Positions 1-64,000 of a stretch of 64,000 bases of DNA are shown here, in pieces. The stretch covers positions 96,001 through 160,000 of the IMG/VR virus record IMGVR_UViG_2595698595_000001, one strand, 5' to 3'. This DNA comes from a virus (lineage: Duplodnaviria; Caudoviricetes). How positions within the stretch are numbered: position 1 is the stretch's first letter; the number at the start of each line of letters is the position of its first letter. The notes beneath the pieces were generated by a model. It did no database searches and was not told the DNA's origin. It saw nothing but the letters and a program-made list of their open reading frames with translations. Both the position numbers and the translations under genes were made by a program.

Positions 1-2
1 TT

Positions 3-641
3 GACTTACTGAAAGCTGTTGATTACAAAGATTTCTTAGATGAATTGTACGTACTTGGTGATATTACTGATTATCATGACGGTGTATTCGAAATCGTAAA
101 ACTATTGAAATCTATAGGATCGATTAACATTCGTGGAAATCATGATGCAGTATTTAGATATTGGATAAAGTCTGGTAATCATTTGTACAATTGGTCACAT
201 GGTGGTCAAGGTACTTTGAATTCGTTTAATAAGTCATTCGATTACGATTTCAATTTTCATGATAACATGCTTCATAGAGTTTATGTTCCGAAACATATCG
301 AACTATTCTATGATAATATGCATGATTACTATCTTACAGAAGATAACATTGTATTATGTCATGCTGGTTGGAATACTGATTATTCGATTCATGGACAAAA
401 TCCTGACGAGTTCTATAACAATCGTTCAATGTATAAATCAGCTCTAAAGAATCAATTAGACTTATCCTTTCATCCCGATTTAAATCGTGTGTTCATAGGA
501 CATACAATTACTAAAGATTATAAACCATTTATCTCTGAAAAATTGATTAATCTTGACACAGGTGCTAAACTAGATGATGGGTATCTGACAATCATGAATA
601 TCGATACTTTAGAATACAAACAATCCAACAAATGGAATTAA
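3..641 (+). CDS. Calcineurin-like metallophosphoesterase (Ser/Thr phosphatase-like), 5'-truncated by window edge
   Basis: LGDITD, RGNHD, CHAG, IGHT, NLDTG motifs; frame is open back to position 3. Confidence 0.85.
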   Translation, partial: DLLKAVDYKDFLDELYVLGDITDYHDGVFEIVKLLKSIGSINIRGNHDAVFRYWIKSGNHLYNWSHGGQGTLNSFNKSFDYDFNFHDNMLHRVYVPKHIELFYDNMHDYYLTEDNIVLCHAGWNTDYSIHGQNPDEFYNNRSMYKSALKNQLDLSFHPDLNRVFIGHTITKDYKPFISEKLINLDTGAKLDDGYLTIMNIDTLEYKQSNKWN

Positions 642-964
642 GAGAAAATACTTTAAACAGACTTAAAGAAATCATAGCTGAAAATCAGTTAGAAAATCAT
701 GAACATGTTTTAGAATTAGCATTTTTCATGAAAGGTGAAAATGTCGTAAGTATCAAACGACAAGATGTAATATCTATATGTTCGATAATTAAACCAGTTG
801 AACATAAGAAATGGGAATTTATGATAAAGTTAGAAGATGGTACAATCATTAGATGTGACTATGCTTGGAACTTTGAAAGATTCATGGTAATTAACGTAAT
901 CGTTCCAAAGGATATGGACATTTACGAATTTCAAAACTTAAATCAATTGAAACGTGTATTTTAG
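632..964 (+). CDS. Hypothetical protein
   Basis: 110 aa ORF overlapping neighbours in operon. Confidence 0.6.
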   Translation: MELRENTLNRLKEIIAENQLENHEHVLELAFFMKGENVVSIKRQDVISICSIIKPVEHKKWEFMIKLEDGTIIRCDYAWNFERFMVINVIVPKDMDIYEFQNLNQLKRVF

Positions 965-1346
965 TGAATCTGTAAAAGCTCTTCGAGAAGCTAAGAAATA
1001 TTGTCAAAATCGAATAGAAGAAATTGACAAAGAAATGAAATCATGTCCTAAAGGTAACGTCATTTACAGAGAACTTGACGAAACTAGCGTTTCTGGAAAT
1101 CATTTGTTAAGTTTCGTTTCTAAAACTTGGAAAGGATCACATTTTTCAGAAACTAAATCAGTTTCAGAATCTTTTGCTTTTACTGACGATGAAGAACTAT
1201 TCGATGTATTATCGATAGTTAACGAAATAGGAAATGAACCTAAGTACTTACCTATAGCTAAGATGGAAGCTTTATCAATGATTAAAGATTTAGTTCAGAA
1301 AGACTTAGATTCATTAGACGATTTACTATTTACAGCTTTAGGATAA
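954..1346 (+). CDS. Hypothetical protein
   Basis: 130 aa ORF in operon; start uncertain. Confidence 0.55.
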   Translation: MYFSESVKALREAKKYCQNRIEEIDKEMKSCPKGNVIYRELDETSVSGNHLLSFVSKTWKGSHFSETKSVSESFAFTDDEELFDVLSIVNEIGNEPKYLPIAKMEALSMIKDLVQKDLDSLDDLLFTALG

Positions 1347-1351
1347 ATGAC

Positions 1352-1657
1352 ATGATAAAACATATAATTAACATAATCTTCGGTTATCCGAAACCTCCTA
1401 ATGTCGATATATCGAAACTGTTCGAACCTCGTAGAAACTTCTTTGAAATACATAAGATAGAACAATCCATAACTTCAGATTTTGAAATCGATAAGTTAAC
1501 AGATTCTAAAGAAGTTCTGATTAAACGTCTTTCAGAAAACATAGCTAGAGAATTGGTTAATCGTAATCTTATCAATTTGAATACTGAAATAGATTCTAAC
1601 GGATCAAAACCTGTCCATAAAATTACTGCACATCTGGAAGTTATTAAATCCTTATAA
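1352..1657 (+). CDS. Hypothetical protein
   Basis: 101 aa ORF. Confidence 0.55.
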   Translation: MIKHIINIIFGYPKPPNVDISKLFEPRRNFFEIHKIEQSITSDFEIDKLTDSKEVLIKRLSENIARELVNRNLINLNTEIDSNGSKPVHKITAHLEVIKSL

Positions 1658-1668
1658 TGACTTGAAAT

Positions 1669-1708
1669 TATACATACCTTAATACTAATAAATCCGTATT
1701 AAGGTATG
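1669..1708 (+). promoter_or_regulatory. Late promoter TATACATA overlapping a 13-bp hairpin that sequesters the ATG at 1706
   Basis: TATACATA 1669-1676; CATACCTTAATAC (1673-1685) pairs perfectly with GTATTAAGGTATG (1696-1708). Confidence 0.7.
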
Positions 1709-2377
1709 CTATCTTTAAACCCAAGAACTGACCTCCCCCAATTTATATTTGATGATAAGTTTTGGATTCCTTCTATTTGTCAGAAATATGACAGGTTTCT
1801 AAAAGCTAAAGAATATCCTATCGATGATATTCGTGAAGTGGTTGCGGAATCATTAAAGTCTTGGGAAATTCCAGGATTATCTCAAAATCTTATAACACAA
1901 CCCCAATTTACTGGTGACGGTGATTTACCAAATGATGTAAATATTCCCGGATACGAAAACAAACGTAATGCTCAAGGTAAAACATTGACATTGACATTTA
2001 GAATGACTGATGGTCTTATAAATTGGTCATGTTTATTTGAACATTTCTGGGCTAAATTGAATGTCGAAAAGAAACTAGTATATTCAGATTTTCCAGTAAT
2101 AACAAGAAACATGTACGGTTCGAAAATGTTCACCATGATATTTAAGGGTGCTATATTCGAATCTATAGACGGATTCGGTGTCGATTATTCTAATTTCGAT
2201 AGATCGTATAAAGAATTTACATGTACCTGGCAATTGGATAAATTCGAAATCGATTTCGTACCACCATTCCAAGACGTTAAAGGTTATGATGATAAGTCTA
2301 ATTCAGTATTCGATATAGACTATGACCATTCAGAACCTTATATTTGTCCAACTCCTAAACCTAGTCTTCCGAAATAA
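1706..2377 (+). CDS. Tail tube-like / baseplate-tube junction protein
   Basis: IPGLS...LTLTFRMTD...W...FKGA...FTCTW pattern typical of the tube fold; late promoter; next to baseplate genes. Confidence 0.5.
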   Translation: MLSLNPRTDLPQFIFDDKFWIPSICQKYDRFLKAKEYPIDDIREVVAESLKSWEIPGLSQNLITQPQFTGDGDLPNDVNIPGYENKRNAQGKTLTLTFRMTDGLINWSCLFEHFWAKLNVEKKLVYSDFPVITRNMYGSKMFTMIFKGAIFESIDGFGVDYSNFDRSYKEFTCTWQLDKFEIDFVPPFQDVKGYDDKSNSVFDIDYDHSEPYICPTPKPSLPK

Positions 2378-2378
2378 T

Positions 2379-2816
2379 ATGGTTATTAAATTTCAATCAA
2401 TAGACGAAAAGACATTAACTAAAGAAAATGATACAGATTTGCTATCTAAGTTATGGTCTTTACGAAATGCTGAAGTATCTGTTCAAGAATTAGTAGTAAT
2501 CGATAAAGTAACTGCTATGAGATTAGATTTGTTCTGTATGGCTTATTACAAGACTTTGGACGATTTCGATTTATTTCTTAAAGTCAATGGAATCGTTAAT
2601 CCATTCGAAGAACCAATAGGTAGAGTTTTGATAATGCCTGAATTGACATCTCTTAAAGCTAGTATTGATAAGATAAATCTTAATTCTATAGCTAACGATA
2701 AGATAAAAACAGTTTCAACTGATGGAATGTCTAAGTTATCGAATCGAAAGACTAGAAGAGATACGACAAGAGCTATAGGATTTAAACGTCTCGAAAATGG
2801 TAACCTTGTTTTCTAA
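2379..2816 (+). CDS. Baseplate wedge protein, gp53-like (LysM-like)
   Basis: RLDLFCMAYY...LKVNGIVNPF...GRVLIMP motif; ATG at 2379 preferred over 2322. Confidence 0.6.
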   Translation: MVIKFQSIDEKTLTKENDTDLLSKLWSLRNAEVSVQELVVIDKVTAMRLDLFCMAYYKTLDDFDLFLKVNGIVNPFEEPIGRVLIMPELTSLKASIDKINLNSIANDKIKTVSTDGMSKLSNRKTRRDTTRAIGFKRLENGNLVF

Positions 2817-4078
2817 TGATAAAAGAAATAATACACCCAACTTTAGAAGCTAAACAAATAATTGTAAGAACTGACAAAGATGAGGATATTGAAGTTCTTG
2901 AGAAAGTAGTTGGTAAAACTTATCCACTGATAAGAGTACTTGACAGAACTATTAATATCGATCAAATTCAGGACTTTAGATACAAAATAGGAGCTTCGTT
3001 ACTTCCAGAAATATCTTTGATTATAACTGACGAAAACAATCGTTTGCGTGAGAAATTGAAAACAAATATCGATACTATAACGGTTTATCTGAGTAATAAT
3101 ATCGATGGTTCGTTTTCAAAACAGGAATACATTCTTTCTACTGTATACAGCGATCCAGGTGATGACAATTTGTCAATGAGGGCTATTCTTTACGTACCAA
3201 ATCTTTTCAAACGTGAAATGAGAGCTTTCCAATCGAATTCTATAGATACGATAAAGGAAATATGTTCTGAAGTAGGATTGGGATTATCAAGTAATTTCAC
3301 TCCATCTGATGAACAGGTAAGATTACAAGATAATATTACTAATATCGATTTTATTCGTAATACTGCGGAATCCTCACAGTGTCTAGCAGTTCATATGTTT
3401 ATAGACCAATGGTCATATTTAAATGTTATCGATATTAAGAAAGCTCACGAAACTAATGACGTAATCGAATATACAGTTAACCCATATTCTGGAATCGATT
3501 TAGAAGAACCACAGAATCTAGTATTATCTAACAATTATCTAAAAACTGATATCGTTGGGAAAATAATGTTTTGGTCAGTAAATGATTCTTACGGAATCAA
3601 ATCTTTATCGTATGTTAGTTTATACGATATCGAAAACTTTGATTTAGTTGAACTTGATAAAACTGATACAGTACAGATAACAGCTGAATCTGAAGAACTT
3701 AGAGCAGAAAAACGTAAGTTACTTGTCAAAAGTGATAACGTTTGGGATGGATATTTTCAATCTAAGTATTATGGTAATTTCGTTAAAGATACTTTGAATC
3801 AATCAGCAGAATTAATCGTTAGAATGCAATATCCGTTACATGCTATTCATCCAGGATTATCATTACCTGTTGAAATCTTTAACACTCAGAAAAGAACGAA
3901 TTCGTATGATCAAGAAGATGAAAACTTATCTATCGAAGAAATGCCTCAAGAAACGGGTGATGAAGCTAGGAAATTAGTTAAGAACGAATTGTATTCAGGT
4001 CAGTATTATGTTCGACAAGTTGAAATGAACTATAACGAAAACATAATTGAACAAACACTTTATCTGAAACAGATTTAA
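2816..4078 (+). CDS. Putative baseplate hub / tail protein
   Basis: 420 aa; C-terminal YSGQYYVRQVE motif; follows gp53-like gene. Confidence 0.45.
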   Translation: MIKEIIHPTLEAKQIIVRTDKDEDIEVLEKVVGKTYPLIRVLDRTINIDQIQDFRYKIGASLLPEISLIITDENNRLREKLKTNIDTITVYLSNNIDGSFSKQEYILSTVYSDPGDDNLSMRAILYVPNLFKREMRAFQSNSIDTIKEICSEVGLGLSSNFTPSDEQVRLQDNITNIDFIRNTAESSQCLAVHMFIDQWSYLNVIDIKKAHETNDVIEYTVNPYSGIDLEEPQNLVLSNNYLKTDIVGKIMFWSVNDSYGIKSLSYVSLYDIENFDLVELDKTDTVQITAESEELRAEKRKLLVKSDNVWDGYFQSKYYGNFVKDTLNQSAELIVRMQYPLHAIHPGLSLPVEIFNTQKRTNSYDQEDENLSIEEMPQETGDEARKLVKNELYSGQYYVRQVEMNYNENIIEQTLYLKQI

Positions 4079-4085
4079 TACATAT
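4078..4085 (+). promoter_or_regulatory. Late promoter ATACATAT
   Basis: Recurrent motif upstream of a leader-bearing gene cluster. Confidence 0.65.
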
Positions 4086-4102
4086 TCTTATAAAACAAAG
4101 CT

Positions 4103-4246
4103 ATGAAACAAGGAGACAAAGTAATTCATAATGTACATGGTGCTGGTATAGTTCAATCAGTAAATGGAAACGAAGTAACAGTAAATTTTCCAACATGTAG
4201 ATTGACTGTAAATATATCAGAACTTCAAAAACCTTTATTCAGTTAA
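4103..4246 (+). CDS. Small SH3/Tudor-like protein (47 aa, not in ORF track)
   Basis: MKQGDKVIHNVHGAGIVQSVNGNEVTVNF...; fills the gap between the promoter and the next gene. Confidence 0.6.
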   Translation: MKQGDKVIHNVHGAGIVQSVNGNEVTVNFPTCRLTVNISELQKPLFS

Positions 4247-4247
4247 T

Positions 4248-4631
4248 ATGAAAACATTAGTTCAACTTTTCGAATCTAAAGATTATTCTAAGAACGATTT
4301 AGCTCTTATCGCTAAAGACACTATCGAAAGAATGTCTACAAAACGTTTAACTGATATCGAAGCTAAAATAAATTCGAATAACTCTTTATCTATTTCAGCT
4401 AAATCGGATGGTAAAGCTTTTAGTTTTAGTCTAAGATTTGTAGTTAAAACTAGAACGGTTAGTGATAAAGTTTCAGACTATGAGATTATCGTTATTACAG
4501 AAGGTTCGAATATCAATAGTACTAATTCGTTAAAACAATATAAGAAGTTACATGAAATGATATTCCTGAAATCTACTTTCAAGAATGAAATCACTTCAAC
4601 TGTTATCAAATCACTTCAAGGGAAATTCTAA
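4248..4631 (+). CDS. Putative internal head protein with targeting leader (MKTLVQLFES)
   Basis: Shared N-terminal motif; late operon. Confidence 0.6.
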   Translation: MKTLVQLFESKDYSKNDLALIAKDTIERMSTKRLTDIEAKINSNNSLSISAKSDGKAFSFSLRFVVKTRTVSDKVSDYEIIVITEGSNINSTNSLKQYKKLHEMIFLKSTFKNEITSTVIKSLQGKF

Positions 4632-5029
4632 TGAAAACACTTTCGAAATTATACGAAGCTTTCGTAGAAAAAGAAATCGATACTAATTCTAATACGATAC
4701 ATAGAATAATAGCTGACGCTTTCAGAAGATGTGTATCAGTTGGTGAAATCAAGAGACTTAGAAATCTTGAAAGTTTAGAAATAGAAACTAACGGTAACGA
4801 ACATAAAGGTTTACTAGAATTCGAAGCTACAGTAAATCATGTAGAAAGAAAATTCAAAGCTCTTTATTCAGTAATCGATTCTAACGAAAGGATAAAAATA
4901 TCTATTATCATAAACCTTATAAACGAAGAAGTTTCTAGCATAAACGAAGAATTAGTAATCGAAGGAATTGACTTACAGAATCAAGTTATTCTGTTAGTTG
5001 AAAAATTATTACGTAATATAGAAATATAA
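4631..5029 (+). CDS. Putative internal head protein with leader (MKTLSKLYEA)
   Basis: Shared N-terminal motif. Confidence 0.6.
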   Translation: MKTLSKLYEAFVEKEIDTNSNTIHRIIADAFRRCVSVGEIKRLRNLESLEIETNGNEHKGLLEFEATVNHVERKFKALYSVIDSNERIKISIIINLINEEVSSINEELVIEGIDLQNQVILLVEKLLRNIEI

Positions 5030-5030
5030 A

Positions 5031-5696
5031 ATGAAAACAATATCAAAACTATACGAATCGAGACTTAACGAAAACTTGAATACAGAGTTATCATACTTTG
5101 CTAACGTAACTAAAGTTTCTAAAACATTTTTAGAAACTTTACCAAAAGTACAAAAAATAATAGATTCACATTATCCATCAAGTAAGTCTAAACTAATACT
5201 CGAACCATCTTTCTATACTGATTCGGTGAAAGTTTCTATAGGTAATGACAAATGGGGTTATGGATATTCATATGCTAGCAGTTATACAAAAACCCCTGAT
5301 CAGAATATGTTAGCTTTATGTTCTGAATTGTTTGATCTTAATGCTTTCGATTCTGTTGCTATAAACAATGGTACATTGAATTTATCGATCAGTTTCAATG
5401 ATTCAGCATCGTTACGAAAGAAAACTTTAGATAGTATTAAGAAATCAAAACTTGACGATTCTAAATTGAATTTTATAACACCTAGAAATCGTGATAATGT
5501 TTATCTTTATATTGACAATGTCTGGGTAAGTGCTCATATAATGGAAGAGGGTGGTTCTAAAATAAAATATGTTTTAGATAAACCTGACCCTGTAACTAAA
5601 GAAAGAGTTTTCTATGCAGACATGAAATCGTTTGTTTTTTCTGACCCATTAAAGGTTAAGAATTATGATAATGATTTAATTTTCTGGAAACCTTAA
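5031..5696 (+). CDS. Putative internal head protein with leader (MKTISKLYESRLNEN)
   Basis: Shared N-terminal motif with two LxE sites. Confidence 0.6.
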   Translation: MKTISKLYESRLNENLNTELSYFANVTKVSKTFLETLPKVQKIIDSHYPSSKSKLILEPSFYTDSVKVSIGNDKWGYGYSYASSYTKTPDQNMLALCSELFDLNAFDSVAINNGTLNLSISFNDSASLRKKTLDSIKKSKLDDSKLNFITPRNRDNVYLYIDNVWVSAHIMEEGGSKIKYVLDKPDPVTKERVFYADMKSFVFSDPLKVKNYDNDLIFWKP

Positions 5697-5706
5697 ACAT
5701 CATCAA

Positions 5707-6192
5707 ATGTCAACTCATATAAAGGACTCTCTTAAACCTAGACTAAATTCTAAGTTTAAGCAAGGGTACTTTGAACAAGCTAGAACAACTGTAAACAAGT
5801 ATATAGGAAAACGTCCAATCATATATCGTAGTTCTTACGAATATGATGCCTTCGTTTGGGCTGATACTTCACCTAATGTCGTACATTGGACAACTGAACC
5901 ATTTCCTATAGAATATACTGACATGACTACAGGTAAGAAACATAAATACTGGATAGACTTGGTTGTAAAATTCAAAGACGGAAGTACAGCTCTTATCGAA
6001 ATCAAACCATTAGCTCAAGTACCTAGATCATTAAACGAGGTAAAACTCGATCCTGTAAAACGTAAGAACTTCCAGAAATGGGAAGCTACTAAAGAATTCT
6101 GTAAACGTAATTATGGTTATAAGTTTATCATACTTACAGAAAAATCTTTATTCGCTTTAACAGGATTGTCAAAATATTCAGCACATAGATAA
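5707..6192 (+). CDS. gp4: Head completion nuclease, T4 gp4-like (TnsA-type PD-(D/E)xK)
   Basis: FKQG...IIYRSSYE...W..E...I.Y...H.YWIDL...LIEIKP...KWEA...F.ILTE. Confidence 0.85.
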   Translation: MSTHIKDSLKPRLNSKFKQGYFEQARTTVNKYIGKRPIIYRSSYEYDAFVWADTSPNVVHWTTEPFPIEYTDMTTGKKHKYWIDLVVKFKDGSTALIEIKPLAQVPRSLNEVKLDPVKRKNFQKWEATKEFCKRNYGYKFIILTEKSLFALTGLSKYSAHR

Positions 6193-6204
6193 AACAATAA
6201 ACAT

Positions 6205-6708
6205 ATGAACAGACCATTCTTTAGACAATTAGTAGATTTTCTTAGAAATCATTGTATAGGAGACGTTTTAACTCGTCAACAATTTCTTAAAGAATTCAAG
6301 AATTCGAAATGTACGGAAGCTACTATCGATACTACTAGAAGACAATTAACAGTTGTAGGAATTCTATACGAAACTGATAAATTAGGAATTTACGAACTTG
6401 CAAAATATCCTGAATATGATTTAACAATAAGTCAATTAACGAAACAAGCTTATTGTGTAAATCATGAAGTTATTCTTTCGGACCGTCCAGAAATAATCCG
6501 CAAACTTAGCGATTACTATCTAGAAATCAATAACGATACTGTACCTTCTAATAACGTATTGGAAACTAACAAACTAATATCAGCTTTAATTGATTCGAAG
6601 GATTCTAACGCTTGGGAAATTCTTTATGATTATGTAAAACGAAATGATCGAAGAGAATGGCATAATTACAACAGACATATCAGTCATATAAAAGAAATGC
6701 TAAAATAA
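6205..6708 (+). CDS. Hypothetical protein, possible N-terminal winged HTH
   Basis: TRQQFL...EATIDTTRRQLTVVGIL...GIYEL pattern. Confidence 0.5.
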   Translation: MNRPFFRQLVDFLRNHCIGDVLTRQQFLKEFKNSKCTEATIDTTRRQLTVVGILYETDKLGIYELAKYPEYDLTISQLTKQAYCVNHEVILSDRPEIIRKLSDYYLEINNDTVPSNNVLETNKLISALIDSKDSNAWEILYDYVKRNDRREWHNYNRHISHIKEMLK

Positions 6709-6712
6709 ATAA

Positions 6713-6758
6713 ACGAAACCCTCGGAAACTGAAACTTTCGAGGGTTTCGTAGTATAAT
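6713..6758 (+). promoter_or_regulatory. Stem-loop early/middle promoter cassette (TGAAAC-N17-TATAAT)
   Basis: 15-bp stem with ACTGAAAC loop; near-identical copies at 50740 and 63943. Confidence 0.8.
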
Positions 6759-6785
6759 ATATTTAATTAAATTAAATGTTTTTAT

Positions 6786-7328
6786 ATGTCAACTATTTAT
6801 CAAACAATACTAACAGTTTCAGAAAAATTCAATAGTAAATCGTTTACTTTGGAAACGATATCAGAATTACTATTAGATCATAATCCTTCAACTATTCAGA
6901 CAATACTATCTCACTTAGTTAGAGTTTCAGCGCTAATGAACGAAGCTAATTCTTATATAGTTGAAAACGAAATCGTATTAAATTCGTATCTTGAAAATAC
7001 TGAAAAACTTGTATACGATTCGACTTACATAACTAACGAAGGTCATAAATTCGTAATGACTGAAGAAATACGTAAAGATTTAAATTGGTTGAAGGAATGT
7101 ATAGAAAACGATTCCTTCTCCGGAATAAAGCAAACTACTTCAGGTGCTGGTAAATCGATCAAATTGATATTTGAATTAGTTAAACAGAAAAACGAAACTA
7201 ACGTATTTCATATCTGGTATAGATATAGGTCAAATAACGGATGTTCTCAACGTAAAACAAACGCTTACAAATATCGTTATAGTTTACATAATGTAATACC
7301 AGAAATCAAGGACATATTTACAAACTAA
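6786..7328 (+). CDS. Hypothetical protein, possible N-terminal winged HTH
   Basis: FTLETISELL...PSTIQTILSHLV pattern. Confidence 0.5.
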   Translation: MSTIYQTILTVSEKFNSKSFTLETISELLLDHNPSTIQTILSHLVRVSALMNEANSYIVENEIVLNSYLENTEKLVYDSTYITNEGHKFVMTEEIRKDLNWLKECIENDSFSGIKQTTSGAGKSIKLIFELVKQKNETNVFHIWYRYRSNNGCSQRKTNAYKYRYSLHNVIPEIKDIFTN

Positions 7329-7342
7329 AAATACTTTCAATT

Positions 7343-7888
7343 ATGAACATTCAAGAACAAAAACCTTTCCAACTTTACATTCATTCTGACAATGTTGCAA
7401 GATTCAAAACACAATACTTCAATTCGTTAGAAGATGCTAAGAATTATATTCTTACAGATTTCGTAGAACTTGTTAGAGAAAGATATCACGAAAACATGTT
7501 CAAGACTATTACGTTTTCGTTATATGATAATCAGATTAAATCTGTTTCTAATCCAAAGCTTTACAGATTCAGATATAACGATAATCTAGAAATAGAACAG
7601 TTCAATGCTAAACAAGGATTTGAACTATCGTTATCAGTTTTACTTGTAGAAGATATTACATCTATCATTACACCATATTTCAATGATGTAAAACCTATCG
7701 AAGAAGCTAAACTTTCGAAACGTGAATTAGAAAGGGGTATGTGTCATTTAAGTACCACTTTCATGCATTTCGGACTAGAGTTAGGAATATCTTTCTGTAC
7801 TACAGCTTTAACCCCTATGAAAGACAACAAATATGCTAGATTCGCTATAGTGTCATTCGACGGTCAAGAAATCTATATAACTTACTAA
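7343..7888 (+). CDS. Hypothetical protein
   Basis: 181 aa; TTTCAATTATG start context. Confidence 0.6.
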   Translation: MNIQEQKPFQLYIHSDNVARFKTQYFNSLEDAKNYILTDFVELVRERYHENMFKTITFSLYDNQIKSVSNPKLYRFRYNDNLEIEQFNAKQGFELSLSVLLVEDITSIITPYFNDVKPIEEAKLSKRELERGMCHLSTTFMHFGLELGISFCTTALTPMKDNKYARFAIVSFDGQEIYITY

Positions 7889-8508
7889 TGAACAAAATAT
7901 TAAGATACTTCGATGTAGTAAAGGGTCGCTCACAAGGTGACCTTAAATCATGGTCAAAGTTACATGAACAAACTAAGAACTATGATAAGTTCAATACTTT
8001 ACTTGAATCAGGTGAAATCGTTAAAATTCCAAATTCTTACAATTACTGTACTAAGAAACGATTAAATGAAGCAATCTTTCAAGTTCTGAGAGAAGAATGG
8101 TTAAAGTACTTTAGAATTTTGATGCGTGACAAATATCACACTCAGCTTGAACGTGGTACATGGTTATTAAATAGTCTTGGTTCTAGTAGAGAAGACAAGA
8201 TATTCGAAATCAAAATGAATCTTAGAAATATCGAAAAGAAGGTTCAGGATTTAGGAAAAACTATTAGTCCTTACTGTTATCAGAAAGTTCTGAAAGAAAT
8301 TCTAACGAAACTATTTGAAAGAAGATCAGTAGTTAAAGATGATATCAGACATTGGAGGGAAAAACATAATTTTCCTTGTCAATCTATGTTCAACGAACTA
8401 GAACTATCTGAGAGATATATAACAGAACTTTGTCAAACGTTAAAAGAATTGTACAAAACGAAAACAAAACATTTCAAGTATTTCAAAGATAAGTATACAT
8501 ATTTCTAA
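7888..8508 (+). CDS. Hypothetical basic helical protein
   Basis: 206 aa, TAATG coupling to upstream gene. Confidence 0.6.
   Translation: MNKILRYFDVVKGRSQGDLKSWSKLHEQTKNYDKFNTLLESGEIVKIPNSYNYCTKKRLNEAIFQVLREEWLKYFRILMRDKYHTQLERGTWLLNSLGSSREDKIFEIKMNLRNIEKKVQDLGKTISPYCYQKVLKEILTKLFERRSVVKDDIRHWREKHNFPCQSMFNELELSERYITELCQTLKELYKTKTKHFKYFKDKYTYF
8494..8501 (+). promoter_or_regulatory. Late promoter TATACATA
   Basis: 16 nt upstream of the gp2-like gene. Confidence 0.6.
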
Positions 8509-8517
8509 GGATAAACT

Positions 8518-9267
8518 ATGGCTTCACTTAGAGACAGAGTTACTAGAGCTTCTAAATCAATGACTAGTACTTTCAAAGATGTAACAAAATCTATTTCAGA
8601 CTTCTTCGGAAAGTTCAAACGAATATTCCAATCATATGACTTATTCAAGGAAATAAAAAATCATCCTTGGAATGGACCACAGGGTCGTATACAAGCCTAT
8701 GACTGGTATCGTAAATATCGTAAAGATAAAAAGAACTGGCTTAAGGGTCAATTAATGAAACAAGGTCAATTATATATGTTCGATTACGTCGATCCTAAAT
8801 ACAAAGACGTTTTACCTTGGTTCGATGAGAATCCGTTGGTTATTTCATTAGGTCCTGTAAAAACCTCACTAGGTTGGAGAACGATCAACATAAACTTACA
8901 TTTATTACCACCGATTACTAGAAAGATAGTAATGTCAAAGATATTCGATTTCAATAAGAATCGTTATAAAGCTTTGATGGGTGTAAATAATCCTAAAGCT
9001 ATTCCTAGCGTTAATTACAAATCGTTAATACAGCCTTTAGAGCAGTATGGAATAGGTTTCGCAATTCGTATGTACATTCCTGAATTACAAAAGAACATTG
9101 TAGAATTTCAGTTAGAAGAATGGAAAAATGCAATATTCTTAGAATCCAGAAAATTGAACGGAATTACAGCTCCTAAACTTCAACAAGAATGGGAAACTTT
9201 CGTTGAAGAACATAACAAAAAGAAATCGACTAAACAGAAACTAAGAAAAAATTGGTTCGGATCATAA
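8518..9267 (+). CDS. gp2: DNA end protector protein, T4 gp2-like
   Basis: GQLYMFDY.DPKYKDVLPWFDENPLVI...INLHLLPP..R. Confidence 0.85.
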   Translation: MASLRDRVTRASKSMTSTFKDVTKSISDFFGKFKRIFQSYDLFKEIKNHPWNGPQGRIQAYDWYRKYRKDKKNWLKGQLMKQGQLYMFDYVDPKYKDVLPWFDENPLVISLGPVKTSLGWRTININLHLLPPITRKIVMSKIFDFNKNRYKALMGVNNPKAIPSVNYKSLIQPLEQYGIGFAIRMYIPELQKNIVEFQLEEWKNAIFLESRKLNGITAPKLQQEWETFVEEHNKKKSTKQKLRKNWFGS

Positions 9268-9276
9268 ATCAAAGAA

Positions 9277-9528
9277 ATGAAAGAAACATTCAACACTAAA
9301 GACGCAACAGGTAAAGAAATTGTAATCGGTGAGAAATATGGATATTCTCAATCAACTAACGGTTATTCAGATGTTAGAATCGGTATAGCTAAATCTTTCA
9401 CACCGAAAGGATTACTGACATTAACGGAAGTAAAAGCTACAAGATCTCTGTACAACGATGAAGCTATTGAAACTGGTCATAAAGGTACTTGTTCAGTTAA
9501 ACCTTCTATGTTATTCAAAATCGTTTAA
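9277..9528 (+). CDS. Hypothetical small beta protein
   Basis: 83 aa ORF. Confidence 0.55.
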   Translation: MKETFNTKDATGKEIVIGEKYGYSQSTNGYSDVRIGIAKSFTPKGLLTLTEVKATRSLYNDEAIETGHKGTCSVKPSMLFKIV

Positions 9529-10025
9529 TGCGAAATCTAATCTATACTGGAATCGGGAGTCGAGAAACTCCCGATTTAGTTTTGTCAATTATGTCTAAGA
9601 TAGCAAAATTCTTAGAAACTAAAGGTTATACTGTTAGAAGTGGTGGTGCTCCTGGAGCTGACTTAGCTTTCGATATCGATATAACTAATAAAGAAATCTA
9701 TTTACCTTGGTATCGTTTTAATGATAACAATTCTAAACTATTCAAGCTTACTAATGAAGCTAGAGAAATAGCTGAGAAGTTTCACCCAGCTTGGAATAAA
9801 CTATCAGAAGCTGCTAGAAAACTAATGACTAGAAATGTTTATCAAGTATTGGGTTTCGATCTTAAATCACCTACTAATTTTATTATATGTTGGACGAAGG
9901 ATGGTAAGGCATCACGAGGTACTGGACAAGCGTTAAGAATCGCAAAATATTATAATATACCAGTTTATAATCTGTTTAATCAGAGTGATCGAAATGATCT
10001 TAAAATGAAACTTAGTATGATGTAA
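9528..10025 (+). CDS. SLOG/DprA-like nucleotide-binding protein
   Basis: YTGIGSRETP...RSGGAPGAD...RN..QVLG...ICWT.DG...GTGQA. Confidence 0.8.
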   Translation: MRNLIYTGIGSRETPDLVLSIMSKIAKFLETKGYTVRSGGAPGADLAFDIDITNKEIYLPWYRFNDNNSKLFKLTNEAREIAEKFHPAWNKLSEAARKLMTRNVYQVLGFDLKSPTNFIICWTKDGKASRGTGQALRIAKYYNIPVYNLFNQSDRNDLKMKLSMM

Positions 10026-10032
10026 TACATAT
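10025..10032 (+). promoter_or_regulatory. Late promoter ATACATAT
   Basis: Heads a cluster of five leader-bearing genes. Confidence 0.7.
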
Positions 10033-10050
10033 TTCTAAATATCTTAAATA

Positions 10051-10512
10051 ATGAAATCACTTACAAACTTATACGAAAATAAGCTTAACGAAGCTTCAGG
10101 AACTTTTAGCTCTTTGGAATCTAATATGAATTCTTCTATAGATTCTGTAAAGAATCATATTGATTCGGAATTAAAGGAGCTTTTAGCTAAACAATCTAAA
10201 ATAAAGGATGCTAAATCTAAGACTGCTAAAGCTATTAAAGTAATTGAAAATGTTCTTCCAGAATTTACAGAATTACATGCAACTTATAAGATCATGACAT
10301 TCAATGACAGTATTTGCATAGAATTTACTATTCCTAGTGAAATAATGAATGACAAAACTTCGAATATAAAGAAAGATGTTGTTTATTTCAATAATTTCAT
10401 TAAAGCTAATAAATCGGAACTGGATAAAACTTTTAGTTTTGCTGGTGTAACTAGATATAATTCAGAATTCTCCGGAAATAGCTATAGTGATTTAATACTA
10501 GTTCTTAAATAA
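10051..10512 (+). CDS. Putative internal head protein with leader (MKSLTNLYENKLNEA)
   Basis: Shared N-terminal motif. Confidence 0.6.
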   Translation: MKSLTNLYENKLNEASGTFSSLESNMNSSIDSVKNHIDSELKELLAKQSKIKDAKSKTAKAIKVIENVLPEFTELHATYKIMTFNDSICIEFTIPSEIMNDKTSNIKKDVVYFNNFIKANKSELDKTFSFAGVTRYNSEFSGNSYSDLILVLK

Positions 10513-10520
10513 TTTAAATA

Positions 10521-10796
10521 ATGAAATCACTTACGAAATTATACGAATCTAAACTTAACGAAAGTGAGGAAATCGACAAAGTAAAAATGAAACAGGCTTT
10601 GGTTACTTTTCAGAAGTCTAACGATCTAATAAAACTTGAAAAAGACTTACTAGCACTTAATCCATATAAAAACGGTATACAATACAATGCTTATATTGAC
10701 TGGATTAATGACAATATCAAATGGTATAAGAACGGTGATACTTATGTATTTTCTTTAACAAGCTCCGGATCGGTTCTTAATTCGTTAGACGATTAA
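10521..10796 (+). CDS. Putative internal head protein with leader (MKSLTKLYESKLNES)
   Basis: Shared N-terminal motif. Confidence 0.6.
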   Translation: MKSLTKLYESKLNESEEIDKVKMKQALVTFQKSNDLIKLEKDLLALNPYKNGIQYNAYIDWINDNIKWYKNGDTYVFSLTSSGSVLNSLDD

Positions 10797-10799
10797 ATT

Positions 10800-11426
10800 A
10801 TGAAAACTCTTACTTCCCTACTATTCGAATCTTACAATTCTGACATAAGGAAACTTGAGTTAAAGCTTCAGTCTTTTGGTTATACTGTTCGACATGATAC
10901 AAGTAGACCAAAAGGCTTTGCTTTAGAAATTAGATTACCTAAGGATCAGTTATATGTACCTGAGGATTTAGAAATACTTTCTAAGAACTTGGAAGCTTAT
11001 CCTAATCTTTTAATGATCGATGCTAAAGTCGGGGAAGATAAGAATTACGTAGATTTCATCTTTCCAGTAACAGAAAGATTCGTTGATAAAGTTTATCATG
11101 TAACTTCTAAGAAATGGATAGAATCGATAACTGAAAAAGGTTTATTATGTTCTAGACCTACTGATGCTTCTGATAACATTAAGAAACATGAATCAAAAGA
11201 ATCTTTCAGAGATAGAAAATACAAAGCTGTTTTCGTAATATCGAATTTAGAAGACGCTAAGAAAGTTTCTAAGATGTTCGACTTCGAAGAACCTCAACTT
11301 ATCGAATTAGATACAAAGAATCTTAAATTTTTCGAAGATCCAATGATGCCTGAAGAAATGGATTCATTAGTTCATTTCGATGACATAGAACCAAAAAGAA
11401 TAATTAACATAACTGACATTAAATAA
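10800..11426 (+). CDS. Leader-bearing protein with putative ADP-ribosyltransferase/KptA-like domain
   Basis: MKTLTSLLFES leader; VYHVTSKKWIESITEKGL...AVFV...IEPKRI resembles the ART/KptA fold. Confidence 0.55.
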   Translation: MKTLTSLLFESYNSDIRKLELKLQSFGYTVRHDTSRPKGFALEIRLPKDQLYVPEDLEILSKNLEAYPNLLMIDAKVGEDKNYVDFIFPVTERFVDKVYHVTSKKWIESITEKGLLCSRPTDASDNIKKHESKESFRDRKYKAVFVISNLEDAKKVSKMFDFEEPQLIELDTKNLKFFEDPMMPEEMDSLVHFDDIEPKRIINITDIK

Positions 11427-11428
11427 AC

Positions 11429-11806
11429 ATGAAAACAATATCAAAATTATACGAAGCTAGTTCGGATTTCCAAATGATAGAATTCGAATCGATTAAAGCT
11501 ATAGAATTAGCTATAGCTAACTATTCAGCCTCGGTTAAGGGCTTACAACAAGAAGTAACAAGCATTAAGAATCATTTATCAAAAATACTTGGAAACAAAG
11601 TATCAGACATTAAAGATCTGAATGCTTCTTTAACTGCTGAAAAAGGTATTACGTACATAGAGGTACAACTTCAAGCTGATAAAGTTGAAAAATTTGGAAT
11701 GGAGGAAAGTAAAGCCTTTTCAAAAGTTTTACAAGCTAAAGGCATTACTAAACATAAAACCCAATTTGTCGGAACTAGTTCAATGTACATTACATTATAT
11801 TTCTAA
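11429..11806 (+). CDS. Putative internal head protein with leader (MKTISKLYEA)
   Basis: Shared N-terminal motif. Confidence 0.6.
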   Translation: MKTISKLYEASSDFQMIEFESIKAIELAIANYSASVKGLQQEVTSIKNHLSKILGNKVSDIKDLNASLTAEKGITYIEVQLQADKVEKFGMEESKAFSKVLQAKGITKHKTQFVGTSSMYITLYF

Positions 11807-11808
11807 AC

Positions 11809-12180
11809 ATGAAAACTCTATCAAAACTATTCGAAGATCAAATCTTTAACGTTTCTTCAGTTTCTCAGTACTATCGAGAAAATATAGATTTACTGTTACC
11901 AGCTAAAGAAGTTCTTGACGAAAAGGATATTCAAATAGCTAAAGATAGAATTCTGAAAGAAAAAGAAGTTTTACCTAAGGGTCATAAGTATCTTATGATT
12001 AATGAAGCTCAGACATTAATGTTTATGGTTCTAGAACTTCAAGGTTCTAGATATCATGCAGTTCTTACAAGTGATACTGAGAGTACTGTATTTCAGACAT
12101 TAATAAACTGGGAACATGTTGAAGAATATGTCAAAGCTTTAGGATTAGATTTCGATTATTTCAAAGAATCGAAACTGTAA
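11809..12180 (+). CDS. Putative internal head protein with leader (MKTLSKLFED)
   Basis: Shared N-terminal motif. Confidence 0.6.
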   Translation: MKTLSKLFEDQIFNVSSVSQYYRENIDLLLPAKEVLDEKDIQIAKDRILKEKEVLPKGHKYLMINEAQTLMFMVLELQGSRYHAVLTSDTESTVFQTLINWEHVEEYVKALGLDFDYFKESKL

Positions 12181-12193
12181 CATCAAATACATG

Positions 12194-12231
12194 AACAAAA
12201 ACCCGTTAGATCGATCTAACGGGTTTTTGTT
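12194..12231 (+). terminator. Intrinsic terminator (perfect palindrome)
   Basis: AACAAAAACCCGTTAGATCGATCTAACGGGTTTTTGTT. Confidence 0.8.
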
Positions 12232-12263
12232 GTTAAATAACTAAAGTTACCAAAAATTGCAAT

Positions 12264-12271
12264 TATACATA
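12264..12271 (+). promoter_or_regulatory. Late promoter TATACATA (portal operon)
   Basis: Between terminator and portal start. Confidence 0.75.
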
Positions 12272-12295
12272 TTTCATTATCCCAAACTATAAAAT

Positions 12296-14050
12296 ATGTT
12301 AGGTTACAATAGAAACGCAGGTAGACCCAATTCTGGGAATCTATCAAAGAAATTCAGTAAATTAGGACCGATTATCAAATCGATTGGTAACTTCGGTATC
12401 GTCATAAATAAGAAAGTTCTTGACAAAAAGACTGCTATACCTGAAGACCCAAGATTAGAAGGTGACATTTATTCGATTCTTGATACGATTGGAACTCGTT
12501 CAATGAATCAAACTTCATATCCTCAATATAATCAAAACGATCAAGTACAAAGACAAGCTAGACGTTGGCATTTAATTACAATGTCTAAACATCCAGAACT
12601 TGAAGATATTATTGAAACGTTAACTGATGAAGCTATTGTATATGATAAGAATGCTACTTACTGCTGTTCTGCTATTCTAAATACTTTGATGTTAGACGAA
12701 AAGATAATTAGTTCTAAAGATTCTAAAGACCTTGAAGAATTAGTTACAGAAAAGTTCCCAGCTTTATATAGAATGTTAGGTCTTTATAAATCTGGTGCTA
12801 AATCTTTGATGCAAGAATGGTTAGTTGAAGGTAAGAAAGCTTGGGAGATTGTATACGATTCATTAGATAATCCTAAATCGATTATAGGTTTAGTTCCGAT
12901 AGACCCATTATCATTAATTGAACATTGGGATGAAGATGGTAACAGATGGTGGATTCAGGAACCAAATCTTACTCAACAATCTAGTGCTATGGGTGTTACT
13001 AGAGCTATGGGTGGTCAAAGAACATTACATGACTCACAGGTAATATATTGGGATTGGGACCCAACAGGATTTAAGTTTTCTTATCTTGAAAGACTTTTAA
13101 GAACGTTTAATGTTTACCGAGCTATCGAAAGAATGAAAGTTAACTGGTGGGTTATGAACTCTCAGTTTAGAACTATGATCGTTATTCCAACTCATGGTAA
13201 ATCTAGACAACGCGCTGCTGAGGTATTAGCTGCAGCAATGCAAAGATATCGAGATCATGTTGAATTCTCTGATGAAGATGGAACGGTTAAAGTAAATGGT
13301 TCAGCGAACATTCCAGCGAATAAGGAATATTGGTTAGCTGATACTTCGTCTGGAAAACCTGAAGTTTCTACAGTAGGGGGTGACGGATATGACTTGTCAA
13401 GTGCTGATACTTCATGGTCTAAACGAAATCTGTTAGAACTTTCTAAAGTACCTTTGGATAGATTCGACCCTAGTTCTTCAGAATCATGGAATCTTGACCC
13501 AACATCTTCAAGACGTCAAGAATTGAAATTCGCTAAGTTTGTCCAAACGTTAAGAACTTCAATGTCTGAGATAATGCTAAAACCTCTGATTATTCAAATA
13601 TGTTTAGATCGCCCTAATCTGACAAATAATTACGAATTACTTGATGCGATTACTATAGATTTCTTATCTGAAAACATCTTTACTCAAAAGATCGAAATGG
13701 AAATCATGAAAGAACGTACTGAATTCATTGGTGAAATGATGGACAAGCTTAAACGTGTTGACGCTGACGGTAACGAAAAACCTTTCTTCTCTTTGAAATT
13801 CTTGATGGACAAATACATGATGTTAACTCCTGAAGAACTTGAACAAAATGCGAAAGCTCTTAAAGAAGAGGAAAAGGAAATGGAAGAATTCAGTAGAAAA
13901 CAGAATACAATTTCAGCTGAAATGGAAGCTGAGAAAGCTGAATATACAAAAGAATTCGAAGAAGATGATTCTAAATCTTTATACGAATCTATAAAGGCTA
14001 AAAGAATCAAACGGAAAACAACAAAAGACATTACAAAATACAGAATATAA
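12296..14050 (+). CDS. gp20: Portal protein, T4 gp20-like
   Basis: HPELEDII..LTDEAIV, PIDP, SYLERL...N..R.IE, EYWL....G.PEVST.GG, SKVPLDRF, RQELKFAKFV..LR. Confidence 0.9.
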   Translation: MLGYNRNAGRPNSGNLSKKFSKLGPIIKSIGNFGIVINKKVLDKKTAIPEDPRLEGDIYSILDTIGTRSMNQTSYPQYNQNDQVQRQARRWHLITMSKHPELEDIIETLTDEAIVYDKNATYCCSAILNTLMLDEKIISSKDSKDLEELVTEKFPALYRMLGLYKSGAKSLMQEWLVEGKKAWEIVYDSLDNPKSIIGLVPIDPLSLIEHWDEDGNRWWIQEPNLTQQSSAMGVTRAMGGQRTLHDSQVIYWDWDPTGFKFSYLERLLRTFNVYRAIERMKVNWWVMNSQFRTMIVIPTHGKSRQRAAEVLAAAMQRYRDHVEFSDEDGTVKVNGSANIPANKEYWLADTSSGKPEVSTVGGDGYDLSSADTSWSKRNLLELSKVPLDRFDPSSSESWNLDPTSSRRQELKFAKFVQTLRTSMSEIMLKPLIIQICLDRPNLTNNYELLDAITIDFLSENIFTQKIEMEIMKERTEFIGEMMDKLKRVDADGNEKPFFSLKFLMDKYMMLTPEELEQNAKALKEEEKEMEEFSRKQNTISAEMEAEKAEYTKEFEEDDSKSLYESIKAKRIKRKTTKDITKYRI

Positions 14051-14051
14051 T

Positions 14052-14717
14052 ATGCCTCCACATAAAGTAAGATTTTCATTATATCCAGAAAAACGTGATA
14101 TCGCACAAGAATCGTTTAACTGGTTACGAAGACAAAAACATGCAGGATATGATAGAACAGAATTACCACAGATTCCACAAGATAAGGAAGATTTCGTAAT
14201 TGATTTATTAGAACTTAAACCTAGACGTGTATTTGCTAGGGATTTGAAACCTGCACAAACTCAAATCAAGAAACCTAAAGTAATTGATAAGATCGGAACT
14301 AATCAGGATAAACGTAAGTATATAGTTTCTAAAGATGGCTATTTAGTTGATGGACATCATTCATGGGCTTCATTAATTCCAGATAACGATGTAATAACTA
14401 TATATCAAAGTTCTTCGAAAGATATTCACGAAATGGTTCGAATTCTGAAAGATGATTTAGGTTACGGTTCTAAATCGATAAATGAAAACTTTGACGAAAA
14501 TGAAGAACGTTGTGAAGGTGAATACTGTAATGCTACATATCAAAGAATCCTTAAACTGTATCGAAATGTTATGGAAGTTGATAAGAATCGTGCTAAATCG
14601 TTATTTCAGTTCTTAGGAAAGAAATATAACGAATCTATCAAAGATTTCTGTAAACGTTCTTCTGATACAAATTTGGAACGATTAGAAAAAGAACTTAAAA
14701 ACTTATCAAGAAAATAA
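14052..14717 (+). CDS. ParB/Srx-like domain protein
   Basis: LKPAQ...IVSKDGYLVDGHHSWA. Confidence 0.7.
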   Translation: MPPHKVRFSLYPEKRDIAQESFNWLRRQKHAGYDRTELPQIPQDKEDFVIDLLELKPRRVFARDLKPAQTQIKKPKVIDKIGTNQDKRKYIVSKDGYLVDGHHSWASLIPDNDVITIYQSSSKDIHEMVRILKDDLGYGSKSINENFDENEERCEGEYCNATYQRILKLYRNVMEVDKNRAKSLFQFLGKKYNESIKDFCKRSSDTNLERLEKELKNLSRK

Positions 14718-14718
14718 A

Positions 14719-14916
14719 ATGAAAACATTAACACAATTATATGAATCTGTAATCGATGATTCGGATAAAGAATTTTTGAAATCGGAATTGAAACATATCG
14801 ATAATCAAATAGATAAGCTTATGAAGTTATCAAAGATATCTGATAAACAACAAGCTTATTGGGATAAGCTAGAGCTTGATAAAAATGAAATTATAGAACT
14901 ATTGAAAACAAAATGA
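14719..14916 (+). CDS. Small coiled-coil protein with leader (MKTLTQLYES)
   Basis: Shared N-terminal motif. Confidence 0.6.
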   Translation: MKTLTQLYESVIDDSDKEFLKSELKHIDNQIDKLMKLSKISDKQQAYWDKLELDKNEIIELLKTK

Positions 14917-15383
14917 AAACGTTAGTTCAACTATTCGAAGACTTATCACTCGATGTATCTAAAGCGATACGTCGAGAACTTGATACAAATTTCAAAGGGT
15001 TTCGTAAACATCAGAATCGTCATGATATCGAAGCTTTAATTGGTGATGCTATGAGAAACTCAGCTTTACCTTTTATAAGACATGCAGCTGAATACGTAAC
15101 TCCTGATAAATTCAAATCTGGTAAGCATATTAATTCTGGATATTGTGTTCAATTCGCTGAGTATATTTTAGATCATGTTCATTCTCGTAACGTTAAGATG
15201 ATGGGTGATGTCGATCATCATGTAATGTTGAAAGACAACGTAACAGGTCTTTATTATGACGCTGAGCATCCAGATGGTATAACTTTAGAAGATTTCCGTA
15301 ATACTACATGGATGAAAAATCCTGACAAAGTTGTACAGTTCTTAAGAAACAAAGAAGTTAAGGAAATTGATTACATGCAATAA
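14913..15383 (+). CDS. Leader-bearing protein with putative transglutaminase/papain-like triad
   Basis: MKTLVQLFED leader; NSGYCVQFA, DHHVML, YYDAE (Cys-His-Asp order). Confidence 0.55.
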   Translation: MKTLVQLFEDLSLDVSKAIRRELDTNFKGFRKHQNRHDIEALIGDAMRNSALPFIRHAAEYVTPDKFKSGKHINSGYCVQFAEYILDHVHSRNVKMMGDVDHHVMLKDNVTGLYYDAEHPDGITLEDFRNTTWMKNPDKVVQFLRNKEVKEIDYMQ

Positions 15384-15386
15384 CTT

Positions 15387-15404
15387 TATACATATAAAAA
15401 CAAA
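15387..15404 (+). promoter_or_regulatory. Late promoter, extended TATACATATAAAAACAAA
   Basis: Identical 18-mer before protease, scaffold and capsid genes. Confidence 0.8.
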
Positions 15405-15407
15405 TCA

Positions 15408-16148
15408 ATGAAAAATATATCCATAATATCAAGTATTGACAAACGTTCAATGCTTTTCGAAGCTGTAAGTGACGGATTAATACCAGTACCTGATGGTATG
15501 ATGCGTGTTTCTGGAGTAATAGCTAAGATGGACGTTATGAATAATAACGGACGTTTTTATACTAAAGAAAACTATACAAAACATATTGATTCTATTCAGG
15601 ATAAAATCGCTACCGGTCTTTATGGAGAAATGGAACATCCTGATAGCTTTAATATCAATTATAATAACGTTTCTCATAAAGTTGAAAAACTTTGGTATGA
15701 TCATGCTACCGATGAAGTCAAAGGTATATTTCTACTTTTAGATAACGAAAAAGGTAAAACTGCTCAAGCTATTGTTAAATCTGGTGGTACTCTTAGATGT
15801 TCTACTAGATGTGCTGGTGATGTAGCGAAAGGTAATGAAGCTCGTATAAGTAAATTCTATACAGTCGATTTAGTCGGTACTCCTGGATTCGATGAAGCTA
15901 AATTATTCTTGATGGAATCTTTAGATTTTACATCTAAATCAAATAGTTCAGATATTAAACTTTTGAATGAAGATGATAACAGTATTGTATATGTTTCAGA
16001 ACTTAAACAAATGCTTTTAGAATCTAAGAAATATGTAACTAACGATTCAGCTTTATTAGAAGCTTTAAATGAAAGAACTAATCTAGTTTCTTCGAAGGAA
16101 TCTAAGAAGCTTTATGAATCTATTAAATCGAAAATACTTAAACGATAA
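15408..16148 (+). CDS. gp21: Prohead core protease, T4 gp21-like
   Basis: N.NGRFY, GEMEHP, VSH, GK...AIV..G...STRCAG, TVDLVGTPGF..A. Confidence 0.9.
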   Translation: MKNISIISSIDKRSMLFEAVSDGLIPVPDGMMRVSGVIAKMDVMNNNGRFYTKENYTKHIDSIQDKIATGLYGEMEHPDSFNINYNNVSHKVEKLWYDHATDEVKGIFLLLDNEKGKTAQAIVKSGGTLRCSTRCAGDVAKGNEARISKFYTVDLVGTPGFDEAKLFLMESLDFTSKSNSSDIKLLNEDDNSIVYVSELKQMLLESKKYVTNDSALLEALNERTNLVSSKESKKLYESIKSKILKR

Positions 16149-16150
16149 AA

Positions 16151-16984
16151 ATGAAAACATTAACACAATTATATGAAGCTATAGTTATATCTAAAGATTA
16201 TCCTAAATTTGATTCGTCTAATAAAGATATCGAAAAATATCTTCTAAATATTGCAAACGAATTAAAGAAATCTGAAGGTTTTAACAAATATAGAGGGGTT
16301 TACGATTTTAAAAGCAGATATAACTACGGACAAGGAATAATAGATCATACTGTAATACTCGAATGGTCTGCACCATTATCAGAATGTTTTAAATCTTTAG
16401 GTGTATCTAAATCTGAAGCTATATTGATTTCAGATTTAGGTAAGAATGCTGAAAAGCTAACAACTATCAAATTTAAATTACAGGTACATATTCGTGAAAA
16501 AATATCATCTGATCAAACTATCGATAAATTTGAAAACTATTACAGTGGTACTTTAGACGCTACTATTTATAATCATAATTTCAGTAGAATAGTTTCGTAT
16601 ATGTCTGGATATTATTCTGGTGGTTCTGATGATAAGTATACTTACGATAGAACACAAGAAAGCTTTGATAAGTCTGATAGAATTTTCGATTTAATAAATT
16701 TCGTAACTAGTAATATCAACGCTTATAATAAAGAATACAATCCAGTTTTGATATCATCTAACAGTTCTATTCTTAGTAATGAAGCTTCTTCAGTTTATTC
16801 TAGAATATCAAAAAATAAAACTGACAATTTATACGACTTTACGGATTTTATTAAGAAACATGGTGAAGCTAAACTTTTAAATCTATTAAAGAAATCTTCA
16901 ACGTTTAAAGCTTTCTTAGATAAGGATCATTATAAAGATGGTATCTTATCGAAAACTTCTATCTGGTCAGAAACATACGATTAA
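16151..16984 (+). CDS. Putative internal head protein with leader (MKTLTQLYEA)
   Basis: Shared motif; between protease and scaffold. Confidence 0.6.
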   Translation: MKTLTQLYEAIVISKDYPKFDSSNKDIEKYLLNIANELKKSEGFNKYRGVYDFKSRYNYGQGIIDHTVILEWSAPLSECFKSLGVSKSEAILISDLGKNAEKLTTIKFKLQVHIREKISSDQTIDKFENYYSGTLDATIYNHNFSRIVSYMSGYYSGGSDDKYTYDRTQESFDKSDRIFDLINFVTSNINAYNKEYNPVLISSNSSILSNEASSVYSRISKNKTDNLYDFTDFIKKHGEAKLLNLLKKSSTFKAFLDKDHYKDGILSKTSIWSETYD

Positions 16985-16993
16985 ACTATAAAA

Positions 16994-17305
16994 ATGAAAA
17001 CGATAAATCAATTATACGAAGCTAAGCTTAATGAAGCTTATGGTACAGAACATCTCGAAGATCAAAATGCTGAATTAGGTGCATTAGTTAAAGACTTAAA
17101 GGATGTAAAAGTTGGGAAAACTTACTGCATTGTAGATTTAGGTTTAGAGGAATGGAATTCTGGATATAAACTTAAAGCGATAAAAGGTAATATGTACATC
17201 TTTGACGATTTACTAGGTTCTCCTTTAGATAAAGAAGTTTTCGAATTTACTAGAGGTGACATTTTAGAATTAATATATGACAAAGCTATAGCTTTCGAAA
17301 AATAA
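16994..17305 (+). CDS. Putative internal head protein with leader (MKTINQLYEAKLNEA)
   Basis: Shared motif. Confidence 0.6.
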   Translation: MKTINQLYEAKLNEAYGTEHLEDQNAELGALVKDLKDVKVGKTYCIVDLGLEEWNSGYKLKAIKGNMYIFDDLLGSPLDKEVFEFTRGDILELIYDKAIAFEK

Positions 17306-17312
17306 AAACAAA

Positions 17313-17735
17313 ATGAAAACAATATCAAAATTATACGAAGCTAAATTAAATGAAGCTTCAAACTATGATCCATACGAATGGGGTGAAACTGTAATGAAGG
17401 CTGTTAAATCGTTAGCTTCATCTTTGAAACTTAAAGATATTAAAATCCATGAAGCTCATTCTGATGATGGCGAAGGTTACGGTCATGGTATAATCGATTT
17501 TAAGAAAGATGGTGTACCATATTATATCGATTATCATATAACTCTTGAATTACATCATGGACTAGAATTAGGTGATTTAGAAATCCAATTAGGTGTTTAT
17601 GAAGATTCTGATGAACCATATGCACCAAATGATGACGTTGATAAAACTTTCAAGAAAGTTTCTGGTCAAGACGAACCAAAGGTTATTTCGAAAATGGTAA
17701 CAGATTTCTTGAAATCTACTAAAGTTTTGAAATAA
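17313..17735 (+). CDS. Putative internal head protein with leader (MKTISKLYEAKLNEA)
   Basis: Shared motif. Confidence 0.6.
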   Translation: MKTISKLYEAKLNEASNYDPYEWGETVMKAVKSLASSLKLKDIKIHEAHSDDGEGYGHGIIDFKKDGVPYYIDYHITLELHHGLELGDLEIQLGVYEDSDEPYAPNDDVDKTFKKVSGQDEPKVISKMVTDFLKSTKVLK

Positions 17736-17753
17736 ATCAAAAATCAATACTGT

Positions 17754-17771
17754 TATACATATAAAAACAAA
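17754..17771 (+). promoter_or_regulatory. Late promoter, extended TATACATATAAAAACAAA
   Basis: Upstream of scaffold. Confidence 0.8.
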
Positions 17772-17796
17772 TAAATAAATTCAAATTAGAAATATC

Positions 17797-18543
17797 ATGT
17801 CTAAAAATAATCTAACAGTTGCTCAAAAAGTAAATGCGCTTGTTGAGTCACATATCAAAACAAAATTGATTCCAGTTTTACAAGAGAATCAAAAACAAAT
17901 GTTTGCGATGATCGATCAACATCTTATGGAGAACTTCGGTCCTGCTGTAGTTGCTTTCATTAAAGGTAAAGGTCAAGCTCTTAACGAATCTCAAAACGAA
18001 GAGATTACAAATTCTTTCCGTAATTTCCTTTTGGAAAATGCTGAAGAGGATGTAGCTGAAGAAGTTAAAGAACTTGAAGATAAACTTGAAGACAAGAAAG
18101 AAGAACTTGAAGATTTGAAACTTGAAGAATCTAAACTTGTTAAGAAAGCTAAAGCTTTAAACGAAGCTAAGGATGAAGCTCACGAAGATGAGGAATTATC
18201 TGAAGAAGAAGAAGAAGAAATCATTGATGAAATCGAACTTCAAGAATCTTTGAATACTAAATCACTTACTAAAGTTCGTCGTAAAATGAAACTTGTTGAA
18301 AGTGAATTGGAAGAAATCGCTGACGAATTACAAGATTTAGGTGCTATGGCTACTGAAGATACTGGAATTCCAGCTGATGAAGTTGAATTATCTGAAGAAG
18401 AATTGGAAGAGCTTGAAGGTGAGGAACTTTATGAAGCTTTGAAAACTCGTGTTGCTAAGAAAAGTAAACGTAATGGTAGTCTTTTAGAATCTATCAAAAA
18501 CGATATCGCTAAAGCAAAACGTCTTGACGCAAAAAAAAAGTAA
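17797..18543 (+). CDS. gp22: Prohead core scaffold protein, gp22-like (short form)
   Basis: Very acidic coiled coil with many LxE(S/A/N) sites; between protease and capsid genes. Confidence 0.75.
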   Translation: MSKNNLTVAQKVNALVESHIKTKLIPVLQENQKQMFAMIDQHLMENFGPAVVAFIKGKGQALNESQNEEITNSFRNFLLENAEEDVAEEVKELEDKLEDKKEELEDLKLEESKLVKKAKALNEAKDEAHEDEELSEEEEEEIIDEIELQESLNTKSLTKVRRKMKLVESELEEIADELQDLGAMATEDTGIPADEVELSEEELEELEGEELYEALKTRVAKKSKRNGSLLESIKNDIAKAKRLDAKKK

Positions 18544-18824
18544 ACAAGCTTAACGAAAACGTTAACGAAGATACTAACGTTCTAAAAAATATTCCTGATG
18601 AATTTAAAGCTTTATATGAATCTTTAAGTCCTGAAGCGAAAGATGTTTTAAACGAAAATGCTAGAAATGCTAACCTTGATACGTTATCAGGAGTTCGCAA
18701 CTTCTTTCAGAATACAAACTTCAAAAGCTTACAACAACGTAATGCTTTGAATAAGTTAAATGAAAGTCAAGAAACTAAGCAATCTGGATTAGCGTTTGTT
18801 ACTAACTTACTTAAACCATTTTAA
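18540..18824 (+). CDS. -1 frame C-terminal extension of scaffold (94 codons, no own ATG)
   Basis: VNKLNENVNED...ALYESLSPEAKDVLNENA...KLNESQETK...LLKPF*; entered via A AAA AAG at 18534-18540. Confidence 0.75.
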   Translation, partial: VNKLNENVNEDTNVLKNIPDEFKALYESLSPEAKDVLNENARNANLDTLSGVRNFFQNTNFKSLQQRNALNKLNESQETKQSGLAFVTNLLKPF

Positions 18825-18826
18825 TT

Positions 18827-18883
18827 TGTATGCAAGTTTGACATTATTTTTATAAATCAAACTTGTATACATATAAAAACAAA
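18827..18883 (+). promoter_or_regulatory. 15-bp hairpin plus extended late promoter for major capsid gene
   Basis: TGTATGCAAGTTTGA / TCAAACTTGTATACA; TATACATATAAAAACAAA at 18866-18883. Confidence 0.7.
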
Positions 18884-18914
18884 AATTAATTACTTACATA
18901 AATCAAAGAAAACA

Positions 18915-20672
18915 ATGTCTTTTAAATATACTAGGATTAATCCTGCACAAGCCCAGAAAAAATGGGGTGCTAAATTAAACGAATCTTTCGAGTCTATCAA
19001 AACTCTTCCAGGTTTTGCTAACAAGATGAATATGATTTCGAAACTTGCTGCTATTAAGGAACTTAATGACGGTGGAGTTAACAAGGGAGAACGTGCTCTT
19101 ATGGAGAACTATCAAATCTCTGGAACTGGTGATATTCTTGGAATGGGTCCATCTACATGGCCTTCTGATCCAGGTACTGCTCCAGGAAATGAAGAAGGTG
19201 CTTGGACTAAACCAACCTACAAAAAAGGTTCTGGTGATGTTCCTTCAATGATCTTCGGATTAGCGATGAACGTTGCTGCTTACACTGTAGGTTTCGATAT
19301 CGTTCACACTATTCCAGTTGATACTCCGACAGCAGCTTTCCAATTCTTGGATTCTATTTACGCTGGTGGTAAACTTAACGAAGCTGGAAATCCTCCTTCT
19401 TACATGAAAGTAAGTTCAGTTAAACTTCGTGCTGGATTCGATTACAGTACTTTGGTTAAAGGTGGTCATGTATTCTTCAAAACTAAAGGAGATGATACTG
19501 CAGTTCATGGTATTTTCATGGGTAAATCGTTCTTCGATGGTGGTTTAATGATCAAACTTGAATCTACTGGTACTATCGCTACTAACGTTTATACTAAAAC
19601 TGATGCTATCTCTGTAGCTGATGTATTTACTGACGCTGGTGTTGAAGTAATTCCTGGTTCTTCTGCTACTGCAGTTGATGGTACTGCTTTAGATATCGAA
19701 GTTGCACAAGCTGAATACGTTGAATCTTTCCGTGAACATGTACAAGGTTTCACTAACAGTGACCAAATTACTCCACGTTCTATGGATAGAGCAACAGGTG
19801 AGCAAGGAACTCGTTCAGTATTGAACTTACGTTTATGGTCAACTTCTTTGGAAATGCGTACAGTTGAAGTACTTGCTGATATCACTAAAACTCAGTTGAA
19901 AGACTTAAGTGCATATGGTATCGATGGTGTTGCTCAGTTGTACAAAGCTTCTCAAAACGAATTGATTCAGTCAATTAACGATGAGATCATAACTGAATTC
20001 ACTCGTTTAGGTGTTACTAACCACGCTCAATTATTCGCAGCTCAAAACTTGAACTTGAACTTATTTATCGCTCCTGCTGGAACAGCTAATAAGCCTTTGA
20101 CTCAGTTTAACTACGGAGAATTCAAAGACGTTCAAGGTGTTGATCGTGCAGCTGAATTTGGTAATATCATAAACGCTGAGAATAACTCTGCAGCAGAAAA
20201 TACTTACACTCGTCAACGTAGAATTTACTCTCGTTTATTAGCCGCTTCAGCTATTATCGGTACAATTTCTCGTTACGGTTCTGGTGATGTTGCGGTAGTT
20301 GGTCCACAAACAGCAGTTGCGTTACAAGATTCTAAATCTTTCACTGCAGTTCCAATGGAAAACAACTTAGGTTCAACAGCTGATTTACATTACATTGGTA
20401 ACGTAAATGGTATCCGTATCTATGTTAACCCTAAATGGTCATGGGATGATAAACGTATATCTGTTGGACGTCAAGGTCAAGACGATCAACCAGGTTTGAA
20501 ATTCTTTGCTTACGATTTAGCTAGCTCTGTAGAGGTTATCGATTCTTCTACTTACGCTCCTAAAATCTGTGTTACTTCACGTTTCGCAGTTCAAGCATGT
20601 GGTTTCCATCCTGAGGCTTCTTACTTAACTTTCGTTGTCAACTCCGATTTCGGTGGTGATACTTGGGTATAA
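18915..20672 (+). CDS. gp23: Major capsid protein, T4 gp23-like
   Basis: KKW..KLNES delta-domain-like start; QLKDLSAYGIDG...NELIQSINDEII; GNVNGIRIYVNP; PKI...SRFAV; strong codon bias. Confidence 0.9.
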   Translation: MSFKYTRINPAQAQKKWGAKLNESFESIKTLPGFANKMNMISKLAAIKELNDGGVNKGERALMENYQISGTGDILGMGPSTWPSDPGTAPGNEEGAWTKPTYKKGSGDVPSMIFGLAMNVAAYTVGFDIVHTIPVDTPTAAFQFLDSIYAGGKLNEAGNPPSYMKVSSVKLRAGFDYSTLVKGGHVFFKTKGDDTAVHGIFMGKSFFDGGLMIKLESTGTIATNVYTKTDAISVADVFTDAGVEVIPGSSATAVDGTALDIEVAQAEYVESFREHVQGFTNSDQITPRSMDRATGEQGTRSVLNLRLWSTSLEMRTVEVLADITKTQLKDLSAYGIDGVAQLYKASQNELIQSINDEIITEFTRLGVTNHAQLFAAQNLNLNLFIAPAGTANKPLTQFNYGEFKDVQGVDRAAEFGNIINAENNSAAENTYTRQRRIYSRLLAASAIIGTISRYGSGDVAVVGPQTAVALQDSKSFTAVPMENNLGSTADLHYIGNVNGIRIYVNPKWSWDDKRISVGRQGQDDQPGLKFFAYDLASSVEVIDSSTYAPKICVTSRFAVQACGFHPEASYLTFVVNSDFGGDTWV

Positions 20673-20692
20673 CGTAAGTTAACCTTATAACG

Positions 20693-20726
20693 AAAACCCT
20701 GTTACTATTAAGTAACAGGGTTTTTT
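20693..20726 (+). terminator. Intrinsic terminator after capsid gene
   Basis: AAAACCCTGTTACT-ATTA-AGTAACAGGGTTTTTT. Confidence 0.85.
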
Positions 20727-20733
20727 AGTTTCT

Positions 20734-20768
20734 GTAACTGAAACTTTCTTTCATTTCGTAGTACTATA
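20734..20768 (+). promoter_or_regulatory. Early/middle promoter TGAAAC-N17-TACTAT (35-bp direct repeat, copy 1)
   Basis: Identical to 22151-22185. Confidence 0.75.
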
Positions 20769-20791
20769 AATAAAAACAAATACTTTCAACT

Positions 20792-21070
20792 ATGGATAAG
20801 AAAATCATTGGAACTGTTAAGTCAGTTCAAGGAGAAACTTATAATATTCGTTTACGTAATGTATTAGATCGAACACAGTTATTACTTTCATATGAAATTG
20901 GAATAACCGCAAATGTAGTCTTGAATACATCTAAATTACCAGATTTGATACCAAGTGAATTAGATGTTCAAATGTATCTAATGTATTATAACGAACATAT
21001 AGATTATCATATTAGAAACAATCAACCTTCTTTGAATAAAGTAGAAATCTCATCATTAAAAATGATATAA
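20792..21070 (+). CDS. Hypothetical protein
   Basis: 92 aa; TTTCAACTATG start context. Confidence 0.55.
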   Translation: MDKKIIGTVKSVQGETYNIRLRNVLDRTQLLLSYEIGITANVVLNTSKLPDLIPSELDVQMYLMYYNEHIDYHIRNNQPSLNKVEISSLKMI

Positions 21071-21106
21071 AAACTACATAAGTAGCAAACATAAAGAAAC
21101 AAAACA

Positions 21107-21646
21107 ATGAAACGTTTAAAAAATCTTAACATTATTGTAGCACAGACTAAGAATAATGTAATCGGAATTGGTAATAACTTACCATGGGCTATGGGTACTC
21201 AACGTATCGATATGAAAAATTTCAAACTTAGAACAACTGGAAACATTGTAATAATGGGTTACAAGACTTGGATGTCAATGGGTTCAAAACCTCTACCAAA
21301 TCGTATGAACATAGTTCTAACTTCTAAAAATATAGAAGACCAACCTGGAGTTTTCTTCGAGAATCCTAGCTGTTTAGATACATTCTTAGAGGATTTATGT
21401 CATGTAAATTCAGAATCTCAGATATTCATCATAGGTGGTGCTAATCTTATCAAACAAGTCAATCATTTAGTTACTAACGTTTATCTGACAATCATTGATA
21501 CTGAAGTCGAAGAATCGGAAGAAAACGTTATACTGAATACTTACGAGGATTTAGGTCTAATAGAATCAAAAGAAGTTCATACTTCAGAATATCCTTCTGA
21601 TGAACATAATCATTTTAAATCTACTTTCCACACTTTCACTTTCTAG
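21107..21646 (+). CDS. folA: Dihydrofolate reductase
   Basis: IIVA...NVIG..NNLPW...DMKNFK..TTG..VIMGYKTW.S...KPLPNR.NIVLT...FIIGGA. Confidence 0.95.
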   Translation: MKRLKNLNIIVAQTKNNVIGIGNNLPWAMGTQRIDMKNFKLRTTGNIVIMGYKTWMSMGSKPLPNRMNIVLTSKNIEDQPGVFFENPSCLDTFLEDLCHVNSESQIFIIGGANLIKQVNHLVTNVYLTIIDTEVEESEENVILNTYEDLGLIESKEVHTSEYPSDEHNHFKSTFHTFTF

Positions 21647-21649
21647 AAC

Positions 21650-21898
21650 ATGAGACCACAATTAGAAATCGATGAATTAATAGAACAGTTAAAAGACTTA
21701 ACTGTAAGACGTTCTGATCAAGAAGAAATAGATGCTATTCTTAACGTTCTTGAAAATGATTTAAGTTATGACGAAATCGAAAGTTTATATTTCGATGAAA
21801 ATGTAACAGATGTTGAACAACAGGCTAATAAAGCTCGTGAGTTTATGGATGGAGGTCTTGAAGCTGATGAAATCATGAATTATTATATCGGATATTAA
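21650..21898 (+). CDS. Hypothetical acidic protein
   Basis: 82 aa ORF. Confidence 0.55.
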   Translation: MRPQLEIDELIEQLKDLTVRRSDQEEIDAILNVLENDLSYDEIESLYFDENVTDVEQQANKAREFMDGGLEADEIMNYYIGY

Positions 21899-21899
21899 T

Positions 21900-22154
21900 A
21901 TGCTACATGATGATATTTTCGTTACATGTCTAATAATTTTCACTTCGATTTTATCGACTGTAATGATAATCAATACTTTCAAAGCTAAACGTAAACCTGA
22001 AAAGACTTTAAAGGAAGAATCTGAAGATTTAGTTAAAAGCTACAATAATCTACTAGAACGTGTCGAGGATTTAGAAATTAGAATCAAAGCTCATAACTTA
22101 AAAGTTGGAGCTCTTAAACGTGATCGTGACATATTGTTAAGTAAATACAAGTAA
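21900..22154 (+). CDS. Small membrane-anchored coiled-coil protein
   Basis: N-terminal hydrophobic helix. Confidence 0.55.
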   Translation: MLHDDIFVTCLIIFTSILSTVMIINTFKAKRKPEKTLKEESEDLVKSYNNLLERVEDLEIRIKAHNLKVGALKRDRDILLSKYK

Positions 22155-22185
22155 CTGAAACTTTCTTTCATTTCGTAGTACTATA
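22151..22185 (+). promoter_or_regulatory. Early/middle promoter (35-bp direct repeat, copy 2)
   Basis: GTAACTGAAACTTTCTTTCATTTCGTAGTACTATA. Confidence 0.75.
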
Positions 22186-22219
22186 TACTTAATAAATCAT
22201 ACATTAAACTTTGTCAATT

Positions 22220-22432
22220 ATGCTAAACTTCATCAACTCAAAAATAGGTGTTATCTCAATGGTTTTGGGATTCATTTTCGTAGCTTTAGGTGTAAATCGT
22301 GGATTTCTAGATCATGAGGATATTTCTATCATGTACTGGTTAATCGGTTCAATGCTTTCAATTTACGTTCTGATCTGGTTGTTTATATCAGTGATAGTTT
22401 ATGGATTCGTTAAGAAGTTAGGAAGATGGTAG
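22220..22432 (+). CDS. Small two-TM membrane protein
   Basis: Two hydrophobic helices; TCAATTATG context favours ATG 22220. Confidence 0.55.
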   Translation: MLNFINSKIGVISMVLGFIFVALGVNRGFLDHEDISIMYWLIGSMLSIYVLIWLFISVIVYGFVKKLGRW

Positions 22433-22884
22433 GCTATGTATTTTTATTCGGAAGTGTTTTAATTCTTTCATTGTATCTGATATTCAGAAATAATGGTTCT
22501 ATCGAATACGTAAAAATCAATTACGATTATTCAGAATTGATAAAGTTATTGAAAGAAACTTTTAGGATAGATTTCGAATCTGAACATTACTTTATCGAAA
22601 CTAAGATTTACAAGAATACTAACGATTCTGATGTTATCGAAATCAATAAATGTTCTTTACGTAATACATCTTACAAGTACAAACAAATTCTTTTTGATGT
22701 TAAATCAGGTACAGGTAGATACGATGATCTTTCAGCTGACGCAGGTGATTTCGATCCTTCATGTTACATAGTTTTAAGACATGGTAAGATATTCGAATAT
22801 AAAACAGGTTTCCGTAGAAACGATTATCATTTAATGCATGAAAATACTGCTAAAATCATAAAAGATAGATTAGTAAAGAAATAG
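22426..22884 (+). CDS. Membrane-anchored hypothetical protein
   Basis: N-terminal TM. Confidence 0.55.
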   Translation: MVGYVFLFGSVLILSLYLIFRNNGSIEYVKINYDYSELIKLLKETFRIDFESEHYFIETKIYKNTNDSDVIEINKCSLRNTSYKYKQILFDVKSGTGRYDDLSADAGDFDPSCYIVLRHGKIFEYKTGFRRNDYHLMHENTAKIIKDRLVKK

Positions 22885-22916
22885 ATTTCCATTTCATATT
22901 TATACTTTAATTTGGT

Positions 22917-22953
22917 AAACCGATTTGAACATGTTCAAATCGGTTTCGTTTTT
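22917..22953 (+). terminator. Intrinsic terminator (palindrome), followed by late promoter TATACATA 22955-22962
   Basis: AAACCGATTTGAACATGTTCAAATCGGTTTCGTTTTT. Confidence 0.75.
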
Positions 22954-22986
22954 ATATACATATTCCTAATAACTTAGGAATTAACT

Positions 22987-24267
22987 ATGAAACAATTTAC
23001 GTTGCAGGAGCAATCAATGCTTGATTTACATAACTTAGGTCATTCGGTTTCAGAAATAGCTGATATCATTTTTGAAACTGACAATAACGAAAAATTCACT
23101 CGAGATCAGTTACGTAGAAAAATTCGAAGAATACTAAAAGTACATAAAACTTCTCTAAACTCCGAAAAAGAAAACTTAAATCGTTTCAAGTCTGAAAATC
23201 CAGACATATACGAAGCGTTACTTGAAGAATGTGAAACTGCCGGACTAGATATAAATCTTGTCAATCATTTCTGGTATAAGTCAGAAAACTTCTCGATTAA
23301 CATGTCATCAGCTAGGAAAACTAATGACGAAATTCTCAAAGACTTTATAAGTTCAGTTTCTAAAATCGTTAAGAACATTAAAGCTGAAGCTGATACTTCA
23401 GTTTGGGATAACGTTTACAAAGCTAAAACTTTTCAGTTAGAATCGTATTCTGATGAGAAATCTGGTAAGTTATTAGTACCTTCGATATTCGATTTACATC
23501 TTGGTAAACTTGCTGATTTCGATGAAACTGGTGAGGAATACAACTACAAAATAGCTATTGAACGTTTCAATAACGCTATTGATGATTTAATACAAAAGAC
23601 TATTTCTTTTAATCCTGAAAGAATACTATTTCCAGTAGGTAACGATTTATTCAATTCTGATAAAGCTTTCCCATATTCTCAAACTACTGCTGGAACCCCA
23701 CAACATGATGATTTACGATGGCAAAAGATGTTTGTTCTAGGAAGACAATTAATATCGAATGCGATAACAAAACTTTCTGTAATAGCACCCGTTGATGTCG
23801 TTACTGTATTTTCTAATCATGATCATGAAAGGGTATTTTATCTAGGTGATGTTTTAGAAGCTGTATTTAGTAATAACGAAAGAGTAACTGTAGATAACTC
23901 TCCAAAGGGTAGAAAATACTATCAATGGGGTAAATGCATGATAGGTTTAGCACATGGTCATAATGAAGCTGTAGATAGACTACCACTTCTAATGGCTCAA
24001 GAACAACCTAAAATGTGGGCTGAGACTTATTATCGTGAGTGGTTATTGGGACATTTACATCATAAGAAAAAGTATATGACGGAACAAACTAAAGATTACA
24101 ATGGTGTAATAGTTACGTTTCTATCATCATTAAGTGCTACTGATGCTTGGCATTATTCTAAAGCATTTTCAGGTTCTATTAAATCAGCTGAAGCTTTCGT
24201 TTACGATAAGATACATGGACATGTTGGTACAGCAGTTCATAGCATTTATAACGAAATGACAGCTTAA
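22987..24267 (+). CDS. HTH + calcineurin-like metallophosphoesterase
   Basis: N-terminal GHSVSEIADII HTH; DLHLG, GNDL, NHD, HGH, GHLHH. Confidence 0.8.
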   Translation: MKQFTLQEQSMLDLHNLGHSVSEIADIIFETDNNEKFTRDQLRRKIRRILKVHKTSLNSEKENLNRFKSENPDIYEALLEECETAGLDINLVNHFWYKSENFSINMSSARKTNDEILKDFISSVSKIVKNIKAEADTSVWDNVYKAKTFQLESYSDEKSGKLLVPSIFDLHLGKLADFDETGEEYNYKIAIERFNNAIDDLIQKTISFNPERILFPVGNDLFNSDKAFPYSQTTAGTPQHDDLRWQKMFVLGRQLISNAITKLSVIAPVDVVTVFSNHDHERVFYLGDVLEAVFSNNERVTVDNSPKGRKYYQWGKCMIGLAHGHNEAVDRLPLLMAQEQPKMWAETYYREWLLGHLHHKKKYMTEQTKDYNGVIVTFLSSLSATDAWHYSKAFSGSIKSAEAFVYDKIHGHVGTAVHSIYNEMTA

Positions 24268-24269
24268 TA

Positions 24270-24277
24270 ATACATAT
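24270..24277 (+). promoter_or_regulatory. Late promoter ATACATAT
   Basis: Leader nearly identical to that at 10025. Confidence 0.7.
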
Positions 24278-24294
24278 TCTTAAATATCTTAAAA

Positions 24295-24537
24295 ATGAAA
24301 ACGTTAACACAATTATACGAAGCTGAAGAAATTCCAGCAAAAAGAAAATTCTTTGTAAGTCAAAGAGGTGTTGCTGACTTTAAGAAAGATTTGAAGATGA
24401 ACGGTATGAAATATGAAGAACTTAAAGGTAACAATTTCATACTTGATAATTCAAATCCTGGTAAGGTAAACATGGCTGTAAAAATGGTAAGGGAACGTGT
24501 AGGTTCTCAAAATATCAAAGAAAAATTCGATTTTTAA
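24295..24537 (+). CDS. Putative internal head protein with leader (MKTLTQLYEA)
   Basis: Shared motif. Confidence 0.6.
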   Translation: MKTLTQLYEAEEIPAKRKFFVSQRGVADFKKDLKMNGMKYEELKGNNFILDNSNPGKVNMAVKMVRERVGSQNIKEKFDF

Positions 24538-24539
24538 TC

Positions 24540-24881
24540 ATGCCAGTCTGGTTAAAGGAACAACCCAATAACTTACAGATACTTCATTCAGAACTATTAG
24601 ACAACTACGTTCAGTCATGGATTGAACGTAGTTTTCAAATCATTCCACCACATTCTATGGATACGAATTACATTACATGGAAATGTTTCGGATGTTCTAA
24701 ACCATTATCTGTAAAATTCGATTCAGTAAATCATAAAGATTTCTGTTGTAAGAATTGTAAACATTTTGCAGTAGGTAAACCTAATGCTATAATGTTACGT
24801 TTTATGTGGTCGTTTAATATGCACATACAATCAAGAATCATAAACAATTCAGCTAATTTGTCTGAATTACTAGAACAATAA
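24540..24881 (+). CDS. Putative zinc-finger protein
   Basis: CFGC...CKNC. Confidence 0.55.
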   Translation: MPVWLKEQPNNLQILHSELLDNYVQSWIERSFQIIPPHSMDTNYITWKCFGCSKPLSVKFDSVNHKDFCCKNCKHFAVGKPNAIMLRFMWSFNMHIQSRIINNSANLSELLEQ

Positions 24882-24883
24882 AA

Positions 24884-25069
24884 ATGAAAACATTAAAGTC
24901 AATGTTCGAGTCAATCATCAAGGATGATATGTCTCCGATATATGATAAAGCTAAAGACAAATCATATAACAAGAAAACAAATGACAATTCTGAAATGTCA
25001 CCAACTTATGACAAAGTTAAAGCTGGTAAGAACAAATCAGACGATTACGAAATGTCACCAACTAAATAA
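24884..25069 (+). CDS. Small leader-bearing protein with internal MSP(I/T)YDK repeats
   Basis: MKTLKSMFES; three repeat units. Confidence 0.55.
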   Translation: MKTLKSMFESIIKDDMSPIYDKAKDKSYNKKTNDNSEMSPTYDKVKAGKNKSDDYEMSPTK

Positions 25070-25073
25070 GAAC

Positions 25074-25112
25074 AAGCCTCATATGAAAACATGTGAGGCT
25101 TTTTAGTATAAT
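25074..25112 (+). terminator. Terminator hairpin fused to promoter TGAAAA-N17-TATAAT
   Basis: AAGCCTCATATG-AAAA-CATGTGAGGCTTTTT then AGTATAAT. Confidence 0.65.
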
Positions 25113-25147
25113 ATTTCTTTAAAGAATATTCATTAAAACAAAGAAAA

Positions 25148-25828
25148 ATGAAAATCGTATCCTATGACATCGAAACAACGGGTGTCAGTAAACAAAATGA
25201 CAATCAAATTCTAGAACTTGGATTTGTATTGTTCGACACTGATTCTAAAGAAAGACCAACTTTAGAAAACTGTCCAACTTTGAATCTTCGTATCATTCAT
25301 CATTTCATTTCTGGTAACCCATTCGCTTTGAATATGAATAAGCAACTTATCGAAGACTTATCATTCTATTTGAATAATGCTAACAGATTCAAGAAATCAC
25401 CTGAAACGTTTACAGAAGAAGAATACAAAATCATGGATTTGTATGTCGAATTAGAAGGTGTTCATGAAATCGTAGCAACTTGGCTTAAAGCTAATGGAGC
25501 CTATCATGAAGGTGAAAGATCGTTCAATATAGCTGGAAAGAATTTAGCTGGATTCGATATTCCATTCTCTGAAAATACTATTCCTGGATGGAACGATTTT
25601 ATAAGAGCTAAACGTAGGACAATTGATCCAGCTGTTTTCTATGTATTACCTACTGACACTTGTGTACCAAATCTTGAAGAATGTAAGAAACGTTCAGGAT
25701 TATTCGAGGATAATGTAGTTACACATAACGCAGTTGAAGACGCTTTAGATGTTGCTGTATTGGTTCATAATCAATTCAATGTAATGTACGACTTATCAGA
25801 AGGTTCGTATACCACTACAAGAAAATAA
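25148..25828 (+). CDS. DEDDh 3'-5' exonuclease
   Basis: YDIETTG, GKNLAGFDIPF, HNAVEDALD. Confidence 0.85.
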   Translation: MKIVSYDIETTGVSKQNDNQILELGFVLFDTDSKERPTLENCPTLNLRIIHHFISGNPFALNMNKQLIEDLSFYLNNANRFKKSPETFTEEEYKIMDLYVELEGVHEIVATWLKANGAYHEGERSFNIAGKNLAGFDIPFSENTIPGWNDFIRAKRRTIDPAVFYVLPTDTCVPNLEECKKRSGLFEDNVVTHNAVEDALDVAVLVHNQFNVMYDLSEGSYTTTRK

Positions 25829-25834
25829 CAACCT

Positions 25835-25875
25835 ATCATGTTTCGTGAGAGTATACATATCTCATGAAACATGAT
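25835..25875 (+). promoter_or_regulatory. Hairpin with late promoter in its loop, sequestering the resolvase ATG
   Basis: ATCATGTTTCGTGAGA-GTATACATA-TCTCATGAAACATGAT; ATG at 25864. Confidence 0.75.
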
Positions 25876-26559
25876 TTAACCAGACATATTGGAATCATCG
25901 GTATCGATGCTTCTTATAATTCAAGTGGAATTTGTATTCGTTTCTTCGATAAGAACAAGAAAGAACAATTTCACTTATATCGTTTATTTCCCGATTACGA
26001 TAAAAAGAAAAACTCAGTACATATCAAATGTCTGACATATCCTAAAGTATATACAGAAACTAAAGATTTTGAAATCGATGATTTAGGTAAGATCGAAAAC
26101 TGTAAACGTATTACATTAACTATCAAGAATCTAATGGATAGATATGAAAAAGAATTCGATATCAAAGCTTGGGATATTAGATTTGAAGGTAACGTAATGA
26201 ATTCATTCGGTGGTGGTTTACTTAGAATAGTTGATATGGTGAACTTAACTGGTATTCTAAAAGCTAATCTTATCAATAAGAAATCAGTTGGTTCTGTTTA
26301 CGCTATTCTAGAACTTAAGAAATTGTTCTGTGGTCGTGCTAGACCAGCTACAATTAAATGTCCTAAAACTGGAAAACGTAAACCTTCTGAAGATTCTAAA
26401 ATGATGATGATAAATAAGTTCTTAACTATTTATCCAGATTTCGATACTACTGGAAAAATCGATGACGTTATTGACGCTTACGCTTTATCTACAGTACCAT
26501 TGAAACATTCAGAAGATAAACTTAGAAAACTAACCGAATACATTAAATCTTTAGAATGA
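25864..26559 (+). CDS. RuvC-like Holliday junction resolvase
   Basis: IGIDASYNSSGIC, RFEG, ELKK..CG, DDVIDAY. Confidence 0.75.
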   Translation: MKHDLTRHIGIIGIDASYNSSGICIRFFDKNKKEQFHLYRLFPDYDKKKNSVHIKCLTYPKVYTETKDFEIDDLGKIENCKRITLTIKNLMDRYEKEFDIKAWDIRFEGNVMNSFGGGLLRIVDMVNLTGILKANLINKKSVGSVYAILELKKLFCGRARPATIKCPKTGKRKPSEDSKMMMINKFLTIYPDFDTTGKIDDVIDAYALSTVPLKHSEDKLRKLTEYIKSLE

Positions 26560-27482
26560 TGATTAATAGGAGAATAGCAATAGTAGTCCCATTCTGGAAT
26601 CTATCAGAAACGAGGTATAAAGCCTTGCAAATCTGTTGGGCAAACTTAGAGAATCTTAAGAAATCGTTTGACAAATCTAAATTCGATTCAGAACTTGACA
26701 TATTCAATTTTAACTTGTCTTCAACTAAAGAAAATGAAGCCAACGGTCTAAGAATAGATTCAACGATAGATTTAGTAGTTGATAAAGTATCTACCAGTTT
26801 TGATAAATCTATACGAATAAACGAAATGATAATGTATATCAAAAATCTTGGATATGATTTCGTAATGATGATGGATTCTGACATACTGATAGACCGTAAT
26901 TCGTATTCTAAGCTTTTCAAAATATTCAATACTTCAAACGTTAACGAACTTTATAAATTTAACATGGTAAGAACGTCTGAAAAAATTTACAAAGAATTCG
27001 ATAAAAATGGATTATTCTTACATGACTCGTATAAAGATAGTAAAGATATTTGTTTATGTTTAAATTCTGAAAATAAGAAAACTAGATATATAACAGGTAT
27101 TGACGGAGACATTTTTTTCAATATAGATAGATTTATCAAAGCTGGTGGATATAACGAGAATTTTAAGGTATGGGGGTTTGAAGATTGCGAATTTGTAAAA
27201 AGATTTAAATCTGATATCGATAATAAGGTAAGGAATTCGATGATTACTATTGCACATCTTTGGCATGTTACGCATACTTCGACAGCACCAGTCGAAGAAA
27301 ATGAATATGCTAAACTACAGGTAAGGTATTTTAGAAACGTTGAAAAGTTTATGAAAAAGAACAAAGGATCGAAAATCATTTATTCAGCATTTAATTCTGA
27401 TATCGTACCGACTATAGAATTTAAACATTCAATATCAAATTCAAGATACAAAATTTCTTCGTATCTATCATTAAACATCTAA
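26556..27482 (+). CDS. GT-A glycosyltransferase (GT2/GT7-like)
   Basis: IVVPFW, MDSD, GGYNENFKVWGFED, HLWH. Confidence 0.8.
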   Translation: MMINRRIAIVVPFWNLSETRYKALQICWANLENLKKSFDKSKFDSELDIFNFNLSSTKENEANGLRIDSTIDLVVDKVSTSFDKSIRINEMIMYIKNLGYDFVMMMDSDILIDRNSYSKLFKIFNTSNVNELYKFNMVRTSEKIYKEFDKNGLFLHDSYKDSKDICLCLNSENKKTRYITGIDGDIFFNIDRFIKAGGYNENFKVWGFEDCEFVKRFKSDIDNKVRNSMITIAHLWHVTHTSTAPVEENEYAKLQVRYFRNVEKFMKKNKGSKIIYSAFNSDIVPTIEFKHSISNSRYKISSYLSLNI

Positions 27483-27499
27483 CAAAGTTTTAGTATAAT
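27471..27499 (+). promoter_or_regulatory. Early/middle promoter TTAAAC-N17-TATAAT
   Basis: Matches consensus spacing. Confidence 0.55.
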
Positions 27500-27507
27500 A
27501 TCTTTAT

Positions 27508-28488
27508 ATGAAACTATCAATAGCTCTAACAATTCCATTTTGGAACGTACATAAATCAGAAAAAGAAAGATCAGAAAACATAGGATATTGTATGAAATCC
27601 TTGAACAAATATGCTAAATGGCATAATGAACGTTCTAAGAATACAAAACTAGATATCATACTTTGTAATATGGGTGAGGAAGTTCATCCATTATATCCTG
27701 AAGCTAGATTCTATCAACATACTGGTTTGAAATATCGTTTCGAAAAACCAACTAGAATGAATACATTGTTTCTAGATTTAGATGAATATAAATTCGTTGG
27801 TATGTGCGATCCAGACTTAATAGTTCTTGAAAGCAATTATGAACGTTTATTCGAAACTTTAGAATATGAATTAGATTTAGACGTAATGCTTACATATTCT
27901 TTCGTCAGAACAAAACCAGAGTTACGTGAACTTATATCAACTTCAGATTTTGAAACTCAACATTTAGAAAATCATCCATTAATTTTAGAAGCTAATCGAT
28001 ATTCTGAAGCTTGGGGAATCTGTGGAGGTATATTTTTCATGGGTCGTGAAGCTTTCATAAAAGTTGGAGGATTCAATGAAGAATATCGAGTTTATGGAAT
28101 GGACGATGTTGACTTTACTAATAGATTTCTGTTAAACGATTATATCGTTAAGAAGTTTCCTGAAGTATTGTTTCATCACTTATTTCACCCTAGAACTTTA
28201 GAAAATTCAGATGAAGCTGAATTGGAAAGATATAAACAGGAACTTACTTACTGGTATATCAATAAGAAAAACTTTGAAGAACAAATAGAAATTCCAAAAT
28301 CTGATAGACTTGTAAGAAATCATATTTCTGAAAGATTCTTAGAATTAGCTAAACGTGATGAAAACTTCTTAGAACATGAAGTTAAATTTACTACAGATTT
28401 AACAAAATTCGATCTAACTAGATTCCCAGAAAAATTCCAAAGACAAATAGGAATTCTTAAAGATGATCCAAATAAATTTTACGGATAA
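27508..28488 (+). CDS. GT-A glycosyltransferase (GT2/GT7-like)
   Basis: TIPFW, CDPD, GGFNEEYRVYGMDD, HHLFH. Confidence 0.8.
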   Translation: MKLSIALTIPFWNVHKSEKERSENIGYCMKSLNKYAKWHNERSKNTKLDIILCNMGEEVHPLYPEARFYQHTGLKYRFEKPTRMNTLFLDLDEYKFVGMCDPDLIVLESNYERLFETLEYELDLDVMLTYSFVRTKPELRELISTSDFETQHLENHPLILEANRYSEAWGICGGIFFMGREAFIKVGGFNEEYRVYGMDDVDFTNRFLLNDYIVKKFPEVLFHHLFHPRTLENSDEAELERYKQELTYWYINKKNFEEQIEIPKSDRLVRNHISERFLELAKRDENFLEHEVKFTTDLTKFDLTRFPEKFQRQIGILKDDPNKFYG

Positions 28489-28504
28489 GACCAAAACGAA
28501 ACAT

Positions 28505-29500
28505 ATGAAACATATTGCATTTACGATTCCATTTTGGAATGTAGGAAACGAAAAAGAAAGATTAGAAAACATAGGATACGTTAAACGTTCTTGTGACAAT
28601 TTCGCAGACTATTTCAACAAAAACAATAAGAACGATTTCAAGATAGATGTAATCCTAGCTAATCTTGGTGAAGAAATCAATCCGTTATATCCTGAAGCTA
28701 GATTCTATCAACATACTGGTTTAAAATATCGTTTCGAAAAACCAACCAGAATGAATACTTTGTTTCTAGATTTACTAGAAGAAGGATATGATTTCGTTGG
28801 TATGTGTGATCCTGATATCATACTATTCGAAGAATACTTTGAGAAGCTAACTAAGAATATCGAAGATAATCTTGATTATTTCTCAATGCTTACATATTCT
28901 GTAGCAAGAACAAAACCGGAATTACGAAAGGATTTAATTCTAGAAACTAGAGAATTTCAACATCTTTCAAATCATGAACTAATTATCGAATCTAATGCAC
29001 AAGCTGAAAACTGGCGAGTTTGTGGTGGTGCTTATTTCATGTCATTAGAATTCTTCCGTGATTTAGGAGGATGGAACGAAGATTACAGAGTTTATGGAAT
29101 GGACGATGACGATTATACTTTCAGATTCGAATTAACTGGTGGTAGCGTTGTAACAGATACATCGATTATTTGGCATCATCTTTGGCATCCAACAGTATTG
29201 GGTACAGCACCTGATTACGAATTAGAAAGATACGAATATGAATGCATGTATCGTAGACTTTCTAAGGATGTTTATGAAGAACAAATCAAATCGCATCTGT
29301 GTGATAGAACTAATCGATTGGAGCATCTTTCTGATAGATTCAATAAAGCATATAGTTATCCAGATTCATTCATTAAAGCTGCTAAGACTAACAATGTATT
29401 CAGTTACGAAATCGGTAAAAGGTCTATCGAAACTATGCCAATCGAAATCAAACGTAAATTGGGATTAGTTAATGATGATAAATTTTATGGTTCTTGTTAA
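28505..29500 (+). CDS. GT-A glycosyltransferase, paralog of 27508
   Basis: CDPD, GGWNEDYRVYGMDD, HHLWH; start 28505 by alignment to paralog. Confidence 0.8.
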   Translation: MKHIAFTIPFWNVGNEKERLENIGYVKRSCDNFADYFNKNNKNDFKIDVILANLGEEINPLYPEARFYQHTGLKYRFEKPTRMNTLFLDLLEEGYDFVGMCDPDIILFEEYFEKLTKNIEDNLDYFSMLTYSVARTKPELRKDLILETREFQHLSNHELIIESNAQAENWRVCGGAYFMSLEFFRDLGGWNEDYRVYGMDDDDYTFRFELTGGSVVTDTSIIWHHLWHPTVLGTAPDYELERYEYECMYRRLSKDVYEEQIKSHLCDRTNRLEHLSDRFNKAYSYPDSFIKAAKTNNVFSYEIGKRSIETMPIEIKRKLGLVNDDKFYGSC

Positions 29501-29509
29501 TCAAATGAC

Positions 29510-29545
29510 CCTAGTATGTAACTTTCGATACATACTAGGTACTAT
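29510..29545 (+). promoter_or_regulatory. Stem-loop promoter TGTAAC-N17-TACTAT (also contains ATACATA)
   Basis: CCTAGTATGTA/TACATACTAGG stem. Confidence 0.6.
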
Positions 29546-29574
29546 ACATTCATAATCACATATTAATATATCAA

Positions 29575-30180
29575 ATGAAATTAGTTATCGTAGAAGGAAT
29601 AGATAGAATCGGTAAAACTACATTCATATCAAATCTGAAAACAAAACTTGAAGAAACTAATTCTGATGTAATCATTGATAATAGAGTTCCGGTATGGTGC
29701 CCAAGGATAGCTTTGAATCATCCACCATATTGTTATGAATATTACAATGCTTTCGCATGGTCTCAGTTTCTTGAAATGTTGAAACTTTTCAATCATAAGG
29801 ATTCGATTATTATCATGGACAGACATCATGGTAGTTCAGAAGCTTATGGAATCATAAAACGTAAATCCATAATAGAAGAACTTTACGAATCAGTTGACAT
29901 TTTCAAAGAACGTATTCAAGAATTTGAAATCGAAATGATGAAACTTCTTGGAGAATCGAATGTTCATTATGTACAGTTTATTGCTGACAAGATTGGTATC
30001 AAGGACGATATAACGAAACTTGAAGATTTGAAATCAGTTAACAAGTATTACGAAGAAACTTTCGATAATCGTAAAATCAAAAACAAGTATCTGATAAAAC
30101 TTGAATCAGATGAAAACTTTGAAACGAACATCATGACTCATTTGGATTGGTTAAGTAAATTAATCAATGAAACTAAGTAA
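29575..30180 (+). CDS. dNMP (thymidylate-type) kinase
   Basis: IVEGIDRIGKTT P-loop; IIMDR motif. Confidence 0.8.
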   Translation: MKLVIVEGIDRIGKTTFISNLKTKLEETNSDVIIDNRVPVWCPRIALNHPPYCYEYYNAFAWSQFLEMLKLFNHKDSIIIMDRHHGSSEAYGIIKRKSIIEELYESVDIFKERIQEFEIEMMKLLGESNVHYVQFIADKIGIKDDITKLEDLKSVNKYYEETFDNRKIKNKYLIKLESDENFETNIMTHLDWLSKLINETK

Positions 30181-30215
30181 ATCAGATAAGTATAATATTC
30201 TTTTAAAATACATAT
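30168..30215 (+). promoter_or_regulatory. Tandem early (TGAAAC-N17-TATAAT) and late (ATACATAT) promoters for SSB
   Basis: 30168-30196 and 30208-30215. Confidence 0.65.
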
Positions 30216-30250
30216 ATTCATTAAACACTAAAAACCCTTAATTAAACGCC

Positions 30251-31300
30251 ATGAGTACAGAAATCCAAAACCCTTTCGCAATCTTTCAAACAAACATCGA
30301 AGACATCAAATCATTTGATGAGGTTGAAGGTGGAAATCGTATCGATTTTTCCAAAATCTTTTACGAACCAACACCCGATGAAGATGGTAAAAAGCCTTAC
30401 ATTGCTGCTATCAAATTCTTACCAAACATCTACAATCCACTTGACCCAGTTGTTCAGAAATCATTTTACAAACTAACACACCCTGATACGGGAAAACGTT
30501 TGTACTGGGATTCTCCTTCTTCAATCGGTGAAGCATGTATTGTAATGAACGAATTCTTCCGTTTGAGAAATGAAAAAGATGATGCACGTTCACAAAACCT
30601 TGCTAAGCAATATGCTCGTACTCGTCAAGCATGTGCTGTAATCCAAATTATTAAAGACCCTCAAAATCCAGAATTGGATGGTCAATTCCGTTTATTCCGT
30701 ATGCAATTAGATGGTGATGTTCACAAAGCTATCAAATCTAAAATCAAGCCTACGAAAGAGGAAATGGAACTTGATCCAGACTTGAAAGGATATGATGTTT
30801 TCAATCCATTTGGGTCACCAACTTATCGTTTAAAAGTTCTACAAACTGCTAACGGTCGTGATTTCTCTGGTTCTACTTGGCATGACACATTTGTTGGAAT
30901 GCAACTTCCAGAATTAGATAAAGAAGGTAACGAAGTTGTTAAAGATGGTAAGACTGTTTACAAACAAATCACTGCGGAAGATGCTACTAACACTGAGGTT
31001 CAAAACCGAATTGTTGAAGCATTGAAAGCTGATCACATCAACATTAAAGAACATTTCGCATATAAACCTGCGGATGCTAATCGTGTTGAACTTGTAAAAC
31101 GTGCTATCAAGAAAATGTCTAACGCTCCTGTTGATTTAGCTCCTTCAGCTGAAAGTGCACCAGATCAAAATGCTGCAAAACCTGAAGAAACTAAACAAGA
31201 AACTCCTACGGAAACTAAACCAACTGAAACAGCTCCTGAGGTTACTAAACCAACTTCCGATGATGCAAAATCAGATGTATTTGACGAATTAGGAATTTAA
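30251..31300 (+). CDS. gp32: Single-stranded DNA-binding protein, T4 gp32-like
   Basis: AAIKFLP, SPSSIGEAC, QIIKDPQNPELDGQ..LF, VFNPF, acidic tail DVFDELGI. Confidence 0.85.
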   Translation: MSTEIQNPFAIFQTNIEDIKSFDEVEGGNRIDFSKIFYEPTPDEDGKKPYIAAIKFLPNIYNPLDPVVQKSFYKLTHPDTGKRLYWDSPSSIGEACIVMNEFFRLRNEKDDARSQNLAKQYARTRQACAVIQIIKDPQNPELDGQFRLFRMQLDGDVHKAIKSKIKPTKEEMELDPDLKGYDVFNPFGSPTYRLKVLQTANGRDFSGSTWHDTFVGMQLPELDKEGNEVVKDGKTVYKQITAEDATNTEVQNRIVEALKADHINIKEHFAYKPADANRVELVKRAIKKMSNAPVDLAPSAESAPDQNAAKPEETKQETPTETKPTETAPEVTKPTSDDAKSDVFDELGI

Positions 31301-31331
31301 TCGACAATCGACAATCGTTTGGATCAATTAA

Positions 31332-31378
31332 AAAGAAGGGTTGTGTAATTTACACAACCCTTCTTTCGTTTATACATA
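31332..31378 (+). terminator. Terminator followed by late promoter TATACATA (31371-31378)
   Basis: AAAGAAGGGTTGTGTAA-T-TTACACAACCCTTCTTT. Confidence 0.8.
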
Positions 31379-31403
31379 TTTTTCAAAACGTATTATGTGA
31401 CCT

Positions 31404-32903
31404 ATGGTACTAGAATTTGTATATAACTTTTCGTTACTAAGAGTAGTAAGTGCTACTAAAGAAGAACATGAGCAATTAATGCTTATCGCTACTGGACAAA
31501 ACTATAATTTTCAGACTAAATCATATTGGGAAGAATGTTTCTATAAGAATTATGAATATCTTCCTGCAGGTATGTGGAAACGTGTACTAGAACTTAATAG
31601 AGCTAAGAATCCATGGCATGTTCATATTACTAATCTTAACGATTTCGTTAGAACTGATATTACAAAAGAAAAACTTCAAGAATGGGTAGACTCCCAGAAC
31701 CTCATATATGATCCTTATTACTATCAAGCTGATGCTTTCTTTAAATTGATAAAGTTTCCACGATCTAAAGCTGAAATCGGTACAGGTGGTGGTAAGACTT
31801 TCACAGCGTGTTTATTAGCTAGATATTACTTACAGAATATACTAGAACCTGGACAGAAAGTATTAATCGTTGTACCACGTAGAGCTCTAGTTGATCAGTT
31901 CTTATCTGACTTAAAGAAATACTGTGATGATGGATATTTGATTATCGATTCTGAATATTCTGGAGGTAGAAACTATGCTAACTCAAATGTTATCGTTGGA
32001 ACCTTTCAGACATTAAGTAATTACGAAGCTTCATTCTTTGAAGATATCGGTTGTGCTATATTCGATGAAGCTCATACAGCTAAAACTCGTTCAATTAAGG
32101 AGGAGATCATACCAAAATTACCTTGGGCTAAATGTCGCTCATTTCATGGAATGACAGGTACTGAACCTGATGACGAAATTGGTAAGCTAATTTTAGAATG
32201 TTACATAGGCCCTACATTACAGTTTACACCTACTTCAGAACTTGAAGAAGCTGGTTCTATCGTTCCAACTAAAGTTTTAATGGTTGGAATAAAACATACT
32301 AGAAAAACTGCTGAATTGTATTATACTTCACCTGAAACATCTGAACCAAATCAAAAGAGAATAGCTTTCGAAAAACAAGTAGTTCTATATAATGAAGAAC
32401 GTTTAGCATTTATAGCTGAGATTTTGAACAAACTTCAGAAATCAACTTTAATGCTATTTAATACTGTAGAATATGCTAGATACATGATGGATCATCTAAA
32501 TCATAATTCTCATAAAAAGATTCGATTGATATACGGTGCTACACCTGATGCTGAACGTCAAAGAATATTCGAAGAACTTGAGAATCATGATGATATAATT
32601 TTGTTAGCAACTTTCGGAACAATGTCAACTGGTATTTCTATTGATAACATTCACAATTTAGCTACAGCTGATGGTGGTAAATCTACGATCATTATAAATC
32701 AGTCAATAGGTCGTGGTGTTCGTTTACATAAGGATAAAGAATTCTTACGTTATATAGATTTCTATGACATTATTCCAAAATATGATCCAGATTGGGGTGG
32801 TCCAAGAACTAACGTATTTCAAAGACAGTCTGATGCTAGACGTAAGATATATGATAAACGTAAAACTGAACATAAGACTAAGATTGTAGAACTTAAGTCA
32901 TAA
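31404..32903 (+). CDS. uvsW: UvsW-like SF2 DNA helicase
   Basis: YQ, GTGGGKT, VVP..ALV.Q, DEAH, GMTGT, STGISI, QSIGRG.R. Confidence 0.9.
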   Translation: MVLEFVYNFSLLRVVSATKEEHEQLMLIATGQNYNFQTKSYWEECFYKNYEYLPAGMWKRVLELNRAKNPWHVHITNLNDFVRTDITKEKLQEWVDSQNLIYDPYYYQADAFFKLIKFPRSKAEIGTGGGKTFTACLLARYYLQNILEPGQKVLIVVPRRALVDQFLSDLKKYCDDGYLIIDSEYSGGRNYANSNVIVGTFQTLSNYEASFFEDIGCAIFDEAHTAKTRSIKEEIIPKLPWAKCRSFHGMTGTEPDDEIGKLILECYIGPTLQFTPTSELEEAGSIVPTKVLMVGIKHTRKTAELYYTSPETSEPNQKRIAFEKQVVLYNEERLAFIAEILNKLQKSTLMLFNTVEYARYMMDHLNHNSHKKIRLIYGATPDAERQRIFEELENHDDIILLATFGTMSTGISIDNIHNLATADGGKSTIIINQSIGRGVRLHKDKEFLRYIDFYDIIPKYDPDWGGPRTNVFQRQSDARRKIYDKRKTEHKTKIVELKS

Positions 32904-32968
32904 ACTTTAGTAATATTTACTTACTCAACACTTTATACATATCATATAACATCATCTATTTATTGACT

Positions 32969-33436
32969 ATGACCGAACAATTTCCAGAACATATAATTGA
33001 ATCACAAATAAAGATTTCGCACAGTGATTTATCTATTGATATGGATTACGATACTCTAATCGATGAGTATGACAAAACAGAATTTCTTGAATATTTGAAA
33101 GAAGTATTACCAAGATTAATTAATAATCTTCCAGAAAGGAAGGGAAAGGTTCAACCTGAAATTCAGGTATGTTCTAATTTCTTTATTGAATGTAAGAAGA
33201 AATTTCCAGGAATTACGGCGATGATAATATTCGACGAACTTACGGAAGTTTTAGAAATATCACCGGAATTATTACTTGCTAATTTGGCTAAACCTATCAA
33301 AAATCAATTGATAATCGAATTGAAAAGGAAGATAAGTTTAGACAAATATAACAAGAAAGTTCAAAAGGAATTCATAGAAAGAAATGGTGCTATTCAGCCA
33401 ACATTCTCATCTAGATTTCATAATCAAACTTTTTAA
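32969..33436 (+). CDS. Hypothetical protein (weak resemblance to late co-activator gp33)
   Basis: LEISPELLLANLAKPIKNQLIIEL helical pattern; TATACATA at 32934-32941. Confidence 0.35.
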   Translation: MTEQFPEHIIESQIKISHSDLSIDMDYDTLIDEYDKTEFLEYLKEVLPRLINNLPERKGKVQPEIQVCSNFFIECKKKFPGITAMIIFDELTEVLEISPELLLANLAKPIKNQLIIELKRKISLDKYNKKVQKEFIERNGAIQPTFSSRFHNQTF

Positions 33437-34305
33437 TCTTTACGTGGTAACGGTTTTATAGTAATATGTTCAGGTATTGGATTTTCAACAGTACCGTCAT
33501 AATCTGTTCTAGTTTCGAAAGAATTGTTTTTATCTTTGATGTGATGAGACCATTTAACTTTGTTCTCACCATCTGTGATATCTTCTAAATCTGGGTCAGG
33601 AATTATACCACCGTTACCATTTCCATCATTATCTGGATCACCATCGAGACCGTTACCAAATGAACCTTCTGGAGGCATTCCAACACCTGGATATTTTCTA
33701 AACAGATTATAGCTTGGATATTGTAACTGTAATGATAATTCTGTAGTTATGATTCTATTACGTCTTTCATGATCATAAGACATAGTTAGATTCTTTTCTT
33801 CTCCCATATTGAAGTTGAAAATATAAGCTCCGCTATAAGTCTTACTTAGATATGTAAATTCGTAAACGTTATGTTTAGCTAGAATCATTGTAAGAATCTC
33901 CATATATTTAAGAGCTGATAAAATGTTATCAGTTATTAAATGTAAACCGATATTCATGGTCATTGGAATCCGTTGAACTTTTGTTCTGAATTCTCTTGTA
34001 CCTTCTGACATATTAAGTTTAAACTTAGCTGTTTGATGTGGATTCGTTATTTCATCTCTCTGGAAATCGATATTTTGAATATCTAATTCGATTCTAGGTC
34101 TTTGTTGATATAATGTTTCACGGTCTCTGTTACTATCTTTGAATCCGGAATTTTGATCCATTATGAAAGCTTCATCACCAGTATTCAAAACAAATACTGG
34201 AATCTTAACAGGACCCATCCATAAAGACAAATCGTTAATCATCCCAACTAACGCATTTTCTAAATAATCGTGTGAAAAACTATCTAAAACTTTGGTAATA
34301 TTCAT
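33433..34305 (-). CDS. gp15: Tail sheath stabilizer/terminator protein, gp15-like
   Basis: PRIELDIQNIDF...RIPMTMNIGLHL pattern; minus-strand late motif at 34371-34378. Confidence 0.6.
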   Translation of the reverse strand: MNITKVLDSFSHDYLENALVGMINDLSLWMGPVKIPVFVLNTGDEAFIMDQNSGFKDSNRDRETLYQQRPRIELDIQNIDFQRDEITNPHQTAKFKLNMSEGTREFRTKVQRIPMTMNIGLHLITDNILSALKYMEILTMILAKHNVYEFTYLSKTYSGAYIFNFNMGEEKNLTMSYDHERRNRIITTELSLQLQYPSYNLFRKYPGVGMPPEGSFGNGLDGDPDNDGNGNGGIIPDPDLEDITDGENKVKWSHHIKDKNNSFETRTDYDGTVENPIPEHITIKPLPRKD

Positions 34306-34323
34306 ATAACTAATAATTCAAAA

Positions 34324-34875
34324 ATGAAAGAACTTAGAATCAAATTAGATTGGCTAATAAGTCCATTGATATATGTATTTAATGCATTGTTTTTTCCAAT
34401 CCTGATAAAGGAACTTCAGTATAATCTGAGAATCTATAAACAATGTATCGATTTCATAAAACATAAGATTCAAAACGATGAGAACTTTATCAAATTTCTC
34501 GACAATCATGAATTTGAAGAAGCTTGGTTTGGAAGATTATACGCTCAACAAACGATTCCAGAACAATTAGCAAGAAATCTATCAGATGACGATTTACATA
34601 CAGGTGTTCTACAGAATTTGGCTGAGAAACATGAGTTCTTAGTTAATCAAGGATTTCTAGAAATATTGATAATGAAAACAAAAAGAATTGATCGTGAAAA
34701 TTACTTATTGATTTTAGAAATTGCTAACTTCCAAGCAATACTTTCGATAGTTTATCATCTAATATTTTCATTGATTCTTTGGACTTTCATAGGTAGAATC
34801 ATATATGTATTTTATCTTAACGAATTGATATCGATTCTAGAACCAATCAAAAACTTCTTTATACATATCTTTTAA
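34324..34875 (+). CDS. Membrane protein
   Basis: Hydrophobic N- and C-terminal segments. Confidence 0.55.
   Translation: MKELRIKLDWLISPLIYVFNALFFPILIKELQYNLRIYKQCIDFIKHKIQNDENFIKFLDNHEFEEAWFGRLYAQQTIPEQLARNLSDDDLHTGVLQNLAEKHEFLVNQGFLEILIMKTKRIDRENYLLILEIANFQAILSIVYHLIFSLILWTFIGRIIYVFYLNELISILEPIKNFFIHIF
34371..34378 (-). promoter_or_regulatory. Late promoter ATACATAT on minus strand for gp15-like gene
   Basis: ATATGTAT on + strand, about 65 nt upstream of the minus-strand start. Confidence 0.5.
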
Positions 34876-34904
34876 TACTAATATCAAATTACATAAATAA
34901 ACAA

Positions 34905-35540
34905 ATGAACAATCAAAACGTACAGACCGGAAAAATGAAAGCTTTTGAAACTTTAGCTCCACGAACAAAAGAAGAATTACTACAACTTTATAGTAATCAC
35001 ATGGACGCTTTGGAAGCTTTCGATCAAGCTACAAACAATCTTGAAAATCTTCAATTCGATAAGAAAGGTGATTTAAAAGAAGCTTACGATTATATCATGG
35101 GTCCTCTTTTAGATACTGTTGATTTACCTTACGATGTTGCTTATATCGTAGCTAAATTAGACGATAACGCTAAATCTAAATTCATTACAAGAAATGAAAT
35201 GACTTTGATTCAAACTGTTGTTACTAAATCTACCTTTAGAGGTCGTGAAGATGGTAAGAAATTATTCAAAGCTATGACAGCTTTAGGTAAACCAATGCAA
35301 GCTATTACTGAACTTCAAATGGAACAATCTAACATTGCACAAGATCATGTTAAACTTGAATCAGCTTTTAATACTAGAGTTGCACAAGTAAAAGCTAATC
35401 GTGATGAGATCGCTAAAGTTTGGGAAGAGTTGAATCAAGATCACCCAGCTGTTGTAAGATATTACGCTGAACGTGAAGCTGCTTTAGGTAAAACTGAAGA
35501 ACCTGCTAAAGTTAAAACAATTAAGAAAGCTGCAAAATAA
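34905..35540 (+). CDS. Helical/coiled-coil hypothetical protein, late
   Basis: TATACATA at 34860-34867; own terminator. Confidence 0.6.
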   Translation: MNNQNVQTGKMKAFETLAPRTKEELLQLYSNHMDALEAFDQATNNLENLQFDKKGDLKEAYDYIMGPLLDTVDLPYDVAYIVAKLDDNAKSKFITRNEMTLIQTVVTKSTFRGREDGKKLFKAMTALGKPMQAITELQMEQSNIAQDHVKLESAFNTRVAQVKANRDEIAKVWEELNQDHPAVVRYYAEREAALGKTEEPAKVKTIKKAAK

Positions 35541-35566
35541 TTACATTTTGACATATTAAATAAAGG

Positions 35567-35599
35567 AAACGATACTGATAATTATCAGTATCGTTTTTT
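35567..35599 (+). terminator. Intrinsic terminator (palindrome)
   Basis: AAACGATACTGATAATTATCAGTATCGTTTTTT. Confidence 0.8.
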
Positions 35600-35605
35600 A
35601 GTTTC

Positions 35606-35634
35606 TGTAACTTTTTATCAATCTTTAGTACAAT
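35606..35634 (+). promoter_or_regulatory. Early/middle promoter TGTAAC-N17-TACAAT
   Basis: Heads the GT-B/TS operon. Confidence 0.6.
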
Positions 35635-35656
35635 ATTTCTATAATTCAAAATCAAT

Positions 35657-36832
35657 ATGCGTAAACTATACATACTGAAATTCGATGAATCTTTGGATGA
35701 CGTCTCATGGTATTCTAAAGATTCAGATCATTTAACAGTTTCTGAAGTTAAGAACTTTGTAGAATTTGCTAAAGACGGATTCGAAATAAATCTAATTTCG
35801 TATATATCAGAAACTAGGAAACGTGACAATCTTACATTTCTAAACGTTTTCGATTTCATAGATACCGATATAAAGGAATCAGATGTTGTAATTTTCTGGA
35901 CTGGTTACAATTATTCGACTAGAGTTAAATGTGGTGTTTATGGAACTTTATGGTATACATGTTTCGCTTCACTACATAACAAACCAGTAACCCCTTACGT
36001 TTTATGTACTGATACTAGATGTTTCATGATGAATCCAGAATTCTTCATGGATAACAAAGTTTATAGTTCAGTTATCGGTAATACAATTGACAGTTTAGCT
36101 AAATCTGTTGATAAAGTAAAATTCAAATATCTAACACAGGCTAGAAATACTGAAGAATTTAAGAATCTTGTAAGAGCTAATCGAGACGCTAATCAAAATT
36201 TCTTAGAAACTATACATATTCCAACTCACTTACTTCCATTAGTTTCTCACAGAATGGAAAATATTACATATGAACATGACAATCAATATGTTTATTATGG
36301 TAGCGCTCCAATAGATTTTAGTAAGAAACGTGATTATCGTACTGAGAATATCTTTAATCTTTTCTATGCTAATAACTTTACAAATAAAGCTAAGGGTCGT
36401 TTAATCATAAATACTAAAGCTTGTGAAGTTCCAACTCAAATTACTAGTAATATCAAAGTATCTGATAGAATACCTTATTCAGAAATAAAGAATATGCTTA
36501 ATAAATCATTCGCTTCTGTTATTCTATCTGAAGAAGCTTATCAAAAGTGTGAGTTAATACCTAATCGTTTAATCGAAGGGTTAGCTGCTAAAACGTTATT
36601 ACTAATACATGAACAAGTATTGGGAGGTCTTATGAAAACTATTCATGATATTGGTTTTTCGTTATTACAGGTTATTGATATATCCAATGAAAGAGATTAC
36701 GAAACATCTAAACAGATCGATGAGCTAGCTTCAAATCATGAATTACGTAGAAGTATTATCATCAGTAATCAAAAACTTCTGAAAACTATTTTCAATCCAT
36801 TGAATCTTACAAATACAATAAATCGACTATAA
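35657..36832 (+). CDS. GT-B DNA glycosyltransferase, T4 beta-glucosyltransferase-like
   Basis: CTDTRC; IPYSE...FASV..SE..Y....PNR..EG.AAKTLLLIH resembles the BGT C-terminal domain. Confidence 0.65.
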   Translation: MRKLYILKFDESLDDVSWYSKDSDHLTVSEVKNFVEFAKDGFEINLISYISETRKRDNLTFLNVFDFIDTDIKESDVVIFWTGYNYSTRVKCGVYGTLWYTCFASLHNKPVTPYVLCTDTRCFMMNPEFFMDNKVYSSVIGNTIDSLAKSVDKVKFKYLTQARNTEEFKNLVRANRDANQNFLETIHIPTHLLPLVSHRMENITYEHDNQYVYYGSAPIDFSKKRDYRTENIFNLFYANNFTNKAKGRLIINTKACEVPTQITSNIKVSDRIPYSEIKNMLNKSFASVILSEEAYQKCELIPNRLIEGLAAKTLLLIHEQVLGGLMKTIHDIGFSLLQVIDISNERDYETSKQIDELASNHELRRSIIISNQKLLKTIFNPLNLTNTINRL

Positions 36833-36834
36833 AA

Positions 36835-37992
36835 ATGAATACAACAAAGAGACGACTATTTTTAATCAAATTCAAAGATTCGTTATCACCTGAATGTATC
36901 GATAAAGATACTATCAGATACAAAGAAATCTACAATGTTTTAAGATTCGTACCAACTAATGAATTCGAAATCAATCTAGTAAATTACGATAATCCGAAAG
37001 TTTCTGAAGAAAATAATCAACAGTATTACAAATACATTCATTATGAAGATTTCAAGAATCTGGAATTACTTGAAACGGATTTGTTAATTTTCTGGACTGG
37101 TTATATTTACGTTCCAACAGATGTCGATGTATCTAAAACTGATGCTTCTAATATTCGAGCATTTTATGAATGTTTAGAATCTACAAGAAATAAAGATAAC
37201 AAGCGATATCTGATTTGTACAGATACTAGATGTCCATTGATTAAGCCTGGTTTTTATTCAAGTAATGAAATATTCAAAGAAGAACTTAAGGATATCAATA
37301 TCGATGACATTCATTTGACATACCTAACACAAGCTATCGATCCTGAAGCATTTATCGAAATCGTTAAATCTTCAGAAATTAATAGTGTTCATAAAAATGT
37401 ATCAGCTATTCATATGAAGCTACATTTAGCTCCGTTAGTTTCACATGACATTCCAAAGATTAAGGAAAATCATAATGGTAAGTTTTTCTATTACGCTGGT
37501 GACTTACGTGATATCAGTAAACATAGATACGATAATATCATTAAGTTCTATTCAGTAGATTCTTCAGATTTATCAGTTAAACCATTGATAGCTTCAAACG
37601 TTCATCCAGATATTTACGATAAATTACCAAATGTTGAATTTATCAATAAGATACCATATTCTGAAGTTCCTGTAAGATTAAATGAAATGTTCGCTTCTGT
37701 TTGTTTCTCTGAAGCTGATTACGAAAAATGTAGACTTTTACCAAATCGTATTGCTGAAGGTATTGCTGCAAAAACACTTTTATTGATTCATCATAATATC
37801 GATCCAGAACGTAAGTTGAATTTAGAACCTTTACAGTATTTCGAAACTGTTGAAGACTTTAAGAAATCTTTGAAGTATTATTCAGAAAAACCTCATAGAC
37901 GTATTAACGCTATCAACAATCAACGTTATCAACTTTCGATAGAAGGTGATTTAGATGCTTTTCAGTTTTCAAGGGACTTTAGTACTATTTAA
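36835..37992 (+). CDS. GT-B DNA glycosyltransferase, paralog of 35657
   Basis: Same FWTGY, CTDTRCP, YLTQA, IPYSE, PNR..EG motifs. Confidence 0.65.
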   Translation: MNTTKRRLFLIKFKDSLSPECIDKDTIRYKEIYNVLRFVPTNEFEINLVNYDNPKVSEENNQQYYKYIHYEDFKNLELLETDLLIFWTGYIYVPTDVDVSKTDASNIRAFYECLESTRNKDNKRYLICTDTRCPLIKPGFYSSNEIFKEELKDINIDDIHLTYLTQAIDPEAFIEIVKSSEINSVHKNVSAIHMKLHLAPLVSHDIPKIKENHNGKFFYYAGDLRDISKHRYDNIIKFYSVDSSDLSVKPLIASNVHPDIYDKLPNVEFINKIPYSEVPVRLNEMFASVCFSEADYEKCRLLPNRIAEGIAAKTLLLIHHNIDPERKLNLEPLQYFETVEDFKKSLKYYSEKPHRRINAINNQRYQLSIEGDLDAFQFSRDFSTI

Positions 37993-37995
37993 TAT

Positions 37996-39228
37996 ATGAA
38001 TAAACCATTAATACTTAGAGAACTAATATTCCAACAATATTCTAGTTACGATAAGAACATCCAGATGTACAACATACATCTGGATGGTAACTTAAATGCT
38101 ACATTACATGCAATTTGTAACGATTTCAAAGTTATGACAAATGTAGCATTACATTTGAAACGTAATTTCCATCTAGAATATACAATCACTATTCCAAAGA
38201 ATACAAAACCTAATTCGTTAACATTGATTACTAATTTCGTAGAAGGTTTAGAAAAACTGATATCTAACGAAAACGTTTCATTATCCATCGTATTCAAAAA
38301 TATCAAATATAGAAACTCTGCTAAAGAAAATCGAGATAACGGTGAATGGATATTAGCAGATGGTATTAACGAAATCGATATTAACGAATTCGATTCTATA
38401 TCAACTAATTTCGAAAAATCTTTAGACTTAGTTAGTTCTTTCGAAGCTTTATACAATTGGAAATCTGAAGTATCTGAAGCTTTTAGAATCCTAGACATTA
38501 AGAAACGTAGATTCAGTTCTAGATTAAACGTTTCGTTACATTCTAAGGAAGATGAACGTGAATATCTTAAAGGTCTTGAGAAGAACTGTTCAACACTTTT
38601 CGCATTTTCAGATTCTGTGACATTACATAATCAAGCTCAATTAGATTACATAAAGAATTATTATGTTTCAGATACATATGATAAATTTAGACTTTTGAAT
38701 GGTAAAATAAACAAAGGTTTTAATGCTGAATTTATAGAATATCAAATGTCATTTTACAAATCTGTAAATACGATAAAGAAAAATCAATTGATTCAGTTCT
38801 TCGAAAACTATGATATAGAATACATATTTCCTTTTAGACTAACTGACCCGGATTGGGGATTTCAAAATCTTACTGATGAAGAGAAATCAAAAACTGTAGT
38901 AACTGATCCAACGAATTCGATACTATTAGTAACTGATGAAATACAAAAAGCTTTCATCGAATGTGTCAGAGGTTTGGATAAACGTACATTATTATTTACG
39001 TTATTCGATCTTATCAGAACTAAGAAAATAGATGTAAAGATTCCACTGTTTTCTAATCCTTTGAATATTTTACATCAGACAAGTATCGAAATACTTTATT
39101 TGATATACGATAATATCGATTTCAGATTCGATAAACATGATACTTTCGAAACTGACATTTACGATATGTTCTATGTAACTGGGAATACAACAAATTGGTT
39201 AAACAAAATAACAAAAACAAATGACTAA
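37996..39228 (+). CDS. Putative glycosyltransferase-like protein of the cytosine modification cluster
   Basis: YN..LDGN, FPFRLTD, VTDP motifs; overlaps the TS homolog. Confidence 0.4.
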   Translation: MNKPLILRELIFQQYSSYDKNIQMYNIHLDGNLNATLHAICNDFKVMTNVALHLKRNFHLEYTITIPKNTKPNSLTLITNFVEGLEKLISNENVSLSIVFKNIKYRNSAKENRDNGEWILADGINEIDINEFDSISTNFEKSLDLVSSFEALYNWKSEVSEAFRILDIKKRRFSSRLNVSLHSKEDEREYLKGLEKNCSTLFAFSDSVTLHNQAQLDYIKNYYVSDTYDKFRLLNGKINKGFNAEFIEYQMSFYKSVNTIKKNQLIQFFENYDIEYIFPFRLTDPDWGFQNLTDEEKSKTVVTDPTNSILLVTDEIQKAFIECVRGLDKRTLLFTLFDLIRTKKIDVKIPLFSNPLNILHQTSIEILYLIYDNIDFRFDKHDTFETDIYDMFYVTGNTTNWLNKITKTND

Positions 39229-39928
39229 AATACAAGATAAACAAGAATTCGATAGTTTAGATGAAGCTTATCTAACTTTACTAAAAAGTTTGATCGATTT
39301 AGAACCTAACGAATTAGGTGAACGTGAAATGTTTGGTATCGCTTTCGATATCAAAAATATTGATGAAACTGATCCTAAAACTAATTTCAGTAAAATCAAA
39401 GAACGTAATATCAATTTAGTATTTCAAAATGCTTTCGCTCGTTGGTTAATGTCAGGTTCTAATTCAGCTGATGAGCTTTTACCACTGAATAAACGAACTT
39501 CTCAGTTTAATGAAATCGAAGGTAGAAATCTTCTATATCCACCACGTATTCAGAATCAAATTTATGACATAGTTGATGAATTAACCGAAAATCCTATGTC
39601 AAGACGTGCTACATTATTGATACTTGACGAAAGGGATCAGATAGTTAGAAAAGAAAAACGTGAGAAATCTGATTGTAAGAAAGAATATCCTTGTACAATA
39701 GCATTACATTTCTTTATTCGTAATAACAGATTACATTCAAATGTTATGATGCGTTCTAATAATGCTGTTAAAACTATATGTTTCGATTTTTCTAATTTCG
39801 CTTTCGTACAAAATTGTATAGCTAGAGAATTAGATTTGAAAGCTGGAACTATGCATTATTACATATCAAATGCTCACATTTTACCTGAAGATTATGAACA
39901 TGCTTTAAAAATCTGTGAAGCTAACTAA
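39221..39928 (+). CDS. Thymidylate synthase homolog, dCMP-modifying (gp42-like hydroxymethylase/hydroxylase)
   Basis: SRRA, YPCT, FFIR, MRSNN...FD (Asp at pyrimidine-specificity position), NAHI. Confidence 0.8.
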   Translation: MTKIQDKQEFDSLDEAYLTLLKSLIDLEPNELGEREMFGIAFDIKNIDETDPKTNFSKIKERNINLVFQNAFARWLMSGSNSADELLPLNKRTSQFNEIEGRNLLYPPRIQNQIYDIVDELTENPMSRRATLLILDERDQIVRKEKREKSDCKKEYPCTIALHFFIRNNRLHSNVMMRSNNAVKTICFDFSNFAFVQNCIARELDLKAGTMHYYISNAHILPEDYEHALKICEAN

Positions 39929-39976
39929 GAAACATTCGAATTGAGTTTGGTAATATTATACCAAACTCAATTTAAC

Positions 39977-41134
39977 ATGGCTAGAATAATAAAACTAGCA
40001 ATAATTGGTAACAGTGAGTATAACGATTTCGATCAGTTTACGAATCAGGTTACTGATGTATTGCAAAAATTAAAGAACACTACAGAAGACGTTTTGATCG
40101 AATATCATTACGTATCGATTGGTAGTAAATTAGGTGAATTGTCGAAGAGATTTCTAAATGCTAACCCAAAGCAACTCTATTCATCTCATACTATTCAATA
40201 CAAGAATCTTAATGCTAAACCTTGTACTGTAAGAATAGATAAGAACGGTGATTCTTATAACAGTTTAGCTCCTTTAGCTACACTTATAAATCTAATGAAT
40301 GTAGCAGATTATGTAATAGCTTTCTGGAATGGTACTGAAAAAGATTCTTTCATAAAAAGGGCTTTGACTAAATTCAAATCGAAATATTCTAAGAATTCTG
40401 AATATCGACAAAGATTACGAATAGTAAAATTCGAATCAGCTTGGATGCAAGCAAAAGGTGATTATGTTAAAGACATAGATCAGAATAAGGATTCATTGTT
40501 TTCAAAAGATTCTAAAGAATCGTATGTAACGATTAAAACTAAATTGAATACTATCAATCAGTCAGGATTAACACATGACGAGATAAACAAAAAGTTCAAT
40601 GATGTTGTAAAGAATCTAACAATAACTACTGAATCGCATTTACATGGTCCTAACTTTAAAATGTTACATGGTAATGGATCGTTAGAAGGTAAGCATACTA
40701 TCAGAATAAGTGGAACTCTCAGAAAGACTATGAATATCGAAAATCTTAACGATAATAACATAGCAACTGTAGCCTTTTATCTACCTGTAAATGAATTTGC
40801 AGATTTACTAAAGTTCATAATTTGGTGTCATGAAAACATAAAGATTATGGATGTTTCAGAAACTACAGAACTTCATAATAACGATGCTATAAATCCTCAA
40901 TGGTCTTACATGAATCATAAGGGTGAAAGTGTACATTTCTGTTACTATGAACAGAAACTTCCTGAAGTATCTTTCCAAATGATTAAGATGTATTCGATAG
41001 TTAACAATGTATCATACGAACAATTCGTAAATCTTTCACAATGGGGATTGTTTAACGCTAAAGGTTCTATCGTTTTCAAAGCTAGGAAATACTTGGAATG
41101 TTTACATGATTTGAAACTTATCCAAAAAGATTAG
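39977..41134 (+). CDS. SLOG (YspA-like) domain fused to unknown domain
   Basis: LAIIGNSEYNDF...ADYVIAFWNG; promoter AGAAAC-N17-TAATAT at 39928-39956 favours ATG 39977. Confidence 0.5.
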   Translation: MARIIKLAIIGNSEYNDFDQFTNQVTDVLQKLKNTTEDVLIEYHYVSIGSKLGELSKRFLNANPKQLYSSHTIQYKNLNAKPCTVRIDKNGDSYNSLAPLATLINLMNVADYVIAFWNGTEKDSFIKRALTKFKSKYSKNSEYRQRLRIVKFESAWMQAKGDYVKDIDQNKDSLFSKDSKESYVTIKTKLNTINQSGLTHDEINKKFNDVVKNLTITTESHLHGPNFKMLHGNGSLEGKHTIRISGTLRKTMNIENLNDNNIATVAFYLPVNEFADLLKFIIWCHENIKIMDVSETTELHNNDAINPQWSYMNHKGESVHFCYYEQKLPEVSFQMIKMYSIVNNVSYEQFVNLSQWGLFNAKGSIVFKARKYLECLHDLKLIQKD

Positions 41135-41165
41135 TACTTTATATTTAATCAAATACTTATACAAC

Positions 41166-41708
41166 ATGAAACATTTAATGACTATTTTCATGATGTTAAT
41201 AGTTTCATTAACGTCATGTAACAAAGAGGAAATCATAGAACCTGAACCACCAAAGAAAATCAAATACGAATTGTTTCTTTGGTCTCCCGCTAGAATGGAA
41301 ACTTATTTTCTGATACGAGATGATTCAGATAAGCAATATCAAAGTTTCTTAGATTACGCTGATTGGAATATGTTTGCAGGTCCTGAAGATCGTAATAAAT
41401 CTGAAATTACATTTTCAGGTGAAATGTTAGAATCTGAAACTTTAAGATTCCATTTACGTGGATTAGATTACGATTTAATGCCAATGGAATATAATTTCAA
41501 GGATTTCGTTTTAACTATAGACGATGAAATTGTTTATGTCGATAAAGGTATCAGAATACATGAAATTCAAATCATATATGAAGCTAAAACTGGTAAGGTT
41601 ACTGTAAACAAAAATACTAATTACGATAACGAATTACCACGTATTCCAGCTGACAGACTTGATAGCTATTATCGACCTAACTATACTATCAAAAGACCTA
41701 GAAATTAA
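41166..41708 (+). CDS. Lipoprotein (SPII), Bacteroidota-type surface export signal
   Basis: MKH-hydrophobic-LTSC then NKEE; promoter TGAAAC-N17-TACTTT at 41112-41140. Confidence 0.7.
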   Translation: MKHLMTIFMMLIVSLTSCNKEEIIEPEPPKKIKYELFLWSPARMETYFLIRDDSDKQYQSFLDYADWNMFAGPEDRNKSEITFSGEMLESETLRFHLRGLDYDLMPMEYNFKDFVLTIDDEIVYVDKGIRIHEIQIIYEAKTGKVTVNKNTNYDNELPRIPADRLDSYYRPNYTIKRPRN

Positions 41709-41738
41709 AACTTACCGTTTCGCAATACCCTTCTCAAT

Positions 41739-41766
41739 GAAAACCTGATAGAAATATCAGGTTTTC
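41739..41766 (+). terminator. Hairpin terminator, GAAA loop
   Basis: GAAAACCTGATA-GAAA-TATCAGGTTTTC. Confidence 0.7.
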
Positions 41767-41771
41767 TAGTT

Positions 41772-41800
41772 TGAAACTTTGTTCAAATCATTAGTACTAT
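41772..41800 (+). promoter_or_regulatory. Early/middle promoter TGAAAC-N17-TACTAT for rml operon
   Basis: Consensus match. Confidence 0.7.
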
Positions 41801-41822
41801 TCATTTAAATCAAATAATAATT

Positions 41823-42845
41823 ATGTCAAATATTAAACGTTCAGTTCTTGTAACTGGTGCTCTTGGATTCATTGGTTCTAATTTCGTTAGAACTATGGCA
41901 AAAAGATATCCAGATTACTTATTCATTCCACTTGATAATTTCGGATATGCTGCAAACCTGGAACATATCCCAGTCTTTGAAAAACTTACAAACGTTACAA
42001 AAGTTCAAGAAATAACTTTAGGTAGTTTCGATGAAGCTGAAAACTTTATTCTAGCTTCAATTTTCAAAACTTATGACATTGATACTGTGGTACATTTTGC
42101 TGCTGAATCACATGTCGATAATTCGATTTCTAATCCTGACATATTCGTTTTAGCTAATGTCAAAGGTACTGTCGATTTATTGAATGTTGCTAAGAATTAT
42201 TGGGCTGATCGTAAAGATGTAATATTCCATCATGTTTCAACCGATGAAGTATTTGGGGCTCTTGGAATGGAAGGTTCATTTAACGATGATTCTAATTACG
42301 ACCCACATTCACCTTATTCAGCTTCAAAAGCTGCAAGTGATATGTTCGTTAAAGCTTATGCTACGACTTACAATATGTTAGTATCGATTTCTAATTGTTC
42401 AAATAACTTCGGACCATATCAACACAAGGAAAAACTGATTCCAAAAGTTTTAGACGCAATTAAGAACAAAACTGAAATACCTCTTTACGGACATGGTCAA
42501 AATGTTAGAGATTGGTTACATGTTTTAGATCATAACGACGCTATAGATATGATTATCCATCATACTTTGAAATCTAAAGAATCTCGTAGAACTTGGTTAA
42601 TCGGTGGAGGTGTTGAATTAACAAATATAGAATTAATCGATAGACTAACAGAATCTGCTAATGAACATGATAATACATTTGATTATAAGTCATTGATTAA
42701 ATTCGTATCAGATCGTGCTGGTCATGATTTACGATATTCAATAGATTCTAGCACCTTACGTAAAGAACTTGAATGGAAGCCAAAATACGACATTACTAAA
42801 TGTATACCTTACATGATCGGAGAAACTTTAGGATTTACGAAATAA
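41823..42845 (+). CDS. rmlB: dTDP-glucose 4,6-dehydratase
   Basis: VTGALGFIGS, HFAAESHVDNSI, HVSTDEVFG, PYSASKA, RDWLHV.DH, DRAGHD.RY. Confidence 0.95.
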   Translation: MSNIKRSVLVTGALGFIGSNFVRTMAKRYPDYLFIPLDNFGYAANLEHIPVFEKLTNVTKVQEITLGSFDEAENFILASIFKTYDIDTVVHFAAESHVDNSISNPDIFVLANVKGTVDLLNVAKNYWADRKDVIFHHVSTDEVFGALGMEGSFNDDSNYDPHSPYSASKAASDMFVKAYATTYNMLVSISNCSNNFGPYQHKEKLIPKVLDAIKNKTEIPLYGHGQNVRDWLHVLDHNDAIDMIIHHTLKSKESRRTWLIGGGVELTNIELIDRLTESANEHDNTFDYKSLIKFVSDRAGHDLRYSIDSSTLRKELEWKPKYDITKCIPYMIGETLGFTK

Positions 42846-43417
42846 TGAAAAACATACCAGCAGGAATTGAAGGATGTATTTTTATACAGAATTCACAATT
42901 TAAAGATGAACGTGGATCGTTCAGAGAAACTTTCAGTAAAGAACGATTATCGTTCATATGTAAACATGAATTTGTTCAGGACAATGTTTCGATATCACAT
43001 AAGAATGTATTACGTGGAATGCATATTCAAACAGGTGATTCTGTACAAGGTAAACTTGTTACATGTCTTAAAGGTAGATTAATCGATTTAGTTGTAGACA
43101 TTCGTAAAGATTCTCTTACTTACGGTAAGACTATTACAGTATTACTACATGAACCAAATATGTCGTTATTTGTACCACGTGGTTGTCTACATGGATTCAT
43201 ATCATTAGAAGACGATACAATCATGCATTACAAATGTGATAACTATTATTCGAAAGAACATGAAGTATCTTATGACCCTTTAAGTTTACCGGAAAATATA
43301 TTCATACAAATCGAACAGGGTTTTAATATCGGTATAGACGATTTGATTATCAATTCTAAAGACAGAACTGGTAAAATGATCTATACTAACGAAGGAATTT
43401 TAAGTTCATTCATTTAA
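42845..43417 (+). CDS. rmlC: dTDP-4-dehydrorhamnose 3,5-epimerase
   Basis: DERGSF.E, QDNVS.S..NVLRGMH.Q, QGKLV, HGF, YKCDNYY; TAATG coupling at 42845. Confidence 0.93.
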   Translation: MKNIPAGIEGCIFIQNSQFKDERGSFRETFSKERLSFICKHEFVQDNVSISHKNVLRGMHIQTGDSVQGKLVTCLKGRLIDLVVDIRKDSLTYGKTITVLLHEPNMSLFVPRGCLHGFISLEDDTIMHYKCDNYYSKEHEVSYDPLSLPENIFIQIEQGFNIGIDDLIINSKDRTGKMIYTNEGILSSFI

Positions 43418-43420
43418 CAT

Positions 43421-44302
43421 ATGCTTACAAGAAATAGAAAAGGAATTATTTTAGCAGGTGGGTCTGGGACCCGCTTGCATCCATTGACTATCAGTGTTTC
43501 GAAACAGTTATTACCTGTATACGATAAACCAATGATTTACTATCCATTGACAACTCTTATCGAAGCTGGTATAAACGAAATACTTATAATATCAACACCA
43601 CAGGATAGAAATTCTTTCGAGAACTTACTAGGTAACGGTTCACAATTTGGTGTTAGAATAGAATACGCTGTTCAAGAAAAACCTAATGGTTTAGCACAAG
43701 CTTTCGTTATCGGTGAAGAATTCATAGGTAAATCTAAAGTAGCTCTGATTTTAGGTGACAACATTTTCCATGCTTCTAATATAGATAGATTACTTATGGA
43801 AGCTAATATGTCTGATAAAAATACGATATTTGCATATCGTGTAAATGATCCTCAGAGATATGGTGTAGTTGAATTCGATGAATATGATAACGCTGTTTCG
43901 ATCGAAGAAAAACCTTTGAATCCTAAATCTAATTACGCAGTACCAGGCTTATATTTCTATAATAACGATGTTATCGAAGTAGCTAAGACTATCAAACCTT
44001 CAGCTCGTGGAGAATACGAAATATCAGATATTAACGCATATTACTTAGATAAGAATCAATTATCAGTTAAAGCTTTTGACAGAAGTGGTACTACATGGTT
44101 AGATACTGGTACTATTCAGTCTTTAGCTGAAGCTTCTTTATTTGTTGAAGTCATGCAAAATCGTACCGGTAATTTAATAGGTAGCCCCGAAGAAGCTGCA
44201 TTTAGACATGATGAAATATCTAAAGACTCATTAATTGAATCTGCTAAGAAATATGATAAGTCTGGTTATGGTGAGTATCTTTTGAAACTTGTACAGAAAT
44301 GA
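43421..44302 (+). CDS. rmlA: Glucose-1-phosphate thymidylyltransferase
   Basis: GIILAGGSGTRLHPLT, SKQLLPVYDKPMIYYPL, LILGDNIF, EEKP, PSARGE.EI, WLDTGT. Confidence 0.97.
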   Translation: MLTRNRKGIILAGGSGTRLHPLTISVSKQLLPVYDKPMIYYPLTTLIEAGINEILIISTPQDRNSFENLLGNGSQFGVRIEYAVQEKPNGLAQAFVIGEEFIGKSKVALILGDNIFHASNIDRLLMEANMSDKNTIFAYRVNDPQRYGVVEFDEYDNAVSIEEKPLNPKSNYAVPGLYFYNNDVIEVAKTIKPSARGEYEISDINAYYLDKNQLSVKAFDRSGTTWLDTGTIQSLAEASLFVEVMQNRTGNLIGSPEEAAFRHDEISKDSLIESAKKYDKSGYGEYLLKLVQK

Positions 44303-44312
44303 AAAACAAGAC

Positions 44313-44366
44313 TTGGAATGCTGTTTAAACAGCATTCCAATCTTTAGTATAATCAATTTATACATA
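44313..44366 (+). terminator. Palindromic terminator overlapping early (TTAAAC-N17-TATAAT) and late (TATACATA 44359-44366) motifs
   Basis: TTGGAATGCTGTTTAAACAGCATTCCAA. Confidence 0.65.
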
Positions 44367-44389
44367 TATCTATAAACTATTTAGAACTA

Positions 44390-45184
44390 ATGAAACACAG
44401 AAGTAAAATTCTAACGTGGGCTTATTGGTTAGCTTCCAGAGAAGCTGCAGCAGTCTTCGTTCTAATGGGTATCATTTCCCAATTCTCTCATGTTTATTTC
44501 ATAACATACGAAATCTCATCACTCGTTGGATTCTGGAAAATAGCTCAAGCTATTATCATGTCTTTGTTTTTCTCATGTGGTCTTGCATACTTCATTTTAC
44601 GTGGTGTAAATGAAGACGATGATTCTAAAGAAAACAAGAGGTCTAAGAATCTGATATTACTTTTCACTTGGATTGAAGCTCTTATTAACTTTGCTTATTG
44701 GGGTGGTCATTTGATTTATGATCCATTAATGAACAATGAACAAGTTAACTGGTTCCAATTTGGTATTTCTATTCCATTCGCGGTATTGATTCCAGTATTG
44801 TTGAAAGCTTATGGATTCTCTATCTTAGTTAATGAACCTTCTATGATTGAAGAAATCGAAGAAGAAACTTCAGATATCAGTGAAACTATGTACAATGAAT
44901 TACTTGATAAACTGAAAGAATCTGAAGAGAAATACAAAAATCTACAAGGTGCTTACAAAATGAAATTCACTGGTGAAACTGGCGGAAACAAAGTTATAGA
45001 TGTTGAATTACAACCTAAAGATTTATCAGTTATTGAAGAAACTAAATCTGAAGAATCGATTATAGAAGAACCTATAACTAACGAAATCGAAGAAACTGTA
45101 AAAGTTGAAGAACCTAAACGTTTATCAGTTACTGAAGAAATCGATTTAGAAATGCAAAAGATAAATGAGCAACAATCTACTTAA
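44390..45184 (+). CDS. Multi-pass membrane protein with acidic C-terminal tail
   Basis: About four hydrophobic helices. Confidence 0.65.
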   Translation: MKHRSKILTWAYWLASREAAAVFVLMGIISQFSHVYFITYEISSLVGFWKIAQAIIMSLFFSCGLAYFILRGVNEDDDSKENKRSKNLILLFTWIEALINFAYWGGHLIYDPLMNNEQVNWFQFGISIPFAVLIPVLLKAYGFSILVNEPSMIEEIEEETSDISETMYNELLDKLKESEEKYKNLQGAYKMKFTGETGGNKVIDVELQPKDLSVIEETKSEESIIEEPITNEIEETVKVEEPKRLSVTEEIDLEMQKINEQQST

Positions 45185-45506
45185 ATCTATAGTCAATTTC
45201 GATATTGACAAAGCTACAAAAGATTATACCAAGTTCTTAGAAACAGAACAAGCTGAAACTGTTATGAACAGTATCTTGCTAAACTATTCTGAGAACTTAG
45301 GTAGAATCGTAGAAGTAGCACATAAGGAAATGTCAGAAGATATTCTTGAACAAATACTTCAAAGATATTCTAACAATATGCTAAAGCTTTGGAATAATCT
45401 TCAAAATCTACATAAAGAATCTTATTTCGAATTCAATTTAGATAATCCTTTTAAAGACGAATTAGCAAAAAACGACAAAGAACTTTCTAATCTATTATTT
45501 AAATGA
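45165..45506 (+). CDS. Hypothetical protein
   Basis: 113 aa ORF. Confidence 0.55.
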   Translation: MSNNLLKSIVNFDIDKATKDYTKFLETEQAETVMNSILLNYSENLGRIVEVAHKEMSEDILEQILQRYSNNMLKLWNNLQNLHKESYFEFNLDNPFKDELAKNDKELSNLLFK

Positions 45507-46165
45507 CCAAAATAAATGATATCGGTTTCGCTAAACTGAATTTAATCACAGCTTATGATGCTGTAGTTACATGTTTCAAAGATGTTGAAAAACTATTTAG
45601 AAACGATGATCATCTACATGAACTTAAATCTGTAGAATATTACAAAGGACAAGGATTACCTTATGAATTGCTAATCGAACGTTTATATCACGAACTTTCA
45701 AGACATCCAGTTTTCAAAGTCTATACTAAACGTAAGCATGTGAATAATATCAGTTTGATTAAAGGATGGGCTGAATTACTTAGTAATGCTAATATAAAAT
45801 CGACTTATAGTTTAGAACAAGTTTTCAAATCTGTATTTCAAAATGTTAAAACTACAGTTTACGATGGTCAACGTTCAGCTATTCAAATATTCTCACATTC
45901 TTTTACGAACAAAGAAACTAATGTTAAAGTTTCTGATTTAACTGAGATTCCTGATAAAGCTATAAGGATAACTAAATCAGAAACTGTTGATTCTATGTAT
46001 CTTATCGAAGAAACAGAATCTTATTGTAGATACGCTTTCAAGGAATATGAAGACTCCAGAATATTCGATTTAAAGATTTTGAAAGCTTCACCATATCTAG
46101 AAAATCGTCATTATACAGGATATTCTATATCTGACGCAGTTGCTTACATTTTATTTTTACGATAA
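45503..46165 (+). CDS. Hypothetical protein
   Basis: 220 aa ORF. Confidence 0.6.
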   Translation: MTKINDIGFAKLNLITAYDAVVTCFKDVEKLFRNDDHLHELKSVEYYKGQGLPYELLIERLYHELSRHPVFKVYTKRKHVNNISLIKGWAELLSNANIKSTYSLEQVFKSVFQNVKTTVYDGQRSAIQIFSHSFTNKETNVKVSDLTEIPDKAIRITKSETVDSMYLIEETESYCRYAFKEYEDSRIFDLKILKASPYLENRHYTGYSISDAVAYILFLR

Positions 46166-46371
46166 TGAGTAGATGGAAATTATCAGACGGTTCTAGTGCT
46201 GTCGAGGAAGTATTCAATGAACTTGGAATCGTTAATGAAGAAAACATACAAGTTACTATAGATATTTGGAAAGATAGTTTAACTGATATCACTGATATCA
46301 CTTTATTGCAGAAAACTAAAGACGATATCGAAATTTTCAAAGACATGTTAAAACATATGAAAAATCTGTAA
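46165..46371 (+). CDS. Hypothetical protein
   Basis: 68 aa, TAATG coupling. Confidence 0.5.
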   Translation: MSRWKLSDGSSAVEEVFNELGIVNEENIQVTIDIWKDSLTDITDITLLQKTKDDIEIFKDMLKHMKNL

Positions 46372-46375
46372 ATAA

Positions 46376-46455
46376 AAACCCATGTAACTGAAACTTACAT
46401 GGGTTTCGTAGTATAATACATTTAATTAATTAAATGCATTTCGTTACTTTGTAAC
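46376..46455 (+). promoter_or_regulatory. Stem-loop promoter cassette plus GTTACTTTGTAAC palindrome
   Basis: AAACCCATGTAA-CTGAAAC-TTACATGGGTTT; TATAAT 46412; palindrome 46443-46455. Confidence 0.8.
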
Positions 46456-46480
46456 ATATATACAAAAAATACTTTCAATT

Positions 46481-46684
46481 ATGGCTAAAACTACATTAAC
46501 TCCACAAGAAATCGAAAAGGCTAAGGAATATTTCGGAAGAGGTGAATATCTTCATTTGGAAATCGTTTCGTGGAAAGACGAACCGTCATCATTCCCTTTC
46601 GTGACTTCATTGGAAGAGCTTATTAATGCTTTCAAACTTTGGGGTGACGCTAAAGATGTAAGACGTCTTTCGATCGAATGGTAA
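46481..46684 (+). CDS. Small early hypothetical protein
   Basis: TTTCAATTATG start. Confidence 0.6.
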   Translation: MAKTTLTPQEIEKAKEYFGRGEYLHLEIVSWKDEPSSFPFVTSLEELINAFKLWGDAKDVRRLSIEW

Positions 46685-46713
46685 TCTATTTCTAACTTTT
46701 ATTTTTTTCAATT

Positions 46714-47241
46714 ATGTACTTATCAAACATATACGAATCTTTCGTAGATTCTCAGATTTCTAATCCGTTTATCAATAACATGATTAAGAATCTTCCTTTC
46801 GAACAAATCACAGAAGGTAAATTTCCTGAACTGTTAAATACGTACCCCGAAGGTGTACGTAAAACTATCGAAGTTCTTCCAAATATTCTACACAAGCTAC
46901 ATACTTATTACAATGTTCCTGTAAAATGTGTTAAAGTAAATCACGAGTTGGAATTCGAACATGTTTCAAGTGAATGTACAACTGTTCAAGCCTTTCAATC
47001 TATTGTAAAGGCTGATCTTTGTACTAACTTTTCATTTACTGTCGATTTCGATAAGTTTACTGGTAGATTACCAATTAACAAATATCATCAAAAACGTACA
47101 CAGGACGATATTTTCATCATTGTAAGAAAACATTCAGGATTCATAAGTGTCGAAATCAGTGTATTCGATTACAAATCGTTTATCAGTAATGTAGAAATCG
47201 ATGAAATATTCGATCTTATCGTAGGTACTCCAAATTTCTAA
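46714..47241 (+). CDS. Hypothetical protein, paralog of 50858
   Basis: NLPF..IT...FP and SFI...E..EI.DLI shared. Confidence 0.6.
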   Translation: MYLSNIYESFVDSQISNPFINNMIKNLPFEQITEGKFPELLNTYPEGVRKTIEVLPNILHKLHTYYNVPVKCVKVNHELEFEHVSSECTTVQAFQSIVKADLCTNFSFTVDFDKFTGRLPINKYHQKRTQDDIFIIVRKHSGFISVEISVFDYKSFISNVEIDEIFDLIVGTPNF

Positions 47242-47244
47242 ATC

Positions 47245-47805
47245 ATGAACATATTCTTCCTAGATAACGATGAAACTATTTCAGCTTCATTATATACTGA
47301 TAAGCATATTATCAAAATGATTACAGAAACTTGTCAGATGCTTTCAACTTACGCTCATGAGAAATTCGAAAATCATCCTGTAGAGCTTTACAAACCTACA
47401 CATCGTAATCATCCATGTACTAAATGGTTATTCGAATCAACTAATAACGTTATACGTTTATGTAATATCGGTATTGCATTAGTTTCTGAATATCATTACA
47501 GATTCGGTAAACTTAACAATTTCTATAAAGCTAAACAAATACTTCATTATGTTTCGTTTAGAATTCTAGATTGCAGTTTCGAACTAGGTACCGAATTACC
47601 CTGTGTTGTAGCTGAATATGATGAGAATCTTTCAGTTTTCGAAAATTACGAAAAGTATTACATTACTCACAAGTTACAAAATGCTAAGTTTACTAACAGA
47701 CGTGAGTCAGAATTACATTGGACTAATAAAGCTGTAACATATTACGGGCAACAAAAGATTAAGGAAATTCAACAGATACTTCAAATACCAATAGAAAGAT
47801 TTTAA
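47245..47805 (+). CDS. Pyrimidine-dimer DNA glycosylase (DenV-related) family protein
   Basis: MNIFFLD...DKHIIKM..E..QML...YKPTHRNHPCTKW...EY.YRFGK. Confidence 0.75.
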   Translation: MNIFFLDNDETISASLYTDKHIIKMITETCQMLSTYAHEKFENHPVELYKPTHRNHPCTKWLFESTNNVIRLCNIGIALVSEYHYRFGKLNNFYKAKQILHYVSFRILDCSFELGTELPCVVAEYDENLSVFENYEKYYITHKLQNAKFTNRRESELHWTNKAVTYYGQQKIKEIQQILQIPIERF

Positions 47806-47806
47806 C

Positions 47807-48238
47807 ATGGCTAACGAAACAAAAACATTACCAGTTCCAAGTTTAATACCTGACTGTATAATATACGACTATGATGGTAGAAATCCAGAATTAGCTTGGA
47901 CTAGAGATTTAAACCGATCTGCACAATTTGCAACAATTACTACAGTAATGGGTGATACATCAGTACCATGGGATAGAATCGTATTAGTACATAGATTACA
48001 GGATCAATTACTTAATCTATTGAAATACAAATTAAGCCTAATGACTACTTGGAGTAGAGGAATTTCACATTCTGATATCATTGATGCTATTAACACCAAG
48101 AAAGCTTTGATACGTGACATTGGTTGGAAACTTAGATGGGATGTATTTAATCAAACGAAATCAGAAATTATTGAAATAATCGAATCGTTAGGTTCTATGA
48201 ACCTTGAACAAGCAATAGAATTTAGAAAGGACAAATAA
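47807..48238 (+). CDS. Hypothetical protein
   Basis: 143 aa ORF. Confidence 0.55.
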   Translation: MANETKTLPVPSLIPDCIIYDYDGRNPELAWTRDLNRSAQFATITTVMGDTSVPWDRIVLVHRLQDQLLNLLKYKLSLMTTWSRGISHSDIIDAINTKKALIRDIGWKLRWDVFNQTKSEIIEIIESLGSMNLEQAIEFRKDK

Positions 48239-48239
48239 C

Positions 48240-48596
48240 ATGAAAAACTTACATTGGTTACTCGCATACAAACTCGATCTTAGATGTGCTGAATCTATTC
48301 AGGAACTTGAAGATAACGTAAAGGATATTCTATCTATTCTTGATAAAGTTAAGAACGATATTAAACCTCTTGAGGATAAACTATCTGAAGACGTTTTCTG
48401 GGATTTACAAGAACAATTAGAATCTTGTATAGAATCGTTCGAAATTATTAAAGTAATGAGAGACATGGAATTCGAAGATGCTGCTGGAAATTACAATGAA
48501 GCTTTAGCTTGTTTGTATGATTTCTGTGATGAAAAACTATTTATAGACGATCAGGTTAGAAGATTCATTTGGTTAGAACTTTCACATACTATTTAA
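48240..48596 (+). CDS. Hypothetical acidic protein
   Basis: 118 aa; LYDFCD...IW motif. Confidence 0.55.
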   Translation: MKNLHWLLAYKLDLRCAESIQELEDNVKDILSILDKVKNDIKPLEDKLSEDVFWDLQEQLESCIESFEIIKVMRDMEFEDAAGNYNEALACLYDFCDEKLFIDDQVRRFIWLELSHTI

Positions 48597-48597
48597 C

Positions 48598-49824
48598 ATG
48601 AATAAATTTAATCAAGTTTTCAAATCTTCGTTAATCAATACTATCGGATACGATCCTATCGAAGTCGAAAGATTACCACTATTACAGAAATACTATATTC
48701 GGTTATATTATAAGTTATTCAATTCAAGTCCTTCTGAAAGAATAAGAACTTTCGTAGAATTCGAATGTAGTGACGCTTATAAAGCACAATTACTAACCTT
48801 AGAATCTATAAACTTACCTGAAGAATATAGTTGTTCGTATTACAAGATATCGTTATATGATTTGTTCTTTTCTGATACACAAACGTCATATTTACTGTTT
48901 CTCGAATTAGCTACAACTGATGTAATATTCGACAAAGTATTTCAGGAAAGATTCCATTGGATTTTTGATAAAGCTTACATAAAGTTTCTAGTTGAAAGTA
49001 ATCAAACTATCGTAATACTTAATGATAAGATATTTGACGAACAGATTCTTACGAATTTCGAGCTTTCTAAATTGTACGTTAATCATATCAAATTCGAAGA
49101 TCATACATCAGAATTCTTACATGAAAGACTTACGAAATTATTTGATCCTGTTAAAAACTTAGCATTCATTAAATATTACCTTCTAACTGAATGTGAAGAA
49201 TGCATAAACGATTTAACAGAATGGATCATAAAATCTATAGAATACGATTACGAGGATAAATCAAAGTATAAATATCGTAAAGATTTCTTTAACGATCTTT
49301 TCAAAGTCATATGTATAGACGCTTTCTCAGGTAAGTTTATTCATAAGATTTACAAGATTCAGAATTTAATAAGTCTAGAAAACAGGGAAGCTTATGTTAG
49401 ATTAGTTGAAGAACATGTAAAGACTTTCGGTTCTTCAAGATATTCCATACTTCTACTTTTTCCAAGTTCTTTAACTTCTACTGAAATCGTTCAGAAAGCT
49501 TTGAACGATTTGTCAAATCGTTTAACAGACAATACTAGTAAATCTGAAAACGTTTATAACTGTATCGATTCAGTTTATAGGATTTTTACTAGTTACGACT
49601 TCAACAATACAAGGATTCGTGACGAAATAAAAAGTTCACCATATTTCGATTCATTAAAGCTATATACGATATTTGCTATATACGTTAAACATCATAATTT
49701 CAATTTTCTTATGCATATTCCTAGAAATTGTATGACTCACAATATTCTTATGAGATTTGCTAAAGATTATCCGTTTTACCTTGGACAATATATGAAAGAC
49801 TGTCCAGATTTATTTGAAGACTAA
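48598..49824 (+). CDS. Hypothetical helical protein
   Basis: 408 aa ORF. Confidence 0.6.
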   Translation: MNKFNQVFKSSLINTIGYDPIEVERLPLLQKYYIRLYYKLFNSSPSERIRTFVEFECSDAYKAQLLTLESINLPEEYSCSYYKISLYDLFFSDTQTSYLLFLELATTDVIFDKVFQERFHWIFDKAYIKFLVESNQTIVILNDKIFDEQILTNFELSKLYVNHIKFEDHTSEFLHERLTKLFDPVKNLAFIKYYLLTECEECINDLTEWIIKSIEYDYEDKSKYKYRKDFFNDLFKVICIDAFSGKFIHKIYKIQNLISLENREAYVRLVEEHVKTFGSSRYSILLLFPSSLTSTEIVQKALNDLSNRLTDNTSKSENVYNCIDSVYRIFTSYDFNNTRIRDEIKSSPYFDSLKLYTIFAIYVKHHNFNFLMHIPRNCMTHNILMRFAKDYPFYLGQYMKDCPDLFED

Positions 49825-50147
49825 TGGAAAATACAGACTTACAATACAGAGATAATTCTTATTTTAACGAAAAAGATTATTACATATTCGAATCACATGG
49901 TCAGTTAATGCTCAGACAAGTTGAGTTTTCTGGAACTAACTGGTTTGTAAAAGATGGTGTACCTTACAAAGCTACAACTGTTAGATGTGTAGTTTCCAAC
50001 GTTGGTAACTTTATCAAATCTATAGAAACTTTACTTGAAAGTATTAACAAGAAACGTAAATATGGTGAACGTACTGGATTCTTTTATGCTGACTTGGGTA
50101 CTGGTTTAACATTAAATTATGATATGAGTTTCATGAAATATACATAA
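49824..50147 (+). CDS. Hypothetical protein
   Basis: 107 aa, TAATG coupling. Confidence 0.55.
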   Translation: MENTDLQYRDNSYFNEKDYYIFESHGQLMLRQVEFSGTNWFVKDGVPYKATTVRCVVSNVGNFIKSIETLLESINKKRKYGERTGFFYADLGTGLTLNYDMSFMKYT

Positions 50148-50153
50148 TACATA
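50139..50153 (+). promoter_or_regulatory. Tandem late motifs TATACATA/AATACATA
   Basis: Directly before a lone leader-bearing gene inside an early region. Confidence 0.65.
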
Positions 50154-50166
50154 AATCAAATAAGAC

Positions 50167-50715
50167 ATGAAATCAATATCAGAACTATACGAAGCTTTCG
50201 TAGAATTAAAACATATTAACAAAGACAAAGAATTTATAGCAGGTAAGGATGTAAAAATCGATTACAAATCTTTACCTAAGCATGCTCAAAAATTCTTTGA
50301 TGCTTTGTATTCGGGATTCGAACAATTAGGTAACAAGATAACATTCGAAGCTAATGAATCTAAATTAAACTTGAATAATGCTAGTTATAATCTTGTAAGA
50401 GTTTCAAAACCTGGATCAGACTATGGAACTATTCTTACTAGAGAAGAAGTTCTAGAACATAACGCTAAAAAGGTTGTACATTTGACTTCAGGATTTTACA
50501 TTCATTCAGCCTCAAATGATAAACCTATTTATATTACGTTATTCCTTAACATGGGTCCTAAAGGTGACGCTTCATTCAAGCTTAGCTTTAACATGGATTC
50601 AACTAAAGATTTGAAATATGCTCCAGGAATGGATGGCTTAAAATTAGCGACATCTGTAGTTAAGGCTATGATATCAAAGAACAAAGCTTATCAGAATAGT
50701 TTCTTCAATATGTAA
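50167..50715 (+). CDS. Putative internal head protein with leader (MKSISELYEA)
   Basis: Shared motif plus own late promoter. Confidence 0.6.
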   Translation: MKSISELYEAFVELKHINKDKEFIAGKDVKIDYKSLPKHAQKFFDALYSGFEQLGNKITFEANESKLNLNNASYNLVRVSKPGSDYGTILTREEVLEHNAKKVVHLTSGFYIHSASNDKPIYITLFLNMGPKGDASFKLSFNMDSTKDLKYAPGMDGLKLATSVVKAMISKNKAYQNSFFNM

Positions 50716-50739
50716 GAAAAATTAAGAAAAAATGTAAAA

Positions 50740-50820
50740 GAAACCCTCGGAAACTGAAACTTTCGAGGGTTTCGTAGTACTATACATTTATAAATAAATG
50801 GATTCCGTTACTTTGTAACG
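50740..50820 (+). promoter_or_regulatory. Stem-loop promoter cassette plus GTTACTTTGTAAC palindrome
   Basis: TGAAAC 50755, TACTAT 50778, palindrome 50807-50819. Confidence 0.8.
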
Positions 50821-50857
50821 TATATACTAAATTAATAAATAAATATATCTTTCAATT

Positions 50858-51391
50858 ATGACAACTATCAAATCAAAACTTTGGCAAGAACATGTAACTT
50901 CAGTAACAGAAAACTTTCATGTTGTAGAATATCTTTGGAATCTTCCATTTTCAGAAATTACAAACGCTAACTTCCCAGATTTCTTCAATTATGGTTCTAT
51001 TGACAGAACTAACGAAATCGTTAAACAAATAATCTGTCACTTTCTGAAATACAATGTTGATGTTATTTTGACATACGATAACATGATTACTCAACGTATT
51101 TCAAATGTATTCGAATTAAAAGATTTAAGTAAGTTCGTAAACCTTAAACAAGTTTGTATCGTAGATTTACAGGGTCAATTCAGAAACGAGAAAGAAGAAT
51201 CTAAACGATATGGTGACGCTTTTACTATCGCTTTCGATACTCTTACCGATTTGGAGAAATCTAAACAAGATTACCGTCCTAACTTAGATGTAAGATGTTT
51301 CCGAATTATGGATATTGAAATGGAATCGTTCATCAAAGCTTCGGAAGTTGAAGAAATATCTGACCTAATTATTGACAGTCTTCAAAAATAA
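50858..51391 (+). CDS. Hypothetical protein, paralog of 46714
   Basis: Shared N- and C-terminal motifs. Confidence 0.6.
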   Translation: MTTIKSKLWQEHVTSVTENFHVVEYLWNLPFSEITNANFPDFFNYGSIDRTNEIVKQIICHFLKYNVDVILTYDNMITQRISNVFELKDLSKFVNLKQVCIVDLQGQFRNEKEESKRYGDAFTIAFDTLTDLEKSKQDYRPNLDVRCFRIMDIEMESFIKASEVEEISDLIIDSLQK

Positions 51392-51408
51392 AAAGTAAAA
51401 AATAATTA

Positions 51409-51452
51409 AAAACCTACGGAAACTGAAACTTTCGTAGGTTTTGTAGTATAAT
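51409..51452 (+). promoter_or_regulatory. Stem-loop promoter cassette
   Basis: AAAACCTACGGAA-ACTGAAAC-TTTCGTAGGTTTT; TATAAT 51447. Confidence 0.8.
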
Positions 51453-51488
51453 ATACTCAAATAACAAATTTATAAATATATTTCAATT

Positions 51489-51803
51489 ATGGCTTTATTA
51501 TCAATGTCTAACGGACCAAAACAAACATTAAACGTTAACTACGCGTTAGAAACTCTTCGAAATTCTGGAATCGATGCAATGAAACATTGCTTCAAACTTA
51601 CTGTTATGACTGATAACGGTTACGAGGAAGTTAAAACCTTCACTCATAAATCCATTCAAAAATGTTATGTTGTAACTTTAGCTGGTGGAAAATCTTTCAC
51701 ATTGTCTGAATTACTTCACTTACAAAAGGAATTAAAACAAGCTCGTATTAAAAATAACGAATCTTTAAACTGCAAAAAAGTTTACAGATATGAAGCAAAA
51801 TAA
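51489..51803 (+). CDS. Early hypothetical protein
   Basis: TTTCAATTATG start. Confidence 0.6.
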   Translation: MALLSMSNGPKQTLNVNYALETLRNSGIDAMKHCFKLTVMTDNGYEEVKTFTHKSIQKCYVVTLAGGKSFTLSELLHLQKELKQARIKNNESLNCKKVYRYEAK

Positions 51804-52113
51804 TTTCGAGATTTTGGAGATTAACGGAAGACAATTAGTCTTCTGTTCTCCATCTTATGCTGAAACTTTATATGATTCTAAGATATTAGACATATCACCA
51901 GTAGGTCAAGCTACTACTCTTTCAAAAGAAGTTTATGAAGCATTAACACCTGTTCGTCTAAATACAGTTTATTACGATTACCTTAATAGTGGTAAATATT
52001 TCTTAGACCCTCGTGACAGTTTTATGTCATTCATGGAAGCTTCAGGAATGACTAAACGTTTTCCAAAAGAACCACCTTTCATTTTCATCATTCGTCAAGA
52101 CTTTTTAAACTAA
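51790..52113 (+). CDS. Hypothetical protein
   Basis: 107 aa ORF. Confidence 0.55.
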   Translation: MKQNNFEILEINGRQLVFCSPSYAETLYDSKILDISPVGQATTLSKEVYEALTPVRLNTVYYDYLNSGKYFLDPRDSFMSFMEASGMTKRFPKEPPFIFIIRQDFLN

Positions 52114-52125
52114 ATACTTTCAATT

Positions 52126-52326
52126 ATGCAAGACCAATCAGTAATAGTCTGGAACTCTGAGACTAATCAAAACGATACTTTAGTAATCGATCAACAAGTA
52201 ATCGATTTCGCAAAGAACTACAAACAAGATCAAAAGAATTTCGACATTCTTTACCTTTCGTCAATTTCCACATTAATCGTTATAGCAATTGTAGTATCGT
52301 TAATCAAAAAATCTAGAAGAAAATAA
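52126..52326 (+). CDS. Small C-terminal TM protein
   Basis: TTTCAATTATG start; hydrophobic C-terminus. Confidence 0.55.
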   Translation: MQDQSVIVWNSETNQNDTLVIDQQVIDFAKNYKQDQKNFDILYLSSISTLIVIAIVVSLIKKSRRK

Positions 52327-52328
52327 TC

Positions 52329-52919
52329 ATGAAAATAACTCCGAAAATCCACCTAAGAATCTTCATTTCTATGATTGTAATTGTAGCTCTTTGTGCTGCT
52401 ACAGGTAATCCGTATTTAGCTGTTCTTTCTCTATTTCTAGCTTTATTCGTTTTGAAAGCTTTAGTAAACGAAAGGATTCTTTCCAGAATCGAAAGTTTCA
52501 ATATTGATTTCTTTTCAGAATCTAGAAGTAAACGATTAGAACGTTCGCAACTTAAGAAATACAAAGAACTTCTTAAAGACGGTTTTACTGAAGTTGAGAA
52601 TTCACCAGAATATCTGTTACGTCAAGATAATGGTACGAATACGTACGCATTAAATCCTAAGAATTACAATACGTTATCGAAGCTTATCATAATCAAGAAT
52701 CCTATTACGAAAGGTGGTTATACATCTCGTAAGATTGATAAAGTTTACGTAGAACATAATTTAGCTACTAACGAAATCGATATGTACTGTACAGATTCTA
52801 AAGATCGTTTGTATTTGAAATCTGAGATAAGAATATTCGAAGATTTCGATATTAACGAATTGTATGTCATATTAATGAAACGTCTAACTAAATCTATCGA
52901 ACATGGAAGATATAACTAA
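52329..52919 (+). CDS. Membrane protein (two N-terminal TMs)
   Basis: Hydrophobic N-terminus. Confidence 0.55.
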   Translation: MKITPKIHLRIFISMIVIVALCAATGNPYLAVLSLFLALFVLKALVNERILSRIESFNIDFFSESRSKRLERSQLKKYKELLKDGFTEVENSPEYLLRQDNGTNTYALNPKNYNTLSKLIIIKNPITKGGYTSRKIDKVYVEHNLATNEIDMYCTDSKDRLYLKSEIRIFEDFDINELYVILMKRLTKSIEHGRYN

Positions 52920-53151
52920 GCATGCTAATTTGATTACAAGTATAACTCTCGTATTAGCTTGGGTTATTTGTATAGTTTCTGTACTTACTATTGGTTTTAT
53001 GAACGACAAGATTTCAGGTAAAAGTCTTATTATCATAATACTAATAGGATTAATGACAGCTTTACTAATGATTGGTATCAAATATGTTTTCAATGAAATG
53101 TCAGCAATCATATTTAAATTGAATCAGGAACTAAAAGAATTTAAACAGTAA
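52903..53151 (+). CDS. Small two-TM membrane protein
   Basis: Two hydrophobic helices. Confidence 0.55.
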   Translation: MEDITKHANLITSITLVLAWVICIVSVLTIGFMNDKISGKSLIIIILIGLMTALLMIGIKYVFNEMSAIIFKLNQELKEFKQ

Positions 53152-53152
53152 C

Positions 53153-53181
53153 TGAAACTTTTTGACAATCTGTAGTATAAT
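53153..53181 (+). promoter_or_regulatory. Early/middle promoter TGAAAC-N17-TATAAT
   Basis: Upstream of ligase. Confidence 0.75.
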
Positions 53182-53215
53182 ACATCTATATATTTAAACT
53201 ATAATCATTTCAATT

Positions 53216-55090
53216 ATGCAATTCGAAAAACATTCTGTTCAATTTCTTATCGATCTTTACAACAATGCTAAAGAACAGTATTACAATACTGGAAATTCCC
53301 CACTTACCGATTCAGAATTCGATGAATTAGAGGATTATTTGCTATCTAATGAATACGTCGAGAAATATGTTGGTACTGAAGAAATCAAAGGTACTAAATC
53401 ACCTCATGTAACTCCAATGTTATCTCTTGACAAAGTTCAAGTATTTACTGATGGATTTGAAGGGCATCATTTCGATCATGTTCTTGCAGCTCTTGGTAGA
53501 TATGATCAATTTGTTACTCATAAACATGGTGATCATATGCTTCAAGCTTCATTTAAATTAGATGGTTTAGCTGCAAATATCACATATGCTGATGGAGTTC
53601 TTAAAACTATCGCAACACGTGGTAACGGTAAAATAGGTTCTGATATTACTGAAAAATGTAAACATTTAGTTCCAAACAAATTATCAACAAATTTCAGTGG
53701 TGAGGTTCGTGGTGAAATCTTTATCAAGAAATCTACATTCATTCAGAAATATTCTGAATACAAAAATCCAAGAAACTTAGCTGCCGGTATTGTTGGTCAA
53801 AACGATATCAAGGACCCAAGATTAAAAGATTTGAATATCTTCTTATTTGAAGTGAAAGGTTCGGTTAAGACTTTATTCGAAATCGTTGACTTACGTCCAT
53901 TGATAATCGATTCTATTTCGTTCTTCAATACATTCGATGAAATGTCGAAAGCTTATCATGAATTACTTGATAAACGTACAAATCTCGATTATCCAACAGA
54001 TGGTATCGTAATTAGATTATCAAGTGCTGTTGAACATCGTGATAATGGTTTAGCACCACTTTACTCAGTAGCTGTTAAATTCCCTCCAATGTTAGCAAGA
54101 ACTAAAATTGCTAAAATCTCATGGAATCTTCGTAAATCTGGAAAATTCATTCCACATGCAACATTAGAACCTGTAGAATTGGATGGAACTATCGTAACTC
54201 ATGCAGCTTTACATAACTATGGATGGGTTAATGAAAGAGGTTGTTGGGAAGGTGCTGAGGTTGTAATTGGTAAAAATGGTGACATCATTCCACAAATTCA
54301 ATCAGTAGTAACAAAATCAGAACCTTCTAATCTACCAGAAAATCATGTAATTTCTGATAACGGTCTTCATATGTTACCATCGGGTGATATGTCTGACGTT
54401 ATTAATCGCAACAAATTCGTTCAAGGTTTTTATACTTTAGGAATGTTTGGATTCGGTGGTGCTACATTCATCAAACTTTATGATTTGATGGAAGGTAAAA
54501 TCGAAAACATCTTTAACGATGATTTGTTTACTAAGAAAAATCTAGCACCAATACTAGGTTTAGGAATGACTGGTCCTAAATTCCTTAAGGAACGTCAACA
54601 TGTTTTAGTAAATATGAATCTTCCTAAGTTGCTATTAGCTATGCAATTCGATTCTTGTGGCTGGAGACATTGTTTGAAACTGTCTAAAGCGTATTCGAAA
54701 CCGGATGCTGAACTTGATACATCTGGATTAAATTCTAAAGTTGTATATTCAGTAACACAGGATCAAAACAATATCTATCGTATAACTTCAGCAATTCAAT
54801 TAGCGTTAAGAAACGGTATCGAACTTGAAGATATCGAAGAAAAAGTTATCGAAAAAGGTTCAGTTACTTTTGAAATGACTGGATCACCTAAATTAGCTGG
54901 ATTCAAATCTAAGGAAGCTTTCGTACAATATGTATCAACTTGGAATCATACGAAACTTAAGAAAGATACCACTTATCTGATAACAGATGATAAGGTTTCG
55001 AAAACTTCAAAAATGAAATTCGCGGACGCTAACAATGTAACAGTTTTAACTTACGAAGAAGCTGTAGCTAAATTTAAAGAATCTTTGTAA
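53216..55090 (+). CDS. ligA: NAD-dependent DNA ligase
   Basis: YY...SP.TD.EFD, PMLSLDK, KLDG, TRGNG..G.DIT, EVRGE, NPRNLAAG, DGIV, AVKF, ALHN, GDIIP, C-terminal BRCT. Confidence 0.95.
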   Translation: MQFEKHSVQFLIDLYNNAKEQYYNTGNSPLTDSEFDELEDYLLSNEYVEKYVGTEEIKGTKSPHVTPMLSLDKVQVFTDGFEGHHFDHVLAALGRYDQFVTHKHGDHMLQASFKLDGLAANITYADGVLKTIATRGNGKIGSDITEKCKHLVPNKLSTNFSGEVRGEIFIKKSTFIQKYSEYKNPRNLAAGIVGQNDIKDPRLKDLNIFLFEVKGSVKTLFEIVDLRPLIIDSISFFNTFDEMSKAYHELLDKRTNLDYPTDGIVIRLSSAVEHRDNGLAPLYSVAVKFPPMLARTKIAKISWNLRKSGKFIPHATLEPVELDGTIVTHAALHNYGWVNERGCWEGAEVVIGKNGDIIPQIQSVVTKSEPSNLPENHVISDNGLHMLPSGDMSDVINRNKFVQGFYTLGMFGFGGATFIKLYDLMEGKIENIFNDDLFTKKNLAPILGLGMTGPKFLKERQHVLVNMNLPKLLLAMQFDSCGWRHCLKLSKAYSKPDAELDTSGLNSKVVYSVTQDQNNIYRITSAIQLALRNGIELEDIEEKVIEKGSVTFEMTGSPKLAGFKSKEAFVQYVSTWNHTKLKKDTTYLITDDKVSKTSKMKFADANNVTVLTYEEAVAKFKESL

Positions 55091-55506
55091 TGATAGAACT
55101 AAGTAAATATAGTTATTCTAATGTATTCGATAATACCGTAAGATTGGATTCTTACGGTAATCTTTCAATAATCCGTAAGTTTAATACTGTAGAATCTAAT
55201 ATTACTGTTAAACTTAATGTTAAGGATATCCAAAATCTTATCGATATTCAAGAGAAAATACTAGCTTTATATGGTAACGTATTTTCAGATTCTTTAACTT
55301 GGTATGTAAATTCTGAAGATTATCATATCAATGTCAATTTTCGAAGACATTTAAGAATCGATAATACTAGTTACGGTAATGTTTCAGTATTCGATAATCG
55401 TAAGAATCTTATCGTTTCATTTCCATGCTTTAATAAAGTCGATAAATCTGTAATCTATGAATTACTTCCAATAATCGACAGACTTAACAAATCAAAACAA
55501 TCTTAA
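55090..55506 (+). CDS. Hypothetical protein
   Basis: 138 aa, TAATG coupling. Confidence 0.55.
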   Translation: MIELSKYSYSNVFDNTVRLDSYGNLSIIRKFNTVESNITVKLNVKDIQNLIDIQEKILALYGNVFSDSLTWYVNSEDYHINVNFRRHLRIDNTSYGNVSVFDNRKNLIVSFPCFNKVDKSVIYELLPIIDRLNKSKQS

Positions 55507-55544
55507 TAATACATATTATCTATAAACTATAACTGTAACTTATC

Positions 55545-56090
55545 ATGAATACGCACGACTCACAACAGAAAATCAATATTTTAGAAAAAGCCTTGTACAA
55601 TCAACTTTATGTACATGGTACTATTCAAGCCGATACTTTAGTAAAACTTATTCCAGATCGCAATACTAACGAAACCACTGCTATCTTATTTATTGAAAGT
55701 AATAATATTACTAAACAAAACTTTTCGATAGCTTTCAGAGTAACGATAAGTAACGATTACACAACAATCATAACTTCTGATAACAGATATAATCGAAATC
55801 TGATAATACTTGATATCGATAATACTGGAACAGAAAAACGCAATACTGAAACATTGAATGTCATGTTATCGAAACTTGACAATACGTTAAGAACTTACAG
55901 AATTCAATATTCAAACACTCCGTTAATGCTTTCTGGATATAATGATTTCATTGACGAAAATGGTGAGAAATCATTGTTTCCAATGTTCTCTGAACGTAAG
56001 TTTAAATTGTATGCGTCATTGAACACAGTATTACATACTATCAAGAAAATCAATATCGAACATCCTAACCTAAAAGTTACATGGATATAA
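55545..56090 (+). CDS. Hypothetical protein
   Basis: 181 aa; AATACATA at 55508-55515. Confidence 0.55.
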   Translation: MNTHDSQQKINILEKALYNQLYVHGTIQADTLVKLIPDRNTNETTAILFIESNNITKQNFSIAFRVTISNDYTTIITSDNRYNRNLIILDIDNTGTEKRNTETLNVMLSKLDNTLRTYRIQYSNTPLMLSGYNDFIDENGEKSLFPMFSERKFKLYASLNTVLHTIKKINIEHPNLKVTWI

Positions 56091-56581
56091 CAGTAGTTTT
56101 CGAATCGAAAGAAGACAAAAATAGATTACAGGTATCATTGAAAGACGATACCTTATCTGTTTGGAATTCATTATTCGAGATAGAAGAAAGAGCATATAAT
56201 CCAATACATAAAGAAGTAGTTAGAACTGATTTTGTATTTGAAGGTATTGGAACTTCTATGCAATTTATTTCGGACATAATCGAATTACCAACTAACGAAT
56301 TGTTTCAAGTTGAAATACTTAGAAGAAATCTAACAGAACCATTTGTATGCTGTGTCAAACCTTCGACAACGTTCGCAATATGTGTTGAAACGACTAACGC
56401 AATATTAGCTTTCGTAAAGACTATAGAAGTTTTCATATCAAAAATGGATTCGTATAAACAATTTCAAAGTGTCTTTGGTCAATCTTGGGACGGTTCGGTG
56501 CTAAGAAATCTAAACGATTTCATCATAAAAAGTCTACTAAAAGACTGTCATTCTTATAAACAATCAATCAATCAAAAATGA
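56081..56581 (+). CDS. Hypothetical protein
   Basis: 166 aa ORF. Confidence 0.55.
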   Translation: MDITVVFESKEDKNRLQVSLKDDTLSVWNSLFEIEERAYNPIHKEVVRTDFVFEGIGTSMQFISDIIELPTNELFQVEILRRNLTEPFVCCVKPSTTFAICVETTNAILAFVKTIEVFISKMDSYKQFQSVFGQSWDGSVLRNLNDFIIKSLLKDCHSYKQSINQK

Positions 56582-57087
56582 TCTTTTTACTTATTTTACT
56601 TATTGTCGGAGCTATAGCTTCGTTAAACAGAAAATCAAATCCGTTCTATGGTAAACAGGAAGGTTTGTCAAGAATAGTTGGTGGTGCTTTTGTAGGGTTT
56701 CTATTATGGCTATTCATATTGAATCCAGTTTTAAGTATCGTTTCTAAAAATATCAAGTTTACAAAAACTAGTCAAATAGATTCGATACAAGCTATTACTG
56801 TTGATACTGATTTCGATACTTTCAAAATATCTTTAAAGGATTCTTCTTTACTAATGAATTCTAGTAGTCCAGCTTTATTCATAGTTAATGACAGTTTAAT
56901 CTTTGAAGGTGATACAATTATTAATATTTCCAAATTAGTGAAAGTTACTAGTAAGTCATCTAATAAACTACTTTATATCGATATGAACATTGTTCCAGAT
57001 TATGAAATACATCTAACTGAATCAGATTATTCGAAACTAAATCCAATGTATAGAAACGAATTCAGTCATATGTTTATCAGAAGATAA
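56578..57087 (+). CDS. Membrane protein
   Basis: Two N-terminal hydrophobic segments. Confidence 0.55.
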   Translation: MIFLLILLIVGAIASLNRKSNPFYGKQEGLSRIVGGAFVGFLLWLFILNPVLSIVSKNIKFTKTSQIDSIQAITVDTDFDTFKISLKDSSLLMNSSSPALFIVNDSLIFEGDTIINISKLVKVTSKSSNKLLYIDMNIVPDYEIHLTESDYSKLNPMYRNEFSHMFIRR

Positions 57088-57151
57088 GGAAACGATAATA
57101 CATACTTAAGTAATATACATCTATATTTCAATTTCAAAACATAAGAAACGT

Positions 57152-57970
57152 ATGACCCAACGATTAGATAAATTTCTCTATAACGGAGAAGTATATGACA
57201 AAAAGAATCATTTCGTATTCACAACGATAGTTGATAGAAATGGATTCGCTTTGACAAAATATCCATTCATTCAAGAATACTTTACAAGAATTCATGACTT
57301 TATCAAAAATGACACTCAAATCATTTGCGATAGATACGCATTCGATGATTCGAAACTTCATGAAATTCTAACATCAAATTTCTTCAGAGTAGTACATTCT
57401 AAGAAAATACTAGAACATTGGAAAGACCCTGAAATGGAACGTGCTAGAGTTCCGAAAACTAATCATATGTTCTTCAAAAGTTTAGCAGGTGCTTTACATT
57501 CGACTGAAGAATATTTCGATGGAATCATTTGGTTCTTTGGTAATTTCAAAATGTTTGAAACTATAGCACCAATGATAAACCGAGTTTTTATCGTAAGACT
57601 TAACTGTGATTTTGGTGAATTATGTCCAGAACTTCTAGACATTGACGGTGTTTATGACGAACATCTTTTCAGTAGTTTCAATCTTACTCATAAGAAAATC
57701 ATGGAATCTGAACAATCCATCGAATGGGTTAAAACTATGAATAAACCTGTCGAAACTCGTGTAGAGGTTGTAAGTGAACATATGAAACTTGTAACTAAAG
57801 CTGCTGATGTTCGTGAAGAACGTAAAGACATTCCAATGTTTCATGATTATCAATTCGAAGAATATGCATTAACTTCTAAATTTAAATTGTCTCGTAAGAG
57901 ACAGAAAGAAGTTGAAGCTCGTAAAGAAGCAAAATTACATGAATCCGAAGAACTTCAAGAAATCGACTAA
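57152..57970 (+). CDS. Degenerate DHFR-fold protein
   Basis: FVFTTIVDRNG, TQIICDRYAF, IWFFGNFKMF...INRVFIVRL follow DHFR element order; promoter GGAAAC-N17-TAATAT at 57088. Confidence 0.45.
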   Translation: MTQRLDKFLYNGEVYDKKNHFVFTTIVDRNGFALTKYPFIQEYFTRIHDFIKNDTQIICDRYAFDDSKLHEILTSNFFRVVHSKKILEHWKDPEMERARVPKTNHMFFKSLAGALHSTEEYFDGIIWFFGNFKMFETIAPMINRVFIVRLNCDFGELCPELLDIDGVYDEHLFSSFNLTHKKIMESEQSIEWVKTMNKPVETRVEVVSEHMKLVTKAADVREERKDIPMFHDYQFEEYALTSKFKLSRKRQKEVEARKEAKLHESEELQEID

Positions 57971-58024
57971 TAGTAAAGAACTATTAGTCTTCATAAATGG
58001 TAAAATCCAAATAATCAAAAACAA

Positions 58025-58744
58025 ATGAACAAACAAACTAATCTCCTGTTTGACGACAGACAAGACTTAGCTAAATCATTGGAACATAGACTGACCAATG
58101 TGAACAACCAACTTAACCAATTTGTAGCTGAATTCCGTAAACTTGTACAAGACCCGCAAAGTAATGTATTACACATGTTCGATATGATTATCAACAAAAA
58201 TGATAGAATCGATATCGATCATACAATCTATTTATGTGGTATCGGTAAGAACATTCCATCACTTCGTAAAGCTTCAGCAACTTTTAAATCGTTAGGTCTT
58301 AAATGTGAAGTACTTGACGCAGTTGATGCTTTACATGGTGATTTAGGTTGTATCAGGGATTATGATACTGTAATATTCTTTTCGAAATCTGGTAATACTT
58401 CAGAATTGTTAAGAACTATGCAATATTTAGATTCCATAAACACTGTAATTGATGGTGAAAGTTCTGTATCGAATAAATCTATTTGTATAGATATGTTTGC
58501 AGTTTCAATGAATAGCGAATTCGATTCAGGTTTTGAAAACTTCAAAACCATCAATCATGTAGTATTACCGAAAACCGGTGAAGCTGACGAATTCAATAAA
58601 GTCCCAACCACTTCACCGATAGCCTTCCAAATCTTCTTAGACATGTTAGCTTGTGAATATGCTTCTGTTTATGATTTGACTTTAGAAGATTTCGGTGGTA
58701 ATCACCCGGGTGGTGACATTGGAAAATTCATAAACAAAAACTAA
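58025..58744 (+). CDS. Arabinose-5-phosphate isomerase-like SIS protein (KdsD/KpsF family, no CBS domains)
   Basis: CGIGKN, ATFKSLG, DALHGDLG, SKSGNTSEL, PTTS, F..NHPGG.IG. Confidence 0.85.
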   Translation: MNKQTNLLFDDRQDLAKSLEHRLTNVNNQLNQFVAEFRKLVQDPQSNVLHMFDMIINKNDRIDIDHTIYLCGIGKNIPSLRKASATFKSLGLKCEVLDAVDALHGDLGCIRDYDTVIFFSKSGNTSELLRTMQYLDSINTVIDGESSVSNKSICIDMFAVSMNSEFDSGFENFKTINHVVLPKTGEADEFNKVPTTSPIAFQIFLDMLACEYASVYDLTLEDFGGNHPGGDIGKFINKN

Positions 58745-58749
58745 ATACC

Positions 58750-58947
58750 ATGTCAACATTTTTAGAACGACTGATAACAGAACAAAAGGAATTGTCTGAA
58801 AAGATTTCTAAGCTTCATGATTATATTTCGAATAATTCACATTTCGAAACATTAACTGAAAGAAATCAAGAATTACTTGAAGATCAATACGAAACTATGA
58901 GTAATTACAATTCAATTCTTTTAGAACGAATCAAAATCAATCGTTAA
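58750..58947 (+). CDS. Small coiled-coil phage protein (crAss001_48-like)
   Basis: ERL..E..EL.EKI.KL...LL..Q...M..Y..IL.ERI. Confidence 0.6.
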   Translation: MSTFLERLITEQKELSEKISKLHDYISNNSHFETLTERNQELLEDQYETMSNYNSILLERIKINR

Positions 58948-58950
58948 ATC

Positions 58951-58980
58951 AAAAGTCGTATCGAATAGATACGACTTTTT
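58951..58980 (+). terminator. Intrinsic terminator
   Basis: AAAAGTCGTATC-GAATA-GATACGACTTTTT. Confidence 0.8.
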
Positions 58981-58993
58981 CATTCTTTCAATT

Positions 58994-59416
58994 ATGAACA
59001 AATACGATTTCAATTGGGTAAGGGATGAATCCTTAGACACTTATGATGGTTATTATCATGCTTATATCGTTACTAGAAAGTTTGGAAACGTTAAAGCTAG
59101 ACTAGGAATAAATCTAGACCCTTACATGAATTGTTATGTTTCTTTAAGTAGTGGTAGGAAACGTAAGCAATTAAGTATTTACGAAGACAAACCTGAAAAG
59201 AATTCATGTGGAATCGAAATATTGATATGGACTAAGGAGGCTATGCTAGATTTCCCTATTTGGTTTAATGACCGTCATATCAATAAACTTAATTCTATGC
59301 TAGTTACAGGTTCTGATACTAGACGTTTCAAAATATACAAGCGTTATTTGATACCTCATGGATTCTATACACAAAAACAGCATGACGGTGGAATCTATCT
59401 GTTCAAGAAACTTTAG
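58994..59416 (+). CDS. Hypothetical protein
   Basis: 140 aa; TTTCAATTATG start. Confidence 0.6.
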   Translation: MNKYDFNWVRDESLDTYDGYYHAYIVTRKFGNVKARLGINLDPYMNCYVSLSSGRKRKQLSIYEDKPEKNSCGIEILIWTKEAMLDFPIWFNDRHINKLNSMLVTGSDTRRFKIYKRYLIPHGFYTQKQHDGGIYLFKKL

Positions 59417-59434
59417 TCAGTTTCTTAGTAATAT
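59406..59434 (+). promoter_or_regulatory. Early/middle promoter AGAAAC-N17-TAATAT
   Basis: Consensus spacing. Confidence 0.6.
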
Positions 59435-59466
59435 TCAATTATAAAAACTTAACAAAAACAAATTTA

Positions 59467-61197
59467 ATGGAGCATGTAGTTATATTGGCTGGTGGTCTTG
59501 GTTCTAGACTTCATAAATTTACAGCTAATCTTTATCCTAAGATTTTGATTTCGATGGGTAACGAAACTATGTTAGACAAACTTGTAAATTACTATTCAGT
59601 TTACAAGGATTTGAAATCGTTTAACATTGTCGTTTCGACTGAAGAAAATCAAAGACTTATATCTAATTATCTGAATCGATATCATTCTAACGCTTTCGGA
59701 AAAAATACAAAAATCGATGTATTACTTTACAAAAAGTTAGATGGTTCTTTCAATACGATTTACAACCTATTCAAGGGTCAGGGATTGAAGAATGTAGTAT
59801 TCAATTGGTCTGATATCATTCCAACATCACATCTTCAGGTAACAAAATTATTGACTAACGAATTCAAGATAATTACTGATGTTCAAAAACGTCATAGGAT
59901 GGGTATCGAATTTAGACAAGGTACAAGAACTTATGAAGTTGTCAAATATTCGAAAGATGATATGAAGGGTAACATTCCAGGATATTTCTTTATAGGTGAT
60001 TTCGATAGTATATTCGATCATGTATTCGTTGATAACTTAAGACTATATCATAATCTGTCACCAGAAATAGATTTGATGGATGCTTTAGAAGCACAAATCG
60101 AAAAGAATAGATGTATAGTTTCAACTAATGAAATAGATTTTATCGATATCGGAGATGTTGAAAAATATGAAAAATACATGGAAACGATATCGTTAGAAAC
60201 TAGATATTTCAATAGTTTAGAAATTACTGAAAATACAGTTCGTAAGAAAGCTTTAAACGAAAAAGGTATGTCAGTAATCGATAATGAATTGAATTGGTAT
60301 TCTACAGTTGGTAGATTCTTTCCAGATACTAAAAATCGTCCAGCTATTCCAAGAATTTCTAATATTCAAAAGAATTATGATTATCCTCAAGGTGAACAGA
60401 AATTTCATTCTATTGAATTTTCAATGAATCGTATTGACGGTAAAACTGTTGACGAATATCTTTGGAACGATCCTTTAGAAATGTATAATGTATTACGTTT
60501 ATTTGATACTGAGATTTCTAAGTTTCATAATATCGAACAATCGAATAAACCTGAAAAACGTTGGAATGAACATCATATGCATGAATATTTCAAAGTTACA
60601 TATCAACGTTTAGATGAAATATTCTTCATGTTACAAGCTGATGTACATCATTTCAAAATCGGTGATAAGATTCATAGTTTCAAAGGTGATACTATTCATT
60701 TACTTGAACATACTATGAAATATCTTTATGACGCTTATTCTAAATCTGAAGCTAATGAATGGGGATTGATTCATGGTGACCCAAACACTTCTAACGTAAT
60801 GATTTCTAATGATGGTACCGAAATGTTCTTTATCGACCCAAGAGGATTATTCGGACATTCTTTGATGTTTGGTGATATTTATTACGATTGGGCTAAATTC
60901 ATATATGGACTTCAAGGTTATTCTAGATTCAATTTAGATAAGACTTTCGAATTACATTATGACGAACATAGTAAAACTATGCAAGTAGATTTCTTCAAAT
61001 ATGGAATCTATGATATCGATACAGTGTTACATACTGTAAAACAGATTAGACCTGATTTAGATATCAAGCGTTTACGTGTTATCGTTGGTTTGATTCATGT
61101 TAAATTAGCACAGTACATAAGAAACAATCCATCAAAAATGTACGCAACTTATTATTACGGTAAATACTTATTAGAAACAACCTTATCTGAAAAATAA
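59467..61197 (+). CDS. Sugar-phosphate nucleotidyltransferase fused to APH/choline-kinase-like domain
   Basis: VILAGGLGSRL...PKILI, WSD, DIGD; RYFN, HGDPNTSN, FIDPRG, GD.YYD.AK. Confidence 0.85.
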   Translation: MEHVVILAGGLGSRLHKFTANLYPKILISMGNETMLDKLVNYYSVYKDLKSFNIVVSTEENQRLISNYLNRYHSNAFGKNTKIDVLLYKKLDGSFNTIYNLFKGQGLKNVVFNWSDIIPTSHLQVTKLLTNEFKIITDVQKRHRMGIEFRQGTRTYEVVKYSKDDMKGNIPGYFFIGDFDSIFDHVFVDNLRLYHNLSPEIDLMDALEAQIEKNRCIVSTNEIDFIDIGDVEKYEKYMETISLETRYFNSLEITENTVRKKALNEKGMSVIDNELNWYSTVGRFFPDTKNRPAIPRISNIQKNYDYPQGEQKFHSIEFSMNRIDGKTVDEYLWNDPLEMYNVLRLFDTEISKFHNIEQSNKPEKRWNEHHMHEYFKVTYQRLDEIFFMLQADVHHFKIGDKIHSFKGDTIHLLEHTMKYLYDAYSKSEANEWGLIHGDPNTSNVMISNDGTEMFFIDPRGLFGHSLMFGDIYYDWAKFIYGLQGYSRFNLDKTFELHYDEHSKTMQVDFFKYGIYDIDTVLHTVKQIRPDLDIKRLRVIVGLIHVKLAQYIRNNPSKMYATYYYGKYLLETTLSEK

Positions 61198-62186
61198 TGA
61201 AATTTAAAGGAACTGACCAAAAAACTTCAAGACTGATATTCACCGACTTCGATGGTATCTTCAGTCATGATATGCAATACTCATATATTGACAGAACTAG
61301 TAACGGTCCTGAGAAAAATGCAAAAACTGTAGCATTCGGTATTCGTGATGTTGTTAAGATTCTGAATTACGCTGGTTTCGAAATTCATATTGTTTCGGGT
61401 GATTCTACAGAAAAAGGTCAAGCTTTAACTAAGAAGTTTTTACATAACATTCATGTGGAATCTGTAAACTTTGTACCAACCGATCAAAAACTTGATAGAA
61501 TTCTTGAACTAGCTAATGGTAGGGATTTCATCTGGATCGGTGAGGACTTGATTGACTTACAAATCAAGGAATTCGCCATGAATTACATAACTACCGATAA
61601 CGCTCCAAACATGTTGAAGGAATTAGCTGATGCTAACTTTAGACAAGATTATTTTTGGCACGATTTGTTATCATATTTAATGAAAACTAAAATCTTCAAT
61701 GTTGTTGACGAAGATACACATTGTCTGATAAAATACGCTTTACAGAAATACATCAAACCAGATTTCTTCAAGTTAGTAAGTTACGGATTGATTGATAAAA
61801 ACTATCTAATCGAATCCTTAGAAACATATCGAGGTGTTGAAGAACTTAACGAAATCAAAGTTAACGATATTGAAGACTTCATGGATAAGATAAAAACTAC
61901 AGAAGTTCTAAAAACTGTACCAGTCTTTGGTAAACTCGATTTGATTTCATCTATGAAAGTTTTAGTCAATAACATTTGTAAACATGAACTTAAGTTTGTA
62001 TATACTAAGAACGTTCATTTGTTTTCAGACACTGTAAATATCGGTGACATATTCGAAGTTCTTTCATCATTAAGATTTACAGAATCTTCTAACAGTTTCC
62101 ACGATTACTATATCTACGGATTTACAAAAATCGTAGAAGGTAAGATTGAAAACATGTTAAACGAGAAGTTAGGAGCTAAATTCTAG
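61197..62186 (+). CDS. HAD phosphatase (KdsC-like) with C-terminal extension
   Basis: FTDFDGIFS, IVSGD, K, WIGEDLID. Confidence 0.7.
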   Translation: MKFKGTDQKTSRLIFTDFDGIFSHDMQYSYIDRTSNGPEKNAKTVAFGIRDVVKILNYAGFEIHIVSGDSTEKGQALTKKFLHNIHVESVNFVPTDQKLDRILELANGRDFIWIGEDLIDLQIKEFAMNYITTDNAPNMLKELADANFRQDYFWHDLLSYLMKTKIFNVVDEDTHCLIKYALQKYIKPDFFKLVSYGLIDKNYLIESLETYRGVEELNEIKVNDIEDFMDKIKTTEVLKTVPVFGKLDLISSMKVLVNNICKHELKFVYTKNVHLFSDTVNIGDIFEVLSSLRFTESSNSFHDYYIYGFTKIVEGKIENMLNEKLGAKF

Positions 62187-62262
62187 GAAACTATTATTAC
62201 AGTGTAGGTATTATACATATCTACTAATAATTAATTAGGGAGACATTTGATCTTGTCTCCCT
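62186..62262 (+). promoter_or_regulatory. Overlapping early and late promoter motifs plus leader hairpin before lysin-like gene
   Basis: GGAAAC-N17-TATTAT, TATACATA 62212-62219, AGGGAGACA/TGTCTCCCT 62237-62262. Confidence 0.55.
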
Positions 62263-62287
62263 TCATGGTTTCACTAAAATAAAAATA

Positions 62288-62923
62288 ATGTTTAGTTCAA
62301 AAAATGAAAAATCAGATCAGAAACACCCAATCTTAAAATTAATCGAATCTATAAAGAAATTCTTTGATTTCGATACAGTACTGTCAATTATTATAATGGT
62401 ATTCATACTATGGTTACTATTAGCTTCTAAAGGTTCAGCAAAGGCTGAAATGCTGTCAACAGATTCTGATATTGTTGACGTAAATCTCCCAGAAAAATTC
62501 AATGAAAAATCTACTTCAAGTAAAATCAAGAACAAAGAGGATTTGTATGTTTACATGAAGAAAGCTGGAATTAAGTTTCCTGAGCTTGTATGGTCTCAAG
62601 CTATGATGGAATCTGCTTGGATGAATTCAGCAGTTTTTAATCGTTCTAATAATCTTTTTGGAATGAAGAAATCTGGAAAACGTGACCATTTACAAATACA
62701 TAAACGTAACGATTCTTATTCACATTTCGAAACAATCAAGAAGTGTGTATTAGATTACAAGTTACATCAAGAACAAGTTCTTAAAATCGAAAACATTAAA
62801 AACGAATCTCAATATATGAGAAGGTTAATCAAAACTGGTTATTGTCCTGATGAAGGATATGCTAGAAAGATATTAGCTATTCGTAAGAATACAGATTTTA
62901 ACGAATTGAAAAAATCTAGTTAG
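62288..62923 (+). CDS. Membrane-anchored GH73 glucosaminidase/lysozyme-like peptidoglycan hydrolase
   Basis: TM segment; QAMMESA, NNLFGMK, Y..F......DY, GYC....Y. Confidence 0.75.
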   Translation: MFSSKNEKSDQKHPILKLIESIKKFFDFDTVLSIIIMVFILWLLLASKGSAKAEMLSTDSDIVDVNLPEKFNEKSTSSKIKNKEDLYVYMKKAGIKFPELVWSQAMMESAWMNSAVFNRSNNLFGMKKSGKRDHLQIHKRNDSYSHFETIKKCVLDYKLHQEQVLKIENIKNESQYMRRLIKTGYCPDEGYARKILAIRKNTDFNELKKSS

Positions 62924-62954
62924 TAATACATATTCAAATAAAAAATATACTATC

Positions 62955-63284
62955 ATGACCGAACAAGAAATTAATATTCGTATAGCTGAAGATAACAAGG
63001 TTATCAAACTTCAGGAAGAAACTGTAGAAACTCCAATCGTAAAGTATTACGAAGTTGTTAAAACTTCATGTAGTTCTGAGATTCTATTTTATGGTAATAA
63101 TCCAAAACTTAAAGAAGGTGATTTATTCGAATGTTCGAATTCTTTACAATCTAACGTGTTAGGTGTAAGTAAATGGTTACTACCGAATCATCTTGAATTT
63201 TCTGGATTGAATTCTATAGCTTTAGAATGCTGTCAAGAATTGACAGAAATGGAATACAAACAAAAATTAGCAAGACGTGATTAA
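62955..63284 (+). CDS. Hypothetical protein
   Basis: AATACATA at 62925-62932. Confidence 0.55.
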   Translation: MTEQEINIRIAEDNKVIKLQEETVETPIVKYYEVVKTSCSSEILFYGNNPKLKEGDLFECSNSLQSNVLGVSKWLLPNHLEFSGLNSIALECCQELTEMEYKQKLARRD

Positions 63285-63561
63285 ATCTTTTGAAGAACGT
63301 AAATCAGAATTTCTTCGAAATTTCAAAGATTTTAGATTACCTAATGAAGCTAATTACGATACTAAGATTCGATATGTTGTAGCTTACGAATTTCTAAACA
63401 ACATTATGATAAACCGTAATGTTAGTTTCGATGGTAATGTATTCAAACTATCTAACGGTATGATAGTAAACAAAATAATAGCATTACGAAGGGCTAAACC
63501 TTACGAACCTAAGAACGCTTTTCATATTACTAACGAAATTCTAAAATCTGGAAAACTATAA
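63277..63561 (+). CDS. Hypothetical basic protein
   Basis: 94 aa, GTG start. Confidence 0.5.
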   Translation: MIKSFEERKSEFLRNFKDFRLPNEANYDTKIRYVVAYEFLNNIMINRNVSFDGNVFKLSNGMIVNKIIALRRAKPYEPKNAFHITNEILKSGKL

Positions 63562-63938
63562 TGAAAACTTTAACAAAACTTTTTGAAAGTTCTATATATG
63601 TTGTTTCTTCAAAAGAAGCTTCTGAACAATATACCATGATTTCCGGTAACGAGTATGGTACGAAAAAGGGTATTGATATTTACGTAAATGACGTTTTAGT
63701 ATGTAAGACTAGAAAATATAAGATGTACATAGCTAAAGGCTACAGTCAAGTACTTAAAACTGTATCAGATACTGATTATGATCATAATAATTTAGCTAAA
63801 GCTTTGAACTCAGACGTCAATGTTGTACAAAAATACTTCAGGTCTGATTTTCATAATACTAGAGTATGGAATCCTGGTACTTATACAACAGTTAAAAATT
63901 TCAAAGAAAAGCTAGAATTCTTTTTAAAGCATAATTAG
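63561..63938 (+). CDS. Putative internal head protein with leader (MKTLTKLFES)
   Basis: Shared motif; late operon. Confidence 0.6.
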   Translation: MKTLTKLFESSIYVVSSKEASEQYTMISGNEYGTKKGIDIYVNDVLVCKTRKYKMYIAKGYSQVLKTVSDTDYDHNNLAKALNSDVNVVQKYFRSDFHNTRVWNPGTYTTVKNFKEKLEFFLKHN

Positions 63939-63942
63939 TAAA

Positions 63943-63988
63943 ACGAAACCCTCGGAAACTGAAACTTTCGAGGGTTTCGTAGTAATAT
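63943..63988 (+). promoter_or_regulatory. Stem-loop promoter cassette
   Basis: Same stem-loop as 6713; TAATAT 63983. Confidence 0.8.
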
Positions 63989-64000
63989 ACATTTATAACT

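Follow-up and report, generated by a model that had tools for sequence, protein, structure and literature searches.

The known systems closest to the one reported here are those that fill the heads of T4 and of the phiKZ-like phages. The T4 internal proteins (IPs) IPII and IPIII begin with MKTYQEFIAE↓A and IPI with MKTFKEF (T4 record; arrows mark cleavage positions, which are predicted ones for the phage studied here). In this capsid targeting sequence (CTS), residues 4 and 7 serve targeting and residues 8 and 10 processing (passages in PMC9026906), and the protease gp21 cuts after Glu in I/L-x-E (passages in PMC12991175 and PMC9026906). Internal proteins of T-even phages form a highly diverse set with only the CTS in common (PMC3012670), and more than 30 IP variants are reported in T4-type phages (a section of PMC2839356). 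In the giant phages phiKZ, 201phi2-1 and SPN3US, a related prohead protease cleaves many proteins of the head interior after x-x-E, and the phiKZ-like propeptides are thought to target proteins into the prohead (sections of PMC5694885).

We analyzed a 64-kb window (positions 96001 to 160000) of the 219,372-bp genome of a giant T4-like phage, the record of which is 100% complete by CheckV and consistent with the cultured phage PAU. The phage shares with T4 a gp21-family protease, a gp20 portal, a gp23 capsid protein and a short N-terminal leader on unrelated proteins that ends in (L/I)-x-E followed by a small residue. The leader consensus in the window is MKTLTQLYE↓A, nine residues long compared with ten in T4, and the genome has 20 tagged genes, where T4 has three IPs and Alt. 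The phiKZ-like propeptides are mostly 80 to 130 residues long with no common short tag, an (A/S/G)-x-E motif and several paralogues among the proteins that bear them, whereas the leader here is a uniform 9 to 14 residues, ends in L-x-E and is found on non-homologous bodies. The features of the window are as follows.

4077–4084, + strand: promoter-like motif WATACATA, at the head of the run 4103-4248-4631-5031
4248–4631, + strand: tagged ORF, 127 aa, MKTLVQLFE↓S; no Pfam or PHROG family
4631–5029, + strand: tagged ORF, 132 aa, MKTLSKLYE↓A; Pfam matches sub-threshold only
5031–5696, + strand: tagged ORF, 221 aa, MKTISKLYE↓SRLNE↓N, double site
10051–10512, + strand: tagged ORF, 153 aa, MKSLTNLYE↓NKLNE↓A; WATACATA 27 nt upstream
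10521–10796, + strand: tagged ORF, 91 aa, MKSLTKLYE↓SKLNE↓S
10800–11426, + strand: tagged ORF, 208 aa, MKTLTSLLFE↓S, 10-residue tag; predicted ADP-ribosyltransferase-superfamily fold (KptA/Tpt1/DarT-like)
11429–11806, + strand: tagged ORF, 125 aa, MKTISKLYE↓A
11809–12180, + strand: tagged ORF, 123 aa, MKTLSKLFE↓D
12296–14050, + strand: portal protein, T4 gp20 family (phrog_213, E 1e-92; Pfam Portal_T4, 296 bits); WATACATA 32 nt upstream
14719–14916, + strand: tagged ORF, 65 aa, MKTLTQLYE↓S; position and approximate size of T4 gp67 (80 aa)
14913–15383, + strand: tagged ORF, 156 aa, MKTLVQLFE↓D; position and approximate size of T4 gp68 (141 aa)
15408–16148, + strand: prohead protease, T4 gp21 family (phrog_207, E 6e-44; Pfam Peptidase_S77, 39.9 bits, cut-off 27; blastp to T4 gp21, E 2e-8)
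16151–16984, + strand: tagged ORF, 277 aa, MKTLTQLYE↓A
16994–17305, + strand: tagged ORF, 103 aa, MKTINQLYE↓AKLNE↓A
17313–17735, + strand: tagged ORF, 140 aa, MKTISKLYE↓AKLNE↓A
17797–18543, + strand: candidate for a gp22-like scaffold, judged by position; 248 aa, pI 4.6; 11 L-x-E[ASNDG] sites
18915–20672, + strand: major capsid protein of the gp23 family, 585 aa; propeptide with AKLNE23↓S and ALME64↓N
24295–24537, + strand: tagged ORF, 80 aa, MKTLTQLYE↓A; WATACATA 26 nt upstream
24884–25069, + strand: tagged ORF, 61 aa, MKTLKSMFE↓S
50167–50715, + strand: tagged ORF, 182 aa, MKSISELYE↓A; preceded at 21 and 28 nt by two WATACATA that overlap
63561–63938, + strand: tagged ORF, 125 aa, MKTLTKLFE↓S; third gene after the WATACATA at 62925
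10024, 12264, 15387, 24269, 50139/50146 and 62925: other run-heading WATACATA motifs

A scan of all ATGs in six frames of the window yielded 17 starts matching MK[TS][LI]xx(L)[LM][YF]E, exactly the 17 ORFs to which a preliminary description of this DNA had assigned a common N-terminal tag. All 17 are on the + strand and open ORFs of 61 to 277 aa, and in the ORF list each tagged ATG is the earliest possible start after the preceding stop. The same description had given 10800 one extra residue in the tag and had noted an added (K/R)LNE(A/S/N) in five ORFs; both details are correct, the five being 5031, 10051, 10521, 16994 and 17313. When the six-frame translation of the window was searched with the start-free pattern K[TS][LI]..[LM][YF]E, 16 of the 17 matches were tagged N-termini (10800 escapes because of its extra residue) and the remaining one was an internal chance match on the − strand at 43324, leaving no internal matches on the coding strand. 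The whole-genome motif scan proposed in that description found 19 strict matches and one near match (MKGLHNLYEAKLNEA, genome position 200549), giving 20 tagged proteins, 17 of them inside the window; a second (K/R)LNE site is present in seven of the 20, and a partial VSNE in one more. Within the leader, M1, K2 and E9 never vary, only L or I stands at position 4, and L7 is conserved at ≥90%.

A shared gene start of this kind might instead act at the level of nucleic acid or expression and play no part in protein sorting, for example as an A/T-rich leader that favors translation initiation or as a cassette by which recombination relocates promoters together with gene starts. In favor of this, the tagged genes open with ATG AAA in A/T-rich coding sequence, a similar 5′ untranslated stretch with the promoter-like motif precedes three of them (10051, 10521 and 24295), and T-even phages recombine at conserved elements adjoining IP genes (a section of PMC2839356, citing Repoila 1994). 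However, conserved leader residues use varying synonymous codons (TTA, CTT and CTA for Leu; ACA, ACT and ACG for Thr; TAC and TAT for Tyr) and the DNA upstream of the tagged genes is mostly unrelated from gene to gene, which argues for selection on the peptide. The conserved peptide pattern also stops exactly at the protease site and never lies internally on the coding strand, the L-x-E site is avoided by the bodies, and leaders differ between phages yet keep a hydrophobic-x-E design. We consider a purely nucleic-acid origin of the shared start very improbable.

T4-type prohead proteases cut at L-x-E, the motif that ends the leader, and the whole genome has one Peptidase_S77 prohead protease gene. 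The protease has six L-x-E sites of its own (LFE18↓A and five within the C-terminal 80 residues), and the scaffold candidate, for which we found no Pfam or PHROG family, has the highest density of L.E[ASNDG] sites of any ORF in the genome. The capsid propeptide contains sites at KLNE23↓S and LME64↓N. N-terminal sequencing of the PAU capsid protein recorded processing from 585 to 520 residues (PMC5646251, Table 1), which places the cut within one residue of E64–N65 (a cut after E64 gives 521 residues), with the PAU data tied to this genome only by the length of the protein, 585 aa in both, and by agreement in relatives. With a motif defined after the tags were seen, the tagged bodies contain one L.E[ASNDG] site in 2,801 residues, compared to 5.2 ± 2.3 in 2,000 shuffles (one or fewer in 3.1% of shuffles) and to 8.6 expected at the rate of 237 other ORFs (Poisson P = 0.0018). 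Depletion was weaker for the broader [LIM].E[ASNDG], with 7 sites observed and 11.2 ± 3.2 expected (seven or fewer in 11% of shuffles). With so few cleavage sites, the tagged bodies should survive processing whole, in contrast to the scaffold candidate with its 11.

Beyond the leader, taking the body as residue 17 onward, an all-against-all blastp of the 20 tagged proteins and the untagged 46714 ORF gave no pair at E < 0.1 (best 0.17), in agreement with the earlier claim that the bodies are dissimilar. The tagged bodies had no match at E < 0.01 among all other genome ORFs of at least 50 aa, and no Pfam or PHROG family was found for them. Their pI values range from 4.6 to 9.7, a mixture of acidic and basic, whereas T4 IPs are basic, and they show no similarity to the T4 IPs. 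The product of ORF 16151 matched only itself among 5.8 billion proteins. Some other tagged bodies gave peptidase-like or PRTase-like leads. For ORF 14913, the atlas leads were to YunG, Peptidase_C93 and transglutaminase-like clusters, as leads only.

Structure prediction, also proposed in the preliminary description, was carried out for ORF 10800. Its model (pLDDT 86.5) matched KptA/Tpt1 in Foldseek (E 3e-4, probability 1.00), with DarT1 also matched, and its profile matched DarT1 (E 1.8e-4) and KptA (E 2.8e-4) among PDB sequences. Judged by this model, the 10800 product is an ADP-ribosyltransferase-fold protein, a candidate cargo analogous to T4 Alt (for Alt activity, see passages in PMC9026906).

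Gene order bears out the earlier observation that five tagged ORFs are interleaved among portal (12296), protease (15408) and scaffold candidate (17797), upstream of the capsid gene (18915). This placement raises the possibility that all the tagged proteins serve the structure or assembly of the prohead core, as T4 gp67 and gp68 do, and are cleaved and then mostly expelled or kept as peptides, with no delivered effectors among them. ORFs 14719 and 14913 occupy the positions of gp67 and gp68, both of which also have L-x-E-type sites at their start, and several small bodies look helical or charged. On the other hand, the two T4 proteins show no blastp similarity to the tagged ones, the tagged bodies are poor in the cleavage sites that abound in the scaffold candidate, and one body has a predicted enzyme fold while others give enzyme-like leads. 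Moreover, 15 of the 20 tagged genes lie outside the head operon in at least five other places, and, unlike in T4, tagged genes are scattered over at least seven places including that operon. A prohead-core role for the whole set is unlikely, though less so than the other alternatives considered here.

The motif WATACATA is enriched (34 observed versus 14.3 ± 3.6 expected; none of 100 shuffles reached 34). It lies 21 to 28 nt directly upstream of 10051, 24295 and 50167, and the other tagged ORFs of the 17 stand in tight runs (gaps of ≤9 nt) behind a gene that bears it. All 17 thus belong to operons headed by (T/A)ATACATA, as first described, with 50167 having motifs of its own, but the accompanying label "late" reflects position only. 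The motif stands before the portal, protease, scaffold and capsid genes, a context that fits co-expression of the tagged ORFs with them, but also before non-structural genes such as the exonuclease gene at 22987, so that late timing is only putative.

We found 18 homologues of the 10800 product, all metagenomic, and all 18 have an N-terminal leader with a hydrophobic-x-E motif or with Asn-Glu after a hydrophobic pair, each in a variant other than that of this phage. At the IMG/VR loci of these homologues, the homologue's leader (e.g., MKHIKLFEQFINE) is common to unrelated neighbors: six of eight loci have 2 to 12 leader-sharing ORFs and two (L128 and L130) have none. Arrays of an MKHI.TFE.F.NE leader occur in these loci, and one 109-kb fragment of an uncultured relative has about 19 leader-bearing ORFs, a number similar to that of this genome. 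The S77 protease was detected in only two of five IMG/VR records with leader arrays, all five being fragments 13 to 41% complete. The nearest named relatives by capsid protein are phages of Bacteroidota hosts, and in Chryseobacterium phage MA9V-2 about eight ORFs begin with MK.F..F(I/V)NE(A/S), with FINEA in the capsid propeptide. Among 5.8 billion proteins, the tag profile retrieved no more than 12, all from this genome, and scanning IMG/VR for the DNA pattern yielded only single matches at chance level among the 80 listed of at least 117 stretches. The 10800 homologues and MA9V-2 suggest that the leader variant follows the phage and not the body, which fits the portable tag first proposed.

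The leader could conceivably serve a process other than head loading, as a recognition peptide for a RiPP-like modifying enzyme, for export or for sorting to a different compartment. However, the radical-SAM domain had no matches in this complete genome, with the control positive in 14 of 14 genomes. The leader lacks both a hydrophobic span and the character of a signal peptide, and it agrees with the T4 CTS and with the cleavage motif of S77 proteases. We rate this the least probable explanation of all.

Our preferred interpretation, with a probability of about 0.72, is that the nine-residue leader, often with a second (K/R)LNE, is this phage's version of the T4 CTS, used for head loading and clipping. 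Likeness to the CTS, the presence of Peptidase_S77, the distribution of L-x-E sites, the predicted fold of the 10800 product and the phage-specific leader variants all support this core proposal of the preliminary description. Because the leader closely resembles the T4 head-loading signal, the 20 tagged small proteins are probably cargo of the virus particle; our literature search found no virion proteome of this phage. The 20 unrelated proteins would be made together with the head genes, and the leader, the hydrophobic positions 4 and 7 of which correspond to the T4 targeting positions, would dock them onto the scaffolding core as the prohead assembles. The shell would close around them, the single gp21-type protease would cut after the Glu of L-x-E to leave mature proteins of 6 to 38 kDa in the head, and many of these would exit with the DNA at infection. 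A few, especially those encoded within the portal-protease-scaffold operon (14719, 14913 and the like), may instead be components of the head core and not effectors for injection. An anti-defense role for the tagged proteins is conjecture. Because diverse T-even internal proteins that share only a targeting sequence are already known (PMC3012670; a section of PMC2839356), the tagged set adds a large new case to a mechanism already on record, and the idea is less new than the preliminary description implied.

We scanned every ATG in all six frames of the window with the pattern MK[TS][LI]xx(L)[LM][YF]E. The scan returned exactly 17 tag starts, all on the + strand and opening ORFs of 61 to 277 aa, and these are precisely the 17 ORFs that the preliminary description had reported. 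The tagged ORFs, named here by their start in the window, and the head genes considered with them are as follows.

4248, 4631, 5031, 10051, 10521, 10800, 11429, 11809, 14719, 14913, 16151, 16994, 17313, 24295, 24884, 50167 and 63561 (starts), + strand: ORFs with the N-terminal tag
12296: portal gene
15408: prohead protease gene
17797: scaffold candidate
18915: capsid gene

Each tagged ATG is the earliest possible start downstream of the preceding stop. When the pattern was searched without its initial Met, it occurred 17 times in the six frames, 16 of them at N-termini; the remaining match, at 43324 on the - strand, is internal and a chance hit. Given the six-frame ATG scan and the first-start check, we rejected chance or an ORF-calling artefact as the source of the tags. 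The window tag alignment shows no variation at M1, K2, and E9 and only L or I at position 4, with L7 conserved at 90% or more. The extra residue described in the tag of 10800 was confirmed, and the second motif, (K/R)LNE(A/S/N), was present in five window ORFs, as had been claimed. The window corresponds to bases 96001-160000 of a single record of 219,372 bp. A motif scan of the whole genome, also proposed in the preliminary description, found 19 matches to the strict pattern and one close to it, which brings the number of tagged ORFs to 20, with 17 inside the window. A tag-profile search of 5.8 billion proteins, run at longer lengths and with E up to 10, yielded 12 matches, all from this genome; it is weak evidence, since scoring was confined to the 8,000 candidates with the most words in common. 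A degenerate DNA tag pattern run against IMG/VR was uninformative, with one match per contig among the 80 listed of at least 117. Separately, a 175-aa ORF at 46714-47241 (+ strand) begins MYLSNIYESFVDS, which scores 8.7 bits against the tag profile and resembles a degenerate tag (hydrophobic-x-x-IYE↓S, with ↓ marking a candidate cut) without the MKT start.

Beyond the tag, the proteins have little in common. Among the bodies (residue 17 onward), no blastp pair fell below E 0.1, and no body matched another ORF of the genome at E < 0.01. We therefore rejected a paralogue family, in which the bodies would be similar to each other or to other ORFs of the genome. The predicted mature bodies range from 6 to 38 kDa, with pI values of 4.6 to 9.7. 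None of the 20 tagged proteins had a Pfam match above cut-off, and none had a significant PHROGs match or any match to a head or internal-protein family; two had weak PHROGs matches to families of unknown or other function. Nearly all 20 are ORFans, such as the product of 16151, which has no homologue but itself and gave no Atlas lead.

The tag resembles the capsid targeting sequence (CTS) of T4 internal proteins. In the T4 record NC_000866, IPII and IPIII begin MKTYQEFIAE↓A and IPI begins MKTFKEF; the window tag consensus is MKTLTQLYE↓A/S. Both begin with MKT, have hydrophobic residues at positions 4 and 7, and place a Glu ahead of a small residue, and the leader of 10800 has the ten-residue length of the T4 sequence. 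Truncation and suppressor work, as related in PMC9026906, indicates that ten residues suffice in T4, with positions 4 and 7 serving targeting and positions 8 and 10 serving processing. The consensus given for gp21, the T4 prohead protease, is a cut after Glu in I/L-x-E (PMC12991175, PMC9026906). As with T4-type internal proteins, a short N-terminal leader is common to unrelated mature parts (17 in the window, 20 in the genome), the leader closes with (L/I)-x-E, the gp21 consensus, ahead of a small residue, and the genome encodes a gp21-family protease together with a candidate cleavable scaffold, recognized by position and composition only. We consider capsid targeting the best explanation of the tag, with a probability of roughly 0.7. 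Ejection of the tagged proteins with the DNA would follow by analogy with T4 only.

We weighed two other kinds of leader. Inner-body proteins of the phiKZ type, as characterized in PMC5694885, also carry propeptides, but these are about 80 to 130 residues or more, are cut at (A/S/G)-x-E, and belong to paralogous families; here the leaders are 9 to 14 residues long, their motif is L-x-E, and there are no paralogues. A leader for radical-SAM recognition is not supported, as the genome has no radical-SAM domain. Under capsid targeting, this phage would be a large new instance of the already known T4 CTS mechanism.

The setting in the genome is that of a T4-like head. The window encodes a Portal_T4 portal (296 bits), a gp21-type protease, and a gp23-type capsid protein, as well as a gp2-like DNA end protector and a gp4-like head completion protein, and its GC content is 31%. 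Judged by the capsid protein, the window is closest among GenBank phages to pT24, PTm1, and PTm5 of Tenacibaculum, at about 36.5% identity, and to the Chryseobacterium phages MA9V-1 and MA9V-2, at about 31%. Sphingomonas phage PAU is named in PMC10537231 as the nearest relative of the MA9V-1 group, and the capsid protein encoded in the window is 585 aa long, as in PAU, a match that makes the record consistent with PAU. The head block had no megablast match among GenBank phages, a search from which the window's own record may have been masked, and the capsid protein found no relative in IMG/VR; capsid relatives at 76 to 82% identity exist in assemblies. Between the portal gene and the first tagged gene of the head operon lies a gene (14052-14717, + strand) for a 221-aa basic protein. 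It matches only phrog_2859 (unknown function, E 9e-40), in the middle of a 740-position profile, and a DGHHS stretch in it can be read as ParB-like.

Candidate cleavage sites occur in the head proteins themselves. The genome encodes exactly one S77 protease (Peptidase_S77, 39.9 bits against a cut-off of 27), which has L-x-E sites of its own, LFE18↓A and five in the last 80 residues. The capsid propeptide holds AKLNE23↓S, which is the second motif of the tag, and ALME64↓N. N-terminal sequencing of the PAU capsid protein (585 aa) gave a mature form of 520 residues and 56.2 kDa (PMC5646251 Table 1). A cut after E64 in the window protein would leave 521 residues and a computed 56.08 kDa, which places the published cut at LME64↓N or one residue away. 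The scaffold candidate, an acidic 248-aa protein in the gp22 position, has 11 L.E[ASNDG] sites, the greatest density among the ORFs of the genome, and the protease ranks fourth. Also among the densest ORFs are two outside the window, at genome 6180 (135 aa, five sites) and genome 88586 (418 aa, seven sites), which may be additional head-core substrates of the protease. As for gene arrangement, the window protease (246 aa) has a gene of its own, and three tagged genes separate that gene from the scaffold candidate. The S77 domain of relatives lies in longer ORFs, of about 650 aa in IMG/VR loci L137 and L138, 527 aa in pT24 (L004), and 1,207 aa in MA9V-2 (L005), and these are apparently protease-scaffold fusions.

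The tagged bodies are poor in such sites. Across all 20 there is one L.E[ASNDG] site in 2,801 residues, compared to 5.2 +/- 2.3 in composition-preserving shuffles, and one or fewer was reached in 3.1% of 2,000 shuffles. At the rate of the 237 other ORFs, 8.6 sites would be expected (Poisson P = 0.0018). The wider pattern [LIM].E[ASNDG] gave a weaker contrast, with 7 sites compared to 11.2 +/- 3.2 in shuffles (7 or fewer in 11%) and to the 15.4 that the background rate predicts (P = 0.014). Depletion is expected for proteins that need to survive in the prohead beside the protease; because the site motif was defined after the tags had been seen, the test is supportive rather than decisive. This depletion and the published capsid cut near LME64↓N are the indirect support for the presumed packaging of the tagged proteins and removal of their leaders by the protease.

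Structure prediction had been proposed for the bodies; the one reported model, for the product of 10800, points to an enzyme. In 1.84 billion representative proteins, this product has 18 homologues, and a protein of 1,440 aa matches it marginally. A single-sequence fold was useless (pLDDT 39.7) and was superseded by an AF2 model built with a 19-sequence alignment (pLDDT 86.5), which has an ADP-ribosyltransferase (ART) fold. Foldseek placed KptA/Tpt1 at the top (E 3e-4, probability 1.00, TM 0.34-0.40), followed by DarT1 and the pertussis and cholera A chains. A profile of the family run against PDB sequences matched DarT1 (E 1.8e-4) and KptA (E 2.8e-4) over about 40 to 75 residues. Pfam matches within the family were all below cut-off (DUF7002 in 5, PTS_2-RNA in 3, and PARP in 1 of the 19 members). 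Given the Foldseek and PDB profile matches, the product is, by predicted fold, an ADP-ribosyltransferase-superfamily protein of the KptA/Tpt1/DarT-like kind. H100, Y141, and D180 are invariant in the family alignment and are candidates for the catalytic residues. It would then be an enzyme of the same kind as T4 Alt, an ADP-ribosyltransferase that is packaged through its propeptide and injected according to PMC9026906.

Other tagged proteins offer leads of different sorts. The product of 14913 gave Atlas leads to YunG, Peptidase_C93, and transglutaminase-like clusters with scores of 0.89 to 0.94, which count as leads only. Together with 14719 it occupies the positions of T4 gp67 and gp68, with similar sizes and without sequence similarity, and the two may be head-core parts. 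Outside the window, at genome 90664-91470 (L002:664-1470), a tagged 268-aa protein has a C-terminal phosphoribosyltransferase motif, and its Pribosyltran score of 25.2 bits, just under the cut-off of 26.3, was the best Pfam result for any tagged protein. Head cargo would not be expected to include an enzyme of that type.

Homologues of the 10800 product allowed us to compare leaders on related bodies. All 18 have an N-terminal leader with hydrophobic-x-E, or Asn-Glu after a hydrophobic pair, in other variants, for example MRRLISMLFES (on a body 59% identical), MKTLTQQLLES, MKHIKTFGEFLYEG, MKNLQTFNEFLNES, and MRAKFINES. In GenBank phages, tblastn with two queries of the family found no match. 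Eight IMG/VR loci encode the family, and in six of them the leader of the homologue or its neighbours is common to unrelated ORFs; no leader sharing was seen in L128 or L130. In L129, MKHIKLFEQFINE is common to three ORFs, and L132 and L133 have 11 and 12 leader-sharing ORFs, respectively, within 10 kb. The 14 leader-bearing bodies of L132 include no blastp pair below E 0.01. In one 109-kb IMG/VR fragment (38% complete), about 19 of 206 ORFs bear leaders. An S77 protease, fused within an ORF of about 650 aa, was present in two of the five leader-array records, all of which are 13 to 41% complete. About 8 ORFs of MA9V-2 begin MK.F..F(I/V)NE(A/S) (about 215 of 218.5 kb scanned), and the MA9V-2 capsid propeptide sequence WSEFINEA matches WGAKLNES of the window. 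The leader, uniform within a phage, different between phages, and echoing the capsid site of its own phage, behaves in these sequences as an address-plus-cleavage label would. A second leader-tagged ORF of the L132 array (L132:8149-8601, 150 aa) has a body that starts ...EVYHGTNSIMADDILKNG with an ART-like H-G-T motif, and the array may hold two ART-type cargos.

The preliminary description had assigned every tagged ORF to an operon headed by a late motif. The arrangement held for all 17: each lies 21 to 28 nt behind WATACATA or belongs to a tight run that follows a gene with the motif. WATACATA is enriched on the + strand of the window (34 observed compared to 14.3 expected, with 34 reached in 0 of 100 shuffles), and the portal, protease, scaffold candidate, and capsid genes are headed by it as well. 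The motif stands 12 to 55 nt before many starts, including those of non-structural genes (the 22987 exonuclease, 25864, 30251, and 31404), so lateness is an inference, and WATACATA may be a promoter element used by the phage in general, not one confined to late genes. The conserved tag residues use varying synonymous codons and the upstream regions are mostly unrelated, and the same is true of the IMG/VR leader arrays; selection on the tag, as judged from the nucleotide sequences, is on the peptide and not the DNA. Three ORFs alone, 10051, 10521, and 24295, share a promoter-plus-untranslated stretch, taatacata...cttaaatatcttaaa (10024-10050, 10494-10520, and 24269-24294), a pattern suggesting that a promoter-leader cassette was duplicated or exchanged.

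PMC2839356 puts the known IP variants at more than 30, and in T4 itself, as recounted in PMC9026906, assigning three internal proteins took decades and two are still unexplained. In the papers searched, we found no account of a repertoire of about 20 such proteins in one genome, in a jumbo phage of this group, no account of phage-specific leader-variant arrays in uncultured relatives, and no virion proteome of this phage. We tentatively propose, at somewhat less than even odds, that jumbo T4-like phages of Bacteroidota-type hosts have a general sequence-addressable cargo system, in which a phage-specific leader, co-varying with the capsid and scaffold cleavage sites, marks at least 20 unrelated proteins in each genome to be loaded into the head, trimmed, and injected, ART-fold and peptidase-like enzymes among them. 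If so, the injected proteome of an uncultured phage would be readable from an over-represented N-terminal leader alone, and foreign proteins would be loadable by adding the leader. The tag is a possible short label for loading proteins into large capsids. The comparisons suggest a rule by which packaged proteins of metagenomic phages could be recognized, namely the same body with different leaders across phages and unrelated bodies with one leader within a phage. Should the 20 tagged proteins be loaded and injected, they would constitute a list of first-wave effectors, acting before any phage gene expression, and because the record is complete and consistent with PAU, a cultured phage of known host, that list is directly testable. 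Such effectors would be prime candidates for anti-defence and host takeover.

Follow-up and report, generated by a model that had tools for sequence, protein, structure and literature searches.

The gene content of this phage indicates that it probably replaces the cytosine of its DNA by glycosylated 5-hydroxycytosine (5hoC). This reading is based on the families to which the proteins belong, signatures in their active sites, the order of the genes and common promoter motifs; from these we infer the chemistry, which donor each transferase uses and that DNA is the acceptor. A first-pass annotation of the window (the whole stretch of 64,000 nucleotides analysed here; Table 1) had already proposed cytosine hypermodification, and the proposal is supported by the D169N and N177D substitutions of a thymidylate synthase (TS) homolog, by a gp56-like dCTPase and by homology to RB69 p055 and p052/p053. 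Glycosylated 5-hydroxycytosine on DNA is an already known kind of modification (NAR 2026); new here are transferases of the BGT family rather than GT4-like ones, a trio of orphan GT-A enzymes, and genes supplying a dTDP-6-deoxyhexose beside the modification operon. Against this reading count the low identities to RB69 proteins (28-31%) and the lack of a BLAST match at E ≤ 0.01 for 8 of 14 RB69 or T4 reference proteins, namely the RB69 arabinosyltransferases (p003, p046 and p047), Tmk-like p045, HAD p051, p049, p050 and T4 BGT.

Table 1 Genes and promoter-like sites of the proposed pathway, in window coordinates
Feature	Position	Strand	Length (aa)	Evidence
GT-A glycosyltransferase 1	26556..27482	+	308	Glyco_transf_7C 5.2e-7; Glyco_tranf_2_2 1.1e-5
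GT-A glycosyltransferase 2	27508..28488	+	326	Glyco_transf_7C 2.4e-12
GT-A glycosyltransferase 3	28463..29500	+	345	Glyco_transf_7C 1e-6
Tmk-like P-loop kinase (candidate 5hodCMP kinase by analogy only)	29575..30180	+	201	PF02223 3.5e-7, residues 6-32
Class-A promoter-like site, BGT-like/TS operon	35607..35634	+		GTAAC-N14-TAGTACAAT (GTAAC variant)
BGT-like GT-B glycosyltransferase 1	35657..36832	+	391	phrog_32512; AlphaFold model
BGT-like GT-B glycosyltransferase 2	36835..37992	+	385	phrog_32512 3.5e-215
Operon protein, no candidate function assigned	37996..39228	+	410	phrog_3891 (function unknown) 1.9e-6 only
TS-superfamily enzyme, 5-hydroxy-dCMP synthase signature	39221..39928	+	235	PF00303 2e-11; phrog_160 1.8e-35
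Orphan ORF, TS operon	39941..41134	+	397	no Pfam/PHROG family
Last gene of TS operon	41166..41708	+	180	no Pfam/PHROG family
Class-A promoter-like site before rmlB	41773..41800	+		
RmlB-type dTDP-glucose 4,6-dehydratase	41823..42845	+	340	PF16363 6.7e-70
RmlC-type 3,5-epimerase	42800..43417	+	205	PF00908 1.1e-47
RmlA glucose-1-phosphate thymidylyltransferase	43421..44302	+	293	TIGR01207
Arabinose-5-phosphate isomerase-like SIS protein	58025..58744	+	239	phrog_5670 'arabinose 5-phosphate isomerase' 4.3e-79
Class-A promoter-like site before fusion/HAD pair	59407..59434	+		
Bifunctional sugar-1-P nucleotidyltransferase (N-terminal) and kinase (C-terminal), AfhE-like	59467..61197	+	576	phrog_4098 1.7e-158
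KdsC-like HAD phosphatase domain with C-terminal half without assigned family	61197..62186	+	329	FTDFDG motif

A TS homolog with the signature of 5-hydroxy-dCMP synthases

The TS homolog keeps the catalytic cysteine (C146) and carries D169N and N177D (alignments A1 and A5), a pattern identical to that of RB69 gp48, where T4 gp42 has D169/D177; D169/N177 is the pair in ThyA of E. coli and in that of the phage itself. By sequence, this double substitution is the published signature of 5-hydroxy-dCMP synthases. D169N is the diagnostic residue, and selected D169N homologs each gave 5hodC in vivo, as the available portion of the source describes (PMC13326640); the rule was drawn largely from Straboviridae, with a small number of other viruses, which counts against the 5hoC reading. 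Because the genome encodes a separate canonical ThyA, dTMP synthesis does not require the TS homolog. A gp56-like dCTPase (31% identity to RB69 gp56, BLAST E 6.6e-19) is encoded at G000:84904-85407, beyond the window. By homology, the dCTPase would convert dCTP to dCMP and the TS homolog would hydroxylate dCMP to 5-hydroxy-dCMP, which a kinase and host enzymes would raise to the triphosphate for incorporation by the polymerase.

The kinase in question is possibly, by analogy, the Tmk-like protein. The dNMP kinase of the first-pass annotation was at best weakly confirmed: Tmk models match at the P-loop (residues ~1-33; TIGR00041 9.1e-8 over residues 2-33), with no match beyond it; similarity to RB69 p045 is likewise confined to the P-loop, and that to MA9V-2_145 has E 0.005. 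An assignment on the P-loop only counts against the preferred reading.

Were the TS homolog instead a T4-like dCMP hydroxymethylase, the DNA would carry 5-hydroxymethylcytosine (5hmC) glycosylated by the BGT-like enzymes. We consider this improbable, even though the transferases belong to the family of T4 BGT, whose known acceptor is 5hmC, and the best PDB sequence match of the TS homolog is the CMP hydroxymethylase MilA, with 9iqu/9iqc also among the best matches. The related phage MA9V-2 also combines a TS homolog of the T4 gp42 pattern (D169/D177) with two BGT-like paralogs and arabinose genes. Position 169 argues the other way, being N in the window enzyme as in RB69 gp48 and PTm1 gp167 and D in T4 gp42, MilA and MA9V-2_146, as do the in vivo products of the D169N homologs.

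Transferases of the T4 BGT family

Directly ahead of the TS homolog, in the order originally described, stand two GT-B genes and a 410-aa ORF, with successive gaps of 2, 3 and -8 nt. The two GT-B enzymes are indeed paralogs (34% identity, E 5e-55). An AlphaFold model of the first (pLDDT 87.3, pTM 0.89) retrieved T4 beta-glucosyltransferase at Foldseek PDB ranks 1-6 (E 7e-13 to 8e-10; TM by target 0.73-0.78), and T4 BGT residues D100, R195, R269 and E272 are kept in both paralogs (alignment A6). The genes also adjoin that of the TS-superfamily enzyme, just as b-gt adjoins gene 42 in T4. They differ from T4 BGT (GT63, PF09198) in being two tandem paralogs with ~15% identity to it, and in a predicted acceptor of 5hoC, or a sugar on 5hoC, rather than 5hmC. 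Neither reached PF09198 in the Pfam search, which counts against the preferred reading; the subfamily is tiny (26 representatives among 1.84 billion proteins), and 4 of the 26 match that model. We could not uphold the description of RB69-type arabinosyl transferases as BGT-like, since the RB69 and DLP3 enzymes are GT4-like and belong to another family; no protein in the whole genome matched the GT4-type PF00534 or PF00535, a further point against the preferred reading. After replication, the two BGT-like enzymes would flip out 5-hydroxycytosine and put a sugar on its hydroxyl; alternatively, one of them may extend the first sugar.

The 410-aa ORF had been called a third GT-like gene, a similarity found by neither Pfam, PHROG, PDB nor comparison with the BGT-like family. 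It gave no Pfam family, no PDB match and no usable Atlas match, and has only three homologs among 5.8 billion proteins; one of these lies on a contig of 19,372 bases, a length shared by the contig of the BGT-like homolog P0002. For the 397-aa ORF, the homolog search returned only itself, and BLAST gave no match to RB69 p050.

A dispersed supply of arabinose-type sugar

By sequence, the isomerase, the fusion and the KdsC-like HAD protein match the UDP-arabinose route of RB69 and HY126, and all three identifications of the first-pass annotation stood. The isomerase has a SIS domain (8.2e-7) and a KpsF/GutQ match below cut-off (2.3e-15), is 30% identical to RB69 p055 (E 2.6e-13), and is 39-40% identical to the MA9V-1 and MA9V-2 gene just upstream of their fusion, so the isomerase-fusion adjacency is conserved in both phages. 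In the fusion, Pfam places an NTP_transferase domain at residues 4-72 and an APH domain at residues 322-479, matching RB69 p053 (2.3e-9) and p052 (5.5e-26) by BLAST. Fusion relatives occur in 354 phage records, and in PTm1 the fusion adjoins an N169/D177 TS homolog. The HAD domain is the N-terminal part of its ORF, ~150-185 residues long (about residues 7-185); the Pfam search gave no HAD match, and the assignment comes from the FTDFDG motif, a match to KDN-9-P phosphatase (NF058599, 2e-4), 35% identity to a portion of MA9V-2_142, which carries the annotation KDO-8-P phosphatase, and, as a lead only, Atlas structure matches in which KdsC is named (TM by row 0.68-0.77). The isomerase would convert ribulose-5-P to arabinose-5-P, the kinase half of the fusion would form the 1,5-bisphosphate, the HAD domain would remove the 5-phosphate, and the N-terminal half of the fusion would make NDP-arabinose, probably UDP-arabinose. 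This logic, proposed from the letters alone, corresponds to the RB69/DLP3/HY126 pathway as set out in the available part of PMC13326640.

That pathway (Afh genes), found in Escherichia phage RB69, Acinetobacter phage DLP3 and phage HY126, yields arabinosyl-5-hydroxycytosine and is one of the closest known systems, sharing a D169N and N177D TS homolog, a gp56-like dCTPase, an arabinose-5-P isomerase, a bifunctional nucleotidyltransferase/kinase, a HAD-type phosphatase, a Tmk-like kinase candidate and several glycosyltransferases. Its genes form one cluster and its transferases are GT4-like, whereas here, in a 219-kb non-Straboviridae myovirus relative with a Bacteroidota-like host, the modification genes form at least four units scattered across about 36 kb, and the transferases belong to the T4 BGT family or have the GT-A fold. 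The phosphatase there is a small 1xpj-like protein, here a KdsC-like one with a fused extra domain, and the rmlBCA and RmlD-like genes are additional. Rhizobium phage RL38J1 (Pootjesviridae, hexosylated 5-hydroxycytosine) also has a D169N TS homolog, several glycosyltransferases dispersed in the genome and a phage-encoded enzyme supplying an unusual NDP-sugar, but uses UDP-galactofuranose and glucose and has no arabinose or dTDP-sugar genes.

GT-A enzymes, rml genes and their acceptor

Pfam and TIGR models agree with the earlier assignment of rmlB, rmlC and rmlA. In comparison with the bacterial dTDP-L-rhamnose pathway, RmlA exceeds the equivalog cut-off (TIGR01207, 419.6 bits against 360.65), with RmlB (TIGR01181, 345 against 365.1) and RmlC (TIGR01221, 146.7 against 155.75) just below; in contrast to bacterial RmlABCD, the RmlD-like reductase is divergent (436 aa; 96 bits, cut-off 224) and its gene lies at a distance of 57 kb. 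The pathway could end in rhamnose or in a different 6-deoxyhexose. The three GT-A ORFs were confirmed by Pfam and are mutual paralogs: GT-A 2 and 3 share 50% identity, and GT-A 1, with a DSD motif in its translation, is 23-27% identical to both. For GT-A 2, tblastn against 50,697 phage records gave no match, and GT-A 3 had no relative in viral_contigs; RmlA, GT-A 2 and the 410-aa protein are absent from five of five related phages.

The annotated TGAAAC-N17 promoter class (class A) is real: the motif G[AT]AAC-N14-TAGTAnnAT, equal to TGAAAC-N17-TAnnAT, occurs at 11 sites against 0.09 expected, all on the + strand. The exact motif precedes three of the six in-window units named (35607, 41773 and 59407). 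The Tmk-like kinase has a degenerate copy, the motif scan found none before the isomerase, and the GT-A unit lies behind a different motif, TATACATAT, at 25852. Terminator-like hairpins stand just upstream of site 35607 (35564-35599) and after rmlA (44313-44340).

The GT-A trio and a dTDP-6-deoxyhexose made by RmlA, RmlB, RmlC and the distal RmlD-like protein may lengthen the same cytosine glycan, an extension that rests on adjacency, a common promoter class and which relatives have or lack the genes, and that we advance tentatively; that rhamnose reaches DNA is likewise possible but doubtful. It is just as possible that the rhamnose-type sugar goes to an acceptor other than DNA: the DNA might carry only arabinosyl (or other UDP-sugar) 5-hydroxycytosine, and the rml and GT-A genes might serve virion proteins (e.g. 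fibres) or a host surface glycan, a reading to which we give about the same guarded credence. In its favour, 189 phage records contain an RmlA homolog, and most of these are E. coli myoviruses in which just RmlA and RmlB are annotated; our literature search found no description of rhamnose on phage DNA; and known arabinosyl-5hoC phages need no dTDP-sugar in the pathway as given in the available text (PMC13326640). The GT-A trio is 6 kb from the TS operon, behind the TATACATAT motif that is likewise found upstream of the gene for the major capsid protein and of other probable late genes, and the RmlD-like gene follows a gene for a tail protein at a distance of ~4.5 kb. On the other hand, rmlBCA starts 115 nt past the TS operon with a class-A motif, which it shares with the BGT/TS operon, the fusion/HAD pair, DNA ligase and the distal RmlD-like gene, and which the scan did not find before capsid, 584-aa and tail genes. 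The GT-A trio lies directly upstream of the Tmk-like kinase, and with no further recognisable glycosyltransferase in the genome, a single modification would have five of them unless some extend it. Phages are also documented to encode DNA-glycosylating enzymes of the GT-A fold (bioRxiv 10.1101/2023.12.21.572611, from the portion available). These JGT-like enzymes of MT/5mYOX clusters resemble the window's in fold, DxD-type motifs and DNA-modification context, but act, as far as that portion describes, on 5hmC that TET-like enzymes form on the DNA; the window ORFs match Glyco_transf_7C and are without relatives in the phage collection.

Comparison with phage PAU

It is very improbable that no gene here acts on DNA, the sugar genes serving auxiliary metabolism and the TS homolog being a second, divergent thymidylate synthase. 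Low sequence identities, and a pathway predicted here from its genes, leave that view some room; yet N177D removes the uracil-specifying Asn, a canonical ThyA and a dCTPase homolog are both present, the BGT-like fold and residues are retained, and cytosine modification has been published for the size-matched phage PAU (PMC5646251).

The likeness to PAU is in sizes only: PAU has 219 kb and a 585-residue major capsid protein, and G000 has 219,372 bases and a 585-aa homolog of that protein. In the available part of the report, PAU DNA migrates 26% more slowly in a constant field and has 'a partially modified cytosine' of uncharacterised nature (PMC5646251), which speaks for a cytosine modification here. 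Such 'partial' modification, as opposed to full replacement, counts against the replacement of cytosine proposed here. Also in its favour, Thomas et al. 2018 list for PAU a homolog of RB69 ORF53_52c with 24% identity (PMC6024577, in the part available).

A predicted pathway to glycosylated 5-hydroxycytosine

Signature residues, folds, homology and conserved gene context together make it probable that this phage replaces the cytosine of its DNA by glycosylated 5-hydroxycytosine (5hoC; nucleoside 5hodC). In the proposed pathway, a thymidylate synthase (TS) homolog would synthesise 5hodC at the nucleotide level, phage-made NDP-arabinose would supply the sugar, and enzymes of the T4 beta-glucosyltransferase (BGT) family would glycosylate the DNA after replication. 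Glycosylation of 5hoC is itself already known, the glycosylated base having been chemically defined only in 2025-26, and Lee et al. (NAR 2026, PMC13326640, Discussion) expect further sugar combinations, findable through the substitution D169N. The record under study (G000, IMG/VR) makes a solid candidate, open to direct testing, for a new glycoform, and a concrete one outside the Straboviridae and Pootjesviridae, in which the T4 BGT family would have been recruited to a 5hoC context and two sugar-nucleotide routes would be phage-encoded.

Features of the predicted modification pathway and its surroundings. Positions without prefix are those of the window; G000 denotes the whole record, L001 is a locus of that record, L028 one of phage PTm1 and L029 one of phage MA9V-2.
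Feature	Position	Strand	Remarks
Major capsid protein homolog	18915-20672		585 aa
GT-A glycosyltransferases (three ORFs)	26556-29500		
ORF without family	33433-34305	-	290 aa
TRANSFERASES in front of TS homolog: BGT-like 1	35657-36832	+	BGT-like paralog
TRANSFERASES in front of TS homolog: BGT-like 2	36835-37992	+	BGT-like paralog
410-aa ORF	37996-39228		
TS homolog	39221-39928		235 aa; phrog_160
rmlBCA	41823-44302		
Gap without ORF of at least 80 aa	46166-46713		548 nt; class-A site at 46390
Pyrimidine-dimer DNA glycosylase-like ORF	47245-47805		PF03013 6.2e-6
NAD-dependent DNA ligase	53216-55090		
Arabinose-5-P isomerase-like SIS protein	58025-58744	+	phrog_5670 4.3e-79; RB69 p055 E 2.6e-13
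140-aa ORF	58994-59416		
Fusion (AfhE-like)	59467-61197	+	N-terminal nucleotidyltransferase, C-terminal kinase; RB69 p053, p052 match its halves
HAD ORF	61197-62186	+	KdsC-like domain at N-terminus; FTDFDG motif
Class-A sites	35607; 41773; 59407; 53154	+	BGT/TS operon; rmlBCA; fusion/HAD pair; DNA ligase
Class-A sites of identical sequence	20740-20767; 22157-22184	+	28 nt
TATACATAT sites	8494, 12264, 15387, 17754, 18866, 22955, 25852, 31371, 32934, 34860, 44359, 62212	+	
Terminator-like hairpins	35564-35599; 44313-44340		
Canonical ThyA	G000:C1:16974-18305 (L001:1498-2829)		443 aa; 250 bits
RB69 gp56 dCTPase homolog	G000:84904-85407		31% identity, E 6.6e-19
RmlD-like SDR	G000:201664-202974		436 aa
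PTm1 three-gene cluster	L028:10914-13852		
MA9V-2 kinase and TS homolog genes	L029:7330-9266		

The TS homolog matched PF00303 at 44 bits (2e-11; cut-off 24.3), its best solved relatives being the CMP hydroxymethylase MilA along with entries 9iqu and 9iqc, and as a query it retrieved one distant IMG/VR locus (L009). We aligned it with E. coli ThyA, T4 gp42, RB69 gp48, the phage's own ThyA, PTm1 gp167 and MA9V-2_146. The catalytic cysteine (E. coli C146) is kept and is invariant in alignment A5, and Asp169 (E. coli numbering) is replaced by Asn within MRSNN, where E. coli has RSCD, T4 gp42 MRSND and RB69 gp48 MRSQN. At residue 177 the homolog shares Asp with gp42 and gp48, both ThyA proteins having Asn; Asp in place of Asn177 denotes cytosine rather than uracil as the substrate. 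Both RB69 gp48 and DLP3 gp80 make 5-hydroxy-dCMP, each of the diverse D169N homologs picked for in vivo assay yielded 5hodC, and D169N has been proposed as a diagnostic residue (PMC13326640; section 28 for the proposal). The window TS homolog carries this published signature of 5-hydroxy-dCMP synthases, and would be expected to make 5hodCMP in a flavin-dependent reaction.

TS proteins compared over the equivalent of E. coli R166-N177.
Protein	Segment	Residues 169/177
Window TS homolog	RSNNAVKTICFD	N/D
RB69 gp48	RSQNCAVVMQLD	N/D
PTm1 gp167	RSNNMGTVAVLD	N/D
T4 gp42	RSNDVVFGFRND	D/D
MA9V-2_146	RSNDIVHGLPID	D/D
E. coli ThyA, phage ThyA		D/N

The record also encodes the gp56 dCTPase homolog and a separate canonical ThyA. 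The latter, which lies outside the window, differs from E. coli ThyA by a large insertion of ~150 residues and a C-terminal insertion (alignment A1).

Predicted arabinose supply

In the published scheme, UDP-arabinose is reached from ribulose-5-P through arabinose-5-P, the 1,5-bisphosphate and arabinose-1-P (PMC13326640, section 27). The first-pass annotation had reasoned that an isomerase, a kinase, a HAD phosphatase and a nucleotidyltransferase could make NDP-arabinose; this logic coincides with the published scheme, and three window genes match it, the HAD ORF immediately downstream of the fusion being a candidate for the phosphatase step. The isomerase, the kinase half of the fusion, the HAD enzyme and the nucleotidyltransferase half would act in that order. 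The isomerase scored 56.9 bits against NCBIfam KpsF/GutQ, under the cut-off of 203.7. Relatives of the fusion occur in 354 phage records, most of which, going by the first word of the organism name, belong to phages of Escherichia, Acinetobacter or Klebsiella with genomes of ~165-175 kb; in 14 of 25 spread-sampled records listed from these 354, the alignment covers 99-100% of the query, with 25-29% identity.

By BLAST, RB69 p055, p052/p053 and gp56 found counterparts in G000, and p051 and the GT4-like arabinosyltransferases p003, p046 and p047 found none. Nor did G000 contain a PF00534 protein, the control matching in 14 of 14 genomes. Because the HAD ORF has no BLAST match to p051, its phosphatase would, on sequence grounds, be analogous rather than orthologous to the RB69 protein. 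Residues ~190-329 of the same ORF show weak similarity to the capsid protein VP25 (PF23369 2.8e-4; PDB 7chk E 0.019). The 140-aa ORF that precedes the fusion was considered as a HAD protein and rejected, having neither a DxD start motif nor a family.

BGT-fold enzymes in the TS operon

The two ORFs in front of the TS homolog, labelled BGT-like at first pass, share 34% identity, and neither matched a Pfam family at E <= 0.01, PF09198 (the T4 beta-glucosyltransferase family) included. Their family is very small: a word-indexed search of 5.8 billion proteins found one other relative, and a profile search of 1.84 billion proteins found 26 representatives at E <= 0.001, four of which match PF09198. 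An AlphaFold model of BGT-like 1 from the 26-row alignment (pLDDT 87.3, pTM 0.89) was compared with the PDB using Foldseek, and ranks 1-6 were all T4 BGT (E 7e-13 to 8e-10; TM by target 0.73-0.78), among the PDB matches being the structure of its D100A mutant (1nzd); Gtf3, AGT and OtsA followed with TM by query <= 0.60. The BGT residues D100, R195, R269 and E272 comprise the catalytic base and UDP binders. Alignment A6 (15 sequences, led by T4 BGT) shows no exception at E272 and few at D60, D100, R195 and R269, which are nearly invariant; both window paralogs keep all five. The label is thus correct by both fold ranks and conserved residues, and the two paralogs are the best candidates for enzymes working directly on DNA. 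From the modelled fold and the gene context, we infer that they may flip a modified base out of duplex DNA and add the sugar to it.

The same annotation had counted the 410-aa ORF as a third glycosyltransferase-like protein, a call that could not be upheld: the ORF has no Pfam family, PDB match, usable Atlas row or profile-profile similarity to the BGT-like family, and its weak PHROG hit is to a group without an assigned function. Of its three homologs, one lies on a contig of 19,372 bases; since the contig bearing the BGT-like homolog P0002 is equally long, there is a hint that the linkage of BGT-like and 410-aa genes is conserved. The two remaining ORFs of the operon, of 397 and 180 aa, are orphans, and BLAST found no match between RB69 p050 and the 397-aa one.

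The module in related phages and in phage PAU

The window (G000:C1:96001-160000, within a single virus record of 219,372 bases) has a G+C content of ~31% and nearly all its ORFs on the plus strand; the 290-aa ORF is the sole sizeable minus-strand ORF of its region. The capsid ORF had matches in 29 records and resembles major capsid proteins from jumbo phages of Bacteroidota, namely Tenacibaculum phages pT24, PTm1 and PTm5 (36-37% identity), Chryseobacterium phages MA9V-1 and MA9V-2 (31%), Flavobacterium phage MaF61 and Prevotella Lak phages. Five relatives (MA9V-1, MA9V-2, PTm1, pT24 and MaF61) were searched for the pathway genes. Three of them (MA9V-1, MA9V-2 and PTm1) encode the fusion together with a second TS homolog, and MA9V-1 and MA9V-2 have two BGT-like paralogs each; in these two, as in the window phage, the isomerase gene sits close upstream of the fusion gene. 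Because these genes recur, the modification module is common to this phage group. The RmlA, GT-A and 410-aa families were found in none of the five (0/5), the window phage alone having them in this comparison. Megablast with 35657-45200 as the query found no match in the phage collection, in which the window's own record is possibly masked.

Two relatives show variants of the gene set. PTm1 has three adjacent genes, one for the fusion (annotated as guanylyltransferase), one for a 'histidine phosphatase' and one for a TS homolog with N169/D177; the phosphatase step there appears to fall to another superfamily, and no BGT-like gene was found in PTm1. In MA9V-2 a Tmk-like kinase gene is followed by that of a 447-aa TS homolog with a ~220-aa C-terminal extension and D169/D177, the pattern of the T4 gp42 hydroxymethylase, and this phage may use its counterparts of the arabinose genes and of the two BGT-like paralogs to make glycosylated 5hmC.

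Phage PAU has a 219-kb genome and a 585-residue major capsid protein, and its DNA, which bears an uncharacterised cytosine modification, migrates 26% more slowly at constant field (Hua et al. 2017, PMC5646251). In the list of Thomas et al. (2018), PAU appears with a homolog of RB69's fusion enzyme, and the passage of Iyer et al. (2021) on PAU DNA modification cites it solely through the electrophoresis result. Glycosylated 5hoC agrees with both the cytosine modification and the slower DNA, and would give a testable structure to the PAU-type modification and to the very large electrophoretic shift, both published in 2017 for a phage whose size matches that of this one. The main text of PMC13326640 makes no mention of PAU, Sphingomonas, Sphingobacterium, Chryseobacterium or rhamnose. 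The 'Phage Pau' of the BREX papers and 'PaulScherrer' of the BASEL preprint are different phages.

Two putative promoter classes

The TGAAAC-N17 promoter class noticed at first pass is the same as G[AT]AAC-N14-TAGTAnnAT (class-A), which is indeed over-represented, with 11 window sites, all on the plus strand, against 0.09 expected; the distal RmlD-like gene is also preceded by it. A second motif, TATACATAT, has 14 matches (13 on the plus strand, one on the minus strand) against 1.8 expected in all, and sits 20-50 nt ahead of many ORF starts. As these include the major capsid gene, along with a 584-aa gene and a glucosaminidase, TATACATAT is probably a late-promoter element; a similar element, ATACATAT, precedes the 875-aa tail gene. 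We infer that class-A is early or middle and TATACATAT late. Both motifs precede some units (44390 and 62288), and the terminator-like hairpins bracket units. The two class-A sites of identical sequence lie 1.4 kb apart and may reflect a local duplication.

Putative rhamnose-type supply and the case for a possible mixed glycan

Besides the arabinose genes, the phage encodes a putative rhamnose-type route. RmlA scored above its equivalog cut-off (419.6 vs 360.65 bits), RmlB and RmlC slightly below theirs (345 vs 365.1 and 146.7 vs 155.75 bits), and the divergent RmlD-like SDR reached 102.6 bits with PF04321 and 96.4 bits with TIGR01214 (cut-off 224). The three GT-A ORFs are mutual paralogs that all match Glyco_transf_7C; among 50,697 phage records no relative of theirs was found, and G000 contained no PF00535 protein.

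The BGT-family enzymes could start, and the three GT-A enzymes extend, a mixed oligosaccharide of arabinose and a rhamnose-type 6-deoxyhexose on 5hoC, both sugars being phage-supplied. Such a glycan would explain the exceptional 26% mobility shift of PAU DNA; a sugar aminotransferase (PF01041), sought as a source of positive charge behind that shift, was absent from G000. The position of rmlBCA beside the modification operon, the promoter class that the four rml genes, the RmlD-like one included, share with it, and the co-occurrence of the rml, GT-A and 410-aa genes in G000 only all speak for the mixed glycan. However, RmlA homologs are common in phages without a known DNA link (189 records), a late-type motif, TATACATAT, stands in front of ORF 25864, the first of the GT-A unit, and the RmlD-like gene lies near a tail gene. 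We regard the mixed oligosaccharide as unlikely, and rhamnose on DNA as doubtful to nearly the same degree. Searches for related loci with rml co-occurrence yielded none from viral_contigs (A2, A4 and GT-A 3) or metagenome_contigs (A2 and A4).

In the main texts of the literature searched, no base carrying arabinose and a 6-deoxyhexose on 5-hydroxycytosine was described, and rhamnose or deoxyhexose was not found as part of any phage DNA modification in that literature. If the base does carry a deoxyhexose, it would be new among natural DNA bases and imply a new GT-A or BGT-like activity, which would matter for evasion of restriction and CRISPR and for DNA glycosylation tools. Glycosylated 5hoC built on the arabinose route remains the preferred reading.

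The 548-nt gap downstream of the rml genes has no tRNA and could contain small ORFs or RNA. Between the rml and arabinose genes lie the glycosylase-like ORF and the ligase, and the stretch resembles a DNA-metabolism region.
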